This document shows positions 1-64,000 of a DNA stretch of 64,000 nucleotides, piece by piece. Numbering within the stretch: the first letter of the stretch is position 1; every line of letters starts with the position of its first letter. The position numbers and the translations under genes are program-made. The notes under the pieces are model-generated. The model did no database searches. It saw only the letters and a program-made list of their open reading frames with translations, and had not been told where the DNA came from. Origin of the DNA: Phycisphaerae bacterium (GTDB lineage: Bacteria > Planctomycetota > Phycisphaerae > UBA1845); the NCBI GenBank assembly GCA_024102815.1, contig JAGFJJ010000068.1, positions 7,915 to 71,914 of the forward strand, written 5' to 3'.

Positions 1-783
1 CGCCATGCCGCGCAGCTCGCCGTCGGGCATCTGTTGAGGAAGCCGCTGCGGTGGCAACGGTCCTATGGCCGACTTCAGGCTGAACTCAAGTCGCATGAGC
101 AGTTCAACGTTGCGATGCCAGTTGTGGTTCGGTGCCACCGGCTGGAATATGATCTGATACAACCCGACGGCGGGCGACTGAATGTTTGCCAAAGAAGTCA
201 TGATCGACCCGTAGGGCGAGGTGTTCAGTTCGTCCGGCCTCGTGAATAGATGCGAACATGGGGGCGGCGGCAGATAGTCTTCAAAAACGACGTCGTTCCG
301 CGCAGACCGGAAGAGCGCTCCAAGCGTGTTGTCGCCGTGCAAGGTGAGCTTGCATCGGTCGAACTGACCATAAAAGGCCGCCTGAAGCACGGGAAGATCC
401 TCCCGCTGGCATAGCAGCAGGATCTCGATCAGGGCCCCGTTTCCCACGATCTCGAAGCCGACACGGTGGCGCACGCGGCCAAGTTGCTTCAGGAACAGCT
501 CCGACCGCCGCCACTTGCATGACTGTTCCGGGGACACCCATACCTTCAGTCTCATCTGATCGTCCGGCCGTGTCTTTGGCGCAGCAATCCATGCCACATC
601 TGCGGGGGCACACTCAGATGGTCCCGCGGCACCCAGCGGGACGTACACCGGCTCGAGCGCCACCGGATGTGGAGCGATCTCGGGCTGGCAGCCTTTGACA
701 ACCTCTGCGGCGTAGGTATCTCGCAGCTTCGCCGCCAACATGCTTGGCCTCGGCTGCGCCACCAGCGCCTGTTCGATCGACAT
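1..783 (-). CDS. hypothetical protein, N-terminal part only (ORF runs off the left edge; absent from supplied ORF track)
   Basis: Hand translation of the minus strand from ATG 783..781 (MSIEQALVAQPRPSMLAAKLRDTYAAEVVKGCQPEIAPHPVALEPVYVPLG...FEIVGNGALIEILLLCQREDLPVLQAAFYGQFDRCKLTLHGDNTLGALF...LLMRLEFSLKSAIGPLPPQRLPQQMPDGELRGMA). It is stop-free to position 1 (~260 codons), has ordinary composition and G/C-rich third positions. In-frame TGA at 840..838; AAAGGA ~10 nt upstream of the ATG. Listed ORFs 281..613, 552..926 and 614..919 lie in the other two frames and are Arg/Pro/Trp-rich. Confidence 0.45.
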   Translation of the reverse strand, partial: MSIEQALVAQPRPSMLAAKLRDTYAAEVVKGCQPEIAPHPVALEPVYVPLGAAGPSECAPADVAWIAAPKTRPDDQMRLKVWVSPEQSCKWRRSELFLKQLGRVRHRVGFEIVGNGALIEILLLCQREDLPVLQAAFYGQFDRCKLTLHGDNTLGALFRSARNDVVFEDYLPPPPCSHLFTRPDELNTSPYGSIMTSLANIQSPAVGLYQIIFQPVAPNHNWHRNVELLMRLEFSLKSAIGPLPPQRLPQQMPDGELRGMA

Positions 784-922
784 AACGCGGGCATCCTTTC
801 TTCCATCCGGGTAGGCGGCGGACTTGGCCCCGCCGTTTCAGGGATTGATCCGGAATCGTAGGAAGGGATTCGGATGGTGCGGGTTCCGCCCGAAGTCCAG
901 TCGCCTGCCGTGGCCGCACGCG

Positions 923-1510
923 TCAACTCCGGCCGATTCGCGAGAGACGCTGCATGAGGGCCGGATGCTCGCCTAGCACCCTTGGGAAGTCAGCGCGTAG
1001 GCGGCCGGCAGAGCCTTCGGTCAATTCAGAAGGCAGCAGATGCCCGAAGCGTTCGAGGTACTCGTCCGGGGCGGCGAGCTTCTCTTTGGTTGACAGGCCA
1101 TTCCAGTAGTGCGCTATTCTCGCGGCCACCTCGTTCTCTGCGTATTGACCGGCGAGCCTCCGCGCGAGGTCCTTGAGCACGCGGTAGACGCCTCCCTCGG
1201 TACCGGTTCGGGCCATTTCAAAAGCGGCCTTCTCTCCATTGGGTCCGTATTCCTTCAAAAGTAGCGGCAAACATCGCCCCCAGTTGAATCCGAAACTTGC
1301 CGCCACCGGCTCGGGAAGACGCCACACGCGAGCCTCGACATGACCGAGGAAGTCCGTAACGCATCGGCGGAACTCTCCGACATCCGTGATTCGGCCCGCC
1401 GGGTACGAAAACGAGTTCATCGCCGCATCGACGCGCCGGTCTACTTCGTCCAGCGTCCGATCAGCAGCGATACGCTCCAAGAGCACAGCTAGTTTGCTGT
1501 CGGCCATCAT
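923..1510 (-). CDS. hypothetical protein; stand-alone copy of an unrecognised ~170-aa domain ('domain X') shared with 1519..2100 and the C-terminus of 2119..3795
   Basis: Alignable blocks: VGEFRRCVTDF / EGGVYRVLKDLARRL / YLERFGHLLPSEL. These match NFEEFCEVIGDY / NGGLRVVLDTIALAF / FIRQCGANLSSSI and HEEFLDTTCAFY / HGGMRFVLDLMTEQH / LLERIGSALPEDI in the two upstream genes. Only 8 bp separate it from the upstream stop. Confidence 0.6.
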   Translation of the reverse strand: MMADSKLAVLLERIAADRTLDEVDRRVDAAMNSFSYPAGRITDVGEFRRCVTDFLGHVEARVWRLPEPVAASFGFNWGRCLPLLLKEYGPNGEKAAFEMARTGTEGGVYRVLKDLARRLAGQYAENEVAARIAHYWNGLSTKEKLAAPDEYLERFGHLLPSELTEGSAGRLRADFPRVLGEHPALMQRLSRIGRS

Positions 1511-1518
1511 CGTTTTGA

Positions 1519-2100
1519 CTACAAGCGCCGGAAGATCGAAGAGGTCCTCTGAAGGGATTCGACGTACGAACGAATCAATTCGGAGAAGTCGTGCGCGTAC
1601 CGTTCAGGCTGATCGGCGTGAATAGACGAGGAGAGATTCGCTCCGCATTGACGGATGAACTGTCTGATGATCTCGACTTTGTCTTCCCAGATATTGGGCG
1701 CAACCTGCCGATCGAATACCCCGCGGACATATCGCTCGATGGAGTCGTCGATGAAAGCAAGGGCAATCGTGTCGAGAACGACTCGAAGACCGCCGTTGGT
1801 TCCATCCGCCGCGTCATTGTAAGCGTCCATAATAGTGGCCCGGCGGCGGCGCAGCTGACTTTCGAGAGCTTCCTTGGCACGGCCGGTGGCCTCAGACTCT
1901 GATAACCGTGCACCATCAGTGACGCAGTAGGAAAAGTGATGGTTGTAGTAGTCCCCGATGACTTCGCAGAACTCCTCGAAGTTGCGTACTGTGTTTCCGT
2001 TAAGCGCGAAACGCATGCGCGCCTCATCGTGGCGACCGCGCACGCGCCTCGCGATTTCACGCTCATCGAGCGCGGCCAGCGTAGCGTTAATCGATACCAT
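1519..2100 (-). CDS. hypothetical protein; second stand-alone copy of domain X
   Basis: 193-aa ORF with ordinary composition. ATG at 2100 is preceded by AAAGGAA at 8 nt spacing. Shares the motif blocks listed for 923..1510. The overlapping ORF 1575..2216 in another frame is Ser/Arg-rich and rejected. Confidence 0.6.
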   Translation of the reverse strand: MVSINATLAALDEREIARRVRGRHDEARMRFALNGNTVRNFEEFCEVIGDYYNHHFSYCVTDGARLSESEATGRAKEALESQLRRRRATIMDAYNDAADGTNGGLRVVLDTIALAFIDDSIERYVRGVFDRQVAPNIWEDKVEIIRQFIRQCGANLSSSIHADQPERYAHDFSELIRSYVESLQRTSSIFRRL

Positions 2101-2118
2101 CGTGGCGTTCCTTTCTGT

Positions 2119-3795
2119 CTAAAGTGTGCGAAGTAGTTCTCCGACGCGGTCCACGGACCGCACGTAAGCAAGGACAATCGGTTCGAGTTTTCGAACGAAT
2201 CGATGCGGCGGCGCACTTCGTATGTCCTCAGGCAAGGCCGAACCGATACGCTCGAGCAACGCCCTCATGAAGGCGACTCTTGCGTCCCAGTCCAGAGGGT
2301 CCAAAGCCTCTTTCAGAAGCCGCCGGACGTGAAGCGACTGTTGACTGGCCTTGTGCTGTTCGGTCATCAGGTCAAGGACGAACCGCATGCCGCCGTGGAT
2401 CCCGTACCTCGCCTCGGTCTCCGCCGCCTCCGGCCCTCCTCTGTCGGCGAATGCGTTAGCGACAAGTGCGAGTGCCCCTCCAGCCAGATCGTCGGCTCGT
2501 TCACTTGGAGGAGTGACAACATCGGCCTGCACCAGGGCGGAGTAAAAGGCGCAGGTCGTATCCAAGAACTCTTCATGCGAGGCGACGATGACATGCGGAA
2601 GAACATGTCTTGCCCTCACCGCATCAATAGGATTCCCGATCTTCTGAGCCAGCGCATCAGCGCTGATCTCTGCCAACACGACGTCGACTGCCGTCGCCGC
2701 GTCGCCCTTTCGTCGTCTCGATGAAGATGCCGTCGGTGTGTGGCGGTCGATGAGCCCCTTTCCTGCGGAGGCCTCGAAGAGGCGCCGAACGTCGCAGTCA
2801 TCTTCCTTGGTGGCGAAACGGCTCAATGCCACGCAGGTTCTGGCGGAGAGTAACGGGAACGTCACCCTGATGCGCCGTGTGGCCTGCGGCAGGGATCCGA
2901 TCAGGTGGCTCAGCTTAAGCCCGAAGTCTGTTGGGTAATGTTTGCGCTGGAGGTGGTGCCTCACCCACGTATTCAGAAGCAGCTTTGCGGGGCGGCTCTT
3001 CCCGGATCGCAGGTGCGATTCCAGTGCTCGCCAGAGTCGAAGCTCGTTGCCTTGGCCCAACAGCTGCGCTGCGCGACCCGGGATGCCCCGATCCTCCACC
3101 GACTCCAGCGGAGCGCTGAAGAACCCGCTGCGTAAGGCGCCCAGCGCGCGGGCCTCATCGGATGTTGTTTCGTTCAACAGATCGGCAACATCGTGTACCC
3201 CGATCGGGCGCATTCGAATGCACACCTCCGCAATGGAATCAGCGATGTGTTGCCTTGCGACAGGACTGAGCGACTCGAGCGACGTATCGGCGTCCGACCC
3301 AGGGTAGATAAACCGCGACACATCCGGCAGCTCCGCAGCCGCCGCCAGTTTGGCGGGTATGCTTTCGACGGAACGAATGTCCCCGTCCGGCGAGGCAATG
3401 TGCCCGGTCGTGACTACGTCCTGGCGCAGAGGCATCTTCAACCCGGCGGAGACCAGAGCGAGAAAGACCGGCGCATCCGATGAGAATCCGGACACGCTCA
3501 CGCCCAGATCCGCCGTCGAAGCCGCGCCGATGTTAACGACGGAAACCTCGAATGACCGCCTCGGCAGACACAGTAGCTGCATGATTCGATCGACAACCGG
3601 CAGGACCGTGTCGACCAGATGCTCGATCACCCGCGGTCTGAAGGCTACCGAGCCCGCAACCGTCAACCGCCTGCCCGCGGATCTCGGACGCGACTTGGCG
3701 ACCACAGCCGTCACCACGGCCCTTGCGTCCGGTCCCTTGCCGAACACGAGTGCGGCTCGCGCTCTGCCGGTTGTTTCCGGTGCGGTCTTGGTCAC
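2119..3795 (-). CDS. Lon-like (S16-type) protease domain protein with C-terminal domain X
   Basis: GVSVSGFSSDAPVFLALVSAGLKMPLRQDVVTTGHIASPDGDIRSVESIPAKLAAAAE resembles the Lon proteolytic core (GPSAG...ALVSAL...MTGEI...G.V.PIGG.KEKL.AA); candidate Ser and Lys are both present. I see no AAA+ module. The C-terminal ~190 aa is domain X. The ORF track starts at TTG 3819. I prefer GTG 3795, which forms a GTGA overlap with the stop of 3792..4496. Confidence 0.55.
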   Translation of the reverse strand: MTKTAPETTGRARAALVFGKGPDARAVVTAVVAKSRPRSAGRRLTVAGSVAFRPRVIEHLVDTVLPVVDRIMQLLCLPRRSFEVSVVNIGAASTADLGVSVSGFSSDAPVFLALVSAGLKMPLRQDVVTTGHIASPDGDIRSVESIPAKLAAAAELPDVSRFIYPGSDADTSLESLSPVARQHIADSIAEVCIRMRPIGVHDVADLLNETTSDEARALGALRSGFFSAPLESVEDRGIPGRAAQLLGQGNELRLWRALESHLRSGKSRPAKLLLNTWVRHHLQRKHYPTDFGLKLSHLIGSLPQATRRIRVTFPLLSARTCVALSRFATKEDDCDVRRLFEASAGKGLIDRHTPTASSSRRRKGDAATAVDVVLAEISADALAQKIGNPIDAVRARHVLPHVIVASHEEFLDTTCAFYSALVQADVVTPPSERADDLAGGALALVANAFADRGGPEAAETEARYGIHGGMRFVLDLMTEQHKASQQSLHVRRLLKEALDPLDWDARVAFMRALLERIGSALPEDIRSAPPHRFVRKLEPIVLAYVRSVDRVGELLRTL

Positions 3796-4496
3796 GTTCG
3801 AGTCTCCTGCCCCTTCCAAGTAATCGCAATTGAACCGGATTCGAGGCCTGGATGTACGTGAAGAATCAGGCGATTTCCGATGAGACTCGCTTGGAAGGCC
3901 GGCTCGGTGTCCGGCTCCCCGCTATCGGCCGCCATCGGGAGCGGATCTTCTGGAAACCCCACGGACCAGATGAGGTCTTCGGCCGTCAGCGTACGCTCCC
4001 ACAGGACGCGGCCGGACTCCAGGCGCAGCCGGTAGTGCCCCGGCGTGACGTCGTGAATACTGTATGCGTCGCTGTCCTGCCCCAGGGCGAAACCGGCCAT
4101 CACCACTCCATTCCGCTCCACGATGATCTCACGAATCGAGGGGCGGTCCGCTGCGGAGCGGATGCCGCCACAGAACGTCTGGTAAATCTCGTCATCTCCG
4201 GAGGGGCCTGAATCGCCCGGTGTCTGGGTGACCCCCGGCTCCCCCTCCGAACCGGTCAGGCGTCTCACGCAGGACGCCACAACATCATCCAAGACCGACG
4301 ATTCTCCGGTGAATCCCGTTCTTGAGTACTCCCGAGCGACTTCGTCCATGAAGCGACGGAACTGCCTGAAGCCTGCCGTTTGTCTGGAAGGGCCGATTCT
4401 CGTGATCCGATCAAACGCCTCTCGAAGCGCGGACTTCGGATCGGGCTGCTCGAACGCATTGACAACAATCGGGATGAAAAAGAGGCGATCGTTCAC
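3792..4496 (-). CDS. hypothetical protein
   Basis: ORF with ordinary composition. The track starts it at GTG 4505. GTG 4496 lies 8 nt after a GGAGG and forms a GTGA overlap with the stop (4495..4493) of the upstream gene. No family recognised. Confidence 0.5.
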   Translation of the reverse strand: MNDRLFFIPIVVNAFEQPDPKSALREAFDRITRIGPSRQTAGFRQFRRFMDEVAREYSRTGFTGESSVLDDVVASCVRRLTGSEGEPGVTQTPGDSGPSGDDEIYQTFCGGIRSAADRPSIREIIVERNGVVMAGFALGQDSDAYSIHDVTPGHYRLRLESGRVLWERTLTAEDLIWSVGFPEDPLPMAADSGEPDTEPAFQASLIGNRLILHVHPGLESGSIAITWKGQETRT

Positions 4497-5644
4497 GGCG
4501 AGCACCTCCGGTTATCAGCGCGCACGATCACCTCGATCTTGGGCCACACGCCGGCTTCTCTGGCCATCTCGACGAATTCAGAATGATGGGCCAGGACTCT
4601 CGCGGTATTGGCCCACAGGTCCGGGACCACGGACTTCGAATTGGTTTGCCAACGGCTGCCTGCGAAACGGCTAAACGTAGCCTTGCTGATGTCGAATGCA
4701 CTGGCCACGGCGCTGTCCCGGTAGCACCCCCGGCTCAGGTCTTCGAAGACACGCAGAATCAGTCTACGCAAGTTGTGACAGCCGATGGCACGGATTGCAT
4801 CGCGCTGGCGCGCGAGGTTGTTGGCCTTTTCGTCGGCCACCGTTTCGGCCAAGCCACGGATGCTGACCTCTCTTTCCAGCAACCAACGGAGCGGCGCGTC
4901 CTCGGCGCGGTCTGTGGGGAGTCTGTTGACCTTGCTACCGAGGGGTAGGGTCGAGGCCCAGCCGAACCGTAGATTGACGATGCTCTGAACGCGTTTGGTC
5001 TCACCTGGTCGTGCGGGATCCGGATCGTCGATGTTGGCCTCCAACCACGCCCGGCGCTGATTGCCCGGCAACCGTGAAGGGAGCCAGACATAGACCACGC
5101 CGCCGCCGACTGACCAGGCGTAGCGAGTTCTTGTCCGATCGAGACTCCGCTTTGCGTCGAGACAAGAGAGGTAGAAGTGACGCACCACAAGGCGCTGAAG
5201 GTACCTGGCAATGGCTGTCTCCTCCTGCAAATCATCCGCGGAAGGATGAGATCGTCTCCAAGCCTCGCCGTGGCGCAGCACCGTCCCGAAGTACAAGCGG
5301 CAGTCCGAACCACTCTGTTTCACCGGCGCGCCTTGCCGGGGCGCGCCTGGCAAGTTGGTGAACTTGTCGATGGTGATGTCATAACCCCGATCGGCTACGC
5401 TTGGATCATCCCCGGACAGCCTCCGGGTGGCATATTCCCGGCGAAGGGAATCCAGGAGTTTGACCAAAAGCGAGGGAGGCCCACCGCGAAATCGAAACAC
5501 AGGCCGGTATCCATGGAATTCCTCCAATGCCCGCCGATCGCCGGAATGGCAGATCAAAGCGATCAGGCAAAGGAGCGAAGATGCACGAAGGGGGCGGTGA
5601 TCGTCCGCGCGGGAATGCCGTAGGTGAGCCGCGAGCGACGTCAT
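4493..5644 (-). CDS. hypothetical protein with C-terminal sigma-70 region-4-like HTH
   Basis: ATG 5644..5642 overlaps the kinase stop TGA 5643..5641 (ATGA). The C-terminal LRRLILRVFEDLSRGCYRDSAVASAFDISKATFSRFAG looks like a region-4/LuxR-type HTH. The rest is unrecognised. Confidence 0.5.
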   Translation of the reverse strand: MTSLAAHLRHSRADDHRPLRASSLLCLIALICHSGDRRALEEFHGYRPVFRFRGGPPSLLVKLLDSLRREYATRRLSGDDPSVADRGYDITIDKFTNLPGAPRQGAPVKQSGSDCRLYFGTVLRHGEAWRRSHPSADDLQEETAIARYLQRLVVRHFYLSCLDAKRSLDRTRTRYAWSVGGGVVYVWLPSRLPGNQRRAWLEANIDDPDPARPGETKRVQSIVNLRFGWASTLPLGSKVNRLPTDRAEDAPLRWLLEREVSIRGLAETVADEKANNLARQRDAIRAIGCHNLRRLILRVFEDLSRGCYRDSAVASAFDISKATFSRFAGSRWQTNSKSVVPDLWANTARVLAHHSEFVEMAREAGVWPKIEVIVRADNRRCSP

Positions 5645-7275
5645 GACCGCTCTCCAACTGACCTGGACCGCAGCGCGGCCGTCCATTGGGCGACGCGTCG
5701 GTCCACCCGCCGAGCGAGAGCGAGAGCACGGTCCCGGTCACCCGCGGCGACAGCCTGGTCGATCCGCACACGTTCCCGTCGAATGAACTCCACGACCTTC
5801 GCCGCCTGTCGCCGGGCCGGCATAACAGCCGTGCCTCCGGGGGAGAGCCGCTCCGCCTCTTCGAAACAGGACAGCGCCTTTTCCCAATTGCCGTCTTCCG
5901 CGTTTACCAGTCCCTGCTGCATCGCATCTCGATACAGTCGGGCCCGGAATGTCACCTGGACCTGGATCAGCCGTGCGGAGGGATGCTCAGGATACAGTCT
6001 GGCGGCTTCCGCGAGCATTCCCAGAAGCTCCTCAAGTCCCGACTCGTTCATTCCGTCCTTAATAGTGCGGTACAAACACTCGGCCTGATGAAAACGATCT
6101 TCGATCGCTTCCTGCATGTGTTTGGCGTCCGTGTTGTTTGGGCATTCCTCAAGAATGTGATGACACAGCCTCAGCGCATCGTCGAAGCGACCGTGCTCCA
6201 CCATGCGGCATGCCTGGTCCCACGATTCGTCTTGCGGATCGGGGTTGGCGACCGGTCGATCGGCCTGCGGGCGGCATGTGGGAGATTCAAGGTCGTCGAG
6301 GATGTCCGCTACACGCACGTAGCGCTGAGCGCTGTGTTTCGCCAGACAGCGGTTGATGACGTGCGCGACGTTTCTCGCTACGTCCGGCAGCGGTGGCGCT
6401 GCGACCTGAGTATGCAGATAACGGAGCCGTTCGAAGTTCCCTCCGAATGGAGGCCTGCCCTTCGGGTTGAGGATTTCGTATAGTACGACACCGAGACTGT
6501 AAACGTCGGAGCGGGCGTCGAGATCATCCGGATGCGGCGCGTTGAAGTGCTCCGGACTCATGTAGGCGGGCGTACCGGGGCAAGGATTGTCGTCCGCGCT
6601 GAACGACCCGTTTTCCGGATTGGGCGCCAGGCTCTCGAGGTACCGGGACAGACTGAAGTCCGCCACTTTCACGACGCCACGAACAAGAAGGAAGTTCTCC
6701 GGCTTCAGGTCGAGGTGCACAACGCCGGCGCCGTGGATGGCGGCGACGCCGCGGCAAATCTCCTTGAACATCTCAATGCCGCGGGTCTGGCGAGCCTCGA
6801 TATCAGACCGTCGGTTGAGCAACCACTGCCGCAGATCACCGCCGTCCGCATGCTCCATGGAAAGGACCATCAACATCGTGCCATGCCACGGCACCACGTG
6901 AAGATCGTACACTTTGAGAACGTGCCTGTGATCTTGAACGCGATCGTAAAGATCCTGTTCTTGCTGAAGCTCCCGTGCGGTGTGTTCCGAACCGGAGGGA
7001 CCTACGTCCACGACCTTGATCGCCACATCATGCGCACGCGTGGTATCACGGGCTGCGTAGACCTCGCCGATGCTCCCGCTGCCGATGTGCCTGTGGATGC
7101 AAAACCGCCCGAGCTGCGTGTTGCGCGATAGTGAAGGGGCACGATGGGCGTGTCCGTGCGCCATAGAGAGAAACGGGCCATCTCCCCGAACAGACTGCGA
7201 CCCGTTACACGATCCGGGACCCCAATCGAATGGTCTGCCGATTCTCGGAGTCAGACTCAATATGTTCTGCGACAT
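5641..7275 (-). CDS. Hanks-type Ser/Thr protein kinase with C-terminal TPR-like helical region
   Basis: Gly-loop IGSGSIGEVY; VAIK; catalytic HLDLKPENFLL; VADFSLSR (DFS in place of DFG); GTPAYMSPE. The C-terminal half is helical and repeat-like. Confidence 0.9.
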   Translation of the reverse strand: MSQNILSLTPRIGRPFDWGPGSCNGSQSVRGDGPFLSMAHGHAHRAPSLSRNTQLGRFCIHRHIGSGSIGEVYAARDTTRAHDVAIKVVDVGPSGSEHTARELQQEQDLYDRVQDHRHVLKVYDLHVVPWHGTMLMVLSMEHADGGDLRQWLLNRRSDIEARQTRGIEMFKEICRGVAAIHGAGVVHLDLKPENFLLVRGVVKVADFSLSRYLESLAPNPENGSFSADDNPCPGTPAYMSPEHFNAPHPDDLDARSDVYSLGVVLYEILNPKGRPPFGGNFERLRYLHTQVAAPPLPDVARNVAHVINRCLAKHSAQRYVRVADILDDLESPTCRPQADRPVANPDPQDESWDQACRMVEHGRFDDALRLCHHILEECPNNTDAKHMQEAIEDRFHQAECLYRTIKDGMNESGLEELLGMLAEAARLYPEHPSARLIQVQVTFRARLYRDAMQQGLVNAEDGNWEKALSCFEEAERLSPGGTAVMPARRQAAKVVEFIRRERVRIDQAVAAGDRDRALALARRVDRRVAQWTAALRSRSVGERS

Positions 7276-7287
7276 CGCGGACCCTCC

Positions 7288-9276
7288 TCAGATGGGTCGA
7301 AGCGCGAGCGCTTCGGTGCGCAGACGCTGCAAGGTGTGGTTGATGACTCGGTTCAAGCCACGCAGCCATGAATTGCTCGTTTCGTGCCGATAAAGTCCGT
7401 CGAACGCCTCAAGCAGCGTCCGGTTATGTTCCGCAGGCGTATGGCCGGGATCACCTGTTCCGGCATCGAAGAGGACCGAGCGGACAAGTACATTTTGCAG
7501 CCCATCGTGAAAGGCCTCGATGGTCGAACAGAGCCTCGGCAGGCGAGAACGCGAATCACCTCCAAACACAACCGTTTCGGTCTCGCGTACTCTCCCATCT
7601 GTTATCCACCAGAGGGCCTGAACCCTGGCCGGCGACAGGCCCATCCGTCCGTCCTCGGCGCGGATCTCTTCAAACTTGGCGGCGATCTTCTCGGCGGTCA
7701 GGGCGGCCTCGGGGCACGGCACAGGCTTGGATCGCTCCAGCAGCCACAGACCTTGGAACTTCATGTCGAGTACCGCTGCCGCCTGAATCCCGAAAGCGAG
7801 TCTCTCCTCCGTGGGCGCCGAGGTTGCGATGACGCACCTATTCTCCTTGAGCAGCTTCGCGATCCTCGCCAGGCGCTCGAACGTCTCCGAATCGTCAGGG
7901 GCGCGCTGGAGGTTCCGGAGGCAAGCGCTGTGGGCCTCAGCATACAGGCCGATCTGTTCGAGGATCTCCGCGTAGCGAAGTATGGACCGGGTGGAGCGCG
8001 GATCACCAGCCGGCAGCAACTGTATGAGGCGATGGCGCGCCTTGAGTTCACCCAAAGAGTCGTTTTTCGCAGCAGCCTCGTGAGCGCGCAGGCCCGAGAT
8101 GACCGCCTCGAAGCCACGTTTTTCAAGCTTGTGGTAGCTTTCCTCCAGTCCTTCGAAGCGTCTCGAATGGATGCCCTGCTGAATCCGATAGCACAATGCC
8201 CGCGCTTCGCTGACCTCTCGCTCTCGGCGCGCTAAATGACGCACCAGAGCAGGCGGGCCGACGACAGTGCGGTAGTGGTTTCCCGGGAGACGACAGTCCG
8301 GCTGAAGTCGCTCCGTGCCAGTCGCCCAGATGGCCGCCGTGCCGTCTTCGTGGATAAGCAGTAGCTTCAACGGCCCGGTATCAGGCACAACCGCCGCGGA
8401 CACAACGCCGCACGGGCCCTTCGCCTCTGCGACCCGAGTAACGGTGCCGTGACCAGCGCTGTTCGAAGACCACGTCCAGGTTCTTAGCAGGCCGTCTTCT
8501 CGTCCGATCGTGCAGAGCCGGCCGTCCTCGGTGATCGCAACGCTGAAGTTGCCGCCATGAGCCGGGCACACGCTGATCCGCAAGTCGCCAAGGTCCACGA
8601 GGACCAGCTCTCCGTCCGCGGAGGCGTACACGGCGGAGTTGCAGACGGGCCAGTGCTGCAATTGAACCAGGCCAAGCGTGACGGGCGGAACCGGGGCGTC
8701 GACGTTGTCTGCCAACTCCCCGGAGGGGAGGCGCAGCAGCAGCACCTTGCCTGAGGACGAAAGTCCCAGCAGTCTGTGGTCAGGGAGAGCCAGAAGGGAG
8801 CAGACCTTACCCTCGCGACGTTCCAAGCAGCGCGGGCGGTCAAACGACGAGTGTCCCGGGGGCCAGAGCAGGCATCGACCGGCCATATCACTGCTGGCCA
8901 GCAATCCACCGTCCAGTAGACAGACCGACAGCACCGGCGCACCCTGAACGAGCGACAACCGCTCAAGCCGGTCCGCGCGGGCCTGCTGCGCAGTTTCTCG
9001 GAGGATATCGATCGTGCCGTGACGCGATCCTGCCGCGACAACACCGCCCCGTTCGTCCACGTCGATTGCGTAGATGCTATGGCCCGCAGGCAGGCTAAGC
9101 AGCCTCGTGGAGTCTTTCCCGGCGTGGCACAACATCATCAGCCCGGGACTGGAACCTCCGGTCCCAAGGAGCAAACTGGATGTCACACTTTGGCCGTTCT
9201 TGTTCACCATCAGGGACTGCATCCAATTCCACGCAACATAACGACGGTGTGGCAATTCACATTCGCAGACGGTCAA
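7288..9276 (-). CDS. WD40/beta-propeller-like repeat protein with helical (TPR-like) C-terminal half
   Basis: Repeated blade-like strings: GSRHGTIDIL, SSDMAGRCLLW, SSSGKVLLL, ASADGELVLVD, GREDGLLRTWTW, IHEDGTAAIWA. Start uncertain (9276 or ATG 9222). Stops 12 bp before the kinase start. Confidence 0.7.
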   Translation of the reverse strand: MTVCECELPHRRYVAWNWMQSLMVNKNGQSVTSSLLLGTGGSSPGLMMLCHAGKDSTRLLSLPAGHSIYAIDVDERGGVVAAGSRHGTIDILRETAQQARADRLERLSLVQGAPVLSVCLLDGGLLASSDMAGRCLLWPPGHSSFDRPRCLERREGKVCSLLALPDHRLLGLSSSGKVLLLRLPSGELADNVDAPVPPVTLGLVQLQHWPVCNSAVYASADGELVLVDLGDLRISVCPAHGGNFSVAITEDGRLCTIGREDGLLRTWTWSSNSAGHGTVTRVAEAKGPCGVVSAAVVPDTGPLKLLLIHEDGTAAIWATGTERLQPDCRLPGNHYRTVVGPPALVRHLARREREVSEARALCYRIQQGIHSRRFEGLEESYHKLEKRGFEAVISGLRAHEAAAKNDSLGELKARHRLIQLLPAGDPRSTRSILRYAEILEQIGLYAEAHSACLRNLQRAPDDSETFERLARIAKLLKENRCVIATSAPTEERLAFGIQAAAVLDMKFQGLWLLERSKPVPCPEAALTAEKIAAKFEEIRAEDGRMGLSPARVQALWWITDGRVRETETVVFGGDSRSRLPRLCSTIEAFHDGLQNVLVRSVLFDAGTGDPGHTPAEHNRTLLEAFDGLYRHETSNSWLRGLNRVINHTLQRLRTEALALRPI

Positions 9277-9838
9277 TCTCGAAGAGGCCGTCCAGCTCCG
9301 TCTGTCCGGAAGGCAACAGGCAATGCGGAGGCGCCGTCACGGGACTCGACGTAAGCAGCGGGTCACACGGTTGTTGAACCGGCGGTCTCGGCAGGCTGCT
9401 CGGCAACGCGGGGGCGACCGCATCTTGCAGCGCATTTTCGGCAGACGCGATTTTCTGCTCGATTTGCGAGTGCATGGCAACGTGTTCCCGGTGTTCGGCA
9501 TTCAGCTGGTCCTCGGCCTCGGAATAGTGGTCTTCAGCTTGCCGGCCATGGAGCCGGGCGCAGTGGTCCGCGATGAGCTCACGGTTGCGGAAAAGCCGAT
9601 CGATCTCGGATTCCGAGGCCGCCAGATACTCGTGCAGTTCCTTGTCCAGCGTTTGCAGGCGGGCCCTCTCTGCGTTCAGCTCACCGATATACGGCCATTC
9701 CCAGACACCATCGAAGCCGAGCCTCGGTGGAACACCGGCGATCCTCTTCAGTTCCTCAATACACTCGTCAACTCTGGTTAGCAGCTGGGTGGCGTTTTCG
9801 AGGCTGTACGATTCCTGAGCGGGAGGTGACGGCGGCAT
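9257..9838 (-). CDS. hypothetical coiled-coil protein
   Basis: I use the internal ATG 9838 (MPPSPPAQESYSLENATQLL...), which sits 1 nt after the stop of 9840..10358. The 102 codons upstream in the track ORF (to 10144) are Arg/Lys/Ser-rich and overlap the better acidic ORF. Confidence 0.5.
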   Translation of the reverse strand: MPPSPPAQESYSLENATQLLTRVDECIEELKRIAGVPPRLGFDGVWEWPYIGELNAERARLQTLDKELHEYLAASESEIDRLFRNRELIADHCARLHGRQAEDHYSEAEDQLNAEHREHVAMHSQIEQKIASAENALQDAVAPALPSSLPRPPVQQPCDPLLTSSPVTAPPHCLLPSGQTELDGLFEIDRLRM

Positions 9839-9839
9839 G

Positions 9840-10358
9840 CTACGATCTCCCCGCCGCTTGAATTCGCGCGCGTTGTTCCTCGTGAAGGCGCTCGCTCTCC
9901 TGGCGGGCCTCTTGGGCTTCACGCTCATGCTCATCGAGGAGTTCGATGTCACGCTGCGTTTCCATCTTGGCCTTTTCGAGTTCGCTTTTCGCCTCGTCGC
10001 TGTGCAGGCGATTCTCGCCGTCCGCGATCTTGCCCATATCCGATGAGGCCGCGTCGGATCGCTCGTGAAGCTCCTTCTCGAACTCTTCGCCCTCGTTCTG
10101 GACCTGTTCCAGCGTTTCGCCGTCTTCCTCGAACTCCCGGACACTCGTCTCCTGTGCCGCTTCGACCGCCTGTTCGACGGCCTCCGCCGCGTCGGACGTC
10201 CCGGTCAAGTCGAGACTCTCCAGAGTCTCCCGCTCCGTCTCGACGTCATCCGCGTGTTTCTCCAGGGCATCCGTCTTCTCATCGAATTCCGTCTTTCGGT
10301 CATCGACCGTTCTGGTCAGGTCGCTCCGCGTGGGAGCATCCGTTCGTCGCTTGCGCAT
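9840..10358 (-). CDS. highly acidic coiled-coil protein
   Basis: 172 aa, roughly 30% Asp+Glu by my count, with heptad-like charged repeats. GGAG lies 8 nt upstream of ATG 10358. Confidence 0.6.
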   Translation of the reverse strand: MRKRRTDAPTRSDLTRTVDDRKTEFDEKTDALEKHADDVETERETLESLDLTGTSDAAEAVEQAVEAAQETSVREFEEDGETLEQVQNEGEEFEKELHERSDAASSDMGKIADGENRLHSDEAKSELEKAKMETQRDIELLDEHEREAQEARQESERLHEEQRARIQAAGRS

Positions 10359-10451
10359 GATTGAATCTCCTTTGACTCCGTGCTCACTGACCTAATCGCA
10401 AATGCCAGGCAGCTTGGCGACGGAAAAAACCGACGACCACGACAATCCAGT

Positions 10452-13232
10452 TCACTGATCGCGATCGGGGCGACCTGCCAACTCCTCGAGTCGGTTAAGC
10501 AGCGACGCCGTTTGCGGCTCGATAAGCGTCTCGAAACGGCTCACGAGAGCGGCTCGAAGCTGACCGGTGCCACAGTCATCACCTTCAGACGGTGGTCCCG
10601 CGCCGAGGAGGTTGCGGTACGGACCGCGCCGGAGGCCGGCAAGAGAAGCGGCGAGCCGATCGCGCAGGCTCCGGGCGCACCGAGCCAACCCGGCGTGCCG
10701 GGAAGAGGAGTTCCCATTGCCGGTGGCGCTTAGAATCCGCTCGCGGTCCCTGTCTATTCGTTTGAGTCCGTCATGGACACGCCGCTTGTCCTCCTCGAAT
10801 CGATCCATCGCGTTGCGCAAGCGGCCCAGTTCGTCAGCGCTGCGAAGGACGGTGGCCTTGACAAACCAGTCCTCGCGACTGATCAGCTCTGCGAGTTCCT
10901 GATCTGTCGGCGGCGCTTCCAGCTTCAGGGTGGTGGCCAGGTCGGGCGTTCGAATCCGCTGCGGACCGTGGTACCCCTCGGTATACAGATAGGCCTCGCC
11001 CGGCGTTAGACGGGCGACCTCTTCCGTTTCGACCGGGCCGAAGAGCATCGCGCTACCCACGATCTCCCGATCGTCGGCGTCCACCAGGCGGAAGGCGAGC
11101 TTGCTACCGGTGTTCTTGATTACTTCGGGGGCGACGGCCGAAGGCAGCTGATCGATGATGATGATCGCAACTCCGAGAGCGCGCAACTCGGCCAGCATCC
11201 GGCATATGTACTCGGCGGCGAAGGCTTTGGGATCCGGGTTGTCTTCAGAGGGCGCCGCATCGCCGCTACGACCGACGACGTTGTGCGCCTCCTCAATGAC
11301 TATGACAAACCGTGTGTCGCCGGAGAATCGCGGATGGGCCCGAACGTGCTCGCGCACGGCGGTGAGGAGAAAGAGGGTCACTAGGCATTTCAATTCCGGC
11401 GGAAGCGAGTCGAGTTCGAGGATGGAGTAAGACCGCATCAACTCGTCGATTCCCGGGACGTTGGTTCCGCACTGGAACATCCGGCCAATCGTTCGACGGA
11501 TGAGCTTCCCGAGACGCACTTCCAACGCCGCCGCCAGGTCGGACTTGAGATCCGCGGAGTAGCTTTTCTCAGATAGAACGGCCTGCGCTGCAGCGCACAG
11601 ATCATGCATGACCGGGAATGTATCTGGATCCGCCTGCTCGTCGTAAACACGCTCCAGCGCCTCGCCGAGAATCCCCGGCAAGGGGCCGGACATCGCCATG
11701 GCCGCCTGGAAGCAGACCAAGAGGTTCTCGATGTGTTCATCGCGAGCGATACCCTCCGGATGCCAAAGCGGATTAAGGCGAAACGGTGAAACGATCTCGA
11801 CACCGGGCGTGTGGACCTTGAGTTGTTCTGCCAGCTCACGAGCGCCGGCGTCGTGGCTTCCCGACAGTGTCTTGAGAATGCGATACTGCGTGTTCGCAGT
11901 TTCGATAACCAGGAACGGCGTGCCGCGACGAGACAGTTGCAGCAGGGTGTTAAACGTGGACACGGTCTTGCCGCTGCCGGGAACGCCACTGATGAACCAG
12001 TGCTTGGGCAGGCCGTTATCGCGAATGCCGCGCAATACGCGCGATTCCGAGGCGCCAATATGCTGTCCATCGAATCCGACGGTGATGAGCCGATCATGCG
12101 GCACTTGGGGTGGGTCCGTATTGCGCCGGATGCAGCACGGCGATCCGTACGATGCGACCGGAAGACACCAGACTCCGGCCAATTCGTCTACGGTCGCGAC
12201 GTGGCCGAGACGCGACAGCCCGCTATATGTGGAGGCGTGTACACCCAAGACGAGGTCGTGTGTCGGAAAGCCCAGTACCTGGTGGTCCCGAACCGCCTGA
12301 AGGGCCTGATCGAAGAGACATTCACCCTTACGACATGCAAAAAGCCTATAACTGCCGCCATCAAACGCGGATTCCGCAACAGTCGACACCAGAAGATGCG
12401 CTACTTCCGGCGTCTTCGCCAGGACACGAGCGTGGAACGCGAGATGGGGCTGTGACAGGGTCTCGTGAAAGCTGCGGCGCTGCCGCAGGATGTCGTCAGC
12501 GAGAGGATCCTTGTAGCGCAGGGGCATTACGGTCGATCGCCCGCGTCGTGCGTATCGGTCTTCTGGGCAGAACGGGTCGGGTTCCGCGCCGTCCTCCGCG
12601 TCGTTGAAATCACTGGAGCGGTTGATGGCCTGCAACCTGGCCAGATCCCGGGTATGTTCGGTTCGCTCGGTTCGGACGCAGGTCGGCTCGACACAGATGT
12701 CGATCAGTGCCGGCTCATTGAGGCGGCTTAGGACGGAGTCGAGCTTCATGCCATCATTACTGTGGGTCGGCGTGAACGGATCGATAGTGTAGTATACAGG
12801 CGGGATCCGCGGATTGAATTCCGCGGAGTGGAGGGGATCGACCGCCCCCTCAGCCCGCGCTATGTCATGGGCCGCCGCAAACACCTCCCAGGGTACGCTG
12901 CATTCCTCAACGGCTTGCAGGGTGTAAAGCTCCACCAACGCCGATGACTCGATAAGGGCTCGAAAGCTGGAGGCCGTCTCTTTCCGTGGAGCGTTGATGA
13001 TCAGGAAGATAGCAAGTCGATCCTGCACGTTTCCGGACTTGGGCGCCGGAGTGAAGGCCAACCGCACGGACACCGCCACAGATTGCGGCGCTCTGGACGC
13101 CACAACCCGCAGCAGGTGCTCCTGCGCGCCTCGAACCGCCGAGGGCACGTCAGCGCGAGCGAGCAGCCGGTAGCGCGGGAAGGCCGAGTCCGGAAGATGG
13201 CCGACACGGTAGATCAACACGTGTGGCTTCAT
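10452..13232 (-). CDS. HerA/FtsK-superfamily (DUF87-like) P-loop ATPase, large
   Basis: Walker A FISGVPGSGKTVSTFNTLLQL. Walker B region FVIVIEEAHNVV. GVAIIIIDQLPSAVAPEVIKNTGSKLAFRLVDADDRE is typical of HerA-type ATPases. ATG 13232 (MKPHVLIYRV...) forms an ATGA overlap with the E1 stop (13231..13229). Coiled-coil C-terminal tail. Confidence 0.85.
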   Translation of the reverse strand: MKPHVLIYRVGHLPDSAFPRYRLLARADVPSAVRGAQEHLLRVVASRAPQSVAVSVRLAFTPAPKSGNVQDRLAIFLIINAPRKETASSFRALIESSALVELYTLQAVEECSVPWEVFAAAHDIARAEGAVDPLHSAEFNPRIPPVYYTIDPFTPTHSNDGMKLDSVLSRLNEPALIDICVEPTCVRTERTEHTRDLARLQAINRSSDFNDAEDGAEPDPFCPEDRYARRGRSTVMPLRYKDPLADDILRQRRSFHETLSQPHLAFHARVLAKTPEVAHLLVSTVAESAFDGGSYRLFACRKGECLFDQALQAVRDHQVLGFPTHDLVLGVHASTYSGLSRLGHVATVDELAGVWCLPVASYGSPCCIRRNTDPPQVPHDRLITVGFDGQHIGASESRVLRGIRDNGLPKHWFISGVPGSGKTVSTFNTLLQLSRRGTPFLVIETANTQYRILKTLSGSHDAGARELAEQLKVHTPGVEIVSPFRLNPLWHPEGIARDEHIENLLVCFQAAMAMSGPLPGILGEALERVYDEQADPDTFPVMHDLCAAAQAVLSEKSYSADLKSDLAAALEVRLGKLIRRTIGRMFQCGTNVPGIDELMRSYSILELDSLPPELKCLVTLFLLTAVREHVRAHPRFSGDTRFVIVIEEAHNVVGRSGDAAPSEDNPDPKAFAAEYICRMLAELRALGVAIIIIDQLPSAVAPEVIKNTGSKLAFRLVDADDREIVGSAMLFGPVETEEVARLTPGEAYLYTEGYHGPQRIRTPDLATTLKLEAPPTDQELAELISREDWFVKATVLRSADELGRLRNAMDRFEEDKRRVHDGLKRIDRDRERILSATGNGNSSSRHAGLARCARSLRDRLAASLAGLRRGPYRNLLGAGPPSEGDDCGTGQLRAALVSRFETLIEPQTASLLNRLEELAGRPDRDQ

Positions 13233-14719
13233 ATCGCAGCCGCCTGCTCGGCAAACTCCGCCGCGTCGTCGCCGCTGACCTCCACGCCGTCTCTTGCAGC
13301 CGTCTCGCCGACGTAGTCTCCGCAGCACGGACATCCGGTGTTACGCGGCAGGTCGACGCCGTACCAACGAAGGACATGCATGCCATCGACGCTGCACTCC
13401 AGCGGTTCGAGGTTCTCGAAGTCCGTATCCTTTTCTCGGCGATTCAACCAGATGTACCATGGGGCCGAGAGATCCTCATCCAGTGACTTCAGCGTTGTCT
13501 CCTTGCCCTTCAGCAATTCCTGGATGACGAGTTTGACGACCATGAGGCTGATCGGGGCGATGTCCGTCGAGAGCCCCGGCTCGACGGCAACCGGACGATC
13601 CGAGTACGCTACCTCATCTGCTTGCTCCTGGTTGGATACCCGCTCATACGCCGCCTGCTCGGGTAGGGCCCCCAGAAAGCACTGGTAACAGGGAGACTCA
13701 TGCGGCCGCACCCTGAGTACTTGCCCGCCGTGCGCACGCCGAAAGGCCGCCGCGATGATGCACGGCGTGTTCTCCTCCACGCAGAGCTTGTTTAGGATCA
13801 CTCGGCTTTCGCGGTTGTCCGTAGCGATGACGACGACGTCCGCCCTGCGGATGATGCGACGAAGAAACTCCGTGTTGTTCCAGGAGACTTTACAATCCCA
13901 GGCACGCACCTCGGCGAACGGGTTCTTCTCCAGGATCATCTCCCGCATCACGTCGGTCTTGAGCCGTCCCACGTCGGAGATACCCGCCATGTGCCGGACC
14001 ACATTACCGGTTTCAAGCCGATCGTGATCCATGATGTCGAAGTGCATGACTCCCTGTTTCGGCAGCTCCCAGGCAATGGGAGACCCGCCCGATCCCAGGC
14101 CGACGACGAAGACTGTTGCATCCGCGAGTGCGTCAGTCTCCAGCAGACCCTTGGCACGCGAGAACAGCTCTTCACGCACCGGAATCACGCAGACCGTCGC
14201 TGCCTTCCAGCCGTCGCCCGTCCGAACGAAGCCGAGGATCTCGTGGGGAGACTGCCCCATCGCTTCACCGGACGGTGACGTCCGCGGAGAGACAATGACC
14301 CTCACGCGATCGGTCGGCGCGCCGATCTCGGTGACGGCGATCCCCTGCCCGGGCGGGGCCCACTGGATCGTTGCAGGAAGCGCTCTGGACAGGTCTGTCT
14401 TCGCAATCCCGTTGTAGACCTTGCCGCCGTCCCTGCATTGGAGTGCCAAACGCCTGGGCTCGCGCGTGCTAAGCACGGTGTGAATCTGCTCACCGGGCAG
14501 TACGATGAACGGGACGCGCTCCTCCGGATCCGCAAACACGTCCATGTCCTCCGGCTTCACGGACAGGTACCTGTCCGGGTCCTTGCCATCCGTGACTTCC
14601 GCGTCGTCCACTCTTACGAGCCTGCGCAGGTCCTTACTGTAAACGATCCGCCCGCCGGCGGTGTTGCCGGTACGTACATCGTCCATGGCCTCACGAATCC
14701 TAGCTTCCTCAGTTTGCAT
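13229..14719 (-). CDS. E1-like ThiF/MoeB-family adenylyltransferase with ~190-aa N-terminal extension
   Basis: VFVVGLGSGGSPIAWEL (GxGxxG); DHDRLETGNVVRH; IATDNRESR; two Cys pairs (SPCYQCF and GCPCCGDY). Overlaps the E2 stop by 11 bp. Confidence 0.85.
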   Translation of the reverse strand: MQTEEARIREAMDDVRTGNTAGGRIVYSKDLRRLVRVDDAEVTDGKDPDRYLSVKPEDMDVFADPEERVPFIVLPGEQIHTVLSTREPRRLALQCRDGGKVYNGIAKTDLSRALPATIQWAPPGQGIAVTEIGAPTDRVRVIVSPRTSPSGEAMGQSPHEILGFVRTGDGWKAATVCVIPVREELFSRAKGLLETDALADATVFVVGLGSGGSPIAWELPKQGVMHFDIMDHDRLETGNVVRHMAGISDVGRLKTDVMREMILEKNPFAEVRAWDCKVSWNNTEFLRRIIRRADVVVIATDNRESRVILNKLCVEENTPCIIAAAFRRAHGGQVLRVRPHESPCYQCFLGALPEQAAYERVSNQEQADEVAYSDRPVAVEPGLSTDIAPISLMVVKLVIQELLKGKETTLKSLDEDLSAPWYIWLNRREKDTDFENLEPLECSVDGMHVLRWYGVDLPRNTGCPCCGDYVGETAARDGVEVSGDDAAEFAEQAAAI

Positions 14720-15176
14720 TTTGGATTCTCTCCTTTTGTTTATCTATGAACTTCGCAATGCTCTCACCCGTACGCAAGTGCGCCGCATACGCTTCAATCC
14801 AGAGCATTCCACGCATAAAGATCGCAATCATGGTCATGCGTGCATCCCAACCGCTCATAAAGCAGATCGCCACACAACCACTGGGGTGTTTGCTAGCCGT
14901 GTGAAACTCGTGGGATGCACCAAGCGAGTTGATCGTGGAGAGGTTTCCATGCTTCCAGAGAACTTGCGGACTCGCCACGATGAGAAAGGGCTTCTCATGC
15001 GGATAGTTGGGAGTGAGCAGCAACCTCAGGCGGTACACCTCAGATCCCGCCGTTGGCGTAACGGGTCCTTCAACATACGTGTCGCGGGCTGGGTTGAAGA
15101 ACTCAAACTGAGGCATCGTACGCTGGAGCTGCTTTTTCTCTAACGCCAAGCGGTAGCGTTCATCTGGTGACCACAT
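14709..15176 (-). CDS. E2/UBC-like protein (prokaryotic E2 family)
   Basis: Internal ATG 15176 (MWSPDERYRLALEKKQL...) with AAGGA 8 nt upstream. LLLTPNYPHEKPFLIVASPQVLWKHGN resembles the UBC YPxxPP flap plus an HPN-like HGN motif. Candidate catalytic Cys in SGCVAICFMSGWD. Confidence 0.65.
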   Translation of the reverse strand: MWSPDERYRLALEKKQLQRTMPQFEFFNPARDTYVEGPVTPTAGSEVYRLRLLLTPNYPHEKPFLIVASPQVLWKHGNLSTINSLGASHEFHTASKHPSGCVAICFMSGWDARMTMIAIFMRGMLWIEAYAAHLRTGESIAKFIDKQKERIQNAN

Positions 15177-15192
15177 GCGTGTGTTCCTTCGT

Positions 15193-16353
15193 TTACAGGT
15201 ACCTTCCAAACCACTCGAGCATGCGTCCTCGACCCGGTTGCCCGTCACGTCCGCCGGTTGCTCGGGAAGCCTCGTCGCGACCGTCCTGCTTGGGCAGATC
15301 TGTCGTACACTTGGTTTTGCCGTGATGGACAAGGGACTCGGCCCGAGCGTAGATCGTGCTGATGACCGTTTGTGGTCCATCGGGAAGGACAGCGCACGAA
15401 ATGTCGCGGACGTCACACTGCTCCGGCGTTGTGAGACCGACTGAGCGGACTTCGTGGGGCGGTGTCGCGTCGTAGGCGATGAGGATTCGCCAAGAAGATA
15501 GAGACAAGCTGAGGATGATGACTTCGCCCTCTATGTGCAAACTCAGATCCTCGAGGATTGACTCGGGCAGCGCGGCAACCTGCTGGGCGATATGCTCAGG
15601 AATATCCGTAGTTGGTTCGTCCCTCTCGACGTGGGGATCGAACAGTAGGCGGTTCATGGGGAACGCGCGATTCTCCACGCCTGGGCCCGCACCGTTAAGT
15701 AGGTCATTGAGGCTCATCGTCAGCCCGACGGGACTGATTCCTGGGATCGTCTTGATCGGACATCGCTCGTACTCGGCTGCCTGGGGATCGGTGTGATGAA
15801 AGGAGTTGATCCTTACGATGGTGTTTTCTTGATCAGGGCGAGGACGTGCTCTCGATGCGAGCAACTGCGCGCCGTTGAACGCGCGCTGCATGCACGTCGA
15901 GATCAAGCCGGCGGAGCGGTCCACTCTTGGGGCGCCGCGTTCGTGCGTGACGATGATCTCGACCAAGCGCGAAAGGTCGTTTCGTTGGCTCAGCGATTGT
16001 ATCGTCCGCTCGTCGCCGGAGCTAAGATGATCCAATCCTAGTGAGTAATGGCTGTGCCAGCGACCGACGAGCTGGATCCCGTATGTCTCCTGGAGGAACC
16101 GGGTGACTCTTTTGAAGTGGTCGACATCTTGAGCGAAGTGCGTTGCCTCGTGAACAGCGTTCGGTCCTGGACTCGAGGCAAACAGCACCACGGCTCGCCC
16201 GGCATGTGTCCATAACCCATAGAGATACCCCCCAGTCTCAAGATCTGTCCAGGCCGCGGATGTGGCTGCAATGCACTGAAGCACCGACTGCCAAGTGGTG
16301 AAGTATCGATCGTGCTCGGTCTGTTTCGCGCGTTTCTTGCGAGGTCGTGGCAT
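15193..16353 (-). CDS. JAB/JAMM (MPN+) metallopeptidase with ~230-aa unrecognised C-terminal region
   Basis: ETGGYLYG (Glu) followed by GRWHSHYSLGLDHLSSGD, which is the HxH-x7-S-xxD JAMM motif. First gene of the minus-strand run. Confidence 0.8.
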   Translation of the reverse strand: MPRPRKKRAKQTEHDRYFTTWQSVLQCIAATSAAWTDLETGGYLYGLWTHAGRAVVLFASSPGPNAVHEATHFAQDVDHFKRVTRFLQETYGIQLVGRWHSHYSLGLDHLSSGDERTIQSLSQRNDLSRLVEIIVTHERGAPRVDRSAGLISTCMQRAFNGAQLLASRARPRPDQENTIVRINSFHHTDPQAAEYERCPIKTIPGISPVGLTMSLNDLLNGAGPGVENRAFPMNRLLFDPHVERDEPTTDIPEHIAQQVAALPESILEDLSLHIEGEVIILSLSLSSWRILIAYDATPPHEVRSVGLTTPEQCDVRDISCAVLPDGPQTVISTIYARAESLVHHGKTKCTTDLPKQDGRDEASRATGGRDGQPGRGRMLEWFGRYL

Positions 16354-16632
16354 ACCTTGCCCCTTTCGTGGCGACCCTGGATCGGATCGGCGACCCGGAC
16401 CGCGCTTTCGTAGCGGACGACGCTGTCCTGGCCCTGAGCCTCCCTGTCACCCCACCAATCGCAATTGACGCCGGGGTTTGCGCCAAAAAAATCGGTGGAA
16501 TTGCCGCGCGCCGGTGAGCTTGGCCCCAGGCAGGACGTGACGGGTCGTGAAACGAAACGGCCTCGGCCACCGCTGAGTGGGTGGAAGGGCGTACGGATCA
16601 GTGAGGCACGCAACGGTACGGGACACCAAAGG

Positions 16633-17538
16633 ATGGCAGCACGTTTGACTCGCACCGACCGGGAACTGCTCGCCGCCATCGCCGAATACCGCGTGCTGAC
16701 CGTCAGACAGATTGCACGGTTGATGTCGAGGAACACCAGGGTCGTCCAGCGGCGTCTCGCCGATCTGGGAAACGAAGGCCTGGTCCTTGCGTCCTCACGA
16801 GGATACGGTCGCGGGCGCGGCCGGCCGGAGAAACTGATTTCGCTGTCGGAGCAAGGTATCGGCGTGTTGCGTTCGAAGGGCGCAATCGGGCCCGGCGTTT
16901 CGAATGATCGGGTCATGTCCGCGGCGATTCGATGCCTGGACCATCAGTTGCTGGTCAATTCGTTCCGCATCGAGCTCGCCCGCGTCGGCCAAGTGGTCCC
17001 GGGGCTCAGCGTGCGGTTTCTGTCGCCGACGTCCCCGTTCCTTGCGTTGCGCTCCGACGGTTATCCGTCCATCTCCGACCACGTGTCCGTGAGCGGCTGT
17101 ACGGACAAGAGGTTCTGGTTCACTCCTGACGGTGTTTTCTCCATCTCAGACGATCAGCGGCGACGAACCGTCCTGTTCTTCCTGGAGGTCGACATGGGGA
17201 CCGAGACCCTCGCAAGCCCCAAACGCAGTCGGCGCGACCTACGACAGAAGATCCTCAACTATCGCGAGTACTTCCGCAGCGAGCGATATAAACGATACGA
17301 GGAGACGTGGAGTTGCGACTTGCGCGGTTTTCGTCTTCTATTCGTGACGCACACGGCCGATCGACTCGCGGCGGTTTGTCGCCTGGTGCGGGACATGCGG
17401 CCGTCGGATTTCGTCTGGCTGACAGACCAGGACCGGTTAGCCCAAGCTGGAGTCTGCAGCCGGATCTGGGCGCGCGGAGGTCGACTCAACGCCTCGCTCG
17501 AGTCCATTCTCGGCTCACGGGCGCCGGCGCCGCCCTGA
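16633..17538 (+). CDS. replication-relaxation family protein (plasmid/mobile-element type)
   Basis: MAARLTRTDRELLAAIAEYRVLTVRQIARLMSRNTRVVQRRLADLGNEGLV... matches the N-terminal wHTH signature I associate with Replic_Relax proteins. Internal ATG 16633 chosen; the upstream track extension is Arg/Pro-rich. Confidence 0.7.
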   Translation: MAARLTRTDRELLAAIAEYRVLTVRQIARLMSRNTRVVQRRLADLGNEGLVLASSRGYGRGRGRPEKLISLSEQGIGVLRSKGAIGPGVSNDRVMSAAIRCLDHQLLVNSFRIELARVGQVVPGLSVRFLSPTSPFLALRSDGYPSISDHVSVSGCTDKRFWFTPDGVFSISDDQRRRTVLFFLEVDMGTETLASPKRSRRDLRQKILNYREYFRSERYKRYEETWSCDLRGFRLLFVTHTADRLAAVCRLVRDMRPSDFVWLTDQDRLAQAGVCSRIWARGGRLNASLESILGSRAPAPP

Positions 17539-17805
17539 AGCACGCGGCGGCTCCCCACCCGCGAACCGCGAGTCACCGCCACTCGGGCGACCGTTCACGC
17601 CTCGGCACATCCTGGCAGAAGATTAACAGAATTGCGGCGCCGTACCCATGGAGCATTGCGAATAACAGAGTGCGTGGCGCCCGACGTGGACCTTTGCCGC
17701 GCACGGAATTGCGGATCGCGCTCTGTGGGGCTTCGCCAGCCGAGGCCGGGCCGCAAGAGTTCCGCGCAGACAGTGATCGAAACGATTTGAACATCATCAA
17801 GGAGC

Positions 17806-18237
17806 ATGACGATGACGCACATCGACTACTGGACTGGGTTCCAGACCGGCTATGACGCAGGTAGCGCGGACGGGTTCAAGAAAGGGATGCGATTCGTATC
17901 CTCCGCGAGCTACGATTCAGGCGACGGGGGCACATGTGGCGGCGGCCCAGCGTCAACACCTGGACGTGGACTCCGCGACCCTCGGAGTAAGGAAGCAGCG
18001 GTGCCCGGCACGATCACACTCCGCCATGGCTCGTCCGTGCCAAGACTCGACCTGGAAGCAAACCGGAAGCCGGGTGGCCGCGAGACATATTCTCGCCTGG
18101 AGCCCGCGCCACTTGGGATCGATCCATCAGGGCCACGGTCCGGCCTGATCTTCTCGAAGCCCGTGCCGCCTTTCGATATGTTCCGGCTCAGCGTGCCCAA
18201 GCTCCATCCCCCGCTCGGCCTTGGCGGTCTATCGTAA
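17806..18237 (+). CDS. hypothetical protein (weak)
   Basis: AAGGAG upstream of ATGACGATG. The product is low-complexity and Gly/Pro/Ser-rich, so coding status is doubtful. Confidence 0.25.
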   Translation: MTMTHIDYWTGFQTGYDAGSADGFKKGMRFVSSASYDSGDGGTCGGGPASTPGRGLRDPRSKEAAVPGTITLRHGSSVPRLDLEANRKPGGRETYSRLEPAPLGIDPSGPRSGLIFSKPVPPFDMFRLSVPKLHPPLGLGGLS

Positions 18238-18256
18238 CCGGACGGCCAGCGCCTGA

Positions 18257-19045
18257 TTAAGGCTCAACAAGGACCAGCTCGAAGTTGTGGTCGCCGTCGT
18301 CCCAGGCGCCGCTCAAGTCGAATCGCGCCTCCGAAGGCGACGATGCTGCCGGCTCTAACAGTTCATCTTCAGTGCGCAGACGAAGCCGGTGCACCGGGTA
18401 TGTTGCGGGTAGCGCCGCGACAACCAGTGTCTGCCCCTCGGCGTCCAGTTCAATCCGAACGTCCTTCAGCGCGTGACCCTCTCGTACGACAGCCTCTGCG
18501 ACGGGTTCGTCCTCCCCCGGGCCCAGCAGACCACTGATGAGGTCTGATCCGAGAATCAGCGCGCCGAAGCTGGCAGCAATACGGTATCCGGCCGCCAGGA
18601 TCGGAGTGGCCATCTTCGCCGCGGCTGACGATCGTTTGAGCGAGTAGACTATCGCGGGCTCAAAACCATCCGTCGAGTTCGCATTGAACTCCTCCGCGCC
18701 GATCGCTGAGAGCGCTAACGCTTCGTAGTATCTCAGCTGGCAAGCCGCGCAGTGGCGCAGGTGCTCCGCATGGGCCGATCCCTCTTCCAGTTCCACGATG
18801 TCGTCAACATTGAGGCAGTCATCCGTGACCAAAGTGGGGTCGTCGTTTTCGAACTGCTCCGGCAGCAGAAACATATAAGTCTCACGAGCACGTGTGGCGC
18901 ATTCCGTACAGTAGCGTATCCTCGCGGTGTGATCCGATATCCACCGCGCACTTTCATGCTCCGAATCACCAGTCATCAGTCTGACGAAGCGTCTTACATC
19001 ATCGATTGTAATATCTTCATGGGGCATTGTAGTCACTCGCCTCAC
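18257..19045 (-). CDS. putative membrane-anchored anti-sigma factor (zf-HC2-like)
   Basis: HLRHCAAC fits the HxxxCxxC anti-sigma zinc motif. One hydrophobic helix (ATPILAAGYRIAASFGALILGSDLISGLLG). 4-bp overlap with the upstream gene. Confidence 0.5.
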   Translation of the reverse strand: MRRVTTMPHEDITIDDVRRFVRLMTGDSEHESARWISDHTARIRYCTECATRARETYMFLLPEQFENDDPTLVTDDCLNVDDIVELEEGSAHAEHLRHCAACQLRYYEALALSAIGAEEFNANSTDGFEPAIVYSLKRSSAAAKMATPILAAGYRIAASFGALILGSDLISGLLGPGEDEPVAEAVVREGHALKDVRIELDAEGQTLVVAALPATYPVHRLRLRTEDELLEPAASSPSEARFDLSGAWDDGDHNFELVLVEP

Positions 19046-20031
19046 AGGCGATCATGAAAACCTCTGACCAAGTCCCAGACGAGGCTCTGCGTTGTGCAGT
19101 GGTCGCGTGCGACGTTACTCACTGCCTCTTTCTTCTTGATGCGGTTCTTGCGTAGCGACACGTAGCTGGAGAGGATTCTACGGTGGCGAACCGGATACTC
19201 CTCCAGTACCGACTCAATGAGGTTTGCCATCGGGGCGTTGCGTTTCACGGGTGTTTCAGCCTCTTGAACGAGGTGGCTCTTTCCCGTGGTCTCCTTCTTC
19301 ATGGCCTGAAGACAGTCTCTCACGATCGAACCGAACCTCCCGAAATACGTCATGGGACTCTCCGGCCTCTTAATTGGATGCGCTACAAGACGGCGAATAC
19401 TGCCCAAAGTGATATGATCCACGTCAGGGTTCCGTTCTTTCAGGAGGCGAGGCCAACGCTCCAGGGATTTGCCTGTCGCCTTCGAATAGCAGCCGGCCTC
19501 AAAGTGTGGGTGTGCGAGAACTTCTTCTACGCGGTGCTCTATTTGTTTCTCGCTCCAGGAAAGGCGCAGAACACCGACGTACTCATTCGTTTGGTGAGTT
19601 GCGATTGCCGTGATGTCGACCATTTGGATCAAGGCCTCTCGTGCCAACTCTCCACCGCCGAATCGTTTCCGCTCGTCGGTTCGAAGGTCTGAAAGGTCGG
19701 GGCCCCTGTTGGGGCCAGAGCACCATGGGCAGTCAGCGGGTACTATCTGATGTCCCACCCTCCCGGTCAGCCCTTCACGGATTGCGCCATCGACCAGCTT
19801 CTGCATCAGTTCCACTACGGTGGTGCGATCGTTCTCGGGATCCCACAACATCCTCCGCAGCTCCACCAGCAGCCGAAAACCGAGGGCCCGGGTCATCCGT
19901 CGCGCCGCCGATCTATTCGCCTCGCCAGCGGCCGTCACCCAGTCGTGGAGATGGTGTTCGAGGTGACCGTCATACTGGCACGCCCATAGGGAGCGTGCAC
20001 AGAGCTCAGCGAATTCCGCGAATACACTCAC
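19042..20031 (-). CDS. hypothetical protein with C-terminal sigma region-4-like HTH (possible atypical sigma factor)
   Basis: LEEYPVRHRRILSSYVSLRKNRIKKKEAVSNVARDHCTTQSLVWDLVRG resembles region 4. No clear region 2 seen. Coupled to the anti-sigma-like gene. Confidence 0.4.
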   Translation of the reverse strand: MSVFAEFAELCARSLWACQYDGHLEHHLHDWVTAAGEANRSAARRMTRALGFRLLVELRRMLWDPENDRTTVVELMQKLVDGAIREGLTGRVGHQIVPADCPWCSGPNRGPDLSDLRTDERKRFGGGELAREALIQMVDITAIATHQTNEYVGVLRLSWSEKQIEHRVEEVLAHPHFEAGCYSKATGKSLERWPRLLKERNPDVDHITLGSIRRLVAHPIKRPESPMTYFGRFGSIVRDCLQAMKKETTGKSHLVQEAETPVKRNAPMANLIESVLEEYPVRHRRILSSYVSLRKNRIKKKEAVSNVARDHCTTQSLVWDLVRGFHDRL

Positions 20032-20492
20032 CTACATCGTCCCCCGGATCGAGCACAACCCGCGATGATCAGCACAATCCCGCGGGCTCATGCCAGCTAC
20101 CATGGCTCGCCGACCGGTCAAGCCAATAGCTCCGATCCACTAACGTCCACCAAACCGACGGGGGCCTCGTACGCGCCGGCTCGGCGTGGATATCCTTGCT
20201 GCCGTCGAAGCACGCTCGGATCGTTGTGAATCGTCCCGAAAGACCCTGCCGCGACGTCACAAAGGATAGCGTATCGGAACCTCGGCGCACCTCAACCTTG
20301 AAGGGCTTCTGTGCCGTAGCGGCGCCGGCGGCCCGCCTCCGTGGTGGCGACTTCTGTCGCGGCTGGGCCGCTATTGGTGCACGCAAAGCCCTACCCGGTC
20401 TAGGGGCAGTCGGATCGCGGGATTTGGACTTGCATCCGCGTTGGGAACAGGCTCCCCGCTCCTAATCCGGCCGTCCCGACTCAGTTCGAATG

Positions 20493-21152
20493 CTACCGCC
20501 AGCTGGCCATCAGCTTGATTTCCTCGGGCAGGCGCTTGTTCAGTGCGGCCAGGTCGAAGGCTTCCGGGTCGAAGGCCCCGCCCACCCACTCGAGCATGGC
20601 GTCGTGCTCCTCGTGCTTCGGGTCGCCGATCGCCTCCAGAAAGTCCTGGTAACCCCAGGGGCCGCCACAATCCTCGGGCGGGCGGGCTCGCTCTCCGGCG
20701 AGACAGCACGGGAGCCGCTGGTCGGCTTCGCGGGGCAGGATCTTCTCGACGACGACCTCGTGGTCCCAGCCGTCGCCGAAGTCGTAAAGCAGATTGAATC
20801 GCAGGCGTTCCGCCGGAGCGACCTCCGCAAGTGTCACGGCAAACTCGTCATCCGCGTCGTCCATCTCGAACCGCGGATCGGAGTACTCCACACCGTCGAT
20901 CGTGAACTGATGGAGGTGGCTGTTCGTCCAACCCATGGCCGCCTGCAGGATGAAGTTCAATTCGCCCAGGGTGATCTCCGACGGGGCTAGCACCCGACGC
21001 CAGATCGGGGGATCGACCTCAAGCAGGGTAATTTTCAGCTGGTGGACAGTGCCTCCGGTTCGAACCGTCTGTTTGGAGCGGGTTCGCTTCGTGGCCATTC
21101 CATGGCTCCGATTAGATGGATCCTTGACCCGCGGCCTCGCCGCCGCTTGCAC
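20493..21152 (-). CDS. pRiA4b ORF-3-like family protein
   Basis: VHQLKITLLEVDPPIWRRVLAPSEITLGELNFILQAAMGWTNSHLHQF...DFGDGWDHEVVVEKI...PPEDCGGPWGYQDFLEAI is the hallmark of this family. Start may be ATG 21098. Confidence 0.85.
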   Translation of the reverse strand: MQAAARPRVKDPSNRSHGMATKRTRSKQTVRTGGTVHQLKITLLEVDPPIWRRVLAPSEITLGELNFILQAAMGWTNSHLHQFTIDGVEYSDPRFEMDDADDEFAVTLAEVAPAERLRFNLLYDFGDGWDHEVVVEKILPREADQRLPCCLAGERARPPEDCGGPWGYQDFLEAIGDPKHEEHDAMLEWVGGAFDPEAFDLAALNKRLPEEIKLMASWR

Positions 21153-21308
21153 ACGCCATTAGCCCCCGCGACAGCGCCGACGTCAAGGGCACGGAGCGTC
21201 AGCGGTCCGCGCGCTTCTCGCTTGAAGGCGGACCGACGAACTCACGCGAAACGCCGGGGATCCGTTCACGATCCGATTGACCCGGCTTGGTTCGAATTCG
21301 GCGGCGAA

Positions 21309-21686
21309 TCAGATCAATTCGTCGAACGGCGTCGGCGGTTCCGGTAGATTACGCATGCTCCAATCGAAGAGCTCGTGCGTCATACGGCCGTCTTCGTACC
21401 GGACCGGCTCCGGTTCGGGTTCTGGGGCGTAGGCAGGTGGCGGCGGGGCCAGCCGCTGATAGCGCTCCGCTGCCGGTAGTTCCGGCTCGTATGGATCATA
21501 CGGCGGCCAAGGTGACACGTCGCCGGCATAAGGATCGCTCACCGGCAATCCGAAGTAGGGGTGGCTTTGCGACGCGGATTCGACCATCAGGCTTTCGATC
21601 CCACCGACCGGGCCGGAGGGACCGCGATCGGCCATTAGATCTGAAAGCTCCCTGCGTTGCGGCATGAAGTCGTCGTTTGAATGCAT
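21309..21686 (-). CDS. hypothetical Pro-rich protein (weak)
   Basis: 125-aa ORF, Pro/Glu/Tyr-rich. No family recognised. Confidence 0.3.
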   Translation of the reverse strand: MHSNDDFMPQRRELSDLMADRGPSGPVGGIESLMVESASQSHPYFGLPVSDPYAGDVSPWPPYDPYEPELPAAERYQRLAPPPPAYAPEPEPEPVRYEDGRMTHELFDWSMRNLPEPPTPFDELI

Positions 21687-21951
21687 GTTTCGGTTCCCTG
21701 TTGTCGTATGCCGGTTATGTGTCCGTCAGCACGTCGTCCCAGTCCTTACTCGTGAAGTCTGCCCCGTCATAGGGATCAGCGGATGGAGGTTGCGGGCGGT
21801 TTCAGGAAACCAGCTGCTGCTCCGTAGTACTCGGCGAAACGTCTCCGCAGAGGATCTCGAATTGTAGAGAGTTGACTCTCGATGGGCGTCGTTCGGATTT
21901 GTTGTCTGAGTCCCTCCAAGTGGACAGTGCCGGAGCGCTGGGCGACGGCCA

Positions 21952-22020
21952 GGGCCGGCGAGCGATAAGCTCGATGTCTTCCGGCAGACGCTTGCTCAAG
22001 GCGGTCAGGCAGCAGCTCAT
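21952..22020 (-). pseudogene. remnant of a second pRiA4b ORF-3-like gene (C-terminal fragment)
   Basis: FD|MSCCLTALSKRLPEDIELIARRPW aligns with the C-terminus FDLAALNKRLPEEIKLMASWR of 20493..21152. An in-frame TAG lies just upstream and the family body is absent. Confidence 0.35.
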
Positions 22021-22164
22021 GTCAAACTAGGCAATTTGAAGATGCGGGCTAACAGTCGGATGTTCCCCGCCCTCTACATGATACCAGCACCGTCCCGGAC
22101 GCGACCAGGGAGGGAACCGAGACCCTGACGACCACGTTTGCGCTTGGCGCGGAGCCACGCGCCG

Positions 22165-22182
22165 ATACAATTCCTATTGTAT
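22165..22182. promoter_or_regulatory. palindrome ATACAAT-TCCT-ATTGTAT upstream of the sigma-54 activator gene (possible operator)
   Basis: Perfect 7-bp arms, 28 nt upstream of ATG 22210. Function is inferred from position only. Confidence 0.2.
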
Positions 22183-22209
22183 GTTGCACAAAGGCGGATG
22201 TGAAATGCC

Positions 22210-23775
22210 ATGACGCGAACCTTAGTATCGTGGGTCGGGCACGCGGACCTTCGGGCGCTCGCCGCTCAGCTGCCGACTCGCGAGAGAAACGCGTTGTCGG
22301 AGATTGTCGGAGCCGTTCCCACGGATCCAGACGGGCCGATCAAGTCACTGGTTCGCGCCGAACGTTTTGACTCGATCCATCTGCTAAGCAACTACGATTC
22401 TCGCTGGAACAAGAGGTTCGCCGCATGGATTGGTCGCAATTGTGAAGTGCACAGAGTCTCCCTCCGCAACCCGACGGATTACGCGGCCATTTACGAAAGT
22501 GCCTCGAACTCGCTTGCATCGCTGACAACGGGTGGCGTCAACCAAGACGACGAATTGTGCATCCACCTGAGCCCCGGCACACCGGCGATGACGGCGATCT
22601 GGGTCCTTCTCGGCAAGACACAGTACCCCGCAACCTTCTATCAAACACACAAGGGAAAGTCCTGGGTCACGGAGATCCCGTTCGACATCACCCTCGATCT
22701 TGTGCCGAAACTGCTAAGGCAACCGGATGCCCATTTTCAGCATCTGGCCGCGAAGGGTCCGGAAGAAGTCGAAGGCTTCGGCAGCATTGTGGGCAACAGC
22801 AAGGCTATTCGACTTGCGGTCGGCCGCGCACAGCGCGCTGCAATACGCAGTGTGCCGGTACTACTGCTCGGAGAAAGCGGAACCGGGAAGGAAATGTTCG
22901 CACGGGCGATTCACGCTGCGAGCTCCAGGCGACACGGCCCGTTCATCGCAATCAACTGCGCGGCGGTTCCACGTGAGCTGCTCGAAGCCGAATTGTTCGG
23001 ATACGCCAAGGGTGCCTTCACCGGAGCGGTCAAGAGCAAGCCGGGCGCATTCGAGCAGGCAGACGGCGGGACGTTGTTTTTGGACGAAATCGGAGAGTGC
23101 GATGGGGCAATGCAAGCGAAGCTGCTTCGCGTTCTCCAGCCCACACCGGAATCGGGCCCGTGCGACCGCGTTTTTCGACCGGTCGGCGCGACGGCCGACA
23201 AAGCCGCCGATGTTCGGCTGATATCGGCGACCAATCGCGATCTTGCCAACGAGGTGCTAGAAAACCGATTCCGCGAGGATCTGTTCTATCGGGTTGCCGT
23301 CATCACCGTCTCACTTCCGGCCTTACGCGATCGCCGATCCGATGTCCCCCTGCTCGCGGAGCACTTGATGGCGACGATCAACCAGCAAGCGATGTCGGAC
23401 GAACCGGGCTACAAGGACAAATGCCTTTCTGATAGTGCAAAAGCATTTGTGAAACAGCACGACTGGCCCGGTAACGTCCGGCAGTTGTACAACGCCCTTC
23501 TTCAGGCAGCTGTGATGTCCGAGACCGAGCGAATCGACCGCGCCGATCTCGCCGCCGCCGTCACGGACCTTCCTCAACAGAACCGCCGGGATATTCTCGA
23601 ATTGCCCCTTGGAGGCACGTTTAGCCTCGAAAAGCACCTGGAATTCGTGCACAAGCACTATCTGCGGCGGGCAATGAGCGAGGCTGGCGGCAAGAAGACC
23701 CAAGCCGCGTCGCTGCTTGGAATGAAGAATTACCAGACGCTGGACGCACAGCTCAAACGGCTAGGAGTAGAGTGA
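22210..23775 (+). CDS. sigma-54-dependent transcriptional activator with RtcR-type (CARF-like) N-terminal sensor domain
   Basis: AAA+ core: LLLGESGTGKEMFARAIH, GYAKGAFTGAV (GAFTGA), LFLDEIGE. C-terminal Fis-type HTH KKTQAASLLGMKNYQTLDAQLKRLG. N-terminal NPTDYAAIYES...LCIHLSPGTPAMTAIWVLL parallels E. coli RtcR NPWDFEEVYA...YLIHITTGTHVAQICWFLL. Confidence 0.85.
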   Translation: MTRTLVSWVGHADLRALAAQLPTRERNALSEIVGAVPTDPDGPIKSLVRAERFDSIHLLSNYDSRWNKRFAAWIGRNCEVHRVSLRNPTDYAAIYESASNSLASLTTGGVNQDDELCIHLSPGTPAMTAIWVLLGKTQYPATFYQTHKGKSWVTEIPFDITLDLVPKLLRQPDAHFQHLAAKGPEEVEGFGSIVGNSKAIRLAVGRAQRAAIRSVPVLLLGESGTGKEMFARAIHAASSRRHGPFIAINCAAVPRELLEAELFGYAKGAFTGAVKSKPGAFEQADGGTLFLDEIGECDGAMQAKLLRVLQPTPESGPCDRVFRPVGATADKAADVRLISATNRDLANEVLENRFREDLFYRVAVITVSLPALRDRRSDVPLLAEHLMATINQQAMSDEPGYKDKCLSDSAKAFVKQHDWPGNVRQLYNALLQAAVMSETERIDRADLAAAVTDLPQQNRRDILELPLGGTFSLEKHLEFVHKHYLRRAMSEAGGKKTQAASLLGMKNYQTLDAQLKRLGVE

Positions 23776-23795
23776 AATGGAACGACTCCACTTGC

Positions 23796-23811
23796 TGGCA
23801 CGGCCCCTGCA
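23796..23811 (+). promoter_or_regulatory. candidate sigma-54 (-24/-12) promoter upstream of hsdR
   Basis: cTGGCACG-GCCC-CTGCA versus the consensus YTGGCACG-N4-TTGCW. Correct GG/GC spacing with one mismatch in the -12 box. Lies 20 bp after the activator stop and ~110 bp before ATG 23923. Confidence 0.5.
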
Positions 23812-23922
23812 TAAGTACGGGCGATGCAAAGCGAATCGACAAGAGCGGTGCAGTCCCAAAACGCTGTTACCGGTGCGCGCCAGGCCGGGCGGTTCACGGG
23901 ACCATGCCGGGAGCTCGACAGG

Positions 23923-26900
23923 ATGAAATCGGCGAACTTCGAGTTTCTACGCGGCCGATGGAAGGAGCTCGCGGGCCTTGGCGGGTTCGCCGAGCATTAC
24001 GTTCATCCTGACCCTCCAAGTGCCGCGGTCAAGCTTCGTTCCTACGCCGAGCAAATCGTTGAGCTTATCTGGGAAACCGCTCGTCTTCCAAAGCTCTTCC
24101 AAGCCAACCTTAACGATAAGCTGAACAACGATACGTTTCGAGAAGTCGTGCCGCGTGTTGTCGTGTCAAAGCTCCATGCGCTGAGAATCCACGGCAACAA
24201 GGCTGCGCACGGCGAAAAAGTGACCGCCTCGACCGCGCAGTGGCTCCTTCGCGAAGCCTTTGAGCTCGGGCGTTGGCTCCTCGTCGCATCAGGCGCCGGA
24301 AGTAAGGACGACTGCCCAGACTTCATTGAGCCATCACCGCCATCCGCCAAACCATCTGCCGATCAACTCAAGCAAGAAAAGCGTGCAGTGCTCGAGAAGC
24401 TTGCCGCACAAGAAGCGGAGATGCTAAAGCTCCTCGCCGAACTGGAAGCGGCGCGTGAGGCGGCCCAGACGGCGGAAGCCAGCGCTGACGAACTACGTTC
24501 CACACTCGAAGCCGGAACTCAGGCGGCAAACGTACTCGATTTCACCGAAGAACAAACTCGGCATGCGCTCATAGATTCCATGCTCATCAGTGCCGGCTGG
24601 GACGTCGGCCGAAACCGTCAGAGCAATTCGGAAGTAGGCCAAGAGATCGAAGTCGAGCATCAGCCCACCGACTCCGGCATCGGCTACGCCGACTATGTGC
24701 TCTACGACGAAGATGAAGTGACACCTCTAGCAGTAATCGAAGCGAAGAAGACATCCAAGGACGCTGAGGCCGGGAGGACCCAGGCCAAGTGTTATGCAGA
24801 CGGTCTTGAGCAGATGTCAGGCACTCGACCTGTCATCTTCTACACCAACGGGTTCGACATCTGGATTTGGAACGACGCCGAACATGAGCCACCACGCAAA
24901 ATCTTCGGCTTCTATTCCAAGGACAGCCTGCAGTACAAGCACTTTCAGCGACAGTACCCAATGGCCCCGTCGGTGGTCAAACCCGACGCGCAGATCGCGG
25001 GCCGACTCTACCAGATGGAAGCCATCAACCGCGTCGTGGAACGCTACGCAGCAAAACACTCCAGGGCTTTGCTCGTTCAGGCAACCGGTACCGGCAAAAC
25101 GCGCGTGGCCGTGTCTTTGTGCGCGGCGTTGATTAATGCGAAGCGCGTCCGACGAGTTCTGTTCCTTTGCGACCGACGGGAGCTACGGAAACAGGCCCAC
25201 AACGTGTTCAAACGGTTCTTGCCCGGCGAGCCGCGCGTCTACGTCAGCGCCACAACTGCCCAGGATCGCGACAAGCGCATTTACCTTGCGACCTACCCTG
25301 CCATGATGAAGTGTTTCGAGAGCTTCGACGTGGGCTTCTTCGATCTCATCATCGCGGACGAGTCCCATCGCAGCATCTACAACCGCTACCGGGATCTCGT
25401 TCGATACTTCGATGGCCTGTGCCTCGGGCTGACGGCCACGCCGCGAAGTGACTTGGTCTCACACAATACCTATCAGCTTTTCGGCTGCGACGACGGTGTT
25501 CCAACGGCCTACTTCAGCTACGAAGATGCAATCAATGCCAACCCGCCGTATCTGAGTCGGTTCGAGGTCGAGAAGGTTACGACGCCGTTCCTGCGCAAGG
25601 GCATCAAATACACCGAGATGACGGCCAAGCAGCGCGAGCAGCTCGAGGAAGACGAAGTGATGCCGGAGGCGATAGAGTTCGAGCAGCGTGAGGTTGACAA
25701 GCACATTTTCAACAAGGACACCAACCGTAAGATCCTTCGGAACCTGATGGAACACGGCATCCGTGACGCATCGGGCACGCGGGTCGGAAAGACCATCATC
25801 TTCGCGCGCAACCACAACCATGCCGTCTTGCTGCAGAACCTCTTCGATGAAATGTATCCACAGTATGGTGGAAACTTCTGCCGCGTGATTGACAACTACG
25901 ATCCACGCGCCGAGGAGCTCATCGACGATTTCAAGGGCGAGGGCAAGAATCCGGATCTGACGATCGCAATTTCCGTCGACATGCTCGACACGGGCATCGA
26001 CGTTCCCGAAATCGTAAACCTGGTGTTCGCCAAGCCGGTCTACTCGTACATCAAGTTCTGGCAGATGATCGGCCGGGGCACCCGTCTTTGCGAGGATCTC
26101 TTCGGGCGCGGCCAGAACAAGTCGAAGTTCCTCATCTTCGACCATTGGGGCAACTTCGAGTACTTCGAAGAACAGTACAAGGCCGCGGAGGTGAGCCTGC
26201 CGAAATCATTGCCTCAGCGACTCTTCGAGGCCCGCATCCGTTTGGCGGAAGCCGCGCTACAGCAGCAAGACACCGAGGCCTTCGACCTAACGATCTCGCT
26301 GATTCGGCAGGATATCGCCGACCTCCCCGACAAGACCATCGCCGTGCGCGAACACTGGAAGCAGATCAAAATCGTGGAACGCGAAGAACTGTTGCGCCAG
26401 TTCGATGCCGCAACCAAGGGAGTCCTTTTCCAGGAAATCGCTCCGCTCATGCAATGGCGAAATGTGGCGGGCCACGAGGCCGCGTACAAGTTCGATCTGA
26501 ACATGTGCATGGCCCAGAAAGCCCGGCTGGACAACGCCAGCCGGTACGGCGACCTGCGGGACGATCTTCGCAACCAGATCGAGCAGCTTCAGATGAACCT
26601 CAGCCAGGTCCGCGCCAGGGCGTCGGCCATCAACGAAGCGCGCAGTGCCGCCTTCTGGGATAACGCGACTGTATCCGACCTTGAGCGAATCCGTAGCGAG
26701 CTGCGCGGAATCATGAAGTACCGTCAGCCGTCGACGACGACAGCCTACCAACCCAAGGTCATCGACGTCGTCGAGGATGACGCGCTGATCGAACGAAAGC
26801 CGCACAAGGTTAAGCTGGAAGGGCTCGATCTCGCGGCCTACCGCGCCCGCGTCGAGCAGGTTCTCAAGGAACTCTTCGATGAAAACCCGACACTGCAACG

Positions 26901-27324
26901 CATCCAACGGGGCGAGCCGGTCACCGACGACGATCTACGCGCGTTGAATTCACTTGTGTTGACCCAGGACCCCGAACTCGACCTTTCCGAGTTGACGGAG
27001 TACTACCCCGAGACCGCCGGCCACCTGGACCTGGCGATCCGCAACATCATCGGCCTGGATGGCGCCGCCGTCCGCCGGCGATTCGAGACGTTTGTGCAGA
27101 CCCACGCGTCGCTGAACTCGCAGCAGATTCGTTTTCTAGACATGCTACAGAACCACATCGCCAGCTACGGCTCGATTACGGTCGATCGGCTTTACGAAGA
27201 TCCGTTCACCTCGCTCCACAGCGACGGCATCGATGGCGTGTTCACCGACGAGGCGACGATCCAGGAACTCATTGACATCATCGGGGCCTTCAACCCGGCC
27301 GCGCAAGGAGGCGAAAGCGAATGA
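23923..27324 (+). CDS. hsdR: type I restriction enzyme R subunit (DUF4145-like N-terminus, HSDR_N nuclease, SF2 helicase, EcoEI-type C-terminal domain)
   Basis: MKSANFEFL...[11 protein letters not shown] (DUF4145-like). [23 protein letters not shown] (PD-(D/E)xK). [10 protein letters not shown] and DESH helicase motifs. QMIGRGTR motif VI. Start at ATG 23923 preferred over the track start 23824. Confidence 0.9.
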
Positions 27325-28880
27325 TTACCGGCAAACTCAAGAGCGATATCAACAAGCTCTGGGATGAATTCTGGACTGGCGGCATCAGTAACCCGCTGAC
27401 CGTCATCGAGCAGATCACCTACCTCATGTTCTTCCGGCTGCTCGATCTCGCGGCAGCCCGGGAAGAAAAAAAGGCAGCTCGCACCGGCAAGAAGGCAACA
27501 ACGCCATTCAACAAGAAGCAGCAACTCCTTCGCTGGTCGCAATTCAAGAGCCTCGGCGGCGAGGAGATGCTCAAGCGCATCCGCGACGAGGTGTTCCCCC
27601 ATTTTCGCGACATGGCCAGCGAGGAATCGACCTTTGGGCGTTACATGAAGGACGCCCAGCTGATGATTCAAAAGCCGAGTCTGCTCGTCTCGGCCGTCTC
27701 GATGATCGACAACCTCCCGCTCGACAAGGGCGATACCAAGGGCGATCTGTACGAATACGTCCTCAGCAAACTCACGACCGCCGGGATTAACGGCCAGTTC
27801 CGCACACCGCGCCACATCATCCGCCTCATGGTCGAACTGGTCGATCCCAAGCCGGACGAAACCGTTGGCGACCCGGCCTGTGGAACCGGCGGGTTTCTTG
27901 TCGCAGCCATGACCTATCTGCTGGAGAAATACACGTCCAAGGCCGGGCGCATCGAACAACTCGACGAAGACGGCCGACCGGTCAAGGACGATCGCGGCAA
28001 TCCGCAGTACATCTACACCGGCGACAAACTTGAACCCTACCGCAAACATATTCAGCGCGACATGTTCCACGGCTTCGATTTCGACGCCACCATGCTGCGC
28101 ATCGCCGTGATGAACATGATGCTCCACGGCGTCGATAATCCCAGCATCGACTACCAGGATGCGCTCAGCAACTCCTTTCCCGAGCGCTTTCCGAAGACGG
28201 CCTCCGACCACTTCGATGTCATTTTGGCCAATCCGCCGTTCAAGGGCAGCCTCGATCACAGTGACGTGCATTCGTCACTAACGGGCAAGATCAAGACGAA
28301 GAAGACCGAGCTGCTCTTTCCGACGCTCATGCTGCGCATGCTGAAGGACCCGGGCGGGCGATGTGCAGTTATCGTCCCGGACGGTGTCCTGTTCGGTTCG
28401 TCCAAGGCCCATCGCGATCTCAAGCAGATGCTCGTGGACGACAATGAGCTGCACGCGGTGATCAAGCTGCCGGCTGGCGTGTTCAAGCCCTACGCCGGAG
28501 TATCGACGGCCATTCTGTACTTCGCCAAGGGGGGTAAGACCGGCGACGTGTTCTTCTACGATGTGCAGGCCGACGGGCTCAGCCTGGACGATAAGCGCAC
28601 GCCCGTCGACGAGAATGATCTTCCCGATGTGATGGCGCAGTGGAATAGGTGGAGTAACGGTAATGGCAAGAAATCGTTCGCCGATCGCAAGAACAAAGCG
28701 TTCTTCGTTCCGGTTTCGGATATCCGCGAAGCCAAATACGACCTTTCCATCAACCGCTACAAGGAGGTCGTCTACGAGGAGCCCGAGTTCGACCCGCCGA
28801 AAGCAATCTTGAAGCGATTGGCCAAGTTGAACGAACAAGAGGCCAAAGAGCTTGCTGAGCTGGAGGGAATGCTGAAGTGA
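27321..28880 (+). CDS. hsdM: type I R-M N6-adenine DNA methyltransferase subunit
   Basis: [13 protein letters not shown] (motif I) and LANPPFKG (NPPF). 4-bp overlap with hsdR. Confidence 0.95.
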
Positions 28881-30094
28881 TGCGTATGGCGGCATTGCAA
28901 GACGTAACTGAGCTAAACCCTTCGACACCGCGGGAACTAAGCGAGCGCCCTGAGCTCCCTGTCAGTTTCGTGCCAATGACTGATGTCGGAGAGGATGGTC
29001 GTCTTCACAACGGCCAGGAGCGCCCAGTCGGCGAGTTACTGAAGGGCTATACGTACTTCTCTGAGGGCGACGTGCTAGTCGCGAAGATCACGCCGTGCAT
29101 GCAAAACGGTAAGGCGGCGCACGTGACCCGGCTGAAAAACAAACACGCGTTCGGTTCGACCGAATTCCACGTTCTTCGTCCCGGCCCGACGCTTGACGGT
29201 CGATACCTCTTTTACATGGTCTGGAATCCAGCGTTCAGGCACTACGCCGAGCAGCGATTCACAGGCTCTGCGGGCCAAAAGCGCGTTCCCGCGACCGCAG
29301 TCGCGGAATTCAAGATCCCAATTCCATTTCCGAATGATGCGAAGCGCAGTCTAAAGGAGCAGAAGCGGATCGCGGAGATCCTCGACAAGGCCGACGCCAT
29401 CCGGCAACAGCGCCAAGAAGCCGCCAAGCTGGCCGGTGACCTCATCCCGAGCTTATTCTACACGACCTTCGACGACTGGCTCCGTGCGCCTGTCGAAGAG
29501 ATGCGCAGGCTCGGCGACGAAGATCTTGCGGATATCGCGTCCGGCGTTACGAAGGGGCGTCGATTCAATGGTCAGCAGACTGTCATCGTTCCCTACATCC
29601 GCGTCGCAAATGTACAGGACGGGTATCTCGACCTTTCGGAGATCAAGACAATAGAAGTCCTGCCATCCGATGTTGAATCGCTGCGGCTCGAACACGGCGA
29701 TGTCCTTATGACAGAAGGTGGTGACTTCGATAAGCTCGGGCGTGGCACGATTTGGGAACATGATGTTCCCGATTGCATTCATCAGAACCATATCTTTCGC
29801 GTTCGGTGCAACAGGAACTTACTTCTGCCGCTGTACTTTGCGCATTACATCCGAAGCCACCTTGGCAAGGCGTATTTTCTCAGATGCGCAAAGAAGACAT
29901 CGAATCTCGCGACCATCAATAAAACTCAGTTGCGAGACTTGCCTGTCCCGCTGCCTCCCATAGCCTTGCAGAAGGCATTTGCCAAAGAAGTGAAAGGCAT
30001 CCGCAAAATACAGGGCCGCCACGCTGAAATATGCTATGCTGGCGATGACCTCTTCAACTCGTTGGCACAGCGGGCATTTCGGGGAGAGCTATGA
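28877..30094 (+). CDS. hsdS: type I R-M specificity subunit (two target-recognition domains)
   Basis: [23 protein letters not shown]...[10 protein letters not shown]...TGSAGQKRV...[19 protein letters not shown] and a second TRD. 4-bp overlap with hsdM. Confidence 0.85.
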
Positions 30095-31404
30095 GCCACT
30101 TCGATAATAGGTTCCAAAACCACGCACTGCAGAACTCTCTGAAAGAGCTCCAACAGAAGATCGATTCCGCCAAGCTGAAACTGGACGATACCGCGCAAAC
30201 CGAAGGATACGCCCGGTTCTGCAAGATCGTGAGTCTCGCGAAGGGCGTACTTGAGACCGTCGATCCGGAACTTGTTACAGAGCAGGCGCTCAATCAGGTG
30301 CAGGGCGCCATCTCGAACATGTCTGCCCATTTCGATGCCTTTGTTGAAAAGAAGGATTGGAACCACCTCAACCAACCGGCCGACCAACTCCTGAACGTCC
30401 TCCACTTGCTGCCGCGAAACGAGCTGGCGGATGGCGATAGGCCATATGCCGAGCAAATCGCCAAGCTACAAGGCGCCGCTGAATCCGTAGTCGATGGTTT
30501 GCGCGCCGGTGCCGTGAAGATCGAAAAACAGCATCAACAGGTCGCCCAGAAGGTCAGCCAATTGGGTCAAAAGGTCGGTGCCTTCGAGAGCGAGATCGTT
30601 GAGCAGAAGAAACGCATCGACACCCTGATCAATGAGCAAACCACGCAGTTCTCTCAGAGGGCGGAAGAACGAAACACCAAGTTCAACGAGCAACATGGCC
30701 GATTCGAGCAAACCGAGAGCCAGCGGGCGCAGCAGTTTGCCGAGCGATTCGGGCAGTTCAAAACTGAGCACAAAGAAGTAACGAACGAAATCCGCGAGTC
30801 GGCGAAGAAGCTCTTGGATGAACAGCGCACCGCCTTCGATACGCTTGTTTCAGAGCATCGCTCAGAATCCCAGGAGGTGCTCGACGAGCTCAAGGTCAAT
30901 CTCGAAGAAGCGGCCAAGATTGTGGGGCTGATCGGGAACACGGGCCTAACTGGAAACTACCAGCGCGTGGCGAACGCGGAGAAGAAGATCGCTGACCTCT
31001 TTCGCTGGATCGCCATAGGATGCATGTTGGTGATGGTTGTGTGTGTCGTTCTCATCGTGCGAAACATCACCGCGCAGGACTTCAACTGGGAAATAGCGCT
31101 GTTCCGTCTACTCGCGGCGATCGCTTTCGGAGCGCCGGCATGGTACTGCGCGCACGAATCCACGCGTCACCGCAGAAATGAGCATCGAAACCGCCGCATC
31201 GAACTGGAATTGGCGTCCCTGAGCCCATACTTGGCTGAGATGCCGGATGAGGAACGACGTAAGATCATCGCTGAACTCTCAAAGGATTACTTTGGCCGCG
31301 AGGATGATCTGGGGCAAGACGAGATCGTCAACAAGCTAAAGCACCTTCGCGGCGAGGACCTGATCAAGCTGATGGAGCGATTGCTGAAGGCAGCGCGGCC
31401 ATGA
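30091..31404 (+). CDS. coiled-coil protein with two predicted transmembrane helices, translationally coupled to hsdS
   Basis: ATGA overlap with the hsdS stop. Long Gln/Glu/Lys-rich helical N-terminal region. Hydrophobic helices WIAIGCMLVMVVCVVLIV and LFRLLAAIAFGAPAWYCA. No family recognised. Confidence 0.65.
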   Translation: MSHFDNRFQNHALQNSLKELQQKIDSAKLKLDDTAQTEGYARFCKIVSLAKGVLETVDPELVTEQALNQVQGAISNMSAHFDAFVEKKDWNHLNQPADQLLNVLHLLPRNELADGDRPYAEQIAKLQGAAESVVDGLRAGAVKIEKQHQQVAQKVSQLGQKVGAFESEIVEQKKRIDTLINEQTTQFSQRAEERNTKFNEQHGRFEQTESQRAQQFAERFGQFKTEHKEVTNEIRESAKKLLDEQRTAFDTLVSEHRSESQEVLDELKVNLEEAAKIVGLIGNTGLTGNYQRVANAEKKIADLFRWIAIGCMLVMVVCVVLIVRNITAQDFNWEIALFRLLAAIAFGAPAWYCAHESTRHRRNEHRNRRIELELASLSPYLAEMPDEERRKIIAELSKDYFGREDDLGQDEIVNKLKHLRGEDLIKLMERLLKAARP

Positions 31405-31556
31405 AAGTGAACGGGAAGATCGACAAACGCCGCACGAGATTCGTATTGAGTAGCGCCGCGCCGGCCGGACTAGGGGGCGCATTAAATGGCGATTGACTGG
31501 ATATCGGCCACGGAACCGTTCAACTCGCTTGTACAGCGAGCGTCTCGAGGAGAGCT

Positions 31557-32210
31557 ATGAGCATCCGGGCAAGGATCGAAGATGCAGTTGTGCTGTGGCA
31601 CACTGGCCGGCGCGAGGGCGCCCTTCTCTCGGCGCTTGTCGCAGCGGCTGCAACATCGCGGAAACGCTATCCTAAGGGGCGGCACGCTTACGATCGGCGT
31701 CGTTCTCTAGTGCGGAGAGCGATCAACGGGCTCTTTGGCCGAGGGTCAAAGACCAACGCAGCACCACCGCACAAGCCCAATGTTTCCGACATTCATGGAA
31801 ACATGGAAATGGGCAAATACTGGCCATCTTCCGACAAGGAAAACAGGCTGAAGAAACCCAGAGGTGACCGCGTCGCCTTTACTCAATTCGTGCATGACGA
31901 GATGCGCCTGATCGGCGGGCCGGAGAACTTCAATCTGAAATTCAGAGGCGAAATGTGGCCACTCCAAGAACTCCTTTACACGTTCATCCGTTGCGAGCTG
32001 GCCCACGAGGCAGGCATACCGCGGGACATCGTTTTTGAGCCGGGTGATCAGTTCTCCATATGTGTCACTGACGAGCAACTTACGCTGCCTGAGATTCTGG
32101 TCGATCGCATCGCATCGGCCGTACGGCTGGCGCCGGAGAATGCGAGCGACTTCGAGAATTGGGACGAGTGGATTGTGGACACCTTTAGTAGCCGCAGTGA
32201 AGAGCTATGA
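31557..32210 (+). CDS. hypothetical protein
   Basis: GAGGAGAG upstream of the ATG. 217 aa with ordinary composition. No family recognised. Confidence 0.5.
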   Translation: MSIRARIEDAVVLWHTGRREGALLSALVAAAATSRKRYPKGRHAYDRRRSLVRRAINGLFGRGSKTNAAPPHKPNVSDIHGNMEMGKYWPSSDKENRLKKPRGDRVAFTQFVHDEMRLIGGPENFNLKFRGEMWPLQELLYTFIRCELAHEAGIPRDIVFEPGDQFSICVTDEQLTLPEILVDRIASAVRLAPENASDFENWDEWIVDTFSSRSEEL

Positions 32211-32229
32211 ATATTGTAGGAGTTGCCCC

Positions 32230-32547
32230 ATGTCCGAAATCGTGAAACGAGTTTCGCTACATTTTCCGGAAGAGAATTTGACCACCACGGCAAAAGTAGC
32301 TAACGCGATCATTCGCCCCGTCTACATTCGAGAAGAAGGTGAGGACACCTGTGTTTACTTACTCGTTGACGATAAGGAACAAACCACGGATGCTGATTTC
32401 TTCCTGCTGGCAACCAATGAAGCGATGCCCCCACGCCGAAACGCGGAATGGTTAGGTTCTTACGTGCGCGGCGACGGCGAAGTTTGGCACTTATTCGTCG
32501 AGCATCGCGCGGATAAAGGCCACAAATTCTGGAAGGCTTATGCATGA
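32230..32547 (+). CDS. hypothetical protein
   Basis: Internal ATG 32230 (MSEIVKRVSLHF...) lies 8 nt after AGGAG. The upstream part of track ORF 32035..32547 overlaps the previous gene. Confidence 0.4.
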   Translation: MSEIVKRVSLHFPEENLTTTAKVANAIIRPVYIREEGEDTCVYLLVDDKEQTTDADFFLLATNEAMPPRRNAEWLGSYVRGDGEVWHLFVEHRADKGHKFWKAYA

Positions 32548-32713
32548 AGGCCGCTGGCGAACGATGCTGAATATGATGGACGGACTCCGATCGACAAGGG
32601 CTGGGCACCTTGGATCATCCCGCGACGGTGGTGATCTTATCCATCTGCTCGATCAACGGGTGTTCTGAGGGATGTTATAGAGGCAACGACGCGGAAAAAA
32701 GCGAGAACGGCAA

Positions 32714-34633
32714 ATGGCGGACGACTATCAAATCCAGGTCAACTTCTTGCCGATCGTCGGTGAACTGCCGAGCTTCGAGGTGTACCGCCGGCTCCGCAAA
32801 GATCCACAGGAAGAAAGACCAAGCTCCGAGAGTATGTCGCATTCGCTGCCTGTCTCGGGCTCAGACCTTGAAGAGCGAGCATCTTACTGGGTGAGCTTCA
32901 CGCCCACGGATTCCTTCGAACGTGTTCCAGTGGAGCCCTCGTTCAACCACGACTTAACGCGCGCCTTGCTGTTCCGGTGCATGCGTGATGCTGCAACGCA
33001 GAAGCTCCAGTCGGAGGAGTTTCACATTCCAGATCGCGGTTTCGTGGACGAGATCAGCTTCGTCATGGCGCGGCATCGGGAAGGACAAGAGCTACTCGTT
33101 GTTCAGCCGTACTACCTGCGAGCGACAGGACGCTTTGGATATCTTGTAGACTTTCATTTCCGGCTCGCCGACGACGTTCCGTTCTCGCGCCGCGTACAGC
33201 AGTTGAGCCTCAGCCTGGATCGGAACTTTCATCGGAACCTGGACTACTACGTCGACCGAACAAGTCGAATTCGGGCATTCCTACAGACGCAGAAGGCCCT
33301 CCTCGCGTCGCTTTCTGTGCCAGGAGCTTCCGTGCCCATGCGGATCTCAGACGAATTCGTGGACTTGCGGGCATTCCGCCTGCGATCGCGTTCATACGTC
33401 TTCGGCGCCGGACGTGAATCGCGGAGCCAATTCGTGGGCCTGAAAGAGCACGGGCCCATGAAGCCGTTGGAAACATCGCCTCGGCTACTGTTCTTCTTTC
33501 GAGAGCAGGACCGCACCGCGGCACGGAAACTAGCAATGTCGCTACGCGGATCGGGTGGCCGGGAGAGGTTCGCGTTTCCCGGCTTTCGTGCCCTTTTCAA
33601 GACGGACCTAACGCTCGATTCAGATCCAATCGTGTTGCCCGACTTCTCCCAGGCAGCGATGGCTAACGCGCTCGCACGCGTCAAGGAAGAGGATGGCCTA
33701 GTGCTGCCCGTTCTTGTTCTGCCAGATGATGACGAGAACGCGTATCTGACGCACAAGGCCACGTTCGTGCATGCAGGAATACCGTCCCAGGTCTGCACGC
33801 TTCCCGTCATCCAAGATGACGACACGCTCAAGTGGTCGATCGCGAACATTGCGTTGCAGATCTTTTGTAAGGCCGGTGGACAACCCTGGAAGGTGCGCCC
33901 GACGGGTGAGCCTTCGGTTATCATCGGCATCAGCCAATCACACAAACTGCGCCGAAAAGACGAATCCATAACAGTCGAGAAGTACTTCGCGTTCTCCGTC
34001 ATGACTGATAGCAGCGGGCTGTTCCAGCGGATCCAAATACTGGGGGAGGCGAGTGACGAGCTTTCGTACCTGGACCAGCTGCGAACCAGCCTCGCGCAGG
34101 TATTGGCGGAGACGTCGCAGCGCTTTTCCCGAGTCGTGATTCACACGTCGTTCAAGCTTCGCCACCGCGAGATGGACGCCATTCACAAGACTGTCGCTCA
34201 GGCGGCCGGCAAGACGGATCGCACTCAATGCCGTTTTGCCGTTGTCAAAGTCAATCACCGCCATCGGTTCTTCGGAGTCAATCGAGCGGTCAATAGCCTA
34301 GTACCGTTTGAAGCCACCGCTGTGCGGCTTGGCCCTGGTGAGTATCTTGTCTGGTTTGAGGGCATATTCCCTGATAAGCCTACCGTTACCAAGGCATTCC
34401 CGGGTCCTACGCACCTCAAGTTCCTTCGCGTCAGCGACGACAATGCGATCACGGACAATGAGTTGCTTCAGGACTTGGTCAATCTGTCGGGAGCGAATTG
34501 GAGGGGCTTCAATGCAAAAAGTGCTCCCGTCTCCGTGTTTTACTGTCACCTCGTTGCGAATCTCGTCCATGACTTCCACGAGCGTGGCCTGCCACTTCCG
34601 GCTGTCCAGGATCTGCGTCCGTGGTTCTTATGA
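32714..34633 (+). CDS. prokaryotic Argonaute (MID-PIWI), catalytically inactive
   Basis: MID 5'-end pocket YLTHKATFVHAGIPSQV. KAGGQPWKV. The PIWI first catalytic position reads VIIGISQSH (no Asp) and the RDG position reads VVIHTSFKL. C-terminal PVSVFYCHLVANLV. ~270-aa N-terminal region with no recognisable PAZ. Confidence 0.85.
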   Translation: MADDYQIQVNFLPIVGELPSFEVYRRLRKDPQEERPSSESMSHSLPVSGSDLEERASYWVSFTPTDSFERVPVEPSFNHDLTRALLFRCMRDAATQKLQSEEFHIPDRGFVDEISFVMARHREGQELLVVQPYYLRATGRFGYLVDFHFRLADDVPFSRRVQQLSLSLDRNFHRNLDYYVDRTSRIRAFLQTQKALLASLSVPGASVPMRISDEFVDLRAFRLRSRSYVFGAGRESRSQFVGLKEHGPMKPLETSPRLLFFFREQDRTAARKLAMSLRGSGGRERFAFPGFRALFKTDLTLDSDPIVLPDFSQAAMANALARVKEEDGLVLPVLVLPDDDENAYLTHKATFVHAGIPSQVCTLPVIQDDDTLKWSIANIALQIFCKAGGQPWKVRPTGEPSVIIGISQSHKLRRKDESITVEKYFAFSVMTDSSGLFQRIQILGEASDELSYLDQLRTSLAQVLAETSQRFSRVVIHTSFKLRHREMDAIHKTVAQAAGKTDRTQCRFAVVKVNHRHRFFGVNRAVNSLVPFEATAVRLGPGEYLVWFEGIFPDKPTVTKAFPGPTHLKFLRVSDDNAITDNELLQDLVNLSGANWRGFNAKSAPVSVFYCHLVANLVHDFHERGLPLPAVQDLRPWFL

Positions 34634-34639
34634 GGTCGC

Positions 34640-35743
34640 GTGATGACAACTCGCTCTAAGGACATAATCCTGCTCTTCGGCGCCGGCGCAAGCGCCGAGG
34701 CGGGTATTCCGACATCAGGGCAGATGATCGAGAGAATCGAATCGCTCTTCACGTCGCATGATGACTGGAAGCCGTACTACGACCTGTACAACCACGTGAA
34801 GAGTGCAATCTACTACGCCGCAGGGCTCAAAGGACAATTCAACGCGGACGTGCTCTACAATATTGAGACCCTGGTGAACACCCTTTATGAATTGGAGCGT
34901 AACGAGGATCACCCGCTCTACCCATTTATCGCCTCCTGGAACTCCCGCCTCGTCGCCTTGGCGCAGGGGGACTTCGCAGGTGTCCGCTCCCTCCGCAGCT
35001 TGATCCTGCGAGAGCTGAAGGGCTGGGTATGCCCAGACGATACAACCCCGGCCGACTACTATCGGGGCTTACTGCAGCTTCAACGTGATCTCAACTACCC
35101 GCTCCGAATCTTCTCGCTGAATTACGACTTGCTTGTTGAACGGCTCGAATCACCTGAGTTTCACATTGAGACTGGTTTCGCAGGGTACGGTCCGAGCCAC
35201 ATCTGGGACTGGGAAAGGTTTGAGGATAGCGAGTCGTCACCTAACCCCTTGCCGCAGGCCTTCCTGTACAAGCTTCACGGCTCGATCAACTGGAAGCGTG
35301 ACGACGCGACGAAGAACCTTTACCGCGTCGAGCACGTCGCAACCGTCGAGCCCGAACGAATGGAAGTGATCTTCGGCCGAGACTTTAAGCTGGAAGCCGC
35401 CGATCCTTATTTGTTCTATGCGTATGAGTTTCGCAAGTTCACGCTGATTGCGAAGCTAATCGTCACTGTAGGATATGGCTTCGGAGATGCCCATATCAAC
35501 AAGATGTTGACCCAAAGCCTCCGGGATGAGGGTAGCAGAAAACTTATCGTCGTGGCGCGATGTGCTGACGAGGAAGAACGTCGCGCCAGGCGACAGGATA
35601 TCGAGGATCGTTTGGAGCTTGACGAAGGACACGATGATCAAATCGACGTGCGTTCAGAATCGGCGTGTGATTTCCTGGGAATGAACGAGCTGAGCAATGT
35701 CCTCTTGTCAGCAATACCTGAGAGCCCGAACGCGCCCTTCTAA
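34640..35743 (+). CDS. SIR2-family protein (pAgo-associated effector candidate)
   Basis: LLFGAGASAEAGIPTSGQM (GAGxSxxxGIP), FSLNYDLLVE, LYKLHGSINW (catalytic His context). Starts 7 bp after the pAgo stop (GTG 34640 or ATG 34643). Too short (367 aa) to carry an APAZ domain. Confidence 0.8.
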   Translation: MMTTRSKDIILLFGAGASAEAGIPTSGQMIERIESLFTSHDDWKPYYDLYNHVKSAIYYAAGLKGQFNADVLYNIETLVNTLYELERNEDHPLYPFIASWNSRLVALAQGDFAGVRSLRSLILRELKGWVCPDDTTPADYYRGLLQLQRDLNYPLRIFSLNYDLLVERLESPEFHIETGFAGYGPSHIWDWERFEDSESSPNPLPQAFLYKLHGSINWKRDDATKNLYRVEHVATVEPERMEVIFGRDFKLEAADPYLFYAYEFRKFTLIAKLIVTVGYGFGDAHINKMLTQSLRDEGSRKLIVVARCADEEERRARRQDIEDRLELDEGHDDQIDVRSESACDFLGMNELSNVLLSAIPESPNAPF

Positions 35744-35767
35744 GGTGATGGAATCGCGGCGGACCGC

Positions 35768-37618
35768 GTGCTTGCCGACTGTAACCAAGGTGCTCTGGAA
35801 CTGATCTTGAACATCGACGAATGCCAACTTGACGAAGTTCTGGACCGATTCGACGGGCAGACCGCGCCTTTCGACGAAGTCGAGATCACGGAAGCCATAC
35901 AGACCCTGGCGCACGCGCGTGGGGATGTTCAAAAGCTCAGCGAACATGAACTTGCCGAGGGGATGGCGTTTAGCTTTGCCACCACGTGTCCAGAGGAGCC
36001 GTCACCGTGGGGAACGTACTACGGACCCAAGAACGAGTGGCAGACCAAGAGCGGGGAACGCGTCGAGCGCCCCAGCATCAAGAGCGTGTCGGAGAGCATG
36101 CTCAAGTACTGGGAGTGTCGCCTCGAGAAAGCGAAGCACCCGCGACTTCGAGCCAGATACGCAGATCTGATCTTTGATTTTACAGAGAAGATCACAGGCA
36201 AGAAGCCGGACTACCAGCTTGCACACGTGGTTATTGACGAGACAGTTCAACTCGTCGAGGAACGGCTATTTCATTTCATGAGTGATGTCCGTGTCAAACT
36301 GACACGAGCCTTAGATCTTGCCGTCCGGCTCAACGACCAGGAGAGAATCAAGCGAGTGTGCGACGCCATTATCGCTTGTGAGGAGAAGAGCTTAGATAAC
36401 GACGGTGATGCGGCTCGCGGTCTTGCATTCGACCTTCTTGTTGAAGGCGACCATAAGGTGAAGCTCAGTGAGCAACAGGAAGCGGGCGTGATCGCTGGAC
36501 TCGAGAAACACCTCGTGTGCGTAGCGACAGGTGAGCCGCCGAAGTTTGACCCATTCGGCACCGAATCTTCGGCACTGCGGCTCGCGCACTACTATCGGCG
36601 CAAAAAGCGCGGTGACGACCTTCAACGCGTCCTACGCCTTTACACCGATGCATGGATTCGCATCTCGAGCGAGGCTTGGCCGATGCTGGGCGCCACTTGG
36701 CTGGAGAAGGTCCACAAGGTGCTGCTCGACTTCGGTCGGAAACAAGACGCAGACGCCCTGGAGGTTCGACTCCGGAAGTTGGCCGGCAGGTCGCACGAGA
36801 ATATGGCTACAATTCGTCATAGCGTCCAGTTTACCCAAGAGGAGGTTGATGAGTTCCTCAATGCTACGACCGCCGGTGATTTGCATACGACCCTGGCGCG
36901 CATCGCTGTCCAATTCCTGCCGGATCCCGAGGACGCCAAGAAGCAGGTGCTCGATACTGCCGAACAGTCTCCGCTCTTTTCACTTTTCACCAAGCGGATC
37001 ATCGATTGGGACGGGAGAGTCATCGCCGATGTCGGATCGCCAGAGAACGACATGGAGGGACAGGTCGCCCACGAGATAGGAGAAAGTATGGGCTTCTGGG
37101 TCCCGTTCCTTCGGGCGACCATCGAGAAGATGGGCGAGAAGTACGCTGTTTCTCCGGACGACATTCTTGATTTTCTATATCTATCGCCAGCGCTCACCGA
37201 GGATCGGCGCGACCTGATTCGCGCTGGGGTCGATGCGTACCTTAACGGCCAGTGCGCATTGGCGGTACACATTCTGGTGCCGCAAATCGAGGGCGCCGTG
37301 AGGAACTTGGTCGGCGGACTTGGCGGGCCGGTACTCGAACGCGGTCGCCATGGAGGAATGAATCTGAGAAACCTCGATAAGCTGCTCCGGGATGAGCGAT
37401 TGACTGCCGCGCTAACTGATCGCGTGTCAGTTTATCTGCGCGTTTTGTTCACCGACCAGCGCGGCTGGAACGCACGCAACAACATCTGCCATGGCCTTCT
37501 ACCAGGGGCACAGATTGGAACACCCATAGCGGATCGAGTGTTTCATGCCCTGTTGCTTCTCGGAGCACTGCGCGAAGGAACGCCGGCACCCGACGAGGAG
37601 AAAGGCAGCGGTAGCTGA
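35768..37618 (+). CDS. DUF4209-like protein
   Basis: The C-terminal GWNARNNICHGLL fits the RNxxxHG signature I associate with DUF4209. Large helical protein with a GTG start 25 bp after the SIR2 stop. Confidence 0.6.
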   Translation: MLADCNQGALELILNIDECQLDEVLDRFDGQTAPFDEVEITEAIQTLAHARGDVQKLSEHELAEGMAFSFATTCPEEPSPWGTYYGPKNEWQTKSGERVERPSIKSVSESMLKYWECRLEKAKHPRLRARYADLIFDFTEKITGKKPDYQLAHVVIDETVQLVEERLFHFMSDVRVKLTRALDLAVRLNDQERIKRVCDAIIACEEKSLDNDGDAARGLAFDLLVEGDHKVKLSEQQEAGVIAGLEKHLVCVATGEPPKFDPFGTESSALRLAHYYRRKKRGDDLQRVLRLYTDAWIRISSEAWPMLGATWLEKVHKVLLDFGRKQDADALEVRLRKLAGRSHENMATIRHSVQFTQEEVDEFLNATTAGDLHTTLARIAVQFLPDPEDAKKQVLDTAEQSPLFSLFTKRIIDWDGRVIADVGSPENDMEGQVAHEIGESMGFWVPFLRATIEKMGEKYAVSPDDILDFLYLSPALTEDRRDLIRAGVDAYLNGQCALAVHILVPQIEGAVRNLVGGLGGPVLERGRHGGMNLRNLDKLLRDERLTAALTDRVSVYLRVLFTDQRGWNARNNICHGLLPGAQIGTPIADRVFHALLLLGALREGTPAPDEEKGSGS

Positions 37619-37732
37619 CGTGTACAAACAGGCTTGCATCCGGACAAGTCGCCTTGTGCTGTTGCTCGCGGGCAGATGCGCACGAATGGGCCTGCGAGGC
37701 CCTGGAGGGTTCCCGTGGTCATGGTGGCGGAG

Positions 37733-37747
37733 TGGCACGGCGGTTGC
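37733..37747 (+). promoter_or_regulatory. candidate sigma-54 (-24/-12) promoter upstream of the DUF2130 gene
   Basis: gTGGCACG-GCGG-TTGCc matches TGGCACG-N4-TTGC exactly in both core boxes. ~46 bp upstream of ATG 37793, with AAGGAG in between. Confidence 0.55.
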
Positions 37748-37792
37748 CCTTAGGCAGGTAAAGATGACTGACACGATGGCAAGGAGAATAAA

Positions 37793-39259
37793 ATGAGCAG
37801 CACCATCACCTGCCCCAACTGTGACAACGAGATCGAGATTACTGAAGTCATGTCGGCCCAGCTTCGCGACGAAATTCGCCGTGAACTGGAGAAGGACGTC
37901 AACGTCAAGCGGCAACAACTCACGGCACGGGAACGCGAGATCGAGAAACGCCAGCTCGAGATCGATGAGGCGGAGAAATCGATCGACGCGAAGGTCGGCA
38001 AGCAACTCGCTGCCGAGCGCGATAAGCTCGAGGCGAGTGCCAGAGCGAAAGCGAAGGAGGAGCTGGGTGTCGAACTGAAGGACCGGGACGCGCAGATCAC
38101 GGAGCTGCGCGACAAGGTGAAGACCGCCGAGGAGACGGAGCTAGCTCTTCGCAAGAGGGAACGGGAACTTAAGGATCGGGAAGGTGAGCTTGCCCAGCAG
38201 CGGGACCGGATGGAGGAGGAGGCTCGCCAGAAGCTCGACGCTGCGCGACAAGGACTGATTGACCGGGCCAAGGCCGAAGCGAAGAACGAGCTGTCCGTCG
38301 AAATGAAGGATCGTGATGAACGCGAGGCCGAGCTGCGCGGTAAACTCGACGAGGCCAACAAGCAGGAACTCGAATGGCGGAAGCGCGAACGAGCCCTGAA
38401 CGCGGAGAAGGAAGAACTGGAGCTTTCAGTACAACGGCGTCTCACTGAAGAACGCGACAAGATTCGTGACGAAGCGCTCAAGAAGGCGGATGAGGATCAT
38501 CGATTGAAGGATGCCGAGAAGGACAAGAAGATCACCGATCTGGTGAAGCAGCTCGACGAGGCCAAGCGTCGTGCCGAGCAGGGTTCTCAGCAGTCGCAGG
38601 GCGAGATCCAGGAGCTGGCGCTTGAGGAGATGCTTGCGAGCCGATTCCCCGCTGACGATTTTGCGGAGATCGGCAAAGGCGTGGCCGGCGCCGACGTGAT
38701 GCAGCGTGTGCGGACGTCGGCCGGTGTCGATGCCGGCTCGATCCTCTGGGAATCAAAACGAACGAAGAGCTGGAAGAAGGAGTGGCTGCCGAAGCTGCGC
38801 AAGGATCAACGCGAGGCGAAGGCTGACGTCACCGTGATCGTTAGTGCGCACCTGCCCGACGGCGTGGAGACTTTTTCGCAGATTGATGGTGTGTGGGTCT
38901 GCAGCTGGCCGTGCGCTGTGAGCCTGGCGATGGCACTGCGCAGTGGGTTGCTTGAGACGGCCAAGGCCCGCCGAGCGCTGGCCGGGCAACAGGGGAAGAT
39001 GGAACAGGTGTACAACTACCTGGCCAGCCCGGAGTTTCGCAACCGCGTGGCCGGGATTGCCGAGGCGTTCGCCACGATGCAGCAGGATCTGGACAAAGAG
39101 AAGCGGGCGATCCAGAACCACTGGGCCAAACGGGAAAAGCAGATCGAGCAGGCGGTGGCTAACACGGCCGGAATGTACGGCGATTTGCAGGGCATCATCG
39201 GCGGATCCCTCCCGGAAATTCAGGGGATGGACATGTTGATGCTTGAGGCGAATGCATGA
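37793..39259 (+). CDS. DUF2130-family protein (N-terminal zinc ribbon, long coiled coil, C-terminal nuclease-like domain)
   Basis: ITCPNCDNEIEI start. ~250 aa of Glu/Lys/Arg coiled coil. C-terminal GADVMQRV...GSILWESKRTKSWKKEWLPKLRKDQREAKADVTVIVSAHLP is typical of DUF2130 as I recall it. Confidence 0.75.
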   Translation: MSSTITCPNCDNEIEITEVMSAQLRDEIRRELEKDVNVKRQQLTAREREIEKRQLEIDEAEKSIDAKVGKQLAAERDKLEASARAKAKEELGVELKDRDAQITELRDKVKTAEETELALRKRERELKDREGELAQQRDRMEEEARQKLDAARQGLIDRAKAEAKNELSVEMKDRDEREAELRGKLDEANKQELEWRKRERALNAEKEELELSVQRRLTEERDKIRDEALKKADEDHRLKDAEKDKKITDLVKQLDEAKRRAEQGSQQSQGEIQELALEEMLASRFPADDFAEIGKGVAGADVMQRVRTSAGVDAGSILWESKRTKSWKKEWLPKLRKDQREAKADVTVIVSAHLPDGVETFSQIDGVWVCSWPCAVSLAMALRSGLLETAKARRALAGQQGKMEQVYNYLASPEFRNRVAGIAEAFATMQQDLDKEKRAIQNHWAKREKQIEQAVANTAGMYGDLQGIIGGSLPEIQGMDMLMLEANA

Positions 39260-39308
39260 CCATGATCTACGATCCCGCGCCCGCCACAAACTTCGAGAGA
39301 TTAACCTG

Positions 39309-40202
39309 ATGACCGACAAAAGCGATCAAGGTCTTGACAATCAAACCGGTGGAGTCAAGTTCGGGCATCACATCGTCACGCTGATCGACTTCCTGGGCCA
39401 GCAAAGGCAACTTGAGAAATGGGATTTTCTTCCCGAAACTGAGTACGACACGGACGAGTTTGTCGCAGCGGTGCGCGCAACATTCGGCAAGGTAACCGTT
39501 TGGCGCGACCAGTTCAGCGAGAAGTTCAATCTCTGGCTGGAATCACGGTCGCTGCCGGTTGAGTTTGCGAAGACACTCCCTGACGAGGGTCGCGCGTATC
39601 GTGAGTTTGCACATACCACACTGGACTTCATGCAATTCTCCGACACGATTGTGATCTACTCGCCGATCGTCAATCAATACGGCCACGCAAACTGCGGGAC
39701 GGTCCTAGCTCATTTGTTTACTTGTGGGACCCTGATGCTGGCGGCGCTCAACCAGGATTGCGCGTTCCGCGGCGCCATCGAAATCGGCATGGCTGGGCAG
39801 ATCGACGAGGCAGGGATCTACGGGCCAGTTCTCGGCTCCGTCCATAACCTTGAGAGCACGGTGGCCGAGTATCCCCGGATTCTCGTTGGAGATAGACTTC
39901 ACGAGTACCTTGTTGCCCAGGCAGCAGATCCCGAGGATTCTCGGGAATCGAAAACGAATCGTGAAATCGCGAAGACATGCCTGAGATTGATCGGCATCGA
40001 CCTCGATCAACACAGGATTCTCGACTACATGGGGCGCGGGTTTGTTGAGTTTGCCACGAACAAGGATAGTTGGAACATGCTTCGCGATGGAGCATGTGCG
40101 TTCGCGGATCAGGAACGTGAGCGATTCAATGAGGCCGCCGACCAGAAACTTGCAGATCGATATACCCGTATGTGCGAGTACCACGCGTCACGAAGCACGT
40201 GA
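39309..40202 (+). CDS. hypothetical protein; possible nucleotidyl-cyclase/palm-like fold (weak)
   Basis: ATG 39309 (MTDKSDQG...). HHIVTLIDFLGQQ, MQFSDTIVIYSP and AFRGAIEIGMAGQIDEAGIYGPVLGSVHNLES loosely parallel class III cyclase blocks (xDIxGFT / GDxxxxxF / RIGIHxG...G..VN.A.R.ES). Confidence 0.45.
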   Translation: MTDKSDQGLDNQTGGVKFGHHIVTLIDFLGQQRQLEKWDFLPETEYDTDEFVAAVRATFGKVTVWRDQFSEKFNLWLESRSLPVEFAKTLPDEGRAYREFAHTTLDFMQFSDTIVIYSPIVNQYGHANCGTVLAHLFTCGTLMLAALNQDCAFRGAIEIGMAGQIDEAGIYGPVLGSVHNLESTVAEYPRILVGDRLHEYLVAQAADPEDSRESKTNREIAKTCLRLIGIDLDQHRILDYMGRGFVEFATNKDSWNMLRDGACAFADQERERFNEAADQKLADRYTRMCEYHASRST

Positions 40203-40250
40203 TCGTGATGTATCCCGCAGGCTCGGGCCTTTTTCTAGATCGGTGAACGC

Positions 40251-41819
40251 ATGATCACAGCCATCGAAATCGAAAACTTCAAGGGGATTGCGGACCGCAT
40301 TCGCATCGATCTCAAGCCAATCACCTTACTGTTCGGTGCCAACAGCTCGGGAAAGAGCACGATCATCCACGCCCTCCATTACGCACGCGAGGTTCTCGTA
40401 CGCCAGAATCTCGACGCCGACCGGACAGAGGCGGGCGGCGAGTTCATAGACCTCGGAGGATTCAGAAACTTCGTCCACAACAGGGACTTGGACCGCGAGA
40501 TCCACCTGCGCTTTGCCCTCAGTTTGCCTGAGGGTGAGATGCTTCCGTACTTTGGTCGATCGTCAGAGCAGCCGTATGGCGAGACCTTGCTTGATCTTCT
40601 GAATCACGTTCGCACGGCCGAGGTGGAGATTGTAATCGCATGGAGCCGGGCTGCTGAGCGACCATATGTTAAGCAGTATCTCGTTGATATTGATGGCTCG
40701 CGCGTTGGCACGCTCGCTGCGACGCCGGATACCCCGCACCAAGCGATGCTCTTGGTTGAGCGTTTGCACCCGTGGCTTAATGCGCAACCCGACAGTGCGG
40801 ATCCGGACACGCCGACAGAATGGCGGCAGATGGTGGACGATGTGCTCCCCGATGCGCCCCCGAAGTGGTTTGAGTTGCCCGTTGAGGCGCGACACGAGGC
40901 TCTGCCGAGTCTCGATTCCGGCCTATCTTGCCCGAAGCTCTTCGAGGACGTGGAGTTGGAGAAGCAGCCACTGGCAGAATCTATGATGCACGTCGTAAAT
41001 CGCATGGTGCTCGGCCCTGGCAAACTCGTTCGAGATGTTCTGCGGGCCTTTCGGTACATCGGGCCGCTACGAGAGAAGCCGCCACGTGCCTTCGAGGCGC
41101 CTCGCTTTCCCGATCCCTCACGATGGACAACCGGGATCGCCGCTTGGGACACGCTCTACAATGGAAACCGCGATGTTCTGGAGGAAGTGGGTGAGTGGTT
41201 GTCCGAACCGTCGCGTTTGGCGGCCGGCTGCTGGTTAAGGATGACCGAATACAAGGAGCTCGAGGTTGACAATCCGTTGATGTCACAATTGATGCTCGGC
41301 CACGCGTTCGATGACACCGATTTGGAGGAGGCCCGACAGTACTTGCAGCAGCTACCCGTTCGTAGGCGGTTGTTTTTGGTTGACCGAGAGTCCGGCGTCG
41401 CGCTGTTGCCGCACGATGTAGGAGAGGGGATTTCGCAGATTGTTCCCGTCGTCGTAGCCTTGTTGGAACAGAACCGACCGTTAACCGCCGTGGAACAGCC
41501 CGAGCTTCACGTGCACCCCGCCGTACAGGTGGGTATCGGCGACCTTTTGATCGAGGCCGTCGAGCGCGGAGAGTTCCCGGTCGTGCTTGAAACGCATAGC
41601 GAACATCTACTCCTCCGCCTTCTCCGCCGAATTCGCGAATCGGGAGAGAATGCACTTCCGCCGGATGTTCACGGCCTGTCGCCGTCGGACCTGTCGGTTG
41701 TTTTTCTTGACCTATCGGATGCCGGTATCCGAGTTACAAGTCTTCGCATCGATGAAACGGGCGAGTTCATTGACCGTTGGCCGCAGGGGTTCTTCGAGGA
41801 ACGACTACCTGAAGTGTGA
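40251..41819 (+). CDS. ABC/SMC-like AAA ATPase (AAA_15/21 type, DUF3696-like C-terminus)
   Basis: IENFKGI...LLFGANSSGKSTIIHAL (Walker A). VEQPELHVHP...VLETHSEHLL (Walker B / D-loop / H). C-terminal FIDRWPQGFFEE. Confidence 0.85.
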   Translation: MITAIEIENFKGIADRIRIDLKPITLLFGANSSGKSTIIHALHYAREVLVRQNLDADRTEAGGEFIDLGGFRNFVHNRDLDREIHLRFALSLPEGEMLPYFGRSSEQPYGETLLDLLNHVRTAEVEIVIAWSRAAERPYVKQYLVDIDGSRVGTLAATPDTPHQAMLLVERLHPWLNAQPDSADPDTPTEWRQMVDDVLPDAPPKWFELPVEARHEALPSLDSGLSCPKLFEDVELEKQPLAESMMHVVNRMVLGPGKLVRDVLRAFRYIGPLREKPPRAFEAPRFPDPSRWTTGIAAWDTLYNGNRDVLEEVGEWLSEPSRLAAGCWLRMTEYKELEVDNPLMSQLMLGHAFDDTDLEEARQYLQQLPVRRRLFLVDRESGVALLPHDVGEGISQIVPVVVALLEQNRPLTAVEQPELHVHPAVQVGIGDLLIEAVERGEFPVVLETHSEHLLLRLLRRIRESGENALPPDVHGLSPSDLSVVFLDLSDAGIRVTSLRIDETGEFIDRWPQGFFEERLPEV

Positions 41820-41828
41820 CGTACCGCG

Positions 41829-42770
41829 ATGCTACACGAGTTTGCGATCGACCCAGCGGCTATGAATAGCCTCGACAGAGTCGCACGTTTTATGGCTGCG
41901 TGTGGATCGGATACGCCGCGCCTTGTGTCGCACATGCCCTGCGGTGGTTGGCTTAACGCGGCGGTTAAGGCCTGTGCGATCGCTGGTTGTGGACCACACG
42001 CGCAAAAGCGCGTTGAAATCTTGATCGACGCTGCGATAAAGCGAGGCCGATTCATCGACCGTCAACGAAAAGCGCCTGCGACTATCACCTGGATCCAAGC
42101 GGCACTCGATGAACATGCCCGGCTACCCTTCCGTGCGATTCTCTCCAATCAACGCATTACCGATTCGCCCGTTACGTTGAACGTCGAGGACGATCTTTCT
42201 GATGAAACCCTGTGGAACCCGCCGAGGTCGGTGACGATACAACGGACCATTCCTGCATTGGTCGAGACTCTCCGCCCTATGCTCCAGCTGGCACGGAAAG
42301 TCGTGATAATAGAGCCGAACTTCGACATCGGCAGTCGTTCGTTCACGGAACCGTTAAGAGCCATGCTCCTTGAAGCGAACAAGACGCCGCCAGATCTCAA
42401 ACTGGTCGAGTTGCACATGACCAACAGCTTTGACGGCCTGCACAACTACCTTGCCGATGAATGTCGCGAGCAGATCGAACTGCTCATTCCCGCCAATGTA
42501 AACGCAGAGATATACTTATGGGAAGGCGGTGTCCTCAGAGGGAATACCTCGGCAACCGATCGGTTGCATGATCGCTTCATGTTGACAAACCGAGGTGGGG
42601 TAATGGTCGGATGGGGATTCGACACGCGTCCCGGATCGCAAACTACGATCACACTTCTTGATGACACGACGTGCCGTGAAATCGAGCGGGATGTATCGTG
42701 CGAGACGCGCCGGTTCCGTATGGCCGGTCGCTCACCCATCCAGTTTACGGGCCGTGCCATGCCGTCATGA
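41829..42770 (+). CDS. hypothetical protein, partner of the AAA ATPase
   Basis: Starts 9 bp after the ATPase stop. 313 aa with ordinary composition. Conserved-looking DRLHDRFMLTNRGGVMVGWGFD near the C-terminus. No family recognised. Confidence 0.55.
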   Translation: MLHEFAIDPAAMNSLDRVARFMAACGSDTPRLVSHMPCGGWLNAAVKACAIAGCGPHAQKRVEILIDAAIKRGRFIDRQRKAPATITWIQAALDEHARLPFRAILSNQRITDSPVTLNVEDDLSDETLWNPPRSVTIQRTIPALVETLRPMLQLARKVVIIEPNFDIGSRSFTEPLRAMLLEANKTPPDLKLVELHMTNSFDGLHNYLADECREQIELLIPANVNAEIYLWEGGVLRGNTSATDRLHDRFMLTNRGGVMVGWGFDTRPGSQTTITLLDDTTCREIERDVSCETRRFRMAGRSPIQFTGRAMPS

Positions 42771-42776
42771 GCTTCA

Positions 42777-43100
42777 CTACTTGTCGGTACTCGGTGGGCA
42801 ATCACTCATGTTGATCCGGCTACCGCATTGACTGCAGTATCTTCCGCGGCGGAACATGATACAATCGCAGACGCTGCAGCGCCGTACCCGTATTGCTGCC
42901 ACAGCCCCTGAAGGCAGTAGGATGAGCAGCGTTACGACGATCGTGAGCGTCGGGCCGGGAAAGTACGCCTCCCGTATGTGCTGCGCCCATGGGACGATGC
43001 CCGCCTCCTGCAGCCACCGCGTGATCACTGCCGCATTGGCCAGCATCAGGACGACCGTGATGAAAACCGCAACGGCCAACTTCCGAATGGTCAGACTCAT
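42777..43100 (-). CDS. small membrane protein with C-terminal zinc ribbon
   Basis: GGGAGA 7 nt upstream of the ATG. Two hydrophobic helices. CSVCDC...CSQCG. Confidence 0.6.
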   Translation of the reverse strand: MSLTIRKLAVAVFITVVLMLANAAVITRWLQEAGIVPWAQHIREAYFPGPTLTIVVTLLILLPSGAVAAIRVRRCSVCDCIMFRRGRYCSQCGSRINMSDCPPSTDK

Positions 43101-43304
43101 GAAACTATCTCCCAGACAACGCCACTACTTCAAGCATAGCGCACCTTGGGCGCCCGCGCAAGTGAGCAACTCGTTTTTTGCTCCTGTCTAGCGCGGATCG
43201 GTGGACATAGCTGGCGCTAGCTCGAGGGAGGAATCGCGGCCAACAAGCTCGGCCGCGAAAAAAGGAAGGGAGAAAGAAACGGTGTACGGAGACCGGGGTT
43301 GGGA

Positions 43305-43517
43305 TTAGCCCTCCGTTCCGTTGACCGTGCGCTCGATCATCGATTCATCCACAGTAACCGATTCAAAGGATCGCGATGATTTCGGGTCGCCTGCGCGCTC
43401 GTTATCGTAGTCCACAATCATCACTTGTACGCCAGCGGTGTCACTCAAGACATCCTGAACGATCCCGCCGTCTACATAGACCACGATCCGAATCGCCTCT
43501 CTTGCTTGATTCTTCAT
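43305..43517 (-). CDS. hypothetical small protein
   Basis: Internal ATG 43517 (MKNQAREAIRIVVYVDGG...) is preceded by GAGGTGAG. Confidence 0.4.
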   Translation of the reverse strand: MKNQAREAIRIVVYVDGGIVQDVLSDTAGVQVMIVDYDNERAGDPKSSRSFESVTVDESMIERTVNGTEG

Positions 43518-43583
43518 GATTCTCACCTCATTCCGCTGGAAGCACACGCTCCGCAGCGCGCAGCGTGTGCTTCCCTCCATATG

Positions 43584-44099
43584 TCAGGCCCTCGGCTGCC
43601 AAAACAGCCATCCGTTGGTCACGCCACCGCCGCGGCCTAAGCCATTGGCCTGCCGATAGGCTTCCGTCGCTTCGAGCGCGGCGCGCGTTGGCGTGATACA
43701 CAACCGTCCGTTCGCTGAGCCGGACGTGAGCAGGATGCTTCGTCCGCTCTTGACCTGCGGGTTCTCAACGACTTCCGCTGTGAATTCCTCACTTCCAATT
43801 CGGCCGACCACCTCCGTCCCGACTGGCCACCAGGCGTGCTTAACGCGCTCGGTGCCTACACAGGCCGTGGAGATCTTGGACTCGCGAGTGCGGCCCCGTT
43901 CATACTCACCTGCGGACATACTCGATGACGTCTGCCACGATGTGCTCGTAGCCTGGCCACGTGCTTGCCTCTCCGTATCAGATTGGGGAATCGCACGAGG
44001 CGGTGACTGTGCGAGCACGCCAGCCCTCAGAAACTCTATGTCGGCCGCTGTAAGCTCGCTCGCGACATCCAACATTAGCTTTGTACGTTCATCCAACAT
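43584..44099 (-). CDS. hypothetical protein
   Basis: 11-bp overlap with the vWA gene stop. The C-terminal ...NGWLFWQ resembles DUF4357-type tails, but the match is weak. Confidence 0.45.
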   Translation of the reverse strand: MLDERTKLMLDVASELTAADIEFLRAGVLAQSPPRAIPQSDTERQARGQATSTSWQTSSSMSAGEYERGRTRESKISTACVGTERVKHAWWPVGTEVVGRIGSEEFTAEVVENPQVKSGRSILLTSGSANGRLCITPTRAALEATEAYRQANGLGRGGGVTNGWLFWQPRA

Positions 44100-45972
44100 G
44101 GCGAAGTCCTTTCATAAGCGTGCGGCTCAGCAGCTTGCACAGCTCAGCCGGAAGTTCTTCGATTCGATGAACCACAATCGTGTCCGCCACGATCGCGCGC
44201 AAGCTTTCATCAGTGATCCCGACGCCAACCAGCTCAATCCCTGTTTTGATGGCTTGTTGCGCCACAAACTGTGCGTGCCGAACGGCGGCGTCATCGCAGG
44301 CCTCGCAGCCGGCGCGGCCGTCGGTCAACACAACGAGAATTCGCCGGCTCTCCGGTCGTTGAATCAGACGGCGTGCGGCTATTTGCATGCCTTCGCCCAG
44401 TGGCGTTAGGCCGGTGCCGCTGATCGTAGGCAAGCGGCGCAGGCCAGTCTTGACCGGCTCGTTGAACTGCTTGACCAGGCCGATCTCCAGATTCGCAAAG
44501 CGGCTGTAACGGGTGCGTATCTCGGTCGGGTCCTGGCCGGTCTCCTGAGCGACCTTGAACAAGTCAAAGTCTCGGCCGGTCGTGAAGGTGAGCGCCTCCG
44601 TGGCGACCTTCAGCTCCGCAAGTGCTTCCAGCAGGACCCGCAGCGCATCACGGGCGACTTCCATCTTGTTTCGGGTCATGCTGCCCGACGAATCGATCAA
44701 TATCGAAACAGCGGTCGAGCGACCCTGTACCATGGCGCGCGTTCGAAACACATCAACGCGAGGCCTGTCCATGCAGAGCCGGTGCAGTGTCTTGGGCGAC
44801 AACCGCCCTCGTTCCTGTTCATCGCGCCACCAACGTTTCTCCTGCGAACGCAGCGCATTGGCGAGACCTCGGCGCAGCCGGCGGATCACATCCGTATGAC
44901 GGCTCCGTAACTCGGCCACCTCACGCTCGCCGGCAAAAGTAATCGGCTGCATGCGATCCAACTCCTTGGTGTAGACGCGATACTCGGAGTTTGTGTTGAG
45001 CTGAGCGACGTGCTCCGCGATTGCTTTGGCTGCGATTTCACCGATCCAACTGCCGTGGTTGACCTTGCGTAGCTCTCCAGAACCGTCAGTCGATTCGGTA
45101 TCATTTTCCTGTGCCGAACCCGACTCAGATGCGGATGCGCCGCTTGCGTCATCTGTCGAGCAATCATCCTCCGGCTCGCCATCGCAGCCCGGATCAGAAT
45201 CATCCGAAGACGTTTCACGCGTCTCGCCGCTGGTTTCTTCCTTTCTGTCGAATTCGGTTGATGACTCAGGCGGGGGCGACTCGGATCCGCTTTCGCTTGA
45301 CGCAGTCCGATCACTCGGAGTGGCCCCGCCGTCATCCGTTCCGGGCGTTTCACGATTGTCGCCACCGGATTCACCTGGCGCGCCTGCTTCAGTTGGCGGC
45401 TGTTGCTTCAACCAACGATCGAGGAGCTGGCCTGCCAGATCAGCAGCGCCATCGGTGTCGTGGATTGCTGGGAACCACGCGAACAAGTCGTCGTAGCCCG
45501 CGACAAGGTCCTCCAGGCTAAGCATGTCCTTGTGATGCGACAGCTTCAAATAGACCGCCGTACAAAACTTGCCGAACGCGGCGCGCTGCCCGACGAGTCG
45601 CACGATTCGATCGCGGATCTGTCGAAACATCGCATCCAGATTGGCACGCACGCCGGGCCACCGTTCCATCGCACGGCGTTCGATCAACGCATCTTCGACC
45701 ACATTGAGCATAGCCTCGTATCCGGGATGTCGCTGCGAGAATCGCTTCACGACCCCGAAATCGGAGAAGGCCACATGGGCCATCTCATGATCCAAGAACC
45801 CTACCACCATACGCTCGAGCGCCTCGTCCATCGGTTCCGGAAGCGACGGCAGGACGATTTGTTTCCCGTCCGTCCAGGCCTCCTCGCCGCGGCAGATCAC
45901 GCGAACACCGAACTGATCAGTCAACGTTCGAGCCAGCCGTTCGAGCTGGCTTTCGAAGAGATTGAAATTCAT
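44089..45972 (-). CDS. CobT-like vWA-domain protein
   Basis: N-terminal GFLDHEMAHVAFSDF. Acidic Asp/Ser/Glu-rich linker. vWA MIDAS ILIDSSGSMT and VLTDGRAG. Confidence 0.85.
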   Translation of the reverse strand: MNFNLFESQLERLARTLTDQFGVRVICRGEEAWTDGKQIVLPSLPEPMDEALERMVVGFLDHEMAHVAFSDFGVVKRFSQRHPGYEAMLNVVEDALIERRAMERWPGVRANLDAMFRQIRDRIVRLVGQRAAFGKFCTAVYLKLSHHKDMLSLEDLVAGYDDLFAWFPAIHDTDGAADLAGQLLDRWLKQQPPTEAGAPGESGGDNRETPGTDDGGATPSDRTASSESGSESPPPESSTEFDRKEETSGETRETSSDDSDPGCDGEPEDDCSTDDASGASASESGSAQENDTESTDGSGELRKVNHGSWIGEIAAKAIAEHVAQLNTNSEYRVYTKELDRMQPITFAGEREVAELRSRHTDVIRRLRRGLANALRSQEKRWWRDEQERGRLSPKTLHRLCMDRPRVDVFRTRAMVQGRSTAVSILIDSSGSMTRNKMEVARDALRVLLEALAELKVATEALTFTTGRDFDLFKVAQETGQDPTEIRTRYSRFANLEIGLVKQFNEPVKTGLRRLPTISGTGLTPLGEGMQIAARRLIQRPESRRILVVLTDGRAGCEACDDAAVRHAQFVAQQAIKTGIELVGVGITDESLRAIVADTIVVHRIEELPAELCKLLSRTLMKGLRHVG

Positions 45973-46070
45973 TTTCTCTTGCTCCTTGCGATGCGCTAAA
46001 AAAAGGGCCGCGCCCGCCGCATCGCCATTGCGGGCGCAACCCTTTGTGATTCAGAGTCTTCGATTGGCGC

Positions 46071-47222
46071 TTAAGAAGCGGTGACCTTCTGCGCCAGGGG
46101 ACCGACGTGATGATCAAAGGTCTCGCGGACGACTTTGACATCCTCCGGCGGGACCTTGTTGAGCACGCAAACCGTAAGGGCCCGATCGAAGTCGTTTCCG
46201 CGATCCAGCCGAGCACAGAGCGCAAGCAAGCGCCGCGTGCTCAGCACCGTGGTTAGCTGCTCTTCGGCGTGCGCCTTCCTCAGATCCCCGGCCGATTTGA
46301 CCATGCACTTGATCAGGTCCTTGTTCAGCCTTGAATGTCGGGCACGCAGCAGCTCGATCTCTTGCTTGGGCGGTAGGTGATCCATACGCACTACCACGTC
46401 CCAGCGATCCAGCCAGCTGAAGTTGAGCACGTGCGTTCCGCTGGAATAAAGCCCCGAGTCGGATCCGAATCCCAACGTGTTGGCTGTAGCCACCAGCCGG
46501 AAATCCGGATGCGGAGCGATGTCCTCTCCAGTGTCCGTAAGTAGCAGGTGTCCACGGGGCTCAAGCACTTGCTGTAGAACGAAGCCCACCTCCGGCTGCA
46601 TGGCGTCGACTTCGTCCAACTGGAGGATCTGACCCTGTTCCAATGCCTGGGGCAGGATGCCCTTGACGAAAACTGTCTCCTTTCGTTCATTGACGGTCCA
46701 GTGCCCGATGAAGTCGCCCACGCTGGTCTCGCCGTTGAGCGAGACCCGCCGCACCGGTCGTTGCGTGAGCGCGCCGATTTGCCGAACCAGCGAGCTCTTG
46801 CCTGTGCCGCTCGGGCCGTAGATGAACACGCGTTCGTTGTGCTCGACCGCCTCCGCCACGTCTCGGCAGGGCTCCGTCCACACGAATGTCGGATCTTCCC
46901 GCGGAACAAGAGGGTGCTCGATGCCGAAGCTCGCGGTCATTGCGGCGCCGGCCACGTCAATCTGGTAACGCAAGACACCGGCAACTCGGTTGACGTTGCG
47001 ATCATGCAAGAACGCCCCGAACTCGCCTGTCGCCAGGGCTTGCTCTGGAAACTGCGCCTGAATCGCCTCGGGTTCGACGTTGTGCTCGTTCCGCAAGTGC
47101 GGAATGAGCGTCATTTTCTCCGATCGCCCGCAGAGCGGACACTTCAATTGATCTGCCATGAGAATACTCCTGATGAAAAAGAACCGGCGGCCGAACGGAC
47201 CCTGCGCGCGCAGGGAATCCAC
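46071..47222 (-). CDS. CobS/MoxR-like AAA+ ATPase (AAA_5) with N-terminal zinc finger
   Basis: VFIYGPSGTGKSSLVRQIG Walker A, ILQLDEVD Walker B, LKCPLCG...HLRNEH. Confidence 0.85.
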   Translation of the reverse strand: MDSLRAQGPFGRRFFFIRSILMADQLKCPLCGRSEKMTLIPHLRNEHNVEPEAIQAQFPEQALATGEFGAFLHDRNVNRVAGVLRYQIDVAGAAMTASFGIEHPLVPREDPTFVWTEPCRDVAEAVEHNERVFIYGPSGTGKSSLVRQIGALTQRPVRRVSLNGETSVGDFIGHWTVNERKETVFVKGILPQALEQGQILQLDEVDAMQPEVGFVLQQVLEPRGHLLLTDTGEDIAPHPDFRLVATANTLGFGSDSGLYSSGTHVLNFSWLDRWDVVVRMDHLPPKQEIELLRARHSRLNKDLIKCMVKSAGDLRKAHAEEQLTTVLSTRRLLALCARLDRGNDFDRALTVCVLNKVPPEDVKVVRETFDHHVGPLAQKVTAS

Positions 47223-47274
47223 GTCGTTCAGTCACGCCGGGCTTCTGATTACGGTCGGGTTGCCTGAAGGCAGG

Positions 47275-48921
47275 CTACGAAGGGGTGGCGGGTGGTGGTT
47301 GGATCGCTTTCGTTGTTCCGTCTGCGAATTGAATGTCGACGGTACCGTTCGAAGTGATGGTCACGACTTGCCATTCAGGCGTGATGCGATATGTGGCGTC
47401 CAGCAGTGCTGCGCGAAGATGTTCGTCCGGTCCGACCATGTCGCGCCAGAATCGATCCAACTCCTGCTCAACCTGCTCCGCCTGTGTATCGTAGGTGTCG
47501 CCGTCTTCGCACCAGCCGCCAAGGTGATGCCAGATCTCCGAGGCCATCAGTCGTTCCCGAGCCTCGGGCGTCACGCATACCTTGTAGTTCGATGACCACT
47601 GGTTCTGTTCATCTCCGGGTAGCAGGCCCATGCACACCGGTGATTCAAACACCGAGCCGTCGCTCGTTCGCGCCGTAATGCGAATCGACTCGACACATAC
47701 GAGCCATTCGGACCACACCGAGTCCTCATGGAGGACCTTGCCGACCTGCACGCCCACGTTCTCGATTCTTCCTATCATTGCCCAAGAGTACCCGTCGTAG
47801 GCCTTTCGAATCTCGACCGGTACGAACGGCGTTTCATGTGAACCAAGCGCCGCCAACAGATGGACATTGGCCTCGTCTGAGTCTTCCTTCGCGCGGTCCG
47901 CGTCGAAGCGGTAGCAGCGTTGAAGCGGAAAGCCCTTTGGCACCTGAACCTCCACCGGCTCCGGTGGCTCATCGCTGGACAGCAGCCCGATCAAGTAGAC
48001 CGGCTTCGCCTCGGGCAGTTTGATGCCCAGTTCATGCGCCCGGAGATACTCTTTGTACGGCAGCTCGTGCTCACTTTGGCGTTCCACGAATCGAAAGGCC
48101 TCGAGCTCCAGCGCGGACTTGAGCAAATCGAGTGCCTCATTCTCGATCAGGCATGTCCGCGCCGGCAGCATCAGCCGGATGCCGGTCGGTTCGCCGGTCA
48201 GGTCCACCAGGTAGTGCAAGCGCTGCACGCTCACCGGATGATCGTCGAACGCAACGACCTGGCCGTGGAAGTTGACCAACACGTTGGTGCACATCCAGCG
48301 CTCGCGCTTCGCCGAGTGGTGCCACGGATTCAGCTGTTCCGACGGGCGCACTTCGATTCGGCAGCCGAGCTCCGAATGATGTGTCGCCGCGTCTGAAACG
48401 AAGGGCATACTCGGACACTGCCTGCTGTCCGCCGTCACACGCAGCCCGGTGAACACGGCGTTGCGGTCCACCGCGGCCGAATCCCATGGATCGTCACGAA
48501 ACTGAAGCACCGTGCCTCCGACGTGCTCAGGATCGTCGATAATCTCTATCGGAGTGCCGGTCCAGCCGTTCTCCCTGATTACGACCATTTTGCCGTTCGA
48601 CCGGATCGTCACCTCGCGCGGTGCCAGGCAGAAGATCCCGACCCCGGCAGGGTCCTCGCTCACATCGCAGTCATCGTCCCAGCCCGTGCCGCCCAGGTCG
48701 AGCAGCTTGGAGAAATCCCCGATTCCGTTCCCGTTGTCACGGACGGTCACGAGGCCGTCCTGGTTCGTGATGTGCACTTCGGTCGCGCCGGCGCGCCGCG
48801 CGTTCTGCAGAATCTCGATCACGCGGCCCTCCAGCGTTCCGTTGAACAGCCTGCTCGCCTTTTGGAGCAAACGTTCGTTAACTTTCGCTCGGATGGTCTT
48901 CATTTTCGTGTCCTCCGGCAT
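47275..48921 (-). CDS. GHKL (HATPase_c-type) ATPase-domain protein
   Basis: VIEILQNARRAGATEVHI...VTVRDNGNGI...LDLGGTGW (N, G1 and G2 boxes). Confidence 0.75.
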   Translation of the reverse strand: MPEDTKMKTIRAKVNERLLQKASRLFNGTLEGRVIEILQNARRAGATEVHITNQDGLVTVRDNGNGIGDFSKLLDLGGTGWDDDCDVSEDPAGVGIFCLAPREVTIRSNGKMVVIRENGWTGTPIEIIDDPEHVGGTVLQFRDDPWDSAAVDRNAVFTGLRVTADSRQCPSMPFVSDAATHHSELGCRIEVRPSEQLNPWHHSAKRERWMCTNVLVNFHGQVVAFDDHPVSVQRLHYLVDLTGEPTGIRLMLPARTCLIENEALDLLKSALELEAFRFVERQSEHELPYKEYLRAHELGIKLPEAKPVYLIGLLSSDEPPEPVEVQVPKGFPLQRCYRFDADRAKEDSDEANVHLLAALGSHETPFVPVEIRKAYDGYSWAMIGRIENVGVQVGKVLHEDSVWSEWLVCVESIRITARTSDGSVFESPVCMGLLPGDEQNQWSSNYKVCVTPEARERLMASEIWHHLGGWCEDGDTYDTQAEQVEQELDRFWRDMVGPDEHLRAALLDATYRITPEWQVVTITSNGTVDIQFADGTTKAIQPPPATPS

Positions 48922-49208
48922 GGTTGTTGATCAAGAGTCGCAGCGCCCATGCCTCGCGCCGCATCTCCGTCCGATGCAGGTTGCATCATCTCCAGATCCT
49001 CATCCTCCGTATTCGAGTCCAGGAACCGCATGTGGGCGTCCTCGTATTCGACTGGCCGGCCGATCCAATCGGTGCCTTCGCAGCTTGCGATCATCCGAAA
49101 GCAGCTGTTGTCGATCGGAAATGCACCGGGCTCGGCACCATCGACTACAATCTCGACACATCCGCCGCATTGGCGCATCCCGACGATGACTCCCGTGCAG
49201 CGCCTCAT
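48900..49208 (-). CDS. hypothetical protein
   Basis: ATG 49208 abuts the stop of 49205..49705. Overlaps the GHKL gene start by 22 bp. Confidence 0.4.
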   Translation of the reverse strand: MRRCTGVIVGMRQCGGCVEIVVDGAEPGAFPIDNSCFRMIASCEGTDWIGRPVEYEDAHMRFLDSNTEDEDLEMMQPASDGDAARGMGAATLDQQPCRRTRK

Positions 49209-49705
49209 CGGGACACCTCCACGCACCAAGCGCTAACGGAGCGGGCGAGAAGCGGTGCCCGTTCTTCAACAAGCTCAAGCAGCTTTTCCAGAAAACTGTG
49301 GTAGTTGACGTCTTCGAGATCCTCGAACAGCTTGCGGGTTGCCGCTGCCGTCCAACGCTTCGGCGAAATCGTGTACTCTGCCCACGCGTCGCGAAGCGCG
49401 TCGGTCTCAAGCCACTCGTCATCGAAGCCGTCACCGTCGCGGTCCCGGTATGCGAGTCGGTAGACCTCATGCGCCGCCATGCCGCCGAGGACCCGCCGAC
49501 AGAACTGGTCCGCGAGCCACATGATGCAGCCCTCGGAGGTCTCGCCTTCCTCTTCCCAGTCGTAGCTCGTTCCGTCATCTCGCTGGAGACGATGGACGAT
49601 CGGCGGGTTATACCGACACACAAAGTGCCAGCCCATGCCCAGCCGATGCTTCTCGACACTCATCTTTCGCGCTGTGCGCTCAATTCGTTCTGTTTTCGTT
49701 GACAT
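49205..49705 (-). CDS. hypothetical protein
   Basis: GGAGG 7 nt upstream of ATG 49705. 166 aa with ordinary composition. Confidence 0.5.
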   Translation of the reverse strand: MSTKTERIERTARKMSVEKHRLGMGWHFVCRYNPPIVHRLQRDDGTSYDWEEEGETSEGCIMWLADQFCRRVLGGMAAHEVYRLAYRDRDGDGFDDEWLETDALRDAWAEYTISPKRWTAAATRKLFEDLEDVNYHSFLEKLLELVEERAPLLARSVSAWCVEVSR

Positions 49706-50236
49706 AAGTCACCTCCACCTGGCCGTCTTTGATCTTCGCCAACGAGCACCAGGCACGGCCCGATCTGGTGCTCGTTGCTTACGTTTAGGCACTATGAGTT
49801 CACCACCGTCATGCGGTGCTCTACCGATCCCAATCGCAACCTCTGCCCGGTTCAAAGTGGCACAATCCACCAGAGGGCAGGCTTTTGAGAGAGGATTGGG
49901 CCATCGCCGCGGGACCTGATGCGCGAGGCCTTGTTAAAACTCTCGACATGCGTTGGGGCGTGATCGGCCTTGCACCGAAAACCCGGTCAACTCGGCCGAC
50001 TGGCGTTTACCACGGGTGGTTGTAGCGTGAACGGCGCCTCCGAGACCGCCTTCTTCGGCGCTTTCGCTTCGGCAATCTCGGAGGGTATTTCCCTTTACAA
50101 TTCGACCGGCCGTCAAACGGCGCCCACGGCAGACGTTTCTCGACGACAACGATCAGAACCACCCACTTTTCGACAATTCGCAGCATCCTTGTAGCCCCAC
50201 AGAAGGGGCACCACGCGTGTTTTCGATAGCAGAGCA

Positions 50237-50992
50237 TCAACCAGCGCTCCTTTCTGATTCACGGTCGGCAAAGAGCTCCGGTGCGATTTCGGAGAGCGTC
50301 TTCGGCTCCCAGTACAGGTCCCGTTCAATGGGAAGTCCCATCGGGCCACGCGCCGACTCGAGCTCTGACAGGCTGAAGTAGCCAAGCTCCTTCTCGAATC
50401 CACACGCCAGTCCGAAGAATGTGTCCTCGCCATCATATTCCACGCCGTACCATGTCCATCCAGAATCCGGCGTGAAGAACTTCACGTACGCAACTGCATG
50501 GCCCCCCTTGCCGTCCTGGGCATAGAGCGGCGGGAGCCGGCGGCGCAGCGCTTTGGTTAGGAGTTTCATCCCTCGGACGACCGTGGCGTCCTTCCTGAGG
50601 TCGTTCGGCACCGGCGGCGCCGGTACCGCTGGAATGAACTTCACCTGATTCGCCTCGGGCATCAGAACAACGCGCTCGTTGCGGTCGCTGAGCCACTCGA
50701 TGTACGGGTACGGCGTGTATGACTCCGGCGCAAGGCCCGCCGTCATGTTCCCGGTGAGTCCCGTCTGCTGCAGCGCAAACCCCTCCATCTGATCCTCTGC
50801 TTCCATGGCTGTTCCTTCGTAACACCCTGAGAGGACGAGCTTGCCGCCCCGAACGTCGCGATCGAAGTCGCCCTCCAGGTCTACGGTCACGGTTTCTTCC
50901 AGGCCCGCAAACCGCAGCCAGCCTATGACTCTGCCAGGTCTGGTGTTGTCCAATTCGCCTTCAAGCAAATACTTCATAGGTCTCCATGTCAT
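50237..50992 (-). CDS. DUF2958-domain protein
   Basis: LPPLYAQDGKGGHAVAYVKFFTPDSGWTWYGVEYDGEDTFFGLACGFEKELGYFSLSELE. ATG 50992 is preceded by GGAGG. Confidence 0.8.
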   Translation of the reverse strand: MTWRPMKYLLEGELDNTRPGRVIGWLRFAGLEETVTVDLEGDFDRDVRGGKLVLSGCYEGTAMEAEDQMEGFALQQTGLTGNMTAGLAPESYTPYPYIEWLSDRNERVVLMPEANQVKFIPAVPAPPVPNDLRKDATVVRGMKLLTKALRRRLPPLYAQDGKGGHAVAYVKFFTPDSGWTWYGVEYDGEDTFFGLACGFEKELGYFSLSELESARGPMGLPIERDLYWEPKTLSEIAPELFADRESERSAG

Positions 50993-51450
50993 GTTGACAC
51001 CTCCGATTTGTGCTCTCGATGGCACGTCTCGCGCGCCTGACGTGCCATCTGCCGTTAATCTCTCTATGCGCGCAAACGAAGAGCCCCGAACGCCGGGACC
51101 CTGTCTCGTCGTGTGTTTGATGCAGCCGCTTCTCTAAATCCGCGGGGCCGAATGCAGTTACTCGTCGGTAATTGTGCGTCCGAAGGGCGTGATAGAATCA
51201 GCTAATGCGATCGTGGGCTGGCTGTTCGCCAATCCCTCCTTCTCGTCGAGGATCCGCTTCGTGATGGCCGTTCGGGCGATGCCCCGGTTCTGTCACGTGC
51301 TGAGTGATCCTCGGGCAAGGCCCGCGAGTGTCGCGGGTTGACCCTACCCATGCGCCTGTGCGCTTGTGAGGATTATTAAGTAGTGCCATGGAAATGCGTT
51401 GGCATTCATAAGTCTTTCGGTATCGTTGCCCAAGCGTTTATAGATATACA

Positions 51451-51846
51451 TCAGAAACGCCGCGTCCGGATATTCCTTGGCGCCGAGATTTCCCTGGTCT
51501 TCCAATTCTCATCGCGTTTCACCAACACATCCGGCCTGGGCTCAGACGAGATCGCGGGCAGCGTAAAGTAGCAGAGCTCACGGATCTTCCGCTCCACAAT
51601 GCCGAAGAAGAATGTCCCGTCGAACTCGGCCACGTACCAGACAGTTCCGCTGTAGGCGTCGAAGAACCTGGCACGTGCCTCGATGCGACCGTCGCTCATG
51701 TTGTGCAATCCATACAGTGGCGGGAGCTCCTCGCGGAGATCCGCTACGACCGTGGGGTCGAGCGCGGCGTAGCTGTCCCCCCGGCGCCACGGCGTTGGGT
51801 CGCCTCCGACACCGGAACTTCGCTCCTGGCGCCCTTCGGTAATCAA
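51451..51846 (-). CDS. DUF2958-domain protein (second, shorter paralogue)
   Basis: LPPLYGLHNMSDGRIEARARFFDAYSGTVWYVAEFDGTFFFGIVERKIRELCYFTL. Start unclear (TTG in the track). Confidence 0.6.
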   Translation of the reverse strand: MITEGRQERSSGVGGDPTPWRRGDSYAALDPTVVADLREELPPLYGLHNMSDGRIEARARFFDAYSGTVWYVAEFDGTFFFGIVERKIRELCYFTLPAISSEPRPDVLVKRDENWKTREISAPRNIRTRRF

Positions 51847-52008
51847 CCGGGGCCGAGATTATGCATGCCCTTCATTTACTAAATTCGCTTTCATTTCCTT
51901 GTTCATTGCGTTCACCTCCATGTTGTGCCTGTTGATGGCACGGCGCGGATCATAGACGTGCCATCAAGTGACAGATCTTACCCTCATCGCGGCCCCATAG
52001 GCTCGACG

Positions 52009-52428
52009 TCAACGAGCCAGCAAACCCGCAATGAGCTCTTCCTTGCGGCGGTGTCCGGGCGAGGTTTCACGACGCCAGTGTTCGATCCGGTCCGCGAGCG
52101 AACGCAGGCCCGTGCTCATGCGGCTCGAGAGTTTCCAGCCTTCCTGCCCTCCGTAGCGGCTGTTCATCCACGTAACCCGCTCGATCAGACCCAACCGGGC
52201 AAGCTTCGCTCGTGTACGATCCAGTGTGCGGCGGGAGACGCCGTGCCGCTCTTGGAGTTCCTGAAGCGTGGAGACAGGCCCGCCGGCAGCCTTCAGGGCC
52301 AGCAGAATCCTTGCCGCCGCATGCTGCTGATTGCGATTCCCGGGGAATAGGATCTCGACCAGGTCGACCACGTCGCCGATCTTCTTTGCCCTTCGATGCC
52401 GGAAGTCGATCTTCGTAGGCTCGGTCAT
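52009..52428 (-). CDS. winged-helix transcriptional regulator-like protein
   Basis: Internal ATG 52428 (MTEPTKIDF...). STLQELQERHGVSRRTLDRTRAKLARLGLIERV. 4-bp overlap with the upstream gene. Confidence 0.5.
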   Translation of the reverse strand: MTEPTKIDFRHRRAKKIGDVVDLVEILFPGNRNQQHAAARILLALKAAGGPVSTLQELQERHGVSRRTLDRTRAKLARLGLIERVTWMNSRYGGQEGWKLSSRMSTGLRSLADRIEHWRRETSPGHRRKEELIAGLLAR

Positions 52429-52817
52429 TCTTGACCACCCGGCGCGCGCCCCTCGCCCCCTGCGCTTTCGCGCACCGCATCTCCACCGACAAACCGGGGC
52501 TCGCCAAGCTCCTGCCGCAGGACATGCCGCTCCCTGCTGATGCGAACGGCATGCTCGCGAAGATGCGTGCCGAACGTCGTTTCGATCAAGAGGATGCTCT
52601 CGAACGCGGCAACGTAGGCATCGTTGAACACGCGATGAAATCGCCAACGGACACCCTGCCGTGACATCCGGAATGTCTTGAAGATCTTCTCGCCGTACGT
52701 CCCGCGGAGGATCATGTAGCTGGGCTTGTGGCGCTTCAGCTCAACGGACAGGTCTCGGGATTCCATGAGCCGCCGTAGTGCGTACAGGAACTCACGATCC
52801 TTCTCTGTCAGCTTCAT
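52425..52817 (-). CDS. hypothetical protein
   Basis: 130-aa ORF with ordinary composition, lying within a coupled gene run. Confidence 0.45.
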   Translation of the reverse strand: MKLTEKDREFLYALRRLMESRDLSVELKRHKPSYMILRGTYGEKIFKTFRMSRQGVRWRFHRVFNDAYVAAFESILLIETTFGTHLREHAVRISRERHVLRQELGEPRFVGGDAVRESAGGEGRAPGGQE

Positions 52818-53541
52818 CTTTCCTCATCACCACGATACCGCGCGCATAGCGCGTGATTTCGATCAGCCCGAAGTGGGCCATGAATATGATGGCGATAGAC
52901 CGCCATACGCGGTCCAACCGCGCGTTTTCTTCCAAGGGCGGCAGATCATCGAAGTACACTTCGATCGGCCCGATATGTGCCTCCAAGTGCGCCTGGTAGC
53001 GGCTCAAGTCGAACCCCTTGGCCAACGGAAGCCACGCAGCCATTTGGGGACTGCCAACGAGACCGTCGAGCGCCTCCACCAGCCCCGGCACCGCGTGCAA
53101 TTCCACGGCCGGCGGCGCGACCGCCCCGGACCGGCCATCCGCGATCACGGGACGCGCTCGTACCGGCTGCTGCCTCTTGCGCTCGCGAGACTCGGCCATG
53201 CGCCGCCGGAAGTACTCCCGGTCGAAGGGGAGCGTGTCGAAAACGAATTGAGAGTGCACCTCGGCGCTACAGCGCCGACATCGATAGCGTCGGATCCTCA
53301 GGTGCGGGCTTCCCCCGCACGCTACGCACGACTGGAAGGCCACCGTCGGGTCAAACGCCTGGCCGCACGACAGACACCGGCAGCGGCTTTCGTCCGTCAT
53401 CGTGACCTGACCGGAGCATCCTGGGCAGACTCGTCCTGACAGCATCACCTCGTAGTAGAAGCGCCGAGCGTGGGCCACAAACAGCTTCACCGTGTCTTCC
53501 AGATGGAAGGCCAGGTGGATGATACTCATCTCCTGCCTCAT
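52792..53541 (-). CDS. multi-zinc-ribbon protein
   Basis: ATG 53541 forms an ATGA overlap with the upstream stop. CPGC...CLSC...CVAC...CRRC. Confidence 0.5.
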   Translation of the reverse strand: MRQEMSIIHLAFHLEDTVKLFVAHARRFYYEVMLSGRVCPGCSGQVTMTDESRCRCLSCGQAFDPTVAFQSCVACGGSPHLRIRRYRCRRCSAEVHSQFVFDTLPFDREYFRRRMAESRERKRQQPVRARPVIADGRSGAVAPPAVELHAVPGLVEALDGLVGSPQMAAWLPLAKGFDLSRYQAHLEAHIGPIEVYFDDLPPLEENARLDRVWRSIAIIFMAHFGLIEITRYARGIVVMRKDEADREGS

Positions 53542-53777
53542 GGTCCCGGCGATGTGGGCCCACCGGCGTCCACCAACCCCTGCTCTTCCGCAACGTGTTC
53601 CGTACTCGGTTCCATAACTTCCTCCACGTCTACTTCTCGCTGGTGCTTCGGCGTAAACCTCCGGCGACAGATGCAACAGCGCCGGATCTTCCGCGCCCCA
53701 AGCGTTTTCGTGTTTCGCGAGCCCTTACTCCTCGTGTCCGTAGATCCACAGTACGGGCACTTGTGTCGTCTTCCCAT
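53538..53777 (-). CDS. small zinc-ribbon protein (IS1/IS1595 transposase N-terminal-like)
   Basis: KCPYCGSTDTRSKG...RRCCICRRRFTP. No transposase catalytic body follows. Confidence 0.45.
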   Translation of the reverse strand: MGRRHKCPYCGSTDTRSKGSRNTKTLGARKIRRCCICRRRFTPKHQREVDVEEVMEPSTEHVAEEQGLVDAGGPTSPGP

Positions 53778-54005
53778 CGTTGTTCACCTCACGGGACCGG
53801 AAAGACGCGTGAGCATATAAACCTTCGTCACCACCGTCCTGTGGTGGTCTCGCCGCGGACTCGCCGAGTTCAACAGTCGTTCGTGGCAGCCTGATCCATG
53901 CGACGGGTCGCGCGCCCCACGGTCCTTCCGCCCCGGACCCAAAAGCGAAACACATATAAACAACACCGTATTCACTACCCATAAGAAGTAACCGGAGGTG
54001 AGCCC

Positions 54006-54605
54006 ATGAACTTCGATTCCGCCAAGCACCCGCTGGCACCCATTGATCACGGCACCAGATATCATTACTCATACGGCCGCAAGCATGCATACGGCAACCC
54101 GGCAGCCGGTATGATCTACGGACCCGGCGCCGCTCGGTACGGCACACGCTCATTCTCGCGGAATGGCGCTCCTGCTCGATTGGACGATGGACCCCAAACC
54201 GTTGAACAACTGGTCGAGCAGGGCTATTTCGCGGCCCCAAAAGTGGAAGCCGAAATGGCGATTCTTCACGACAAGAAACACACCTCATGGCTCGGCCTCG
54301 ACGACATCCTTACGCAGGTCCGCCACCGCAGGCATATCTATGAGAAGAACATGACCGATATCGAATGGGCGAAGTGCTATGCCTTCAACGAATTGGTCCG
54401 TGGGGGCGGGACCCCGTCCGACGAACGATACGGTGTGTACAAGCGGCGTCTCCAGGACTTGCACGCGGAACAGCGCGCGGAACGTGCAGCCCTCTGGCGG
54501 GACGTATCGAGACTGCGACAGCAACTTCCGGAATCGGCCCAGCAGTATCTGTCGGCATCGCGCAAGCTCGACATCATCGGCGACACGGATGGTGATGCAC
54601 CATGA
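54006..54605 (+). CDS. hypothetical protein
   Basis: GGAGG 7 nt upstream. ATGA overlap with the following ATPase gene. Confidence 0.5.
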   Translation: MNFDSAKHPLAPIDHGTRYHYSYGRKHAYGNPAAGMIYGPGAARYGTRSFSRNGAPARLDDGPQTVEQLVEQGYFAAPKVEAEMAILHDKKHTSWLGLDDILTQVRHRRHIYEKNMTDIEWAKCYAFNELVRGGGTPSDERYGVYKRRLQDLHAEQRAERAALWRDVSRLRQQLPESAQQYLSASRKLDIIGDTDGDAP

Positions 54606-56719
54606 TGACTCGCGTCCAGGAATTGTGCCGCAAGCTCAAACCGATTCTTGGCAAGAAGATCGACCGCCTGTGGTCGGTCTATCTCGCCGAGTCGGACGCG
54701 AGCGGCAAGGCCGACATCGAGCAGGCGCTTGAACTGCTCGCCGCCAGGCACCTCAATCAGGATTACCAGCCGGACCGGGCGCCGTTTCCGCCGCCGGGCC
54801 GGGCGTTTGCCCAATCCGGTGACATTCAGCTCGGCGCCATGACCTATGGCAACCGGAGCTTGCATCCGTTTTTCCTCAAAAGCGATCGGCTCAAAGAGCA
54901 CATCCTGGTGGCCGGCAGGAGCGGATCGGGTAAGACGAATCTCACATTCGTACTCATGAAGGGCATCATGGCCCGGGGCATCAAAGTCCTCGCCATCGAT
55001 TGGAAGCGGGGGTATAGGGACCTTCTCTCCGTTCAGCATGACCTCCGCGTGTATACGATGGGCCGCGACGTCGCACCGTTTCGATTCAATCCGCTGATCC
55101 CGCCCCCAGGCTGCGAGCCCAACGTCTGGATCAAGCTCATTGTTGACGTCATCGCCTCCGCCTACCTGGGAGGCGAGGGCGTCATCAGCCTGCTGGTCGC
55201 CGGACTCGACCAGCTCTTCACCGACGCCGGCGTGTTCACATGTTCGGTCACGCGATGGCCGACGATTCATGACCTTCTCGCCTGGCTGCGAACCGTGAAG
55301 CTCAAGGGACGAGCCGCCATGTGGCAGGCCTCGGCCGAGAGAATCCTGCTGGGCATGACTTACGGCGAGTTCGGCGCCGTTGTCAACACGCAGGACAACG
55401 GCCACGTCCGCGATCTACTGAATCACAACGTCGTGCTCGAAATGGACGGACTGTCGAGCAACTCCGACCGGACCATGTTCTCCGAAGCGCTGACGCTGTA
55501 TTTATATCGATACCGCCTTGCCAGAGGCCCCCAGCTGAGGCTCACGAATCTGATCATCCTGGAAGAAGCGCACAACCTTCTCCTGCACAAAGGCGCCGAC
55601 GCCCGCGAATCCGTACTGGAGAATTCGATTCGAATGATCCGCCAGTACGGCATGGGCTACGTCTTCGTTGATCAGTCCGCTTCCCTGCTGAGCAAAGTCG
55701 CGTTCGCCAATTCCTACGCCACGATCGCCCTGAGCCAGAAGCTCCAGGGTGACATCCGGGCCATTGCATCGGCCATGAACCTTACGGACGAACAGAAGCA
55801 AGCCCTAAGCACGCTCCCCATCGGAACCGCGGTTGTTCGCTTGGCGGACGAACACCCCGAACCCTTTCTGGTACGGGTCCCGCGCTTTCCTGTTGACGAA
55901 GGCTCGGTATCGGATGCGCAAGTCCGAGAGCGAATGGCTGGTTGTACCGCCGATTCCGAGGCCCAACGTTCGCCGATGGAGCATTCGAGAGAGATACCAC
56001 CTCTTCCTCCTCCGGACAGGAATACTCCTGAAGATCAGAATACCCACCCACCATCCCCCATAGAATCACGGATGACCGAGGCCGATCAGGCCTCGTCCTG
56101 TGATTCTCAACCTGAGCCACCCAGACTTCAGGATGCGATGTCCCGCGAAGAGCTTCGCTTCCTGGCCGACGTCGCCACCAGGCCGCTGTCCACCACCGTC
56201 TCGCGCTACCAGCGACTCAACCTGTCCCGTCGGAAGGGCAATGCCATTCGGCAAGATCTCGCCAAGGCGGGCATCATTCAGGCCGTGCCCATCGCCACCC
56301 GCTCCGGCCAGGTTGTCCTGTACGAGCTCTCCGATCTTGGCAGATCCGTTTGCGCGGATGTTGGGATTGACGCTGGACCCTCGCCGCGCGCCAGCCTCGA
56401 ACATCGGTATTGGGTCCGCAAAGTCTCCGAGCACTTCGAGAACGAGGGTTACGGTATCACGCGCGAGTACGCCATAAAGGGTGACGGTGCCGTTGACATC
56501 GTTGCAGAGCGCCCTGGCGAGCGACTGGCGATAGAAGTAGAGACCGGCAAGTCCGACATCAAAGCGAACGTTCTCAAGACTCAGAAAGCCGGATTCGATA
56601 GAATTGTCTTGATCGCGACATCGCCGTCGGCGGTGGGCGCATGCCAGAAAGCCGTCGACGACGTCGACGTGGATCAGCGCGACCCAATCCAGCTTCTTAC
56701 CTGGCTTGATGTATCGTGA
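54602..56719 (+). CDS. HerA/FtsK-superfamily (DUF87/AAA_10-like) ATPase fused to wHTH and PD-(D/E)xK nuclease-like C-terminus
   Basis: HILVAGRSGSGKTNLTFVLM. LIILEEAHNLL. YGMGYVFVDQSASLLSKVAFANSYATIALSQK. C-terminal GDGAVDIVAERPGERLAIEVETGKSD. Paralogous to 10452..13232. Confidence 0.85.
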   Translation: MMTRVQELCRKLKPILGKKIDRLWSVYLAESDASGKADIEQALELLAARHLNQDYQPDRAPFPPPGRAFAQSGDIQLGAMTYGNRSLHPFFLKSDRLKEHILVAGRSGSGKTNLTFVLMKGIMARGIKVLAIDWKRGYRDLLSVQHDLRVYTMGRDVAPFRFNPLIPPPGCEPNVWIKLIVDVIASAYLGGEGVISLLVAGLDQLFTDAGVFTCSVTRWPTIHDLLAWLRTVKLKGRAAMWQASAERILLGMTYGEFGAVVNTQDNGHVRDLLNHNVVLEMDGLSSNSDRTMFSEALTLYLYRYRLARGPQLRLTNLIILEEAHNLLLHKGADARESVLENSIRMIRQYGMGYVFVDQSASLLSKVAFANSYATIALSQKLQGDIRAIASAMNLTDEQKQALSTLPIGTAVVRLADEHPEPFLVRVPRFPVDEGSVSDAQVRERMAGCTADSEAQRSPMEHSREIPPLPPPDRNTPEDQNTHPPSPIESRMTEADQASSCDSQPEPPRLQDAMSREELRFLADVATRPLSTTVSRYQRLNLSRRKGNAIRQDLAKAGIIQAVPIATRSGQVVLYELSDLGRSVCADVGIDAGPSPRASLEHRYWVRKVSEHFENEGYGITREYAIKGDGAVDIVAERPGERLAIEVETGKSDIKANVLKTQKAGFDRIVLIATSPSAVGACQKAVDDVDVDQRDPIQLLTWLDVS

Positions 56720-56746
56720 GGCATTCTTGTTTCGCGGTGTCCGGCC

Positions 56747-57172
56747 TCAGCAGTACCATCCGCCGTACTGCGTCGGCATTCCGTGTGCTTCCTTTGGGAT
56801 ATTCCCATACATATGACCCATCGACGGATGTCGCTCGCAACGCGTGAACGGTTCCCGTGCGAAGATCTCATCCAGCGTCCGGTAGACGTCGATCGCCCGC
56901 CGGAGCATATCCTCCTCATCGTTCGGCCGCCCGTGGGCGAACGTGCCCAAGTACATGTTTCGCCCATTGCGCCGGTAACCTTGATCGACCGCACAAGGCC
57001 TGTGCGCCGCATCCACCGGAGGGATGATGCCCAGGAGAATCTCCGGGTGCCGGCATACGTAGGCGACACCATAGCGATCGAGCATTCGGCCGGCACGCAC
57101 GTATGCCGCGTGACTCGTGTCGGGACTGTCAGACGATGCGGCCCGGCGATCCCAGGGGGCGCCGTCCCTCAT
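56747..57172 (-). CDS. hypothetical protein
   Basis: 4-bp overlap with the upstream membrane-protein gene. No family recognised. Confidence 0.4.
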   Translation of the reverse strand: MRDGAPWDRRAASSDSPDTSHAAYVRAGRMLDRYGVAYVCRHPEILLGIIPPVDAAHRPCAVDQGYRRNGRNMYLGTFAHGRPNDEEDMLRRAIDVYRTLDEIFAREPFTRCERHPSMGHMYGNIPKEAHGMPTQYGGWYC

Positions 57173-58257
57173 CCAGAACCACCCTTACCGTATTCCTTGG
57201 CCAAGTCCTCGGCAATGCCCGCCACTTTGCGCTCGGTCCGGTCGATGATCTTGAACAGTTTCTCATTGTGTGCCTGTAGCTTCTCTGCCTCCTCCAGCAT
57301 CTCGGACAGCCGCCGGTAATCGTAGCGCAGCGTCGCCCTTCGGGCTTCGAGCGTCAGGTCTTTGATCCTCCGTTCGTTCTCCGCGACCGCGGCGTCCAGT
57401 CGTTCCAGCCGCTTGTCGAGGCGCATCTCATGGTAGCGCGCGGAAAGCTCATTCGATGCCTTCTTCCGAGCCGCCGCCGGTAGTCGCCTGACGATATGCC
57501 GCAACTCGTCGATCCTTGCGGCGTGTCCCTCGCGTACGTGGTGCGCCCGTTCCCGAAGGCGCGCCAGGCGCTCGGTCAGCCACCCCTCGGCCGGCAACAA
57601 CCGGCGGAGCTGCTCGACGATCTGCGTTCCCTGCTGCGGATGCTCGACAAAGACATCCGTCTCCTGTCGCAAGCCCATCAAGGCGCTGCGGATTCTGTCA
57701 CCTACTTGGCGGTCCTCGTAGAGATCGCGCATGTCATGGCGCACATCTGCCAGCTCCGGTCCAACCGAAGCCGGAATGAGACGTCCCGGGGGGCCGTGGC
57801 CGTGCAGGTGAATCAGAAACGCCACGATCCCGACGATCAGCGCAACGATGGCAAGCGTCTGGACAATTTCGGTTGCGATCATCCAGTCGAATCCCAGCAC
57901 CCATGCCACCAGGATGCTCGCGCCGAAGGCGATTCCCGCGCCGGCCCAGGAGCCGCCGGTCCGACGGATGCCCTGGAACATGATCATGGCCAGCAGGATC
58001 ACCGCGAAACCGATGGCGATCGGCCCGAGATTCCGAACCGACCACCCGTGCTGGTGTTCCCACCAGACCAAACCGATGGCCAGGGCCAATCCCAGGGCCG
58101 CCGACATGGCCACCGCAGGCTTCTGGTGATCAAAGCGCTTGCCCAACACCGCGTAAGCGAGCGCGGTGAAAAAGGCAAACGCAAGCACGAAATCCGGAAG
58201 AAGTGATTCGAAGAACGGCCTGATTGCAGGGGTCGCGAGCGGATTCGTAGGACTCAT
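57169..58257 (-). CDS. polytopic membrane protein with cytoplasmic coiled-coil tail
   Basis: Five or six hydrophobic helices in the N-terminal 170 aa, followed by a helical charged region. Confidence 0.65.
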   Translation of the reverse strand: MSPTNPLATPAIRPFFESLLPDFVLAFAFFTALAYAVLGKRFDHQKPAVAMSAALGLALAIGLVWWEHQHGWSVRNLGPIAIGFAVILLAMIMFQGIRRTGGSWAGAGIAFGASILVAWVLGFDWMIATEIVQTLAIVALIVGIVAFLIHLHGHGPPGRLIPASVGPELADVRHDMRDLYEDRQVGDRIRSALMGLRQETDVFVEHPQQGTQIVEQLRRLLPAEGWLTERLARLRERAHHVREGHAARIDELRHIVRRLPAAARKKASNELSARYHEMRLDKRLERLDAAVAENERRIKDLTLEARRATLRYDYRRLSEMLEEAEKLQAHNEKLFKIIDRTERKVAGIAEDLAKEYGKGGSG

Positions 58258-58275
58258 AGGGCCTCTGTGGAGGTC

Positions 58276-58527
58276 CTAGTATATATATCTTGCTGTTTCG
58301 ACACTCACCGTATTGAACGGTTTCCGGCAGCGCTGGCACACGATCTTGTCTTCCCTTGTTCCCCTCGGTATGCCGATTTCAAGCCCACAAACGGGGCAAC
58401 CGGTGACGTAGAACTCCTTCAGCATGCGCTCACCCCGTTGCGTCCTGAACGCCACGGCATCGCCAGGGTCCGTGACTCGCCCCAGTTCCCAGAGACGATC
58501 GTCGATGATGTACTCCACGCCGCGCAA
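58276..58527 (-). CDS. small zinc-ribbon protein (start uncertain; may be the 49-aa form from ATG 58425)
   Basis: CPVCG...CQRCRKPF. The track start is TTG. Confidence 0.35.
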   Translation of the reverse strand: MRGVEYIIDDRLWELGRVTDPGDAVAFRTQRGERMLKEFYVTGCPVCGLEIGIPRGTREDKIVCQRCRKPFNTVSVETARYIY

Positions 58528-58695
58528 GCGGACGCGTGGCAGCCAGCGTGGGCCTGAGTATCGTTGTATTGTCTACGTCATGTTGCATTCCTCCCGGCCG
58601 AACCACTCTATTGGCGGTTCGTCCAGGCGATTCGTGAACCGCTGCATCCCGGACGATCGCCTGAATGCCCGACCGAGTACCGGCGAGGTGCCAGT

Positions 58696-58953
58696 GAGAG
58701 TAGCGTTCCACTGGAACCCTTATTATAATATGTATATCCCTTCTACTACTTACTACTACTATCAAAAGACAACGCTTATAAACCCCGCCCCATAGATCAC
58801 AACCCACGTTGCCACTACTCGGTAGTAACGCGGTGGCCGCCAGCGCACGAGCCGCTTCGGACGTTCCACTGGAACGTTACTCTGGGTGAGGATCGAAGCC
58901 TTTATATACCAGCTGTTCCACTGAAGGCATGTGGAGGTGGTTTTCCAATGGAA
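58696..58953. other. putative Orc1/Cdc6-dependent replication origin: inverted ORB-like boxes flanking an AT-rich unwinding region
   Basis: AGAGTAGC-GTTCCACTGGAAC (58696..58717) and, inverted, GTTCCACTGGAAC-GTTACTCT (58863..58884) bracket 145 bp. That span contains TTATTATAATATGTATAT and a (TAC)n tract, and it is far more AT-rich than its surroundings. Weaker copies: GTTCCACTGAAGG (58915..58927) and TTCCAATGGAA (58943..58953, overlapping the orc1 ATG). Confidence 0.6.
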
Positions 58954-60195
58954 TCAGCAACCGTGCGCAGCAAAATACTCGGCCGGATACGGCACATGGC
59001 CAGAAGCGCCATCATCAGAGACCGGCGCTTTCTGGACGACGAGCAACTGATTCGCTCCGAGCAACTGGCCGTCCTGGAGGAGATTTTCAACGCCAATGTG
59101 CGCGACGCCGAAATCCAGGAACTCAGCAGCCATTTCGCCGGCATCCTGCGCGGTGACCATCCATGCCATCTGGCCATATGGGGCAAGACCGGTACGGGCA
59201 AGACGCTGACGTTGAGCTTTTTTCTGAACCTGTTGGCCGAGATGGCCCGTGCGAGGCACGTTGCGCTTCGTCACGAGCAGCTTGACGTCTCGACGCCCAG
59301 GCCCTGTTTCCGGGCGCTCAACGATCTCGCCTGCCTGCTCGGTGCAAGCAAGCGCTACAAGAAGGGCATCTCGCTCGAGGAGCTGATGCTCCGGATCGAA
59401 GCCAAGCTCGCCGGCTACGACGGCTACCTGATCCTCTTCATTGATGAAGTCGACAATGTGCGGCGCGATCGTGACACCTTCCTGACCTTTCTGGTTCGCC
59501 GGCTTCCGCAGCGCATCAAGGCCAGACTCGTCCTCGTGTTTGCCTCCAACCGGCTCAACTGGCCGGACCACTTGGACCCGCGCGTGAAGTCGTTTCTCAA
59601 GCTCAACGAGCTGATCTTCAAGCCCTACGACGCGGTCGACCTCCAGTACATCCTGCGCATTCGCGTGGAAAAGGCGCTGAACCCCAATACCGTGGAGCCG
59701 GGCGTCATCGAGAAGATCGCCGCGATGGCCAGCCAGGACCATGGCGACGCCCGGAAGGCCGTCGCCCTGCTCGCCAAGAGCGCGTATCTCGCCGAGAAGG
59801 CCGGTAGCGCCATCACGCTTGACCTGGTCGACAGCGCCGCGGCCGAGCTGGACCGCGATCGCTATCTCACCTTGCTGCGCTCCGCACCGACACAACTCCA
59901 GGCGGCCATGGCCGCAGTGATCGAAGCGACCCGCCGATCCAACGGCATGCCCATCGGCACCGGCGAGGCCTACGACGCCTACAACCGGTTCTGCCGACGG
60001 GTCGGGCTGCGGGGGATGACGGGGCGCGCATTCGGCGACCTGCTCGCCGAGCTGGATATCTATTCGCTGATTCGCAGTCGCATCCTCTCCCGCGGGCGCT
60101 ACGGCCGCACGCGCGAAATCACCATCGACCTGCCGCAGGAACTCGTCGAAAAAATCGACGGTACCATCCGGATGAACTTCGACGTCCATGGCTGA
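58948..60195 (+). CDS. Orc1/Cdc6-family AAA+ initiator protein
   Basis: LAIWGKTGTGKT (Walker A), LILFIDEVD (Walker B), VFASN (sensor 1), HGDARKAVALL. C-terminal winged-helix RGRYGRTREITIDL. GGAGG upstream. Confidence 0.9.
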   Translation: MESATVRSKILGRIRHMARSAIIRDRRFLDDEQLIRSEQLAVLEEIFNANVRDAEIQELSSHFAGILRGDHPCHLAIWGKTGTGKTLTLSFFLNLLAEMARARHVALRHEQLDVSTPRPCFRALNDLACLLGASKRYKKGISLEELMLRIEAKLAGYDGYLILFIDEVDNVRRDRDTFLTFLVRRLPQRIKARLVLVFASNRLNWPDHLDPRVKSFLKLNELIFKPYDAVDLQYILRIRVEKALNPNTVEPGVIEKIAAMASQDHGDARKAVALLAKSAYLAEKAGSAITLDLVDSAAAELDRDRYLTLLRSAPTQLQAAMAAVIEATRRSNGMPIGTGEAYDAYNRFCRRVGLRGMTGRAFGDLLAELDIYSLIRSRILSRGRYGRTREITIDLPQELVEKIDGTIRMNFDVHG

Positions 60196-60233
60196 CCGAC
60201 CCCGCGTTACATCGATGTAAGAGTACGGGCCCG

Positions 60234-60539
60234 TCAGAGGACCCGTTCCTCCTCAACCGCCGCGGTCACCTCATCGTTGGCCTTCGGGGTACCCGCCGGT
60301 TTCTCAATCATGGCCTCGAACGCCTTCTGCAACACGTAGATCGCCAATGGGATCTCGTTCCTTGCAAAGCTCTGCGAGCTCCGCCAGTTGCCCGCCGAGT
60401 CCGTGTAGCGCCTGGCCACGGTCGCCTTCAAAATCGTGCCCGAATGCCCCTTCATCTGCACCTTGTTCTCCCATAGCGCGCCCTCGACTTGGCCCGCACG
60501 GAAGCGTTGTATTGGTTCGTTGCTCTCCATCTTTTCCAC
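60234..60539 (-). CDS. small protein, tandem paralogue 1 (possibly PC4/ssDNA-binding-like; weak)
   Basis: RFRAGQVEGALWENK...KATVARRYTDSAGNWRSSQSFARNEIPLAIYVLQKAFEAM. Likely start ATG 60530. Confidence 0.55.
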   Translation of the reverse strand: MEKMESNEPIQRFRAGQVEGALWENKVQMKGHSGTILKATVARRYTDSAGNWRSSQSFARNEIPLAIYVLQKAFEAMIEKPAGTPKANDEVTAAVEEERVL

Positions 60540-60555
60540 CTCGAAGCCAGCCGTC

Positions 60556-60870
60556 TTACGCGGCCGACCTCTTCACACCGAGTCGAAGAGGTTCGGTCGT
60601 CTTCGCCTCTATCGCCCGGGCAATCTCATGATCGATCTGCATGTCGACCATCGCCTCGAAAGCCCTCCTGAGCACATCGATCGCCAAAAGGGTCTCACTT
60701 GGCGAAAACCGGAAGGATTGCTTCCAATATCCATAGCGATCGCGGTACCGTTTCGCCACCGTCACCTTCAGCGTGCGCTCCGCCGTACTGCTTCCGTAGG
60801 TCCCATTTTCCCAGATCGCACATGTTACCTGACCGGCGCGGAACACCCGTACTGGTTGCCTCGTTTCCAT
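60556..60870 (-). CDS. small protein, tandem paralogue 2
   Basis: VFRAGQVTCAIWENG...KVTVAKRYRDRYGYWKQSFRFSPSETLLAIDVLRRAFEAM. Internal ATG 60870. The upstream sequence CACCTCGAA(G/C)CC is also duplicated. Confidence 0.55.
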   Translation of the reverse strand: METRQPVRVFRAGQVTCAIWENGTYGSSTAERTLKVTVAKRYRDRYGYWKQSFRFSPSETLLAIDVLRRAFEAMVDMQIDHEIARAIEAKTTEPLRLGVKRSAA

Positions 60871-60952
60871 AGTTGTCACCTCGAACCCCATCGACTGCCG
60901 CGACAGGGCTCTTCGCGCCAGCTTGAAGAGGCCTTGACGCCGCTTGGACGAA

Positions 60953-61516
60953 CTAATCGTCTTGCTCCGCCGCTGCCCGTCTAGCCTCCCAAGCGGCACG
61001 CCTCAGCCCACGGATCCTACGACGCAGCGTCCTTGCCCGCAGATACCATCGTGCGAATGCCCACTGACTCCAATCGTCGAAGTAATCCGCCTCCACGTTG
61101 AACATGTGGATCATCCTCAGCGCCTCACCACGTGCTTCGTTAGCCAGACGTTGTGAAACGACGCCCAGCATGATGACAGCGTTCCTCAGATCCTCCTCAA
61201 GCTCCTGTGCCAAGCGCAAGCCCGGGTTGAACGTCGGCCTCAATCTGTCGAAGTCGACGGTTCCAAAGGCCCCCCAATCGAGCTTGTTATTCCCATCTAA
61301 CTGCGGGCGAATCAAAGGGCGCTTCCATGTGATCGGAATCGCCAGTATCGGGCCCCACTCGGCGATCATCACCTGCCGCTCCAACTCATCGGGATCGGCC
61401 AGCTCTTCGTCCTCCAATCCCGGCACGCTCCCGTACCCTGTGCCTCGCTCCACCTTCAGCAGGGCTGATTCTGCAACGACCACTCCTCCCTCAATCCATC
61501 CTTCTTCCGTCTTCAT
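60953..61516 (-). CDS. hypothetical protein
   Basis: Internal ATG 61516 (MKTEEGWIEGG...) is preceded by GGAGG. Confidence 0.5.
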   Translation of the reverse strand: MKTEEGWIEGGVVVAESALLKVERGTGYGSVPGLEDEELADPDELERQVMIAEWGPILAIPITWKRPLIRPQLDGNNKLDWGAFGTVDFDRLRPTFNPGLRLAQELEEDLRNAVIMLGVVSQRLANEARGEALRMIHMFNVEADYFDDWSQWAFARWYLRARTLRRRIRGLRRAAWEARRAAAEQDD

Positions 61517-61597
61517 GTTATGTACCTCCAGCCACCCCGACCAAGCGTCGGTTCGCCTGCCTGGCCAGTGAACCGGCGCCACCAGCCAGCCCCCATC

Positions 61598-61810
61598 CTT
61601 GTAGGCGGCGGGAGATCTTCTCGTGGGCCACTCGATAAACCTTTAGGACCATAGGCCGACCTGCAGCCGACGGGGAAAAGTTTACGAAAGCGGTCCGCCA
61701 CCCAAGTGGGCGGCACCGCTCGATAAACTTTTGGCCCATGCGTTGACCCGTCGGGCTGCAGGGAAAGGTTTACGAAGTGGGTTCCACATCCAACTCCCGC
61801 CGCCTACAAG
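61598..61810. repeat. 213-bp imperfect palindrome closed by perfect 17-bp inverted arms
   Basis: CTTGTAGGCGGCGGGAG (61598..61614) is the exact reverse complement of CTCCCGCCGCCTACAAG (61794..61810). Inner units 61633..61688 and 61721..61776 (CGATAAAC[C/T]TTT...AAA[A/G]GTTTACGAA) are reverse complements of each other, with compensating changes. Confidence 0.7.
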
Positions 61811-61933
61811 ATCTCTTGTACAACACGCCTTCTACCGCCTGGCTCCTGCGTGCGCCTGCGCTGATTCCAGACGTCCAACCGACCTGTACATGGGAGTCCG
61901 CGCGGGCCCGGAACCCGGTCCAAGCCGACCCGC

Positions 61934-62143
61934 TCAAATCCACTGTTCAAGCCTCAGACGCAAGCGCTCCTTGACGTCGTCAGCCTCAGCCATGGCAGCC
62001 AACTCTTGTTTGACCTCCAGCTGCTCACTCGGTGTAAGCATGTCGTCTAGCCCGCAACACTTGAGTGCCTCATCAAGATTGCCTGCTACTGCTCCGTGTG
62101 TCCGAACGAATTCCACGACGGCTCTCAGTTTGTAATGATTCAT
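61934..62143 (-). CDS. hypothetical small protein
   Basis: GGAGG 9 nt upstream of ATG 62143. 69 aa, helical and acidic. Confidence 0.5.
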   Translation of the reverse strand: MNHYKLRAVVEFVRTHGAVAGNLDEALKCCGLDDMLTPSEQLEVKQELAAMAEADDVKERLRLRLEQWI

Positions 62144-62270
62144 CTTCGTTTACCTCCGCCTGCAACCGCTCATTGGCGGTTCGCTCGATTCCCGGCGAAC
62201 CGACCAGGAGTGGACTCGCACCTGGAGATTCGCACCCGGGCGGCGGGACAAACCAGTCAAGCAGACCCCT

Positions 62271-62334
62271 CGTTAAACGTTTAGGCTCGTGGCTTCAGGT
62301 AGGGCCGACCCGGTCCCCGGGGAAACGTTTACGA
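62271..62334. repeat. third, self-complementary copy of the TAAAC-N-TTT...AAA-N-GTTTACGA unit
   Basis: CGTTAAACGTTTAGG...GGCCGACC...GGGGAAACGTTTACGA. The outer 9-mers TAAACGTTT/AAACGTTTA are perfect complements. It shares the inner GGCCGACC with unit 1. Confidence 0.55.
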
Positions 62335-63333
62335 TTAGGGAGTCTGCGTGGCGTCGCGCCGCGAAATCCGGGTGCACCTGATACGTATCTGTGCAGGACG
62401 AACGGCGTCGTCTCCACCGCCCCCAAACCGTGGCGAGACCACGATTTCGACATGGGAACGCGCCCTCGCCCCGCGACTGCAACCTCGCAAATGGAGCGGT
62501 AAGCAAATCCTCGCAGGAGAAGTGGATCAGCTACTACCACACTACTTATTATTCGATTTTCTGCACCAGCCATAACTCCTGCCCCGGCAAGGGTTTGGCT
62601 TATCGGCATGAGTACGTTAAAAGTACGATTCGGCGAGCCTCAACTCGCGATAAGCGCACAGTTCGGCACGACTTAGTGTACGGTTTCGGTGGATAGAGTC
62701 CGCGCTGTCCACACGGAGCGGGGCGGACCTTCCGGAATGGCCGGGGCGTCCGTCGGGTGCGCTTGCTTGCAGAGCGGGAAGCCGGACGCGTCACCGAGCA
62801 ATGCACCCCACCATCGACCTCGATCGCGCGCGCCCTCCTGACATCAGTCATCCGCCTCCGTCGCCCGCACCGGCGGGTGGAAGCCGCATGAACCGTCGTC
62901 GGTGCGGTGGCGTTGAACTGCGTGGCCGAGCGACTACATGCCCCGTCTACCGCCACATTGGCGCGCACGCTAACCCTCGTCACCTGCCACGGGAGCACCA
63001 GCCCAGACTCGCGAAACGCCGGCCCCTCAACCTCCTGCCGGCCAGCGGGCTGGACGCGGTGTCTCGGCTGGCCCAAGGTGGTCCACGGGCACGTTCGCCC
63101 GTCGTCCAGGGGTAGCCAGATCAAGATGCGGGACGCCGCGCATTTCGCACGCGAATCGCGGTTGATAGAATGCTCGCGGCGGTGTGCGCGTCGGTCTCGC
63201 CGGTTGGAGCACCGAGTTTCTGTTCCGTCGTTGCGATGTTGCCCGGTTGGGTCGGCCAACCGAATCCCAAGCGCCCCCGCCGAGACAATGTTCGGCTCCG
63301 AACAAGGTGAGGCATCTGGCTGGAGCAGCCGCC

Positions 63334-64000
63334 ATGAGTCAAACCGGAGGAAACGAGTCACCCCTACACGTCGCCGTAGAATACGACAGCACATCGCGCC
63401 GCATGGTGATTTGCGTTCTCGGAGGCGCCTCGCATTCGCAGGTCTACGATGCGCAGACCGAAGCAGACATCCTGAATCGTCTCCGGCTCATCAGCTCTGC
63501 CGGACGAGATGTGAATAGTGCTCTTACGACCGACCCGCGTCCGGTCGATGCGGCCGCGGGGCGAAGGAGCCCGCAGTCAAGAGATCTGGAGGCGCTGGGC
63601 AAAACGCTGGGGAGCTTCCTGTTCGGCGGCGAGGTTGGCGAAGAAACCCGCGAGCGGCTTCGAGCCGCGCGACAGCAGGACAAGACACTGAACATCCGTC
63701 TCACGGTGAACAACCCGTGCCTGGAGTTCTTGCCTTGGGAAACCGCCTCGATCTCAGCAGAGTCGGGGGAGGAGGCGATTCCGCTGTGTTGGCTCTCAGG
63801 CGTGCAGCTACTGCGAGCCGGCCGCACTGGGTCACGTGGCCAAGGCATCGCAGGGCGCCTCGAGGTAGGTGTAATCATCGAGGACCCCGGCTACGTGGGG
63901 GAGATTCAGCGGCTTCGCGAAGCCGTGCAGGATTCGCATGCTCGCGATCTGTACTTGGAAGAACCGCTGGTGGAGCAAGGCTGGTCCTCGGTCTTCGGAC
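63334..64000 (+). CDS. hypothetical protein, N-terminal part only (runs off the right edge; absent from ORF track)
   Basis: Hand translation from ATG 63334 (MSQTGGNESPLHVAVEYDSTSRRMVICVLGG...LEALGKTLGSFLFGGEVGEETRERLRAARQQDKTLNIRLTVNNPCLEFLPWETA...) is stop-free to 64000 (222 codons). GGAG lies 8 nt upstream. The LG..L...L......L.I.L......L..LPWE pattern is reminiscent of N-terminal regions of CHAT-type proteins, but the match is weak. Confidence 0.5.
   Translation, partial: MSQTGGNESPLHVAVEYDSTSRRMVICVLGGASHSQVYDAQTEADILNRLRLISSAGRDVNSALTTDPRPVDAAAGRRSPQSRDLEALGKTLGSFLFGGEVGEETRERLRAARQQDKTLNIRLTVNNPCLEFLPWETASISAESGEEAIPLCWLSGVQLLRAGRTGSRGQGIAGRLEVGVIIEDPGYVGEIQRLREAVQDSHARDLYLEEPLVEQGWSSVFG

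Follow-up and report, generated by a model that had tools for sequence, protein, structure and literature searches.

The minus-strand operon at the left end of the window (the whole 64,000-nt stretch analyzed, from contig JAGFJJ010000068.1 of a Phycisphaerae bacterium) is the visible part of a block of ~20 genes, which the window cuts off. The block recurs in 94 related nonredundant metagenomic loci from Planctomycetota, Desulfobacterota, and Verrucomicrobiota, and no named multi-gene system in PADLOC-DB 2023, Pfam, NCBIfam 2026, or PHROGs matches it. We give about even credence to the view that the operon forms the backbone of a hitherto undescribed integrative-element family with accreted signaling modules, or at least belongs to such elements as an integral part inherited with them, rather than being a free-standing host defense system.

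Thirteen complete genes and one partial gene run co-directionally from 16353 to the left edge (Table 1), in the order given by an earlier, sequence-only reading. All of the start/stop overlaps that it had claimed were confirmed by reading the junctions: ATGA at 13232/13229 (E1/HerA) and 5644/5641 (kinase/g9), and GTGA at 4496/4493 (g9/g10) and 3795/3792 (g10/g11). The E2 and E1 genes (g2/g3) overlap by 11 bp; g1 and g2 are separated by 16 bp, and g5 and g6 by 1 nt (9840/9838). The widest intergenic gap, 139 bp, lies between g13 and g14 (ATG at 783). Most starts are preceded by GGAG/AGGA-like motifs, and terminator-like sites are not enriched (nine found vs. 13.5 expected). The JAB, E2, E1, HerA-type ATPase, Hanks kinase, Lon-type protease, and repeated domain X calls were likewise borne out.

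Table 1. Features of the operon (g1–g14) and of its right-hand neighborhood
Feature	Position	Strand	Basis or remark
g1, JAB/JAMM peptidase domain (residues about 18–139) + uncharacterized C-terminal extension of about 250 aa	15193..16353	-	PADLOC JAB 1.8e-14; NCBIfam cap2_3 JAB part 2e-11
g2, E2-like protein, 155 aa	14709..15176	-	PADLOC E2 models 2.3e-5 to 4e-3
g3, E1-like ThiF-family adenylating enzyme, 496 aa, beta-rich N-terminal extension of about 190 aa	13229..14719	-	Pfam ThiF 1.4e-35
g4, HerA/FtsK-superfamily ATPase, 926 aa, P-loop from about residue 400, N-terminal half uncharacterized	10452..13232	-	PADLOC mad8 7e-14, HerA 1.7e-8; NCBIfam CedD 5e-14
g5, very acidic helical protein, 172 aa	9840..10358	-	31% D+E, pI 4.5
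g6, helical or coiled-coil protein, 193 aa, fast-evolving	9257..9838	-	weak PADLOC coiled-coil-type matches (0.025–0.06)
g7, N-terminal WD40 beta-propeller + helical C-terminal half, 644 aa	7288..9222	-	window protein WD40 E 0.0036
g8, Hanks-type Ser/Thr kinase + C-terminal TPR	5641..7275	-	Pkinase 7e-40, TPR_2 2.4e-7
g9, basic core protein, 383 aa, conserved C-terminal HTH-like motif GISKATFSRFAGSRW	4493..5644	-	motif only
g10, core protein, 234 aa, fast-evolving	3792..4496	-	always after g9
g11 (Lon-X), Lon-type (S16) protease domain (about 70–175) + middle region + C-terminal domain X (369–558)	2119..3795	-	profile vs. PDB 1xhk 6.8e-8
g12, stand-alone domain X, 193 aa	1519..2100	-	778 homologs, none of them named, almost all exactly 193 aa long
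g13, second stand-alone domain X paralog, 195 aa	923..1510	-	hhalign to g12 family 4e-39; BLASTP 1e-3
g14, soluble TrwB/VirB4-like ATPase, 830 aa; first 261 codons in window, rest past left edge	1..783	-	TrwB_AAD_bind 1.3e-7, DUF87 2.6e-5
Replic_Relax protein, divergent from operon, exact start uncertain	16465..17538	+	Pfam Replic_Relax 2.2e-20; PHROG "replication initiation by nicking" 1e-9
262-aa conserved neighbor of unknown function, paired with 329-aa ORF at 19042–20031	18257..19045	-	46% identity to L002 261-aa gene
Cdc6/Orc1-like AAA+ protein	58948..60195	+	Cdc6_C 9e-19

Across the loci there is a near-invariant core of cytoplasmic proteins in the order g9-g10-LonX-X-(X)-TrwB-like-X, mostly followed by a primase and in several loci with Replic_Relax nearby. 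Among loci with enough sequence, 37 of 38 have Lon-X, 19 of 20 the TrwB-like ATPase, and 12 of 14 the archaeo-eukaryotic-type primase (AEP); each core carries two to four stand-alone domain-X paralogs. A minimal variant (L099–101) consists only of Replic_Relax, g9, g10, LonX, X, TrwB, X, and X, with a Cdc6-like gene nearby.

Besides mobile-element-type genes, the core contains uncharacterized proteins. For g9, recovered in 94 nonredundant loci, we found no Pfam, PADLOC, NCBIfam, PHROG, or PDB-profile match, so that its former designation as an HTH protein is weak and retains only the conserved motif. g10 has no match in any library searched or in the PDB; its pairwise identities correlate with those of the TrwB-like ATPase (Spearman 0.82). 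The g11 family profile also matches other Lon protease domains in the PDB, and Ser105 and Lys149 are invariant in 27 sequences, although the protein is without an AAA+ module. Domain X is common to g12, g13, and the C terminus of g11 (hhalign 1e-33 to 1e-54; BLASTP g11–g12 4e-14) and occurs in 1702 representative proteins. g12, which is better conserved than any other protein of the system (median identity 62%), yields a confident all-alpha AF2 model (pLDDT 91) with no fold match in the PDB or among the viral structures of BFVD (best TM about 0.2); domain X is a new, predicted all-alpha domain. The C terminus of g13 mostly ends ...GR(S), and in L002 the gene has moved and adjoins Replic_Relax.

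Two optional modules are added before this core: HerA, acidic coiled-coil, WD40, and kinase genes, and in a subset also JAB-E2-E1. About 80% of informative loci have the first (HerA in 12 of 15), which can sit on the opposite strand and is dispensable, since the minimal variant, seen in many samples, has none of HerA, WD40, and kinase. We found 105 full-length homologs of g4, some with DUF87/FtsK_SpoIIIE/HerA_C matches, and its profile matches PDB 8wiv (1e-4). The acidic g5 has no Pfam or PADLOC family match; its orthologs occur in at least 12 loci, with tandemly duplicated relatives in divergent-type loci, and those of g6 in six (26%–63% identity). The WD40 call for g7 stands through its orthologs in L006 and L097, which have many strong beta-propeller Pfam matches, the window protein by itself giving only a marginal score; g7 is the most divergent family of the block (median pairwise identity 28%) and a probable sensor or scaffold. 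The catalytic K, D, and DFx of g8 are conserved (degenerate in two lineages), and it matches PADLOC mad6 (9.5e-54) and PD-T4-6 (2e-51) over the kinase domain only.

JAB-E2-E1 does not define the block. It is an optional add-on, found in seven of the 14 loci whose upstream sequence sufficed, all of them with the co-directional architecture. The PADLOC JAB match is restricted to the N-terminal 140 aa of g1, where the E..HxH..SxxD motif is kept in three orthologs; the C-terminal part has no Pfam or PDB sequence match. The g2 Cys motif H.FH...C(V/I)xIC is kept in eight orthologs. Against the PDB, g3 matches ThiF (1e-17), UBA2 (8e-13), and Cap2 (6e-9); its GxGSxGS and two CxxC motifs are conserved, and its N-terminal 62 aa form a separate 57-aa ORF in L004/L005. 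The JAB, E2, and E1 models matching g1–g3 come from CBASS, but no CD-NTase was found here, nor a separate ubiquitin-like gene. Similarly, mad8 (g4) and mad6 (g8) models match without any further MADS components.

Past the left edge lie the remainder of a TrwB/VirB4-like ATPase, a fourth domain-X protein, an AEP primase, an excisionase-like HTH_17 protein, and a tyrosine integrase. The "at least one more gene" formerly suspected at the edge thus exists, but it is the 830-aa g14, read complete in L001, rather than any of the short ORFs seen within the window. The C-terminal half of its AF2 model resembles TrwB (TM 0.64–0.67, rmsd 4.5–5 Å; VirB4 E 1e-13), and the C-terminal half also matches an 824-aa PHROG family of unknown function (1e-26). 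It carries a conserved acidic-aromatic C-terminal tail; unlike real coupling proteins such as TrwB, it has no N-terminal membrane anchor and no transmembrane helix. The AEP matches primases and PrimPols, its nearest Pfam family being the "TOTE conflict system" AEP. The same continuation, TrwB-like ATPase to primase to HTH_17/integrase, is found again in other lineages, with HTH_17 and/or integrase after the primase also in L016, L025, L034, L075, L097, and L098. An integrase adjoins the block in seven distinct loci. In L097 it directly abuts host lon-clpX-clpP-tig, with the block at the very end of the inserted segment, and in L098 a ribonucleotide reductase lies between primase and integrase.

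On the right, the reported adjacency to a Replic_Relax gene and to a defense island (type I RM, pAgo+SIR2, and others) was confirmed. Replic_Relax, which a table of PMC11104534 places alongside MOBT relaxase calls, is part of the conserved block and adjoins the system in L002, L098, L099, and L015 (45%–50% identity). The 262-aa ORF beyond it has no family match; its L002 counterpart occupies the same relative position. The Cdc6/Orc1-like protein is 82% identical to one encoded 3 kb upstream of Replic_Relax in L099, the two following genes are also common to L099, and it probably belongs to the same element as the operon. Window genes at 42.8, 52, and 59–61.5 kb, 25–45 kb from the operon, have homologs adjoining the system in other loci. 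Together with the integrases abutting the block, these distant genes make the defense island look like cargo, an insert in one element of at least 67 kb.

This continuation to an integrase, the recurrent HTH_17/integrase genes, the core order, the minimal variant, and the distant co-occurring genes all favor an element backbone, as do core enzymes of mobile-element type (Replic_Relax, g14, AEP) and the ribonucleotide reductase-carrying relative. So do the occurrence in several phyla at varied GC (0.40–0.61 by locus, with two diverged copies in one MAG) and the correlated divergence: Pairwise identities are positively correlated among all families, most strongly inside E1-HerA-WD-kinase (0.74–0.89) and g10/g11/TrwB/AEP (0.72–0.82), with 0.68 for HerA versus TrwB. 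Other observations point the other way. No protein of the block has a transmembrane helix, g14 has no anchor, and the operon encodes no T4SS channel, which leaves no route for transfer. We found neither capsid-like nor known partition genes, and neither a tRNA nor att repeats shared by the integrase side and the window; the system does not occur in PLSDB plasmids, GenBank phages, or IMG/VR. Of the loci that include downstream sequence, about half lack an integrase within 2 kb. The integrases that do adjoin the block differ in type and orientation, and tblastn detects no homology for most of them. The block may travel from element to element as cargo.

The alternative of a stand-alone anti-phage or anti-plasmid system, merely often carried next to integrases, we consider less likely but plausible. 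The WD40 and TPR proteins would then sense an invader, the kinase (with E1-E2-JAB) would activate or prime, the HerA-like and TrwB-like hexameric motors would load on foreign DNA, and Replic_Relax (nuclease-like), AEP, and Lon-X would be effectors. The heterogeneous integrases would suit such cargo, and RM, pAgo-SIR2, and other defense genes surround the block. The parts of the operon are classic conflict-system domains: Kinase, WD40, Lon-like, HerA, and E1/E2/JAB are hallmark defense domains, every recognizable accessory domain has a precedent (CBASS JAB/E2/E1, mad6, PD-T4-6, HerA, and PrimPol models), the AEP is in Pfam AEP-TOTE, and the g14 model is also similar to defense HerAs and to the ATPase domain of DndH, a restriction protein (TM 0.63). 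The fastest-evolving families (WD40 protein, g10, and the duplicated acidic proteins) show the pattern expected of arms-race sensors. However, it is the replication/mobilization-type genes that are near-invariant and the sensor/signaling genes that are dispensable; the block can form the extreme end of an insertion, next to host housekeeping genes, genes tens of kilobases away co-vary with it, no clear toxic effector is present besides the nuclease-like protein and the protease, and there is no PADLOC system-level match. Of the proposed undescribed conflict system, the coupled, conserved, and unnamed unit stands, whereas an accessory defense function is no better supported than an island-carrying backbone, because the core is made of mobile-element-type genes and uncharacterized proteins, the operon is truncated by the window, and the signaling modules are dispensable.

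A virus-like or particle-forming temperate element appears quite improbable. Domain-X proteins would be structural, Lon-X a maturation protease, and the FtsK/HerA-type ATPases packaging motors, with primase, Cdc6-like protein, and Replic_Relax replicating the genome. Viruses have both protease-structural protein fusions and FtsK/HerA packaging ATPases; integrase, Xis, and primase (with ribonucleotide reductase in L098) resemble the gene set of a phage or satellite, domain X is unusually conserved, in three to four paralogs of no known fold, and g14 has its PHROG match. Yet the viral collections (IMG/VR, GenBank phages, and BFVD structures) give no match, the domain-X proteins are not basic, portal, tail, lysis, and membrane genes are missing, and ATPases of 830 and 926 aa are far larger than packaging ATPases. 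Chance juxtaposition of unrelated small operons (E1/E2/JAB; HerA-kinase; Lon with unknowns) we regard as very nearly out of the question. The modules are separable, JAB-E2-E1 and HerA-kinase being missing from some loci, but the synteny data contradict this explanation: The search for co-occurring homologs found the order kept at 30%–60% protein identity in dozens of independent contigs from several phyla, confirming a tightly coupled unit; overlaps span module borders (E1/HerA, kinase/g9), divergence is correlated between modules, and the core is present in all three distinct HerA-seeded contexts.

If the operon is an integrative-element backbone, the integrase and Xis would excise the element, and Replic_Relax, primase, and the Cdc6/Orc1-like protein would nick it and replicate it. 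DNA handling would fall to the TrwB/VirB4-like hexameric motor, whose acidic-aromatic tail may recruit it to a nucleoprotein complex via domain-X adaptors. Lon-X may be brought to the domain-X paralogs by homotypic contacts and cleave them as a switch, which the kinase/WD40/HerA module (and E1-E2-JAB where present) could couple to a cellular or invader signal through phosphorylation and reversible conjugation. The defense genes on the right (type I RM, pAgo-SIR2, and others) would then be cargo of the same element.

The gene block is real, strongly conserved and apparently undescribed. On the minus strand, the stretch from 16353 to position 1 holds 13 complete ORFs and one truncated ORF, which run in the same direction as far as the left edge, as the sequence-only reading had claimed. 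The junctions quoted there are all present in the sequence: start/stop overlaps at 13232/13229 and 5644/5641 (ATGA) and at 4496/4493 and 3795/3792 (GTGA), the 11-bp overlap of the E2 and E1 genes, and the 1-nt spacer at 9840/9838. The largest gap is 139 bp (140 bp had been given). Most of the genes have a purine-rich ribosome-binding motif ahead of the start, and the block shows no enrichment of terminator-like hairpins (nine found vs. 13.5 expected). The source contig also contains the further gene that had been supposed after the two stand-alone domain-X proteins: It starts at window position 783 and encodes an 830-aa protein.

We scanned all products against PADLOC-DB of 2023, Pfam, NCBIfam, and PHROGs. 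These scans gave domain-level matches only, so that, as had been anticipated, no named multi-gene system was matched, and we found no description of the gene combination in the literature. With the genes numbered g1 to g14 from 16353 leftward, the JAB (g1), E2-like (g2), E1 (g3), HerA-type ATPase (g4), and TPR-bearing Hanks kinase (g8) assignments are firm, resting on profile matches together with catalytic motifs. The E1 matches ThiF at 1.4e-35, and its nearest solved relatives are ThiF, the SUMO-E1 UBA2, MccB, and Cap2 (Cap2 in PDB, 6e-9). The JAB match (PADLOC, 1.8e-14) spans only the first ~140 of 386 residues, and the E2-like protein is small (PADLOC, 2e-5). The 190-aa N-terminal domain of the E1 and the 250-aa C-terminal domain of the JAB protein have no assigned nature. 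The 926-aa ATPase of the HerA/FtsK superfamily matches mad8 (7e-14), CedD (5e-14), and HerA (1.7e-8), and its homologues bear DUF87, FtsK_SpoIIIE, and HerA_C; a Walker A/B P-loop core akin to HerA, FtsK, VirB4, and TrwB is present in both g4 and g14, the 830-aa protein. The kinase matches Pkinase at 7e-40. Across orthologues the JAMM motif (E..HxH..SxxD), the E2 Cys, and the E1 GxGSxGS and two CxxC motifs are kept, as are the kinase Lys, Asp, and DFx, which are degenerate in two lineages. The WD40 assignment of g7 stands on its orthologues, which give strong beta-propeller matches, whereas the window protein alone matches weakly (E 0.0036).

The kinase orthologues of loci L007 and L023 have lost both the catalytic Lys and the DFG Asp to substitutions (VTVQV, SNIG), and to judge from these motifs a pseudokinase appears to be kept in some lineages. 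In locus L006 the kinase is a 1018-aa protein with an N-terminal zinc ribbon, and its neighbors (20454-22618) are genes for MarR-like, CpXC, and FHA-domain proteins. Since FHA domains read phospho-threonine, this neighborhood is consistent with real kinase signaling.

The supposed HTH protein, g9, does have a conserved HTH-like motif, but it matches no family, and neither its profile nor that of g10 matches the PDB. The Lon-like protease (g11, here Lon-X) was called correctly: It has no Pfam match, but a profile built on 27 orthologues hits the proteolytic domain of Lon proteins in the PDB (1xhk, 6.8e-8), and Ser105 and Lys149, the Ser-Lys dyad, are invariant in these 27 sequences. Its protease domain (residues 70-175) is followed by an uncharacterized region and then by domain X, and no AAA match indicates an unfoldase within it. 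Domain X itself is real, although it occurs four times and not three as first counted: once as the C-terminal part of the Lon protein, once each in g12 and g13, and once in a 212-aa protein past the window. An exhaustive profile search finds it in 1702 representative proteins, and the best 150 of these matches are mostly stand-alone proteins of ~193 aa or Lon-X fusions of ~560 aa. The most conserved protein of the system is g12 (median identity 62%). Its AlphaFold model is confident (pLDDT 91) and consists of ten helices, for which we found no fold match in the PDB or the viral BFVD set (best TM ~0.2), nor a sequence-profile match for domain X in the PDB.

The 830-aa protein matches TrwB_AAD_bind and DUF87. 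In its model (pLDDT 83.5), ~425 residues of the C-terminal half can be superposed on TrwB, a coupling protein of conjugation (TM 0.64-0.67, rmsd 4.5-5 Å). The whole protein matches VirB4/TrwK at E 1e-13, and the DndH ATPase domain and defense HerAs match nearly as well as TrwB/VirB4. Its 390-aa N-terminal domain is conserved, and no hydrophobic segment that could be a membrane anchor was found. After a disordered linker (pLDDT <50 from residue 798), the protein ends in a conserved acidic-aromatic tail, (Y/F)(D/E)(D/E)(L/F/Y), seen on the window's own contig (L001 13150-13220) and in orthologues, which looks like a docking peptide. It recalls the tail of TraD, which docks on the relaxosome protein TraM. 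No hydrophobic segment that would fit a transmembrane helix was found in any protein of the block, and because transmembrane segments are lacking we rejected the reading of the block as a T4SS or secretion machine.

Scans seeded with g9 found 10 loci in GTDB genomes, these being MAGs of Planctomycetota/Phycisphaerae, Thermodesulfobacteriota, and Verrucomicrobiota, and 80 metagenome loci; look-ups seeded with the TrwB-like ATPase added more. Gene order is conserved, as the sequence-only reading would have it: The same gene set recurs in three distinct HerA-seeded contexts at 40-52% identity. Chance clustering is excluded. We counted features among 94 non-redundant loci, restricted in each case to those with enough sequence. 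Taken as module presence within system loci, all locus sets having been seeded with system genes, and not as a measure of how often modules stand alone, the counts are as follows: Lon-X follows g9-g10 in 37 of 38 loci, the TrwB-like ATPase is present in 19 of 20, an AEP primase in 12 of 14, a HerA gene lies ≤10 kb upstream in 12 of 15 (eight co-directional, four divergent), and E1 is present in seven of 14, all of the co-directional type. A minimal variant (L099-L101), indexed in 34 collection blocks, consists only of Replic_Relax (the divergent neighbor gene of the operon), g9, g10, Lon-X, X, the TrwB-like ATPase, X, and X; within this ~22-kb locus HerA, WD40, kinase, primase, and E1/E2/JAB were not detected. 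These counts and the minimal variant together indicate a nested architecture, in which a core (g9, g10, Lon-X, the domain-X paralogues, and the TrwB-like ATPase) is joined by the primase, then by HerA, coiled-coil, WD40, and kinase genes, and then by JAB-E2-E1. The combination of E1/E2/JAB with HerA, kinase, WD40, and Lon that first drew attention to the operon is genuine, but it represents the fullest form of a modular system, the trio being optional.

Pairwise identities are positively correlated between all families, most strongly within two modules. The first links E1 with HerA (0.88), HerA with WD40 (0.89), and WD40 with the kinase (0.82); the second links g10 with TrwB (0.82), Lon with TrwB (0.73), and Lon with AEP (0.72). 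Correlation between the modules is moderate (HerA-TrwB, 0.68). Divergent-type loci have a small two-TM protein upstream of g9 and tandemly duplicated acidic proteins. In such loci, which have no E1/E2/JAB (L006 12897-15433 and the equivalents in L065 and L089), pairs of 155-aa and ~170-aa proteins are repeated in tandem after HerA, the ~170-aa copies being distant relatives of the acidic g5, and this suggests a diversifying expansion. One Thermodesulfobacteriota MAG has two diverged copies of the system on two contigs (L010 and L011; g9 42% and 39% identical to that of the window), reflecting either multi-copy carriage or a binning artifact.

The genes at and past the left edge of the window suggest a mobile element. 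They are, in order, the 830-aa ATPase, the 212-aa domain-X protein, the AEP primase (Pfam AEP-TOTE, 3.7e-30), two small ORFs, an HTH_17 excisionase-like protein, and a tyrosine integrase, with IS110 and IS66 transposase genes beyond the integrase on the source contig. An HTH_17 protein and/or a tyrosine integrase also follows the primase in L016, L025, L034, L075, L097, and L098. The host genes lon-clpX-clpP-tig come immediately after the integrase in L097, which places the block at the very end of the insertion. A ribonucleotide reductase with a TSCPD domain lies between the AEP primase and the integrase in L098 (14230-16518). Replic_Relax belongs to the conserved gene set: It adjoins the system in the window, L002, L098, L099, and L015, and its neighbor in L002 is the relocated g13 paralogue. 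In the window, 111 bp (16354-16464) separate it from the divergent operon. The protein matches Pfam at 2.2e-20 and the PHROG "replication initiation by nicking" at 1e-9, and a nicking activity is predicted from these matches. A mobilome survey lists the Replic_Relax domain beside MOBT relaxase calls (PMC11104534).

Further genes with homologues beside the system elsewhere lie far to the right of the operon (see table). The Cdc6/Orc1-like gene is 82% identical to a gene 3 kb from Replic_Relax in L099 and is thus far more conserved than the system proteins (34-51%). The next two or three genes, two small g17-like genes and a 209-aa gene, are common to L099 as well (window 58948-61582). The MarR-like gene matches the one adjoining the kinase in L006, and the two-TM gene, at a distance of 38 kb from the operon, is 44% identical to the gene that stands just upstream of g9 in loci of the divergent type (L006 9102-9407). 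The synteny of the Cdc6-like gene suggested a second system copy at the window's right end, but this was rejected. Between the operon and these shared genes lie the type I RM, pAgo+SIR2, DUF4209, DUF2130, AAA_15/21 ATPase, VWA+MoxR, and second HerA genes. The simplest reading is that all belong to one integrative element of at least 67 kb. The defense island noted beside the operon (RM, pAgo+SIR2) is thus there, but it is most simply cargo of that element. The second HerA/TraG-type ATPase is convergent with a gene for a 362-aa protein having ~5 hydrophobic segments, and the two could be a minimal DNA-transfer pair of the same element. Two genes of plasmid or ICE type, DUF2958 and PRiA4_ORF3, lie in the same stretch.

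Coordinates of window genes to the right of the operon
Feature	Position	Content
PRiA4_ORF3 protein	20493-21152	
Type I RM set, complete	23824-30094	HsdR (1166 aa, N-terminal DUF4145), HsdM, HsdS; 437-aa uncharacterized protein next
pAgo-SIR2 type defense pair	32714-35743	Piwi-domain Argonaute (639 aa), immediately followed by SIR2_2 protein (367 aa)
DUF7380/DUF4209 protein	35768-37618	After the pAgo-SIR2 pair
Two-TM gene	42777-43100 (-)	
VWA/CobT-like protein and MoxR-type AAA_5 ATPase, adjoining	44089-47222	627 aa and 383 aa
DUF2958 gene	50237-51025	
MarR-like gene	52009-52647	
Second, unrelated HerA/TraG-type ATPase and convergent gene	54602-58257	705 aa (DUF87, HerA_C, P-loop_TraG) and 362 aa
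Cdc6/Orc1-like AAA+ gene	58948-60195	415 aa

We compared the block with systems that use similar components. Type II CBASS has an E2-E1 fusion (Cap2) and a JAB protein (Cap3) that prime a CD-NTase, whose C-terminus serves as the substrate of conjugation, and its models are the best PADLOC matches, with modest scores, of the JAB, E2-like, and ThiF-type E1 proteins found here with intact catalytic motifs. However, E2 and E1 are encoded separately here, and the system can occur without the trio. No CD-NTase or cyclase was matched among 21 gene products (PADLOC, Pfam), nor any cyclic-nucleotide-activated effector of the SAVED, CARF, patatin, TIR, or endonuclease kind. With E2 and E1 unfused and neither CD-NTase nor effector found, we rejected type II CBASS. 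Bil (BilABCD) and Bub operons likewise carry separate E1, E2, and JAB genes within one operon, whereas the trio here is embedded in a block of ~20 genes. They too were rejected: The window contains no ORF for a ubiquitin-like (beta-grasp) protein, and no protein family of the system has a conserved C-terminal Gly, so that no E1 substrate of that kind was found. A 57-aa ORF between E2 and E1 in L004 and L005 was considered as a ubiquitin-like protein and rejected, as it aligns to E1 residues 1-62 and is a split E1 N-terminus. This splitting of E1 into 57-aa and 416-aa ORFs occurs in a Thermodesulfobacteriota lineage in two independent assemblies (L004 6896-8338; L005 2652-4094), either as a real split or a frameshift, or as a programmed event. 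A Ubl domain may be fused within the E1 N-terminus or the JAB C-terminus.

The PRTRC (ParB-related, ThiF-related cassette) of plasmids and ICEs has an E1-like gene with JAB- and E2-like partners inside a mobile element, and we take it to be the nearest precedent for a mobile element that carries an E1/E2/JAB set. The E1 here scores 21.6 bits against PRTRC_ThiF (TIGR03736), far under the cut-off of 144.75, and no ParB-related or other PRTRC protein was detected; an identity with PRTRC was rejected. MADS (methylation-associated defense system), a set of eight genes, supplies the best PADLOC matches both for the kinase (mad6, 9.5e-54) and for the two ATPases (mad8, 7e-14 and 9e-11). These span generic kinase and P-loop domains only, and neither the other six MADS components nor a methyltransferase or nuclease was detected in the block, no other mad model having matched. 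MADS was rejected as having generic domains alone in common, as was the "PD-T4-6" or "mad6" label that an automatic pipeline might give the kinase, because the kinase domain alone matches. SIR2-HerA and DUF4297-HerA use divergent HerA-type hexameric ATPases as scaffold or motor, and weak profile or fold matches were found to 8wiv, 8j4u, and 8zit. The ATPases here differ in their length (830-926 aa) and large novel N-terminal halves; the operon has no SIR2 or DUF4297 partner, and we rejected this identity also.

With CalpL (type III CRISPR) and BrxL of BREX, multi-gene systems use a Lon-type protease domain of the Ser-Lys kind that lacks an AAA+ unfoldase of its own. Lon-X resembles them in this respect, with a weak match to CARF_LON (0.029), and by analogy its most economical role would be that of a substrate-cleavage switch. 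It differs in having no SAVED/CARF sensor, BREX genes, or significant family-level match, and in its fusion to a domain that is also present as two to four separate paralogues. The primase belongs to Pfam AEP-TOTE, an effector-type domain of the TOTE conflict systems, a name that a preprint expands as TPR, OB, TBP, Effector (bioRxiv 10.1101/2025.09.15.676423). Pfam scans of the block found no TBP or S1/CSD-OB protein, and TOTE was rejected with the AEP domain alone in common.

The closest likeness is to integrative mobilizable or conjugative elements (integrase, Xis, relaxase, and type IV coupling protein) and to the AICEs of actinomycetes (integrase, Rep/prim-pol, and FtsK-like translocase). 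The block resembles them in its tyrosine integrase, HTH_17 Xis, and primase, in Replic_Relax as a putative nicking protein, in an ATPase with the TrwB fold, and in its variable defense cargo. A site-specific recombinase with an excisionase, as expected at the end of such an element, lies just past the window and at six other distinct loci. The block differs in that its coupling-protein-like ATPase is soluble and T4SS membrane genes are absent, in its at least five core genes without known counterpart (g9, g10, Lon-X, and X paralogues), and in its kinase/WD40/HerA/E1-E2-JAB additions. Its invariant part works most like an integrative mobilizable element, minus the membrane anchor and channel, and resembles the machinery of mobile elements, with a new domain at its center.

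We give about an even chance to the block being the backbone of an integrative element. Anatomy, conservation pattern, and domain identities are established; the roles that follow are inferred. The integrase and Xis would excise the element, and Replic_Relax, the primase, and the Cdc6-like protein would start its replication. The soluble TrwB/VirB4-like motor would handle DNA, recruited via domain-X adaptors. Lon-X would cut its domain-X paralogues as a switch, which the kinase/WD40/HerA and E1-E2-JAB modules would tie to signals. The main rival extends the defense system of the sequence-only reading to the whole block, so that the two motors, a nuclease-like Replic_Relax, the primase, and the protease would act on invaders. 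The WD40, g10, and acidic proteins evolve fast, as this would have it, and the primase has its AEP-TOTE affinity; the heterogeneity of the neighboring integrases speaks for defense and against an element alike. Also against an element, about half of the loci have no integrase within 2 kb, a search for exact repeats found none ≥16 bp between the integrase-distal sequence and the window that could be att sites, a tRNA search found none, and the system is absent from PLSDB plasmids, GenBank phages, and IMG/VR. We consider the rival less likely than the element backbone, but plausible. In either case, defense-type domains beside a defense island need not mean a defense system. A reading of the block as a virus-like particle is very improbable.

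A further proposal, which as a whole we put forward tentatively, is that the core, often with Replic_Relax alongside, would be an unrecognized molecular machine around a new all-alpha adaptor fold, serving either to process and move an element's DNA where neither a canonical T4SS nor a capsid takes part, or as an immune system of a new class that targets DNA. Eukaryote-like layers would have been added to it stepwise, namely the Hanks kinase, WD40, and HerA and then E1-E2-JAB. The latter would conjugate a component of the system without a dedicated ubiquitin-like protein or CD-NTase, a third bacterial mode beside CBASS and Bil/Bub.

If the block is the backbone of an element, it would represent an integrative-element family that is widespread in Planctomycetota, Desulfobacterota, and Verrucomicrobiota and comprises hundreds of protein clusters; in these phyla we know of almost no characterized mobile elements. 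Such elements would ferry defense islands (RM, pAgo-SIR2) and would rely on a coupling-protein-like motor that is soluble, on a Lon-type protease, and on a new protein fold, domain X being a domain modeled with confidence for which no structural relative was found. If it is instead a defense system, few known ones would equal it in size and modularity. Under both readings, the loci form a natural series, from the core alone, to the core with kinase/WD40/HerA, to the core with E1-E2-JAB in addition, and this series can reveal the role of a bacterial E1-E2-JAB set that has no CD-NTase or separate ubiquitin-like gene.

What the first reader, a model, noticed from the sequence alone, without database searches (positions are those of the whole stretch)
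13229..16353. Complete JAB/E2/E1 enzyme set with no recognisable ubiquitin-like substrate gene
The JAMM motif (E...HSH-x7-S-xxD) is intact. So are the E2 features (YPxxKP flap, HGN, Cys in GCVAICF) and the E1 features (GxGxxG, DN..R, two CxxC pairs). However, I find no small beta-grasp ORF with a C-terminal Gly upstream, between or downstream of them, and none of the 13 complete operon proteins ends in Gly.

Three explanations seem possible:
- The modifier is encoded beyond the left edge or elsewhere in the genome.
- The enzymes act as in CBASS Cap2/Cap3 and conjugate the C-terminus of an operon partner.
- A beta-grasp domain is hidden in the ~190-aa N-terminal extension of the E1 or in the ~230-aa C-terminal region of the JAB protein.
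Basis: partly seen in the sequence, partly recalled or inferred. Interest (0 to 1): 0.7.

Follow-up and report, generated by a model that had tools for sequence, protein, structure and literature searches.

The report
Split Cap2/Cap3-like conjugation module, no ubiquitin
The three enzymes are real and intact, but they belong to the bacterial-immunity (CBASS Cap2/Cap3) lineage that tags proteins without any ubiquitin-like protein, and here they head a conserved, undescribed 13-gene operon together with an overlooked ~60-residue mini-protein that may be what they attach.

Summary
An intact JAB peptidase, a Cys-E2 and a ThiF-type E1 lie at 13229-16353 (minus strand). No beta-grasp gene was found in the operon, in the DNA left of the window, or in about 90 related loci.

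The trio is a split version of the CBASS Cap2/Cap3 module. The best structural match of the E1 is Cap2. The same cassette occurs in true CBASS and TIR operons, whose cyclases end in ...FPAYG or ...TFGA. This lineage is known to conjugate non-Ubl proteins through their C-termini, so the missing Ubl is expected.

Three things are new:
- The cassette heads a conserved 13-gene operon with no cyclase: a HerA/FtsK-like ATPase, a WD40 protein, a Ser/Thr kinase, a Lon-like protein and others. It lies in a defence island on an integrative element.
- E1 residues 1-62 are an independent ~60-aa module. It is a separate small ORF in most relatives. It ends in a conserved aromatic-plus-small-residue motif followed by variable tails or by the fusion to E1.
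- The E1 clade has no crossover-loop Cys but an invariant Tyr372.

My working model (about 0.4) is that JAB frees this module and E1/E2 conjugate it. The main rival (about 0.3) is conjugation of an operon partner.

The parts
15193..16353 (-). JAB/JAMM metallopeptidase, Cap3-like, 386 aa. The catalytic core covers about residues 20-140 and resumes near residue 180 (conserved RCPIxxxPGxSPxR). A C-terminal alpha/beta region of about 130 aa has unknown function, and the tail is unconserved.
   Evidence: PADLOC JAB models at 1.8e-14. E39, H100, S111 and D114 invariant and H102 nearly so (A6). Profile hit to 9ild peptidase. C-termini vary between loci.
14709..15176 (-). E2 (UBC-like), 155 aa, encoded as a separate gene. 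The catalytic Cys is C105, with H89/H92 and a YPxxxP flap (P59, P63).
   Evidence: PADLOC E2 at 6e-5. Invariant residues in 32 orthologues (A5). Profile hits eukaryotic E2s.
14534..14719 (-). N-terminal module ('NTM'), E1 residues 1-62, fused to E1 in this window. It consists of a helix (4-16), a beta-hairpin (23-38) and a strand (51-53). It ends in ...KPEDMDVF61-A62. This is the proposed conjugated moiety.
   Evidence: It is a separate ORF of 57-72 aa in 46 of 77 loci and is fused in 31. 78 of 120 E1 homologues start just after it. AF2 pLDDT is 57-69. There are no Pfam, PADLOC or Foldseek relatives.
14513..14533 (-). Variable linker, E1 residues 63-69 (DPEERVP), between the NTM and the E1 body. 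The proposed JAB cleavage site lies at its start.
   Evidence: Linker length in the fused forms examined runs from none to a long insert: none in the Bradyrhizobium E1 (MFS followed directly by VVTLSSG), commonly 8-12 aa, and long inserts in L039 and L062, the latter with extra NTM-like repeats. pLDDT is below 50 at residues 62-64.
14165..14512 (-). E1 middle domain, about residues 70-185, beta-rich. It is probably the counterpart of the Cap2 linker domain and the ATG7 N-terminal domain.
   Evidence: pLDDT about 82-95. Foldseek's top hit, Cap2 7to3_A, aligns 436 columns, more than the adenylation domain alone. There is no sequence-level family hit.
13229..14164 (-). E1 adenylation domain, about residues 186-496. 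It has GLGSGGS (207-213), D231, R242 and the zinc cysteines C344, C347, C463 and C466. The crossover loop (348-383) has no conserved Cys and has invariant Y372 and D374.
   Evidence: Pfam ThiF 1.4e-35. PDB hits. Invariant columns. Crossover-loop analysis.
10452..13232 (-). ATPase of about 926 aa. The C-terminal half is HerA/FtsK/CedD-like (Walker A GVPGSGKT) and the N-terminal 430 aa are unknown. Its start overlaps the E1 stop (ATGA).
   Evidence: PADLOC mad8 7.6e-14 and HerA models. NCBIfam CedD 5.8e-14. It follows E1 in most of the related loci, the exceptions being the CBASS/TIR-type cassettes.
9840..10358 (-). p172, an acidic protein of 172 aa with a short basic, Gly/Ala/Ser-rich tail. It is a secondary candidate substrate.
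   Evidence: 325 cluster representatives at E<=1e-3, with length fixed near 170 aa. 85 of 134 have a Gly in the last 6 residues, with no fixed position.
923..9838 (-). The rest of the conserved operon: p195b (9257-9838), WD40 plus TPR (7288-9276), Ser/Thr kinase plus TPR (5641-7275), p397 (4493-5686), p237 (3792-4505), p566 with a weak Lon/RadA-C-like N-terminal half (2119-3819), p193 (1519-2100) and p195 (923-1510). The C-terminal 190 aa of p566 are paralogous to p193 and, in some loci, to p195.
   Evidence: Family hits. Gene order is conserved in L001-L013. Paralogy is shown by tblastn cross-hits. p195 ends in R-(I/V/L)-G-R-x in 6 of 7 loci.

Best explanation
**What it is (confidence about 0.85).** The three genes are a split form of the CBASS-lineage Cap2/Cap3 protein-conjugation module. 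E2, E1 and JAB are separate polypeptides instead of an E2-E1 fusion plus Cap3. This lineage activates the C-terminus of a protein that is not a beta-grasp Ubl, so no ubiquitin-like gene is needed. In this window the module has been recruited to head a 13-gene operon that has no nucleotide cyclase. The operon lies in a defence island on an integrative element.

**How I think it works (inferred; about 0.4 for the whole chain).**
1. The moiety that is conjugated is the ~60-residue module encoded as E1 residues 1-62.
2. The JAB peptidase cuts after the conserved aromatic-small pair (F61-A62 here). This frees the module from E1. In relatives where the module is a separate gene, the same cut would trim the 0-17-residue tail.
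3. The E1 adenylates the exposed C-terminus.
4. The E1 either forms an oxyester on the invariant crossover-loop Tyr372, as Bub E1s do, or passes the acyl-adenylate directly to E2 Cys105.
5. The E2 ligates the module to a lysine of an operon partner or of an invader protein.
6. JAB also reverses the conjugation.

**Shown:** enzyme identity, catalytic residues, the separability and motif of the module, and the operon contexts.

**Inferred:** cleavage, adenylation of the module, use of the Tyr, the target, and a defence role.
For: **Enzyme identity.**
- CBASS HMM hits for JAB, E2 and E1.
- The E1 AF2 model (mean pLDDT 82) matches Cap2 7to3_A best, at E 1.4e-16 over 436 columns.

**The same cassette occurs in CBASS and TIR operons.**
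- Bradyrhizobium barranii plasmid L094: JAB, E2, NTM::E1, SMODS, Cap4-nuclease/SAVED, TIR.
- L080/L081 and L074 carry SMODS and an S_4TM effector. L066 carries ThsB-type TIR genes.
- The cyclases there end in ...FPAYG or ...TFGA.

**Literature.**
[quoted passage not shown] E. cloacae CdnD ends in ...GRFA. Cap3 cuts exactly after the last cGAS residue in a cGAS-GFP fusion (10.1101/2022.03.31.486616).
- Cap2/Cap3 also occur in Thoeris operons (10.64898/2025.12.03.692087).

**The module behaves as an independent unit.**
- It is a separate ORF in 46 of 77 loci, often in another frame or after an in-frame stop.
- 78 of 120 E1 homologues begin at 'MIVISGE', just after it.
- It is the only conserved small ORF family around the cassette.
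- It is present in every operon type that carries this E1 clade.

**Its C-terminal motif.**
- 55 of 64 unique sequences have F, Y or W at the motif position. The next residue is G, S, A or C in 40 of those 55.
- Some natural proteins end exactly there...AELFG*...ATRFA*...AKRFC*.
- Others carry variable tails or the fusion to E1. One locus has three tandem copies ahead of E1.
- This is the pattern of precursors processed by a peptidase. Type I Bub gives a precedent: the Ubl-E2 fusion BubAB is cut by the JAB domain of BubCD (PMC11601596).

**E1 chemistry.** There is no conserved Cys in the crossover loop and Y372 is invariant in 79 of 79 sequences. The same holds in the CBASS-type members. Bub E1s use such a Tyr.
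Against: - The CBASS-type relatives have both the module and a cyclase with a typical conjugation tail. Parsimony therefore allows the module to be an accessory part of the split E1, with an operon partner as the substrate.
- The small residue after the aromatic is Gly in only about a third of sequences. 9 of 64 lack the aromatic altogether. This is far weaker than the Gly-Gly of true Ubls.
- The Bradyrhizobium fusion has no linker at all between the motif and the E1 body.
- The module is predicted with low confidence (pLDDT about 64). It has no beta-grasp topology and no structural relatives.
- I could not inspect model coordinates or run complex predictions. Nothing shows that the motif reaches the adenylation site.
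- A defence role rests only on the genomic neighbourhood.
Confidence: 0.4

Rival explanations
1. CBASS-style conjugation of an operon partner. The E1 adenylates the C-terminus of one of the other operon proteins and the E2 ligates it, which tunes that protein's activity. JAB reverses the modification. The best candidates are p195 (ends ...R-I-G-R-S) and p172 (basic, Gly-rich tail). In this reading the N-terminal module is an accessory part of the split E1. It could be a docking element for the free-standing E2, a pseudo-substrate lid, or the lysine acceptor.
For: - In relatives the same cassette, module included, sits beside cyclases with conserved conjugation tails (...FPAYG...TFGA). So the established Cap2 logic probably applies there.
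- TIR proteins next to Cap2/Cap3 carry such tails. The ThsB protein next to the cassette in L066 ends in ...ARIAGR. This resembles the p195 ends ...RIGRS...RVGRR and ...RVGR, found in 6 of 7 loci.
- 85 of 134 p172 relatives have a Gly in the last 6 residues.
- In Cap2 the E2 is tethered N-terminal to the linker domain. That is the position the module occupies in the fused E1.
Against: - No partner has the aromatic-Gly/Ala extreme C-terminus seen in the cyclases.
- The p172 tail has no fixed Gly.
- p195 was seen in only 7 distinct loci. In the L001/L096 type it lies on the opposite strand upstream of the operon.
- A pure docking domain would not be expected as a free 60-aa protein in most loci, with unconserved tails and occasional tandem copies.
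- hhalign finds no relation between the module and the E2.
Confidence: 0.3
2. A conventional beta-grasp Ubl encoded elsewhere in the genome, or hidden in the C-terminal ~230 aa of the JAB protein, is the modifier.
For: - The JAB C-terminal region (about residues 250-350) is a conserved alpha/beta domain with no family assignment. I could not model it.
- Only about 11 kb to the left of the window and the window itself were inspected.
Against: - About 90 related loci from several phyla keep the cassette, and none has a Ubl gene nearby.
- The cassette moves between operon types as a unit of four genes.
- JAB C-termini are unconserved in sequence and length. That is incompatible with a terminal Gly-type modifier.
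- The enzyme lineage is the Ubl-independent Cap2/Cap3 one.
Confidence: 0.07
3. The E1 is not a protein-conjugating enzyme here. It lacks a crossover-loop Cys. It might act like MccB, ThiF or MoeB, adenylating a peptide or protein C-terminus for a different chemistry such as cyclisation, thiocarboxylation or nucleotide attachment. The small upstream ORF would then be a RiPP-like precursor: a conserved 'leader' followed by a variable tail.
For: - There is no conserved Cys in the crossover loop.
- MccB and ThiF are among the structural and sequence neighbours.
- The small ORF has a conserved N-terminal part and a variable C-terminal tail.
Against: - An E2 with an invariant Cys and a JAB isopeptidase always accompany the E1.
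- The variable tail can be absent, which does not fit a RiPP core peptide.
- Cap2's own E1 Cys is dispensable in vitro, and Bub E1s conjugate via Tyr. Absence of the Cys therefore does not argue against conjugation.
Confidence: 0.08

Closest known systems
Type II CBASS Cap2 (E2-E1 fusion) and Cap3 (JAB)
   Same: - A homodimer-type ThiF/ATG7-like adenylation domain preceded by a linker domain. Cap2 7to3 is the best structural match.
- A Cys-E2 and a JAMM peptidase, with no beta-grasp Ubl.
- CBASS HMMs hit all three proteins.
- The identical split cassette occurs in operons with SMODS cyclases and with S_4TM, Cap4-SAVED or TIR effectors.
   Different: - E2 and E1 are separate genes.
- The E1 lacks the crossover-loop catalytic Cys (C548 in Cap2) and has an invariant Tyr instead.
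- JAB carries an extra ~230 aa.
- An extra ~60-aa module precedes E1.
- This operon has no CD-NTase, no SAVED or other nucleotide-sensing effector, and no partner with the typical tail.
Thoeris operons carrying Cap2/Cap3 (bioRxiv 10.64898/2025.12.03.692087)
   Same: They show that the Cap2/Cap3 module is a portable accessory that can serve a signal-producing enzyme other than a CD-NTase. L066 here has the split cassette next to ThsB-type TIR genes.
   Different: The window operon has no TIR. Its partners are a kinase, a WD40 protein, a HerA-like ATPase, a Lon-like protein and unknowns.
Bub (6E/DUF6527) pathways (PMC11601596)
   Same: - The E1 crossover loop has no Cys and has an invariant Tyr.
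- The modifier is made as a fusion to a pathway enzyme and released by a JAB domain. This is the precedent for the proposed NTM::E1 processing.
   Different: - Bub has beta-grasp Ubls ending in Gly, a Ser-E2 and the DUF6527 protease BubE.
- Here the E2 has an invariant Cys. There is no DUF6527 hit and no beta-grasp.
Eukaryotic ATG7 with ATG3/ATG10 and ATG8/ATG12
   Same: - Cap2 resembles ATG7, with an N-terminal domain that positions a separate E2 and no catalytic-Cys helical insert (paper).
- From my own knowledge: ATG8-family substrates end in aromatic-Gly after a protease removes a variable C-terminal extension. The module's motif and tails look the same.
   Different: The module is not a beta-grasp by predicted topology. 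The E1 has no crossover Cys. The processing enzyme would be a JAMM metallopeptidase, not an Atg4-type cysteine protease.
Bil (BilABCD) systems
   Same: A four-gene logic of small protein, E2, JAB and E1, in an anti-phage context.
   Different: [quoted passage not shown] Neither is present here.

Membership tests
CBASS-type Cap2/Cap3 conjugation module | ThiF/ATG7-like adenylation domain with ATP-binding residues and zinc-binding Cys pairs | tested here: met
   Pfam ThiF 1.4e-35. Invariant G207, G209, D231, R242, C344, C347, C463 and C466. Cap2 is the top Foldseek hit.
CBASS-type Cap2/Cap3 conjugation module | Linker (ATG7-NTD-like) domain N-terminal to the adenylation domain | tested here: inconclusive
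   Residues 70-180 form a confident beta-rich domain. The Cap2 alignment spans 436 columns. I could not see the per-residue alignment, and there is no sequence hit.
CBASS-type Cap2/Cap3 conjugation module | E2 domain fused to E1 in one polypeptide (Cap2) | tested here: not met
   E2 is a separate 155-aa gene in the window and in every related locus in which it was found.
CBASS-type Cap2/Cap3 conjugation module | E1 catalytic Cys on the crossover loop (C548 in E. cloacae Cap2) | tested here: not met
   There is no conserved Cys at residues 348-381 in 79 homologues. Y372 and D374 are invariant. The same holds in CBASS-type split E1s.
CBASS-type Cap2/Cap3 conjugation module | E2 catalytic Cys | tested here: met
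   C105 is invariant in 32 orthologues.
CBASS-type Cap2/Cap3 conjugation module | JAMM peptidase with E...HxH...S..D | tested here: met
   E39, H100, S111 and D114 are invariant and H102 is nearly invariant. PADLOC JAB 1.8e-14.
Type II CBASS (whole system) | CD-NTase (SMODS) with a conserved C-terminal tail, plus a nucleotide-activated effector in the operon | tested here: not met
   There is no SMODS, SAVED, S_4TM or TIR hit in any of the 13 operon proteins. These are present in the relatives L080, L074, L094 and L066.
Ubiquitin-like (beta-grasp) modifier, tested for the N-terminal module | beta-beta-alpha-beta-beta(-beta) topology | tested here: not met
   The AF2 secondary structure is H4-16, E23-28, E33-38, (H39-43), E51-53. 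The model is low confidence (pLDDT 64). Foldseek gives no hit with E<1.
Ubiquitin-like (beta-grasp) modifier, tested for the N-terminal module | Conserved C-terminal Gly(-Gly), exposed directly or after processing | tested here: inconclusive
   An aromatic residue followed by G (18), S (9), A (9) or C (4) in 55 motif-bearing sequences. Tails are 0-17 aa, or the module is fused to E1.
Bub (6E/DUF6527) | Ser-E2, DUF6527 serine protease and a beta-grasp Ubl | tested here: not met
   The E2 has an invariant Cys. There is no DUF6527/PF20137 hit and no Ubl. Only the Tyr-bearing, Cys-less E1 crossover loop is shared.
Bil (BilABCD) | ISG15-like Ubl gene and an E1 with IAD-AAD-CYS architecture | tested here: not met
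   There is a single adenylation domain and no Cys domain. No Ubl ORF was found.
MADS (PADLOC mad1-8) | Full set of mad genes, including the methyltransferase | tested here: not met
   Only the kinase (mad6, 9.5e-54) and the ATPase (mad8, 7.6e-14) hit. The kinase also hits many PD-T4-6 kinase models, and the ATPase also hits HerA models. The other proteins give no hits.

The most novel reading that the evidence does not exclude
The ~60-residue module would be a new kind of protein modifier that is not a beta-grasp.
- It is made either as a stand-alone mini-protein with a disposable tail or as an N-terminal fusion to its own E1.
- A JAMM peptidase matures it at an aromatic-Gly/Ala/Ser site.
- A Cap2/ATG7-like E1 activates it using a crossover-loop tyrosine (oxyester) instead of cysteine.
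- The module then passes to a cysteine E2.

This four-gene cassette would be a portable tagging unit. It would serve CBASS, TIR systems and the 13-gene kinase/WD40/HerA system found here.
Probability: 0.3. Interest if true: 0.85.

Novelty: new variant of a known kind. Interest (0 to 1): 0.6.

Why it matters
- **The headline is explained.** E1, E2 and a deubiquitinase without ubiquitin are normal for the Cap2/Cap3 lineage, which needs no Ubl.
- **A third host for the module.** After CBASS and Thoeris, the Cap2/Cap3 machinery turns up in a large, widespread operon that I could not find described. It has a kinase, a WD40 protein, a HerA/FtsK-like ATPase and a Lon-like protein, and no nucleotide-signal synthase. 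The operon occurs in Planctomycetota, Desulfobacterota and Bacteroidales MAGs, and the CBASS-type cassette on a Bradyrhizobium plasmid. This makes the question of what Cap2/Cap3-type conjugation regulates testable in a new setting.
- **A constant fourth component.** Gene callers and domain databases miss the ~60-aa module. If it is the conjugated moiety, protein tagging by E1/E2 enzymes extends beyond the beta-grasp fold.
- **A mixed chemistry.** An invariant Tyr and no Cys in the E1, combined with a Cys-E2, would be an intermediate between canonical thioester cascades and the all-oxyester Bub pathway.

Tried and rejected
1. **p172 as a Pup-like modifier ending in Gly-Gly.** A few orthologues end in ...TGG*...AGGR* or ...AGGK*. 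In 134 family members the tail is only basic and Gly/Ala/Ser-rich. 85 have a Gly in the last six residues and 27 have GG in the last eight, with no fixed position. I kept it only as a weak candidate.
2. **p237 as a modifier ending in ...WKG/FRG plus a tail.** This is not conserved across loci.
3. **A Ubl just left of the window.** L006 shows none.
4. **A beta-grasp in E1 residues 1-190.** The AF2 topology and the Foldseek results do not support it. A few Foldseek hits of the module model were to staphylococcal SSL/EAP proteins (from my own knowledge, these contain beta-grasp domains). They had E>=2.5 and probability <=0.07, so I treat them as noise.
5. **The module as a relic of the N-terminal half of an E2.** It has a similar helix followed by a beta-meander, but hhalign against the E2 family gives nothing.
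6. **Membership in MADS.** Only the generic kinase and ATPase hit.
7. **Single-sequence PDB searches of E2 and JAB.** These found nothing useful. Family profiles were needed.
8. **Structure of JAB residues 150-386.** Not attempted. Only five homologues of 73-100% identity were retrievable.
9. **More p195 sequences.** A scan of viral contigs found none, and the p195 profile has no PDB relative.
10. **Literature searches for the 13-gene system.** These found no description of it.

Full report
**1. What is at the coordinates**

The minus strand between 16353 and 923 carries one tightly packed operon. Its first three genes are the finding: JAB (15193-16353, 386 aa), E2 (14709-15176, 155 aa from the ATG at 15176) and E1 (13229-14719, 496 aa).

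All three hit the HMMs that PADLOC built from CBASS operons: JAB at 1.8e-14, E2 at 6e-5 and 'E1-E2' at 3e-31. The E1 also hits Pfam ThiF at 1.4e-35, and ThiF, SAE2, Uba4, MccB, MoeB and Cap2 in the PDB.

I built orthologue alignments from related loci and checked the catalytic residues.
- **JAB:** E39, H100, S111 and D114 are invariant and H102 nearly so (A6).
- **E2:** C105, P59, P63, P70, W110 and W126 are invariant. H89 and H92 are nearly invariant (A5).
- **E1:** G207, G209, D231, R242 and the zinc cysteines C344, C347, C463 and C466 are invariant in 79 homologues (A3).
- **Family profiles:** the E2 family reaches eukaryotic E2s and the JAB family reaches a solved JAB peptidase, 9ild.

- The conserved E2 histidines are S-H89-x-F-H92, not 'HGN'.
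- The catalytic Cys is C105.
- The E1 crossover loop has no conserved cysteine.

**2. Is a Ubl really absent?**

- None of the 13 products ends in Gly.
- The window's own contig continues to the left (L006). It carries a TrwB-like ATPase, a 212-aa protein, an AEP primase, three small proteins, a tyrosine integrase and IS genes. There is no Ubl.
- I collected 95 further loci. They came from contig look-ups, a scan of species-representative genomes, a metagenome scan and two plasmid records.
- Clustering every ORF of 35-140 aa around the cassette gave only one conserved family that is not an antisense shadow of JAB or E2. That family turned out to be the first ~60 residues of the E1.

**3. What the trio is**

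AlphaFold2 on the E1 with 79 homologues gave mean pLDDT 82.
- Residues 186-496 form the adenylation domain.
- Residues 70-180 form a confident beta-rich domain.
- Residues 1-66 are only moderately confident (pLDDT 57-69).

Foldseek against the PDB ranks Cap2 of Enterobacter cloacae (7to3_A) first, at E 1.4e-16. The alignment has 436 columns, more than the adenylation domain alone. ThiF, Uba4, UBA5, MoeB, ATG7, BubCD and MccB follow.

The same split cassette occurs in genuine CBASS-type operons.
- **Bradyrhizobium barranii plasmid pBb323S2b:** JAB, E2 and E1 are followed by a frameshifted SMODS cyclase, a Cap4-nuclease/SAVED effector and a TIR protein.
- **L080/L081 and L074:** the cassette lies beside SMODS cyclases and an S_4TM effector.
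- **L066:** it lies beside ThsB-type TIR genes.
- **Cyclase tails:** the cyclases end in ...FGGCFPAYG...FGDYFPAYG and ...LFGSTFGA. This is the kind of tail that Cap2 adenylates. E. cloacae CdnD ends in ...KTGRFA, and Cap3 cuts exactly after the last cyclase residue (10.1101/2022.03.31.486616).

Cap2/Cap3 have also been reported in Thoeris operons, where the TIR protein carries the tail (10.64898/2025.12.03.692087).

So the enzymes belong to a lineage that works without a beta-grasp protein. The older operon typology (6a-6e; PMC1779556) has no class with three separate genes and no Ubl.

**4. The operon it heads**

Gene order is conserved in MAGs of Planctomycetota, Phycisphaerae, Desulfobacteraceae, Thermodesulfobacteriota and Bacteroidales, and in dozens of metagenome contigs. 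The order is:
- JAB, E2, (module), E1;
- a ~925-aa ATPase that is HerA/FtsK/CedD-like;
- p172, an acidic protein;
- a ~200-aa protein;
- a WD40 plus TPR protein;
- a Ser/Thr kinase plus TPR;
- p397, p237 and p566;
- p193 and p195.

The N-terminal half of p566 is weakly like the Lon/RadA C-terminal domain. The C-terminal domain of p566 is paralogous to p193 and, in some loci, to p195.

No member hits SMODS, SAVED, TIR or any other signalling-nucleotide family. PADLOC recognises only the kinase and the ATPase generically, as mad6 and mad8. I found no paper describing the system.

The surroundings in the window are a defence island:
- a type I R-M system;
- a Piwi-domain (Argonaute-type) protein with an adjacent SIR2-like protein;
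- an AAA_15/AAA_21 ATPase;
- an AbiU2-like HEPN protein (weak hit);
- a sigma-54 activator with a weak CARF-like hit in its N-terminal region.

The operon lies on an element with an integrase, an HTH_17 protein (probably an excisionase), a primase, a TrwB-like ATPase and a Replic_Relax protein. A defence or conflict role is likely but untested.

**5. The overlooked fourth component**

- In L003/L004, L007, L011 and L012 the first ~60 residues of the E1 are encoded in a different frame from the rest.
- 78 of the 120 best E1 homologues start exactly at 'MIVISGE', which corresponds to window residue ~70.
- I searched stop-to-stop translations of all loci with HMMs of the two parts. The module is a separate ORF in 46 loci and fused in 31. 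In six loci the two parts are separated only by an in-frame stop followed by K-M.
- The module is also present in the CBASS- and TIR-type cassettes. The mobile unit is therefore four genes: JAB, E2, module, E1.

The consensus is SEQERVRRIMEDMARGNDIGKKLVYDPKTKRIRPVSPF-DPDRTIEITPEDMTFFG.
- Of 64 unique sequences, 55 have F, Y or W at the penultimate motif position. In those 55 the next residue is G (18), S (9), A (9) or C (4).
- After that point conservation stops. Stand-alone proteins carry 0-17 further residues (two outliers carry 41). Three end exactly at the motif: ...AELFG*, ...ATRFA* and ...AKRFC*.
- Fused proteins carry anything from no linker (Bradyrhizobium) through the usual 8-12 residues to long inserts.
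- One locus (L062) has three tandem, degenerating copies, each ending in ...DA(D/N/E)L(F/Y)(G/C), ahead of the E1 body.

In this window the motif is ...KPEDMDVF61-A62, followed by DPEERVP and the E1 body. This clade lacks the internal Met, so the fusion here is obligate.

The predicted topology is helix 4-16, hairpin 23-38, strand 51-53. That is not a beta-grasp. The stand-alone model has pLDDT 64 and no structural neighbour with E<1. There are no Pfam or PADLOC hits, and no profile similarity to the E2.

**6. E1 chemistry**

Cap2 has a catalytic Cys (C548) on the crossover loop, although it is dispensable in vitro. In this clade the loop (residues 348-383) has no conserved Cys. It contains an invariant A-Y372-(S/T)-D374-R-P-V in 79 of 79 sequences and in the CBASS-type members. 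AF2 predicts the loop to be flexible, with pLDDT below 50 at residues 368-382.

Bub E1s likewise lack a Cys and use the only invariant loop residue, a Tyr, to form an oxyester (PMC11601596). Bub E2s use Ser, whereas the E2 here keeps an invariant Cys. The E1 may pass the acyl-adenylate straight to the E2 Cys, or it may use Tyr372. Neither was tested.

**7. Mechanism: what I commit to, and the rivals**

Shown: the enzyme identities and catalytic residues, the lineage, the operon contexts, and the separability and motif of the module.

Inferred (about 0.4):
1. The module is the conjugated moiety.
2. JAB frees or trims it after the aromatic-small pair.
3. E1 adenylates it.
4. E2 Cys105 carries it to a lysine.
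5. JAB reverses the modification.

The argument has four parts.
- The module is the only constant partner of the enzymes across unrelated operon types.
- Its conserved end resembles the ends of Cap2 substrates (...RFA, ...AYG, ...FGA). From my own knowledge it also resembles the ends of ATG7 substrates.
- Variable tails, fusions and tandem copies are what precursors of conjugated proteins look like.
- The JAB-mediated release of BubA from the BubAB fusion is a precedent.

The main rival (about 0.3) is that an operon partner is conjugated, as cyclases are in CBASS. The module would then be an accessory of the split E1: an E2 dock, a pseudo-substrate or an acceptor.
- This is more parsimonious, because CBASS-type relatives carry both the module and a tailed cyclase.
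- However, no partner here has a cyclase-like tail. The best candidates are p195 (...R-I/V/L-G-R-x in 6 of 7 loci, reminiscent of the ThsB end ...ARIAGR in L066) and p172.

A Ubl elsewhere or inside the JAB C-terminal region (about 0.07), and a non-conjugating, MccB-like chemistry (about 0.08), remain possible.

**8. Verdict**

The paradox is largely resolved, because this is a Ubl-independent Cap2/Cap3-type module.

The novelty lies in three things: its split architecture with a fourth mini-component, its Cys-less and Tyr-bearing E1, and its recruitment to a large cyclase-less system for which I found no description. I rate it a new variant of a known kind, with interest 0.6.

Noticed in passing
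window 32714-35743 (+): A Piwi-domain protein (639 aa, Pfam Piwi 1.7e-20) is immediately followed by a SIR2-like protein (367 aa). This looks like a prokaryotic Argonaute-SIR2 defence pair.
   Followed up: no
window 23824-30094 (+): A complete type I restriction-modification system: HsdR (1166 aa, with an N-terminal DUF4145), HsdM (519 aa) and HsdS (405 aa).
   Followed up: no
window 22210-23775 (+): A sigma-54-dependent activator (AAA+ domain plus Fis-type HTH). Its N-terminal region gives a weak Csm6-CARF hit (1.4e-3), so it may be a nucleotide-sensing regulator next to the defence genes.
   Followed up: no
window 1-783 (-), continuing in L006 10728-17488: The operon is followed by an 830-aa TrwB/TraD-like ATPase that runs off the left edge of the window. 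After it come a 212-aa protein (a weak paralogue of p193), an AEP primase, an HTH_17 protein and a tyrosine integrase. A divergent Replic_Relax gene lies at window 16465-17538. The TrwB-like and Replic_Relax genes flank the operon again in L096/L097, so they may belong with it or with its mobile element.
   Followed up: partly
window 923-3819 (-): The C-terminal ~190 aa of p566 are paralogous to p193 and, in some loci, to p195. The three carry related motifs (EARYGIHGGMRF in p566, DGTNGGLRV in p193, ARTG-x-EGG-(L/V/I)-Y in p195). The extreme C-termini of p193 (...FRRL) and p566 (...(F/L)-(R/Q)-x-(L/F)) are conserved. The p195 profile has no PDB relative.
   Followed up: partly
L062 5236-5900: One metagenomic E1 (contig Ga0209270_1000047) carries three tandem copies of the N-terminal module before the E1 body. 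The second and third copies are degenerate.
   Followed up: partly
L017, L022, L025, L028, L029, L032 (junction between the module and E1): The module ORF ends at an in-frame stop that is followed directly by K-M-IVISGE. A single stop codon therefore separates the 'split' state from the 'fused' state. Read-through was not examined.
   Followed up: no
L094 13441-14312 (Bradyrhizobium barranii plasmid NZ_CP088281.1): The SMODS cyclase of this CBASS operon is split into two overlapping ORFs (167 and 206 aa). This is a frameshift or a sequencing error. RefSeq annotates only the C-terminal part, as a hypothetical protein.
   Followed up: no
window 9840-10358 (-): The p172 family is large (325 cluster representatives at 50% identity) and its length is held at about 170 aa. 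It is strongly acidic, with invariant scattered residues. There is no family or structure assignment.
   Followed up: partly
window 35768-41819 (+) and 18257-21152 (-): Further defence-island-type genes: a DUF4209/DUF7380 protein, a DUF2130 protein, an AAA_15/AAA_21 ATPase, a PRiA4_ORF3 protein and a weak AbiU2-like HEPN protein.
   Followed up: no

What the first reader, a model, noticed from the sequence alone, without database searches (positions are those of the whole stretch)
10452..13232. HerA-type ATPase is translationally fused in expression (ATGA) to the E1 enzyme
The E1 stop and the ATPase start share the tetranucleotide ATGA at 13232..13229. This implies stoichiometric co-expression. 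In known HerA-based defence systems (for example SIR2-HerA and DUF4297-HerA) the ATPase scaffolds and activates an effector. Here the immediately coupled partner is an adenylating E1. The ATPase also carries a ~420-aa N-terminal region and a ~150-aa coiled-coil tail of unknown function. This raises the testable idea that the HerA ring is either the platform or the target of E1/E2-mediated conjugation.
Basis: inference. Interest (0 to 1): 0.55.

Follow-up and report, generated by a model that had tools for sequence, protein, structure and literature searches.

The report
E1 gene abuts ring-ATPase gene
The four-base overlap between a ubiquitin-activating-type (E1) gene and a large ring-motor ATPase gene is real, and the two genes sit side by side in dozens of distant bacteria. 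But the E1/E2/JAB set looks like an optional regulatory add-on to a larger, undescribed gene system that also exists without it.

Summary
**Observation: confirmed.** The E1 stop (TGA, 13231-13229) and the ATPase start (ATG, 13232-13230) overlap as ATGA. Homologue N-termini support this start.

**Interpretation: partly supported.**
- In 59 non-identical related loci, E1 is always directly followed by this ATPase. Spacing is -35 to +99 nt, median +10.
- Only 9 of the 59 have a 4-nt overlap. Three other junctions of the same operon overlap more consistently. ATGA therefore shows operon compaction, not a special 1:1 pairing.
- The ATPase belongs to the FtsK-HerA superfamily. Its core is closest in fold to the DndH C-domain and VirB4. 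It is not a canonical HerA.
- It heads a conserved, wholly cytoplasmic core of about 11 genes: coiled-coil protein, beta-propeller, kinase, Lon-like protease, TrwB/VirD4-like second ATPase and others.
- This core occurs without JAB-E2-E1 in a whole ATPase clade, in one locus inside the E1-linked clade, and in a second copy in this same genome.
- Close relatives of the E1 cassette serve CBASS and TIR operons. There the partner cyclase ends in Gly.
- The ATPase C-terminus is not conserved, so the ATPase is unlikely to be the activated donor. Whether it is an acceptor or platform remains untested.
- No gene fusions and no E1-specific ATPase signature were found.

**Prior scan notes.** Earlier notes list other E1/E2/JAB plus HerA-like operons on other DNA. 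None shares sequence with this one.

The parts
13229..13232 (-). ATGA stop/start overlap: E1 stop TGA 13231-13229, ATPase start ATG 13232-13230
   Evidence: Read directly. Frames checked. Start supported by homologue N-termini.
10452..13232 (-). 926-aa FtsK-HerA-superfamily ATPase, first gene of the conserved core
   Evidence: PADLOC hits: mad8 6.9e-14 and HerA models 1e-8. NCBIfam CedD 5e-14, far below cut-off. Full-length homologues of 33-77% identity in many phyla. 3115 cluster representatives at E<=1e-30.
12117..13232 (-). ATPase N-terminal alpha/beta region (residues 1 to about 372; disordered loop 208-235)
   Evidence: AF2 model. No Pfam family. Encoded as a separate ORF in several relatives. 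Only full-length TrwK/VirB4 aligns over it, at high rmsd (Z 23, 590 residues, 7.4 A). Atlas lead DUF8128, score 0.90.
10917..12116 (-). P-loop core (residues about 373-772) with Walker A 416-423 (nt 11964-11987) and Walker B 643-648 (nt 11289-11306)
   Evidence: Motifs. Invariant G416, G419, K422, E647, E648, R684 and R741. VIA-align: DndH-C Z 33.7, VirB4 CTD Z 32.0, HerA 4d2i Z 28.7, TrwB Z 25.6, FtsK Z 19.
10458..10871 (-). Helical tail (residues 788-925, three long helices)
   Evidence: AF2 model. Conserved in clade A including the E1-less paralogue; not alignable in clade B.
13229..14719 (-). E1 (ThiF/MoeB-type adenylating enzyme, 496 aa): GLGSGG 207-212, DHD 231-233, ATD 299-301, two CxxC pairs at 344/347 and 463/466
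   Evidence: Pfam ThiF 1.4e-35 and PADLOC CBASS 'E1-E2' 3e-31. Fold: MoeB/ThiF/UBA5 Z about 25 over residues 178-468. Motifs.
14534..14719 (-). N-module of E1 (residues 1 to about 62). It is a separate small ORF in many relatives.
   Evidence: An HMM of this segment finds 43 separate small ORFs and 34 fused forms, also in CBASS/TIR-linked cassettes. Low-confidence AF2 here: helix 4-16, hairpin 25-36, disordered 39-67. No Pfam family.
14180..14518 (-). Beta-rich domain of E1 (residues about 68-180), found in the ATPase-linked E1s but not alignable in the CBASS-linked and related divergent E1s
   Evidence: AF2 model. The divergent E1s without a downstream ATPase, including the CBASS-linked ones, align only from about residue 160-184 onward.
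14709..15176 (-). E2-like protein (about 155 aa from ATG 15176; YPHEKP, HGN, Cys in GCVAIC)
   Evidence: PADLOC E2 6e-5. Start, Shine-Dalgarno-like GAAGGAA and sequence. Conserved upstream of E1 in all E1+ loci.
15193..16353 (-). JAB/JAMM peptidase (HSH-x7-S-x2-D at residue 100) with a conserved extension of about 200 aa
   Evidence: PADLOC JAB 1.8e-14. Motif. Conserved in E1+ loci to about residue 340.
9840..10358 (-). 172-aa coiled-coil protein, the invariant downstream neighbour of the ATPase
   Evidence: Follows the ATPase in 28 of 32 genome loci, in E1+ and E1- forms alike. Junction median +11 nt.
1..9850 (-). Rest of the conserved core: about 200-aa protein, beta-propeller-like 662 aa, Ser/Thr kinase-TPR, 397-aa and 237-aa unknowns, Lon-like protease plus domain X, two domain-X proteins, and the start of a TrwB/VirD4-like ATPase (848 aa in the genome)
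   Evidence: tblastn shows synteny across phyla. Pfam Pkinase 7e-40. TrwB_AAD_bind on full-length relatives. Own-genome extension. No transmembrane segments.

Best explanation
**What it is.** The ATGA is an ordinary stop/start overlap inside a long, co-directional, compact operon.

**The ATPase.** It is a cytoplasmic P-loop enzyme of the FtsK-HerA superfamily, and by analogy with its structural relatives a ring-forming motor. Its core is closest to DndH-C and VirB4, with a large N-domain and a helical tail. It is the first gene of a conserved core of about 11 genes. That core also holds a coiled-coil protein, a beta-propeller, a Ser/Thr kinase, a Lon-like protease, three copies of an unknown domain and a second, TrwB/VirD4-like ATPase.

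**The cassette.** JAB-E2-E1 is a Cap2/Cap3-type accessory cassette placed directly upstream of that core. Its E1 carries an N-terminal module of about 62 residues.

**Inferred mechanism, by analogy with type II CBASS and Cap2/3-linked Thoeris.** E1 adenylates the C-terminus of a component that is still unidentified. E2 transfers it to lysines. JAB processes or reverses the link. This tunes or primes the core machine. The ATPase is most likely the motor or assembly hub of the core, not the protein that E1 activates.

**Shown here:** the overlap, the domain folds, the synteny, the optional nature of the cassette, and its kinship with CBASS/TIR cassettes.

**Inferred:** an immune role, conjugation chemistry in this system, and ring formation.
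For: **Overlap and start:**

**Synteny.** The whole operon is conserved in Planctomycetota, Thermodesulfobacteriota, Bacteroidota, Lentisphaerota, Nitrospiraceae and Gammaproteobacteria.

**The junction is not exceptional.** E1 to ATPase has median +10 nt, with 9 of 59 as 4-nt overlaps. Kinase to next gene, next to next, and next to Lon all have median -4.

**The cassette is optional.**
- ATPase clade B (7 loci, support 100/100) has no cassette.
- L026, inside clade A, has none.
- The own genome has a second core copy on C32 plus the end of C17, but only one E1 of this clade.

**The cassette is modular.**
- L104 reads SMODS-JAB-E2-small ORF-E1-S_4TM-SIR2.
- L098 reads E1-SMODS-S_4TM.
- L087 reads E1-TIR.
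- E1 there is about 50% identical over the core.
- Both SMODS proteins end in ...FPAYG. This matches the Cap2 substrate rule (PMC10097602).

**The ATPase does not look like the donor or a dedicated partner.**
- Its C-terminal residue varies: G in 7 of 42, K in 6, S in 4, T in 4, and others.
- There is no E1-specific conserved Lys, and the tail motif is kept in the E1-less paralogue.
- No E1-ATPase fusion appears among 105 close clusters or the best 150 of 3115 representatives. Three apparent fusions were artefacts.

**Folds:**

**Context:** next to a type I restriction R subunit and a sigma-54 activator. No transmembrane segments in any operon protein.
Against: - Adjacency of E1 and the ATPase is invariant within the clade. 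The ATPase-linked E1s share a beta-rich domain (residues about 68-180) that does not align in the CBASS-linked and related divergent E1s. This could be a dedicated ATPase-docking domain.
- In two related cassettes the gene right after E1 is the presumed conjugation substrate: the cyclase in L098 and TIR in L087. By gene-order logic that favours the ATPase.
- No operon protein shows the strictly conserved C-terminal Gly/Ala that the analogy predicts, so the donor is unidentified.
- A defence role is inferred only from context and from kinship of parts. PADLOC 2023 has no model for the system as a whole.
Confidence: 0.55

Rival explanations
1. First reader's model. The ATPase ring is the direct acceptor or the platform of E1/E2-mediated conjugation, so the tight E1-ATPase linkage reflects a physical pair.
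For: - E1 is directly followed by the ATPase in all 59 non-identical junctions, at -35 to +99 nt, and in 45 of 59 E1-anchored loci.
- The ATPase-linked E1s have an extra domain of their own.
- In L098 and L087 the gene after E1 is the presumed substrate.
- Solved defence HerAs do scaffold effectors, as the SIR2-HerA and DUF4297-HerA entries listed show.
Against: - No gene fusions.
- No Lys or tail signature restricted to E1-linked ATPases.
- The ATPase works in E1-less systems, including a paralogue in the same genome.
- The junction is no tighter than others in the operon.
- The invariant neighbour of the ATPase is the downstream coiled-coil protein, not E1.
Confidence: 0.22
2. The ATPase is itself the activated donor. 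E1 adenylates its C-terminus and E2 attaches the whole ATPase to targets, as Cap2 does with cGAS/CD-NTase.
For: The cassette is related to CBASS cassettes, whose cyclases end in Gly. The ATPase occupies the position just after E1, as SMODS does in L098.
Against: The C-terminal residue of the ATPase is not conserved: G in only 7 of 42 loci, and the window protein ends in ...PDRDQ. Cap2 substrates have a highly conserved C-terminal Gly/Ala, and changing it to Ser, Val, Arg or Trp abolishes conjugation (PMC10097602). The C-terminus ends a long helix in the model.
Confidence: 0.04
3. The first 62 or so residues of E1 are a miniature, non-ubiquitin-fold tag. They are a separate small gene in many relatives. 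JAB would release the tag, and E1/E2 would activate and attach it, possibly to the ATPase.
For: - 43 separate small ORFs against 34 fused forms, always just upstream of E1.
- The separate forms end in short Gly-rich tails such as ...KKGG...GYGG...FG...EGR. Gly lies in the last 5 residues in 15 of 22.
- The segment has low pLDDT and is largely disordered in the model.
- Earlier scan notes describe peptide-led E1/E2/JAB cassettes elsewhere. These are leads only.
Against: - The last residue is Gly or Ala in only 4 of 22 separate forms.
- The window's linker has no Gly, and close relatives have Val or Cys at the candidate position.
- The module also occurs in CBASS loci whose cyclase already carries the C-terminal Gly substrate hallmark. 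This fits an E1 accessory subunit better.
- A tag fused to its own E1 would need cleavage every time.
Confidence: 0.15
4. The operon is not an immune system. It is a DNA-processing or transfer machine of a mobile element, built from a VirB4-like and a VirD4-like ATPase with a Replic_Relax neighbour, and the conjugation cassette regulates it.
For: - Core closest to VirB4/DndH.
- The last gene is TrwB/VirD4-like.
- A Replic_Relax gene lies next to the system in the window, L003, L006, L030 and the second copy.
- There are two copies in one genome.
Against: - No transmembrane segment in any operon protein, including the VirD4-like one.
- No other type IV secretion components were found by Pfam.
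- Restriction genes lie nearby.
- The cassette's relatives sit in CBASS and TIR defence operons.
Confidence: 0.1

Closest known systems
Type II CBASS accessory module: Cap2 (E2-E1) and Cap3 (JAB). Also Cap2/3-linked Thoeris (PMC10097602; bioRxiv 10.64898/2025.12.03.692087).
   Same: - E1 adenylation domain, E2 with catalytic Cys, and JAB peptidase in one operon with no ubiquitin-fold gene.
- The best PADLOC matches of the E1 are CBASS 'E1-E2' models.
- E1s about 50% identical over the core lie in SMODS plus S_4TM operons, and a full-length relative about 41% identical lies in a TIR operon.
- The cassette is optional for the system it accompanies.
   Different: - E2 and E1 are separate genes.
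- E1 has an extra N-module and a beta-rich domain.
- There is no CD-NTase or TIR here.
- No partner has a strictly conserved C-terminal Gly/Ala.
- The partner system is an undescribed core of about 11 genes headed by a large ATPase.
Defence HerA complexes: SIR2-HerA (Nezha) and DUF4297-HerA
   Same: P-loop core of the same superfamily (Z 24-27). Profile matches to their Walker B to Arg-finger region. ATPase encoded next to enzymatic partners.
   Different: - No SIR2 or DUF4297 partner.
- HerA-type N-terminal barrel not demonstrated.
- NCBIfam anti-phage HerA models score 22 bits against cut-offs of 800 or more.
- About 370-aa N-domain and 140-aa helical tail.
- Fold closer to DndH-C and VirB4.
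DndH C-domain and VirB4/TrwK-type ATPases
   Same: Best structural matches of the core: 7es4 Z 33.7 with 337 residues at 2.9 A, and 4ag5 Z 32.0. Two-part build of a large N-domain plus a C-terminal ATPase. Full-length TrwK aligns over 590 residues.
   Different: No dnd or secretion genes nearby. No membrane partners. The N-domain alignment to TrwK is poor (rmsd 7.4 A). The sequence profile finds only HerA chains in the PDB.
MADS defence system (mad6 kinase; MAD7-MAD8, described as an ATPase-nuclease module, PMC13662399)
   Same: Best PADLOC hits of the ATPase (mad8, 6.9e-14) and the kinase (mad6, 9.5e-54). Multi-gene operon with a kinase and two ATPase modules.
   Different: No methyltransferase. 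No hit to the other mad genes. The mad8 match covers only the P-loop core.

Membership tests
FtsK-HerA superfamily of P-loop ATPases | ASCE P-loop core with Walker A, Walker B (acidic pair) and a conserved Arg, with the fold of HerA/FtsK/VirB4/TrwB | tested here: met
   GVPGSGKT 416-423 and VIVIEE 643-648. Invariant K422, E647, E648, R684, R741. Z 19-34 to DndH-C, VirB4, HerA, TrwB and FtsK over residues about 373-772.
HerA proper (archaeal/bacterial HerA, anti-phage HerA) | Sequence membership: Pfam DUF87/HerA central domain or NCBIfam HerA models at their cut-offs | tested here: not met
   No Pfam family reaches its cut-off for the window protein. DUF87 hits are weak and found in 12 of 29 relatives. 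NCBIfam HerA models score 14-22 bits against cut-offs of 800-970.
HerA proper (archaeal/bacterial HerA, anti-phage HerA) | N-terminal HAS beta-barrel before the ATPase core | tested here: inconclusive
   HerA chains align over about 335-360 residues, which is essentially the core. The 370-aa N-region is mixed alpha/beta.
HerA proper (archaeal/bacterial HerA, anti-phage HerA) | Hexameric ring with a dedicated nuclease or effector partner (NurA, SIR2, DUF4297) | not testable with these tools
   Oligomer state needs experiment or multimer modelling. No NurA, SIR2 or DUF4297 gene was found in the operon.
VirB4/TraC-type secretion ATPase | VirB4-like C-terminal domain plus N-terminal domain, encoded with membrane components of a type IV secretion system | tested here: not met
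   The C-terminal domain fold matches (Z 32). But no secretion-system families were found, and no transmembrane segment occurs in any operon protein.
Type II CBASS Cap2/Cap3 module | E1 adenylation domain, E2 catalytic Cys and JAMM peptidase motifs present | tested here: met
   ThiF 1.4e-35, CBASS E1-E2 model 3e-31, E2 6e-5, JAB 1.8e-14. Motifs. E1 fold.
Type II CBASS Cap2/Cap3 module | E2 and E1 fused in one protein (Cap2) | tested here: not met
   E2 (14709-15176) and E1 (13229-14719) are separate ORFs that overlap by 11 nt.
Type II CBASS Cap2/Cap3 module | Operon partner is a CD-NTase (or TIR) whose C-terminal residue is a conserved Gly/Ala | tested here: not met
   No SMODS or TIR family in the operon. 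C-termini of all operon proteins were tabulated and none has a conserved terminal Gly/Ala. Related cassettes in L098 and L104 do have SMODS ending in ...AYG.
MADS | Eight-gene mad1-mad8 set including a methyltransferase | tested here: not met
   Only mad6 (kinase) and mad8 (P-loop core) models hit.

The most novel reading that the evidence does not exclude
A Cap2/Cap3-type E1/E2/JAB cassette has been recruited to a new, wholly cytoplasmic immune machine built around two translocase-type ATPases. It acts by covalently tagging the VirB4/HerA-like ring. The tag would be either one of the system's own proteins or the roughly 60-residue module now fused to E1. This would be the first case of ubiquitin-like priming of a ring-motor ATPase in bacteria.
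Probability: 0.2. Interest if true: 0.8.

Novelty: new variant of a known kind. Interest (0 to 1): 0.48.

Why it matters
Cap2/Cap3-type conjugation is so far tied to nucleotide-signalling defences (CBASS, and recently Thoeris). Here a close relative of that cassette is locked to a different and undescribed partner. That partner is an 11-gene cytoplasmic system headed by a VirB4/HerA-like ATPase, and it is found across at least six phyla.

Natural controls exist with and without the cassette, one pair inside a single genome. This makes the question 'what does ubiquitin-like conjugation add to a bacterial immune machine?' directly testable. It also extends the idea that the cassette is a portable regulator.

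The specific claim of the finding, that ATGA means a stoichiometric pair, is ordinary operon architecture.

Tried and rejected
1. **E1-ATPase gene fusions.** Three loci (L048, L072, L094) looked fused in a script. Translation showed stops, because tblastn had read through them. No fusion-sized protein appears among 105 close clusters or the best 150 representatives.
2. **Tail as E1-specific docking site.** Clade B tails do not align. But the E1-less paralogue in the same genome keeps the tail and its F-E-x2-I-x-P motif. Rejected.
3. **E1-specific acceptor lysine.** No Lys is conserved in E1-linked ATPases and lost in E1-less ones.
4. **Conserved C-terminal Gly/Ala donor.** None found.
   - The third domain-X protein ends in ...GR, ...GRS or ...GRT.
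   - The coiled-coil protein often has Gly in its last three residues.
   - Both features also occur in E1-less loci.
5. **N-module as a ubiquitin fold.** The AF2 confidence is low and there is no beta-grasp. No Pfam family.
Neighbourhoods came from the search for related loci and the genome search instead.
7. **Expression.** No RNA holder is listed for this stretch.
8. **Literature.** Searches for an E1/E2/JAB plus HerA plus kinase system found no description.
9. **First search for related loci attempt.** The run with 29 sequences failed for lack of a conserved stretch.
10. **Atlas look-up of the N-domain.** It gave only a borderline lead, DUF8128 at 0.90.


Full report
**1. The observation**

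On the minus strand the sequence reads ...GCGAT-ATGA-AGCC, with ATGA at 13232..13229. TGA 13231-13229 ends a 496-aa ORF (13229-14719). ATG 13232-13230 is in frame with the large ORF that ends at 10452, giving 926 aa.

The mechanical ORF opens further upstream at ATG 13334. Those 34 codons give an Arg-rich stretch with no counterpart in relatives. The consensus N-terminus of 10 and of 29 homologues aligns with the M at 13232.

Within the window the same kind of 4-nt overlap occurs at three other junctions of the operon: kinase/next gene (ATGA), and two GTGA.

**2. What the two genes are**

*E1.*
- It is a ThiF/MoeB-type enzyme: Pfam ThiF 1.4e-35, with best PADLOC hits to CBASS 'E1-E2' models at 3e-31.
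- Its motifs are GLGSGG, DHD, ATD and two CxxC pairs.
- The AlphaFold2 model (mean pLDDT 69.6) matches MoeB, ThiF, UBA5 and SUMO E1 at Z about 25 over residues 178-468.
- Before that core lie a beta-rich domain (about 68-180) and a poorly predicted N-module (1 to about 62).
- Upstream are an E2-like gene (true start ATG 15176) and a JAMM peptidase.

*ATPase.*
- Walker A lies at 416-423 and Walker B at 643-648.
- The model is confident (pLDDT 87.8). It has an N-terminal alpha/beta region to about 372, a core at about 373-772, and three long helices at 788-925.
- No Pfam family reaches its cut-off, and NCBIfam HerA models score 14-22 bits against cut-offs of 800-970.
- A profile of 29 homologues finds only HerA chains among PDB sequences, and only over the Walker B to Arg region (E 2.5e-6).
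- By fold the core is closest to the DndH C-domain (Z 33.7, 337 residues, 2.9 A) and to the VirB4 C-terminal domain (Z 32.0). HerA follows at 28.7, defence HerAs at 24-27, TrwB at 25.6 and FtsK at 19.
- Only full-length TrwK/VirB4 aligns across the N-region, and poorly (590 residues, 7.4 A).
- 'HerA-type' is therefore right at superfamily level only.

**3. Is the coupling conserved?**

The ATPase has full-length homologues of 33-77% identity. There are 3115 cluster representatives at E<=1e-30.

Thirty-two genome loci and eighty E1-anchored metagenome loci were compared by tblastn with all operon proteins.

The whole gene order is kept in Planctomycetota, Thermodesulfobacteriota, Bacteroidota, Lentisphaerota and others. 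The order is JAB, E2, E1, ATPase, coiled-coil protein, small protein, beta-propeller, kinase, two unknowns, Lon-like protease, two domain-X proteins, TrwB/VirD4-like ATPase.

In 59 non-identical junctions E1 is directly followed by the ATPase. Spacing runs from -35 to +99 nt with median +10. Sixteen overlap; nine of these are 4-nt overlaps and three are 1-nt.

From the E1 side, 45 of 59 non-identical loci with at least 500 nt downstream have the ATPase next.

So adjacency is conserved, but the ATGA is not. Other junctions are tighter. Kinase to next gene, that gene to the next, and that one to Lon-like all have median -4. ATPase to coiled-coil has median +11.

**4. The cassette is optional and portable**

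*Optional.*
- A maximum-likelihood tree of the ATPase splits into clade A and clade B.
- Clade A holds ten E1-linked rows plus L026, which lacks the cassette and is sister to an E1-linked row (support 100/99).
- Clade B holds seven rows, none with the cassette (support 100/100).
- In clade B and L026 the ATPase still travels with the coiled-coil protein, propeller, kinase, Lon-like protease, domain-X proteins and VirD4-like ATPase.
- The window's own genome has a second copy of the core, split over contig C32 and the far end of C17. Its ATPase is 45% identical.
- The genome has only one E1 of this clade, and nothing like JAB, E2 or E1 lies upstream of the second ATPase.

*Portable.*
- Among the 14 E1-anchored loci without the ATPase, several show the same cassette in other systems.
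- L104 reads SMODS, JAB, E2, small ORF, E1, S_4TM, SIR2.
- L098 reads E1, SMODS, S_4TM.
- L087 reads E1 followed by TIR proteins.
- Both cyclases end in ...FPAYG. This is the hallmark of proteins activated by Cap2: C-terminal Gly/Ala conserved in 1,583 cGAS, with conjugation lost when it is changed (PMC10097602).
- Cap2/3-linked TIR proteins are reported to carry the same tail (bioRxiv 10.64898/2025.12.03.692087).

**5.

*Donor.* The ATPase C-terminal residue varies: G in 7 of 42, K in 6, S in 4, T in 4, and others. The window protein ends in ...PDRDQ at the end of a long helix. It fails the Cap2-substrate hallmark.

*Acceptor or platform.*
- No Lys is conserved in E1-linked ATPases and lost in E1-less ones.
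- The tail and its F-E-x2-I-x-P motif persist in the E1-less paralogue.
- No E1-ATPase fusion exists in the sets searched. Three apparent fusions were artefacts.

*In favour.*
- The invariant gene order.
- The beta-rich E1 domain shared by the ATPase-linked E1s.
- The position of presumed substrates right after E1 in L098 and L087.

The idea is not refuted, but it has no specific support.

**6. Who is the donor?**

No operon protein has a strictly conserved terminal Gly/Ala.

One lead is the first 62 or so residues of E1.
- They are a separate small ORF in 43 relatives and fused in 34, always just before E1. They are also present in the CBASS/TIR cassettes.
- The separate forms end in short Gly-rich tails, but the last residue is Gly or Ala in only 4 of 22.
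- The window's linker has no Gly.
- The module could be a miniature tag or an E1 accessory subunit.
- Its presence beside a cyclase that already carries the substrate tail favours the subunit reading.
- Earlier notes of this scan report peptide-led E1/E2/JAB cassettes in other genomes. I treat these as leads only. None shares sequence with this locus.

**7. Context and rivals**

No operon protein has a transmembrane segment. A secretion or transfer apparatus is therefore unlikely, despite the VirB4-like and VirD4-like ATPases and a recurrent Replic_Relax neighbour.

A type I restriction R subunit and a sigma-54 activator lie nearby. PADLOC (2023) has no model for the system. Only the kinase and the P-loop core hit MADS models.

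**8. Verdict**

The overlap is real and ordinary. The conserved E1-ATPase adjacency is real and interesting. The best reading is an optional Cap2/Cap3-type regulatory cassette docked in front of an undescribed multi-gene core headed by a VirB4/HerA-like ATPase. Direct action of the cassette on that ATPase remains an open minority hypothesis.

Noticed in passing
window 14534-14719 (-); L001 6896-7066, L045 1602-1775, L048 6001-6186, L057 5729-5914 and others: The first 62 or so residues of E1 are a separate 55-75-aa gene in 43 relatives and fused to E1 in 34. The module also occurs in CBASS/TIR-linked cassettes. Separate forms end in short Gly-rich tails. It may be a mini-tag or an E1 subunit. 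In L001, L013 and L014 it is split from E1 by a single in-frame stop.
   Followed up: partly
own genome: C32:1-10530 (L121) and C17:about 133.6-139.2 kb (L122): A second, paralogous copy of the core system lies in the same genome without JAB/E2/E1. Its ATPase (45% identical) carries one in-frame TGA exactly at the boundary between N-domain and P-loop core.
   Followed up: partly
L005 9980-12817, L018 9476-12539, L037, L042, L097; representatives P0307, P0326, P0340 and others: In several relatives the ATPase is encoded as two ORFs, N-domain and core plus tail. Many database representatives of about 500-570 aa cover only profile positions about 396-925. The N-domain is a separable module.
   Followed up: no
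window 1-783 (-), continuing to C17:6322-8697 (L113); L011 1843-4359, L030 1362-3893: The last large gene of the operon is a TrwB/VirD4-like coupling-protein-type ATPase of about 840 aa without transmembrane helices. The system therefore has two FtsK-HerA-superfamily ATPases.
   Followed up: partly
window 16465-17538 (+); L003 1997-3055, L006 1-606, L030 8926-9900, L122 6299-7207: A Replic_Relax (PF13814) gene recurs next to the system in distant genomes and beside both copies in this genome. In L030 it is co-directional, directly upstream of the ATPase. It may be a regulator or nuclease component.
   Followed up: no
window 923-3795 (-) and orthologues: Two C-termini are sharply conserved. The Lon-like protein and the first domain-X protein end in ...F/L-R-R/T-L. 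The second domain-X protein ends in ...G-R(-S/T). A TIR protein next to a related cassette (L087 7380-7868) also ends in ...AGR.
   Followed up: partly
window 3792-5644 (-) and orthologues: The junctions kinase/397-aa gene, 397-aa/237-aa gene and 237-aa gene/Lon-like are 4-nt overlaps in the window. They have a median of -4 nt across relatives, so they are more consistently coupled than E1/ATPase.
   Followed up: yes
L104 395-9115; L098 2-3176; L087 4413-8892: CBASS-like and TIR operons carry separate JAB, E2, small ORF and E1 genes closely related to the window's cassette. Both SMODS proteins end in ...FPAYG.
   Followed up: partly
L025 9545-17413: A decayed copy of the system: ATPase, propeller and kinase are broken by frameshifts. 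A remnant of the E1 N-module lies upstream of the ATPase, but no E1 is present.
   Followed up: no
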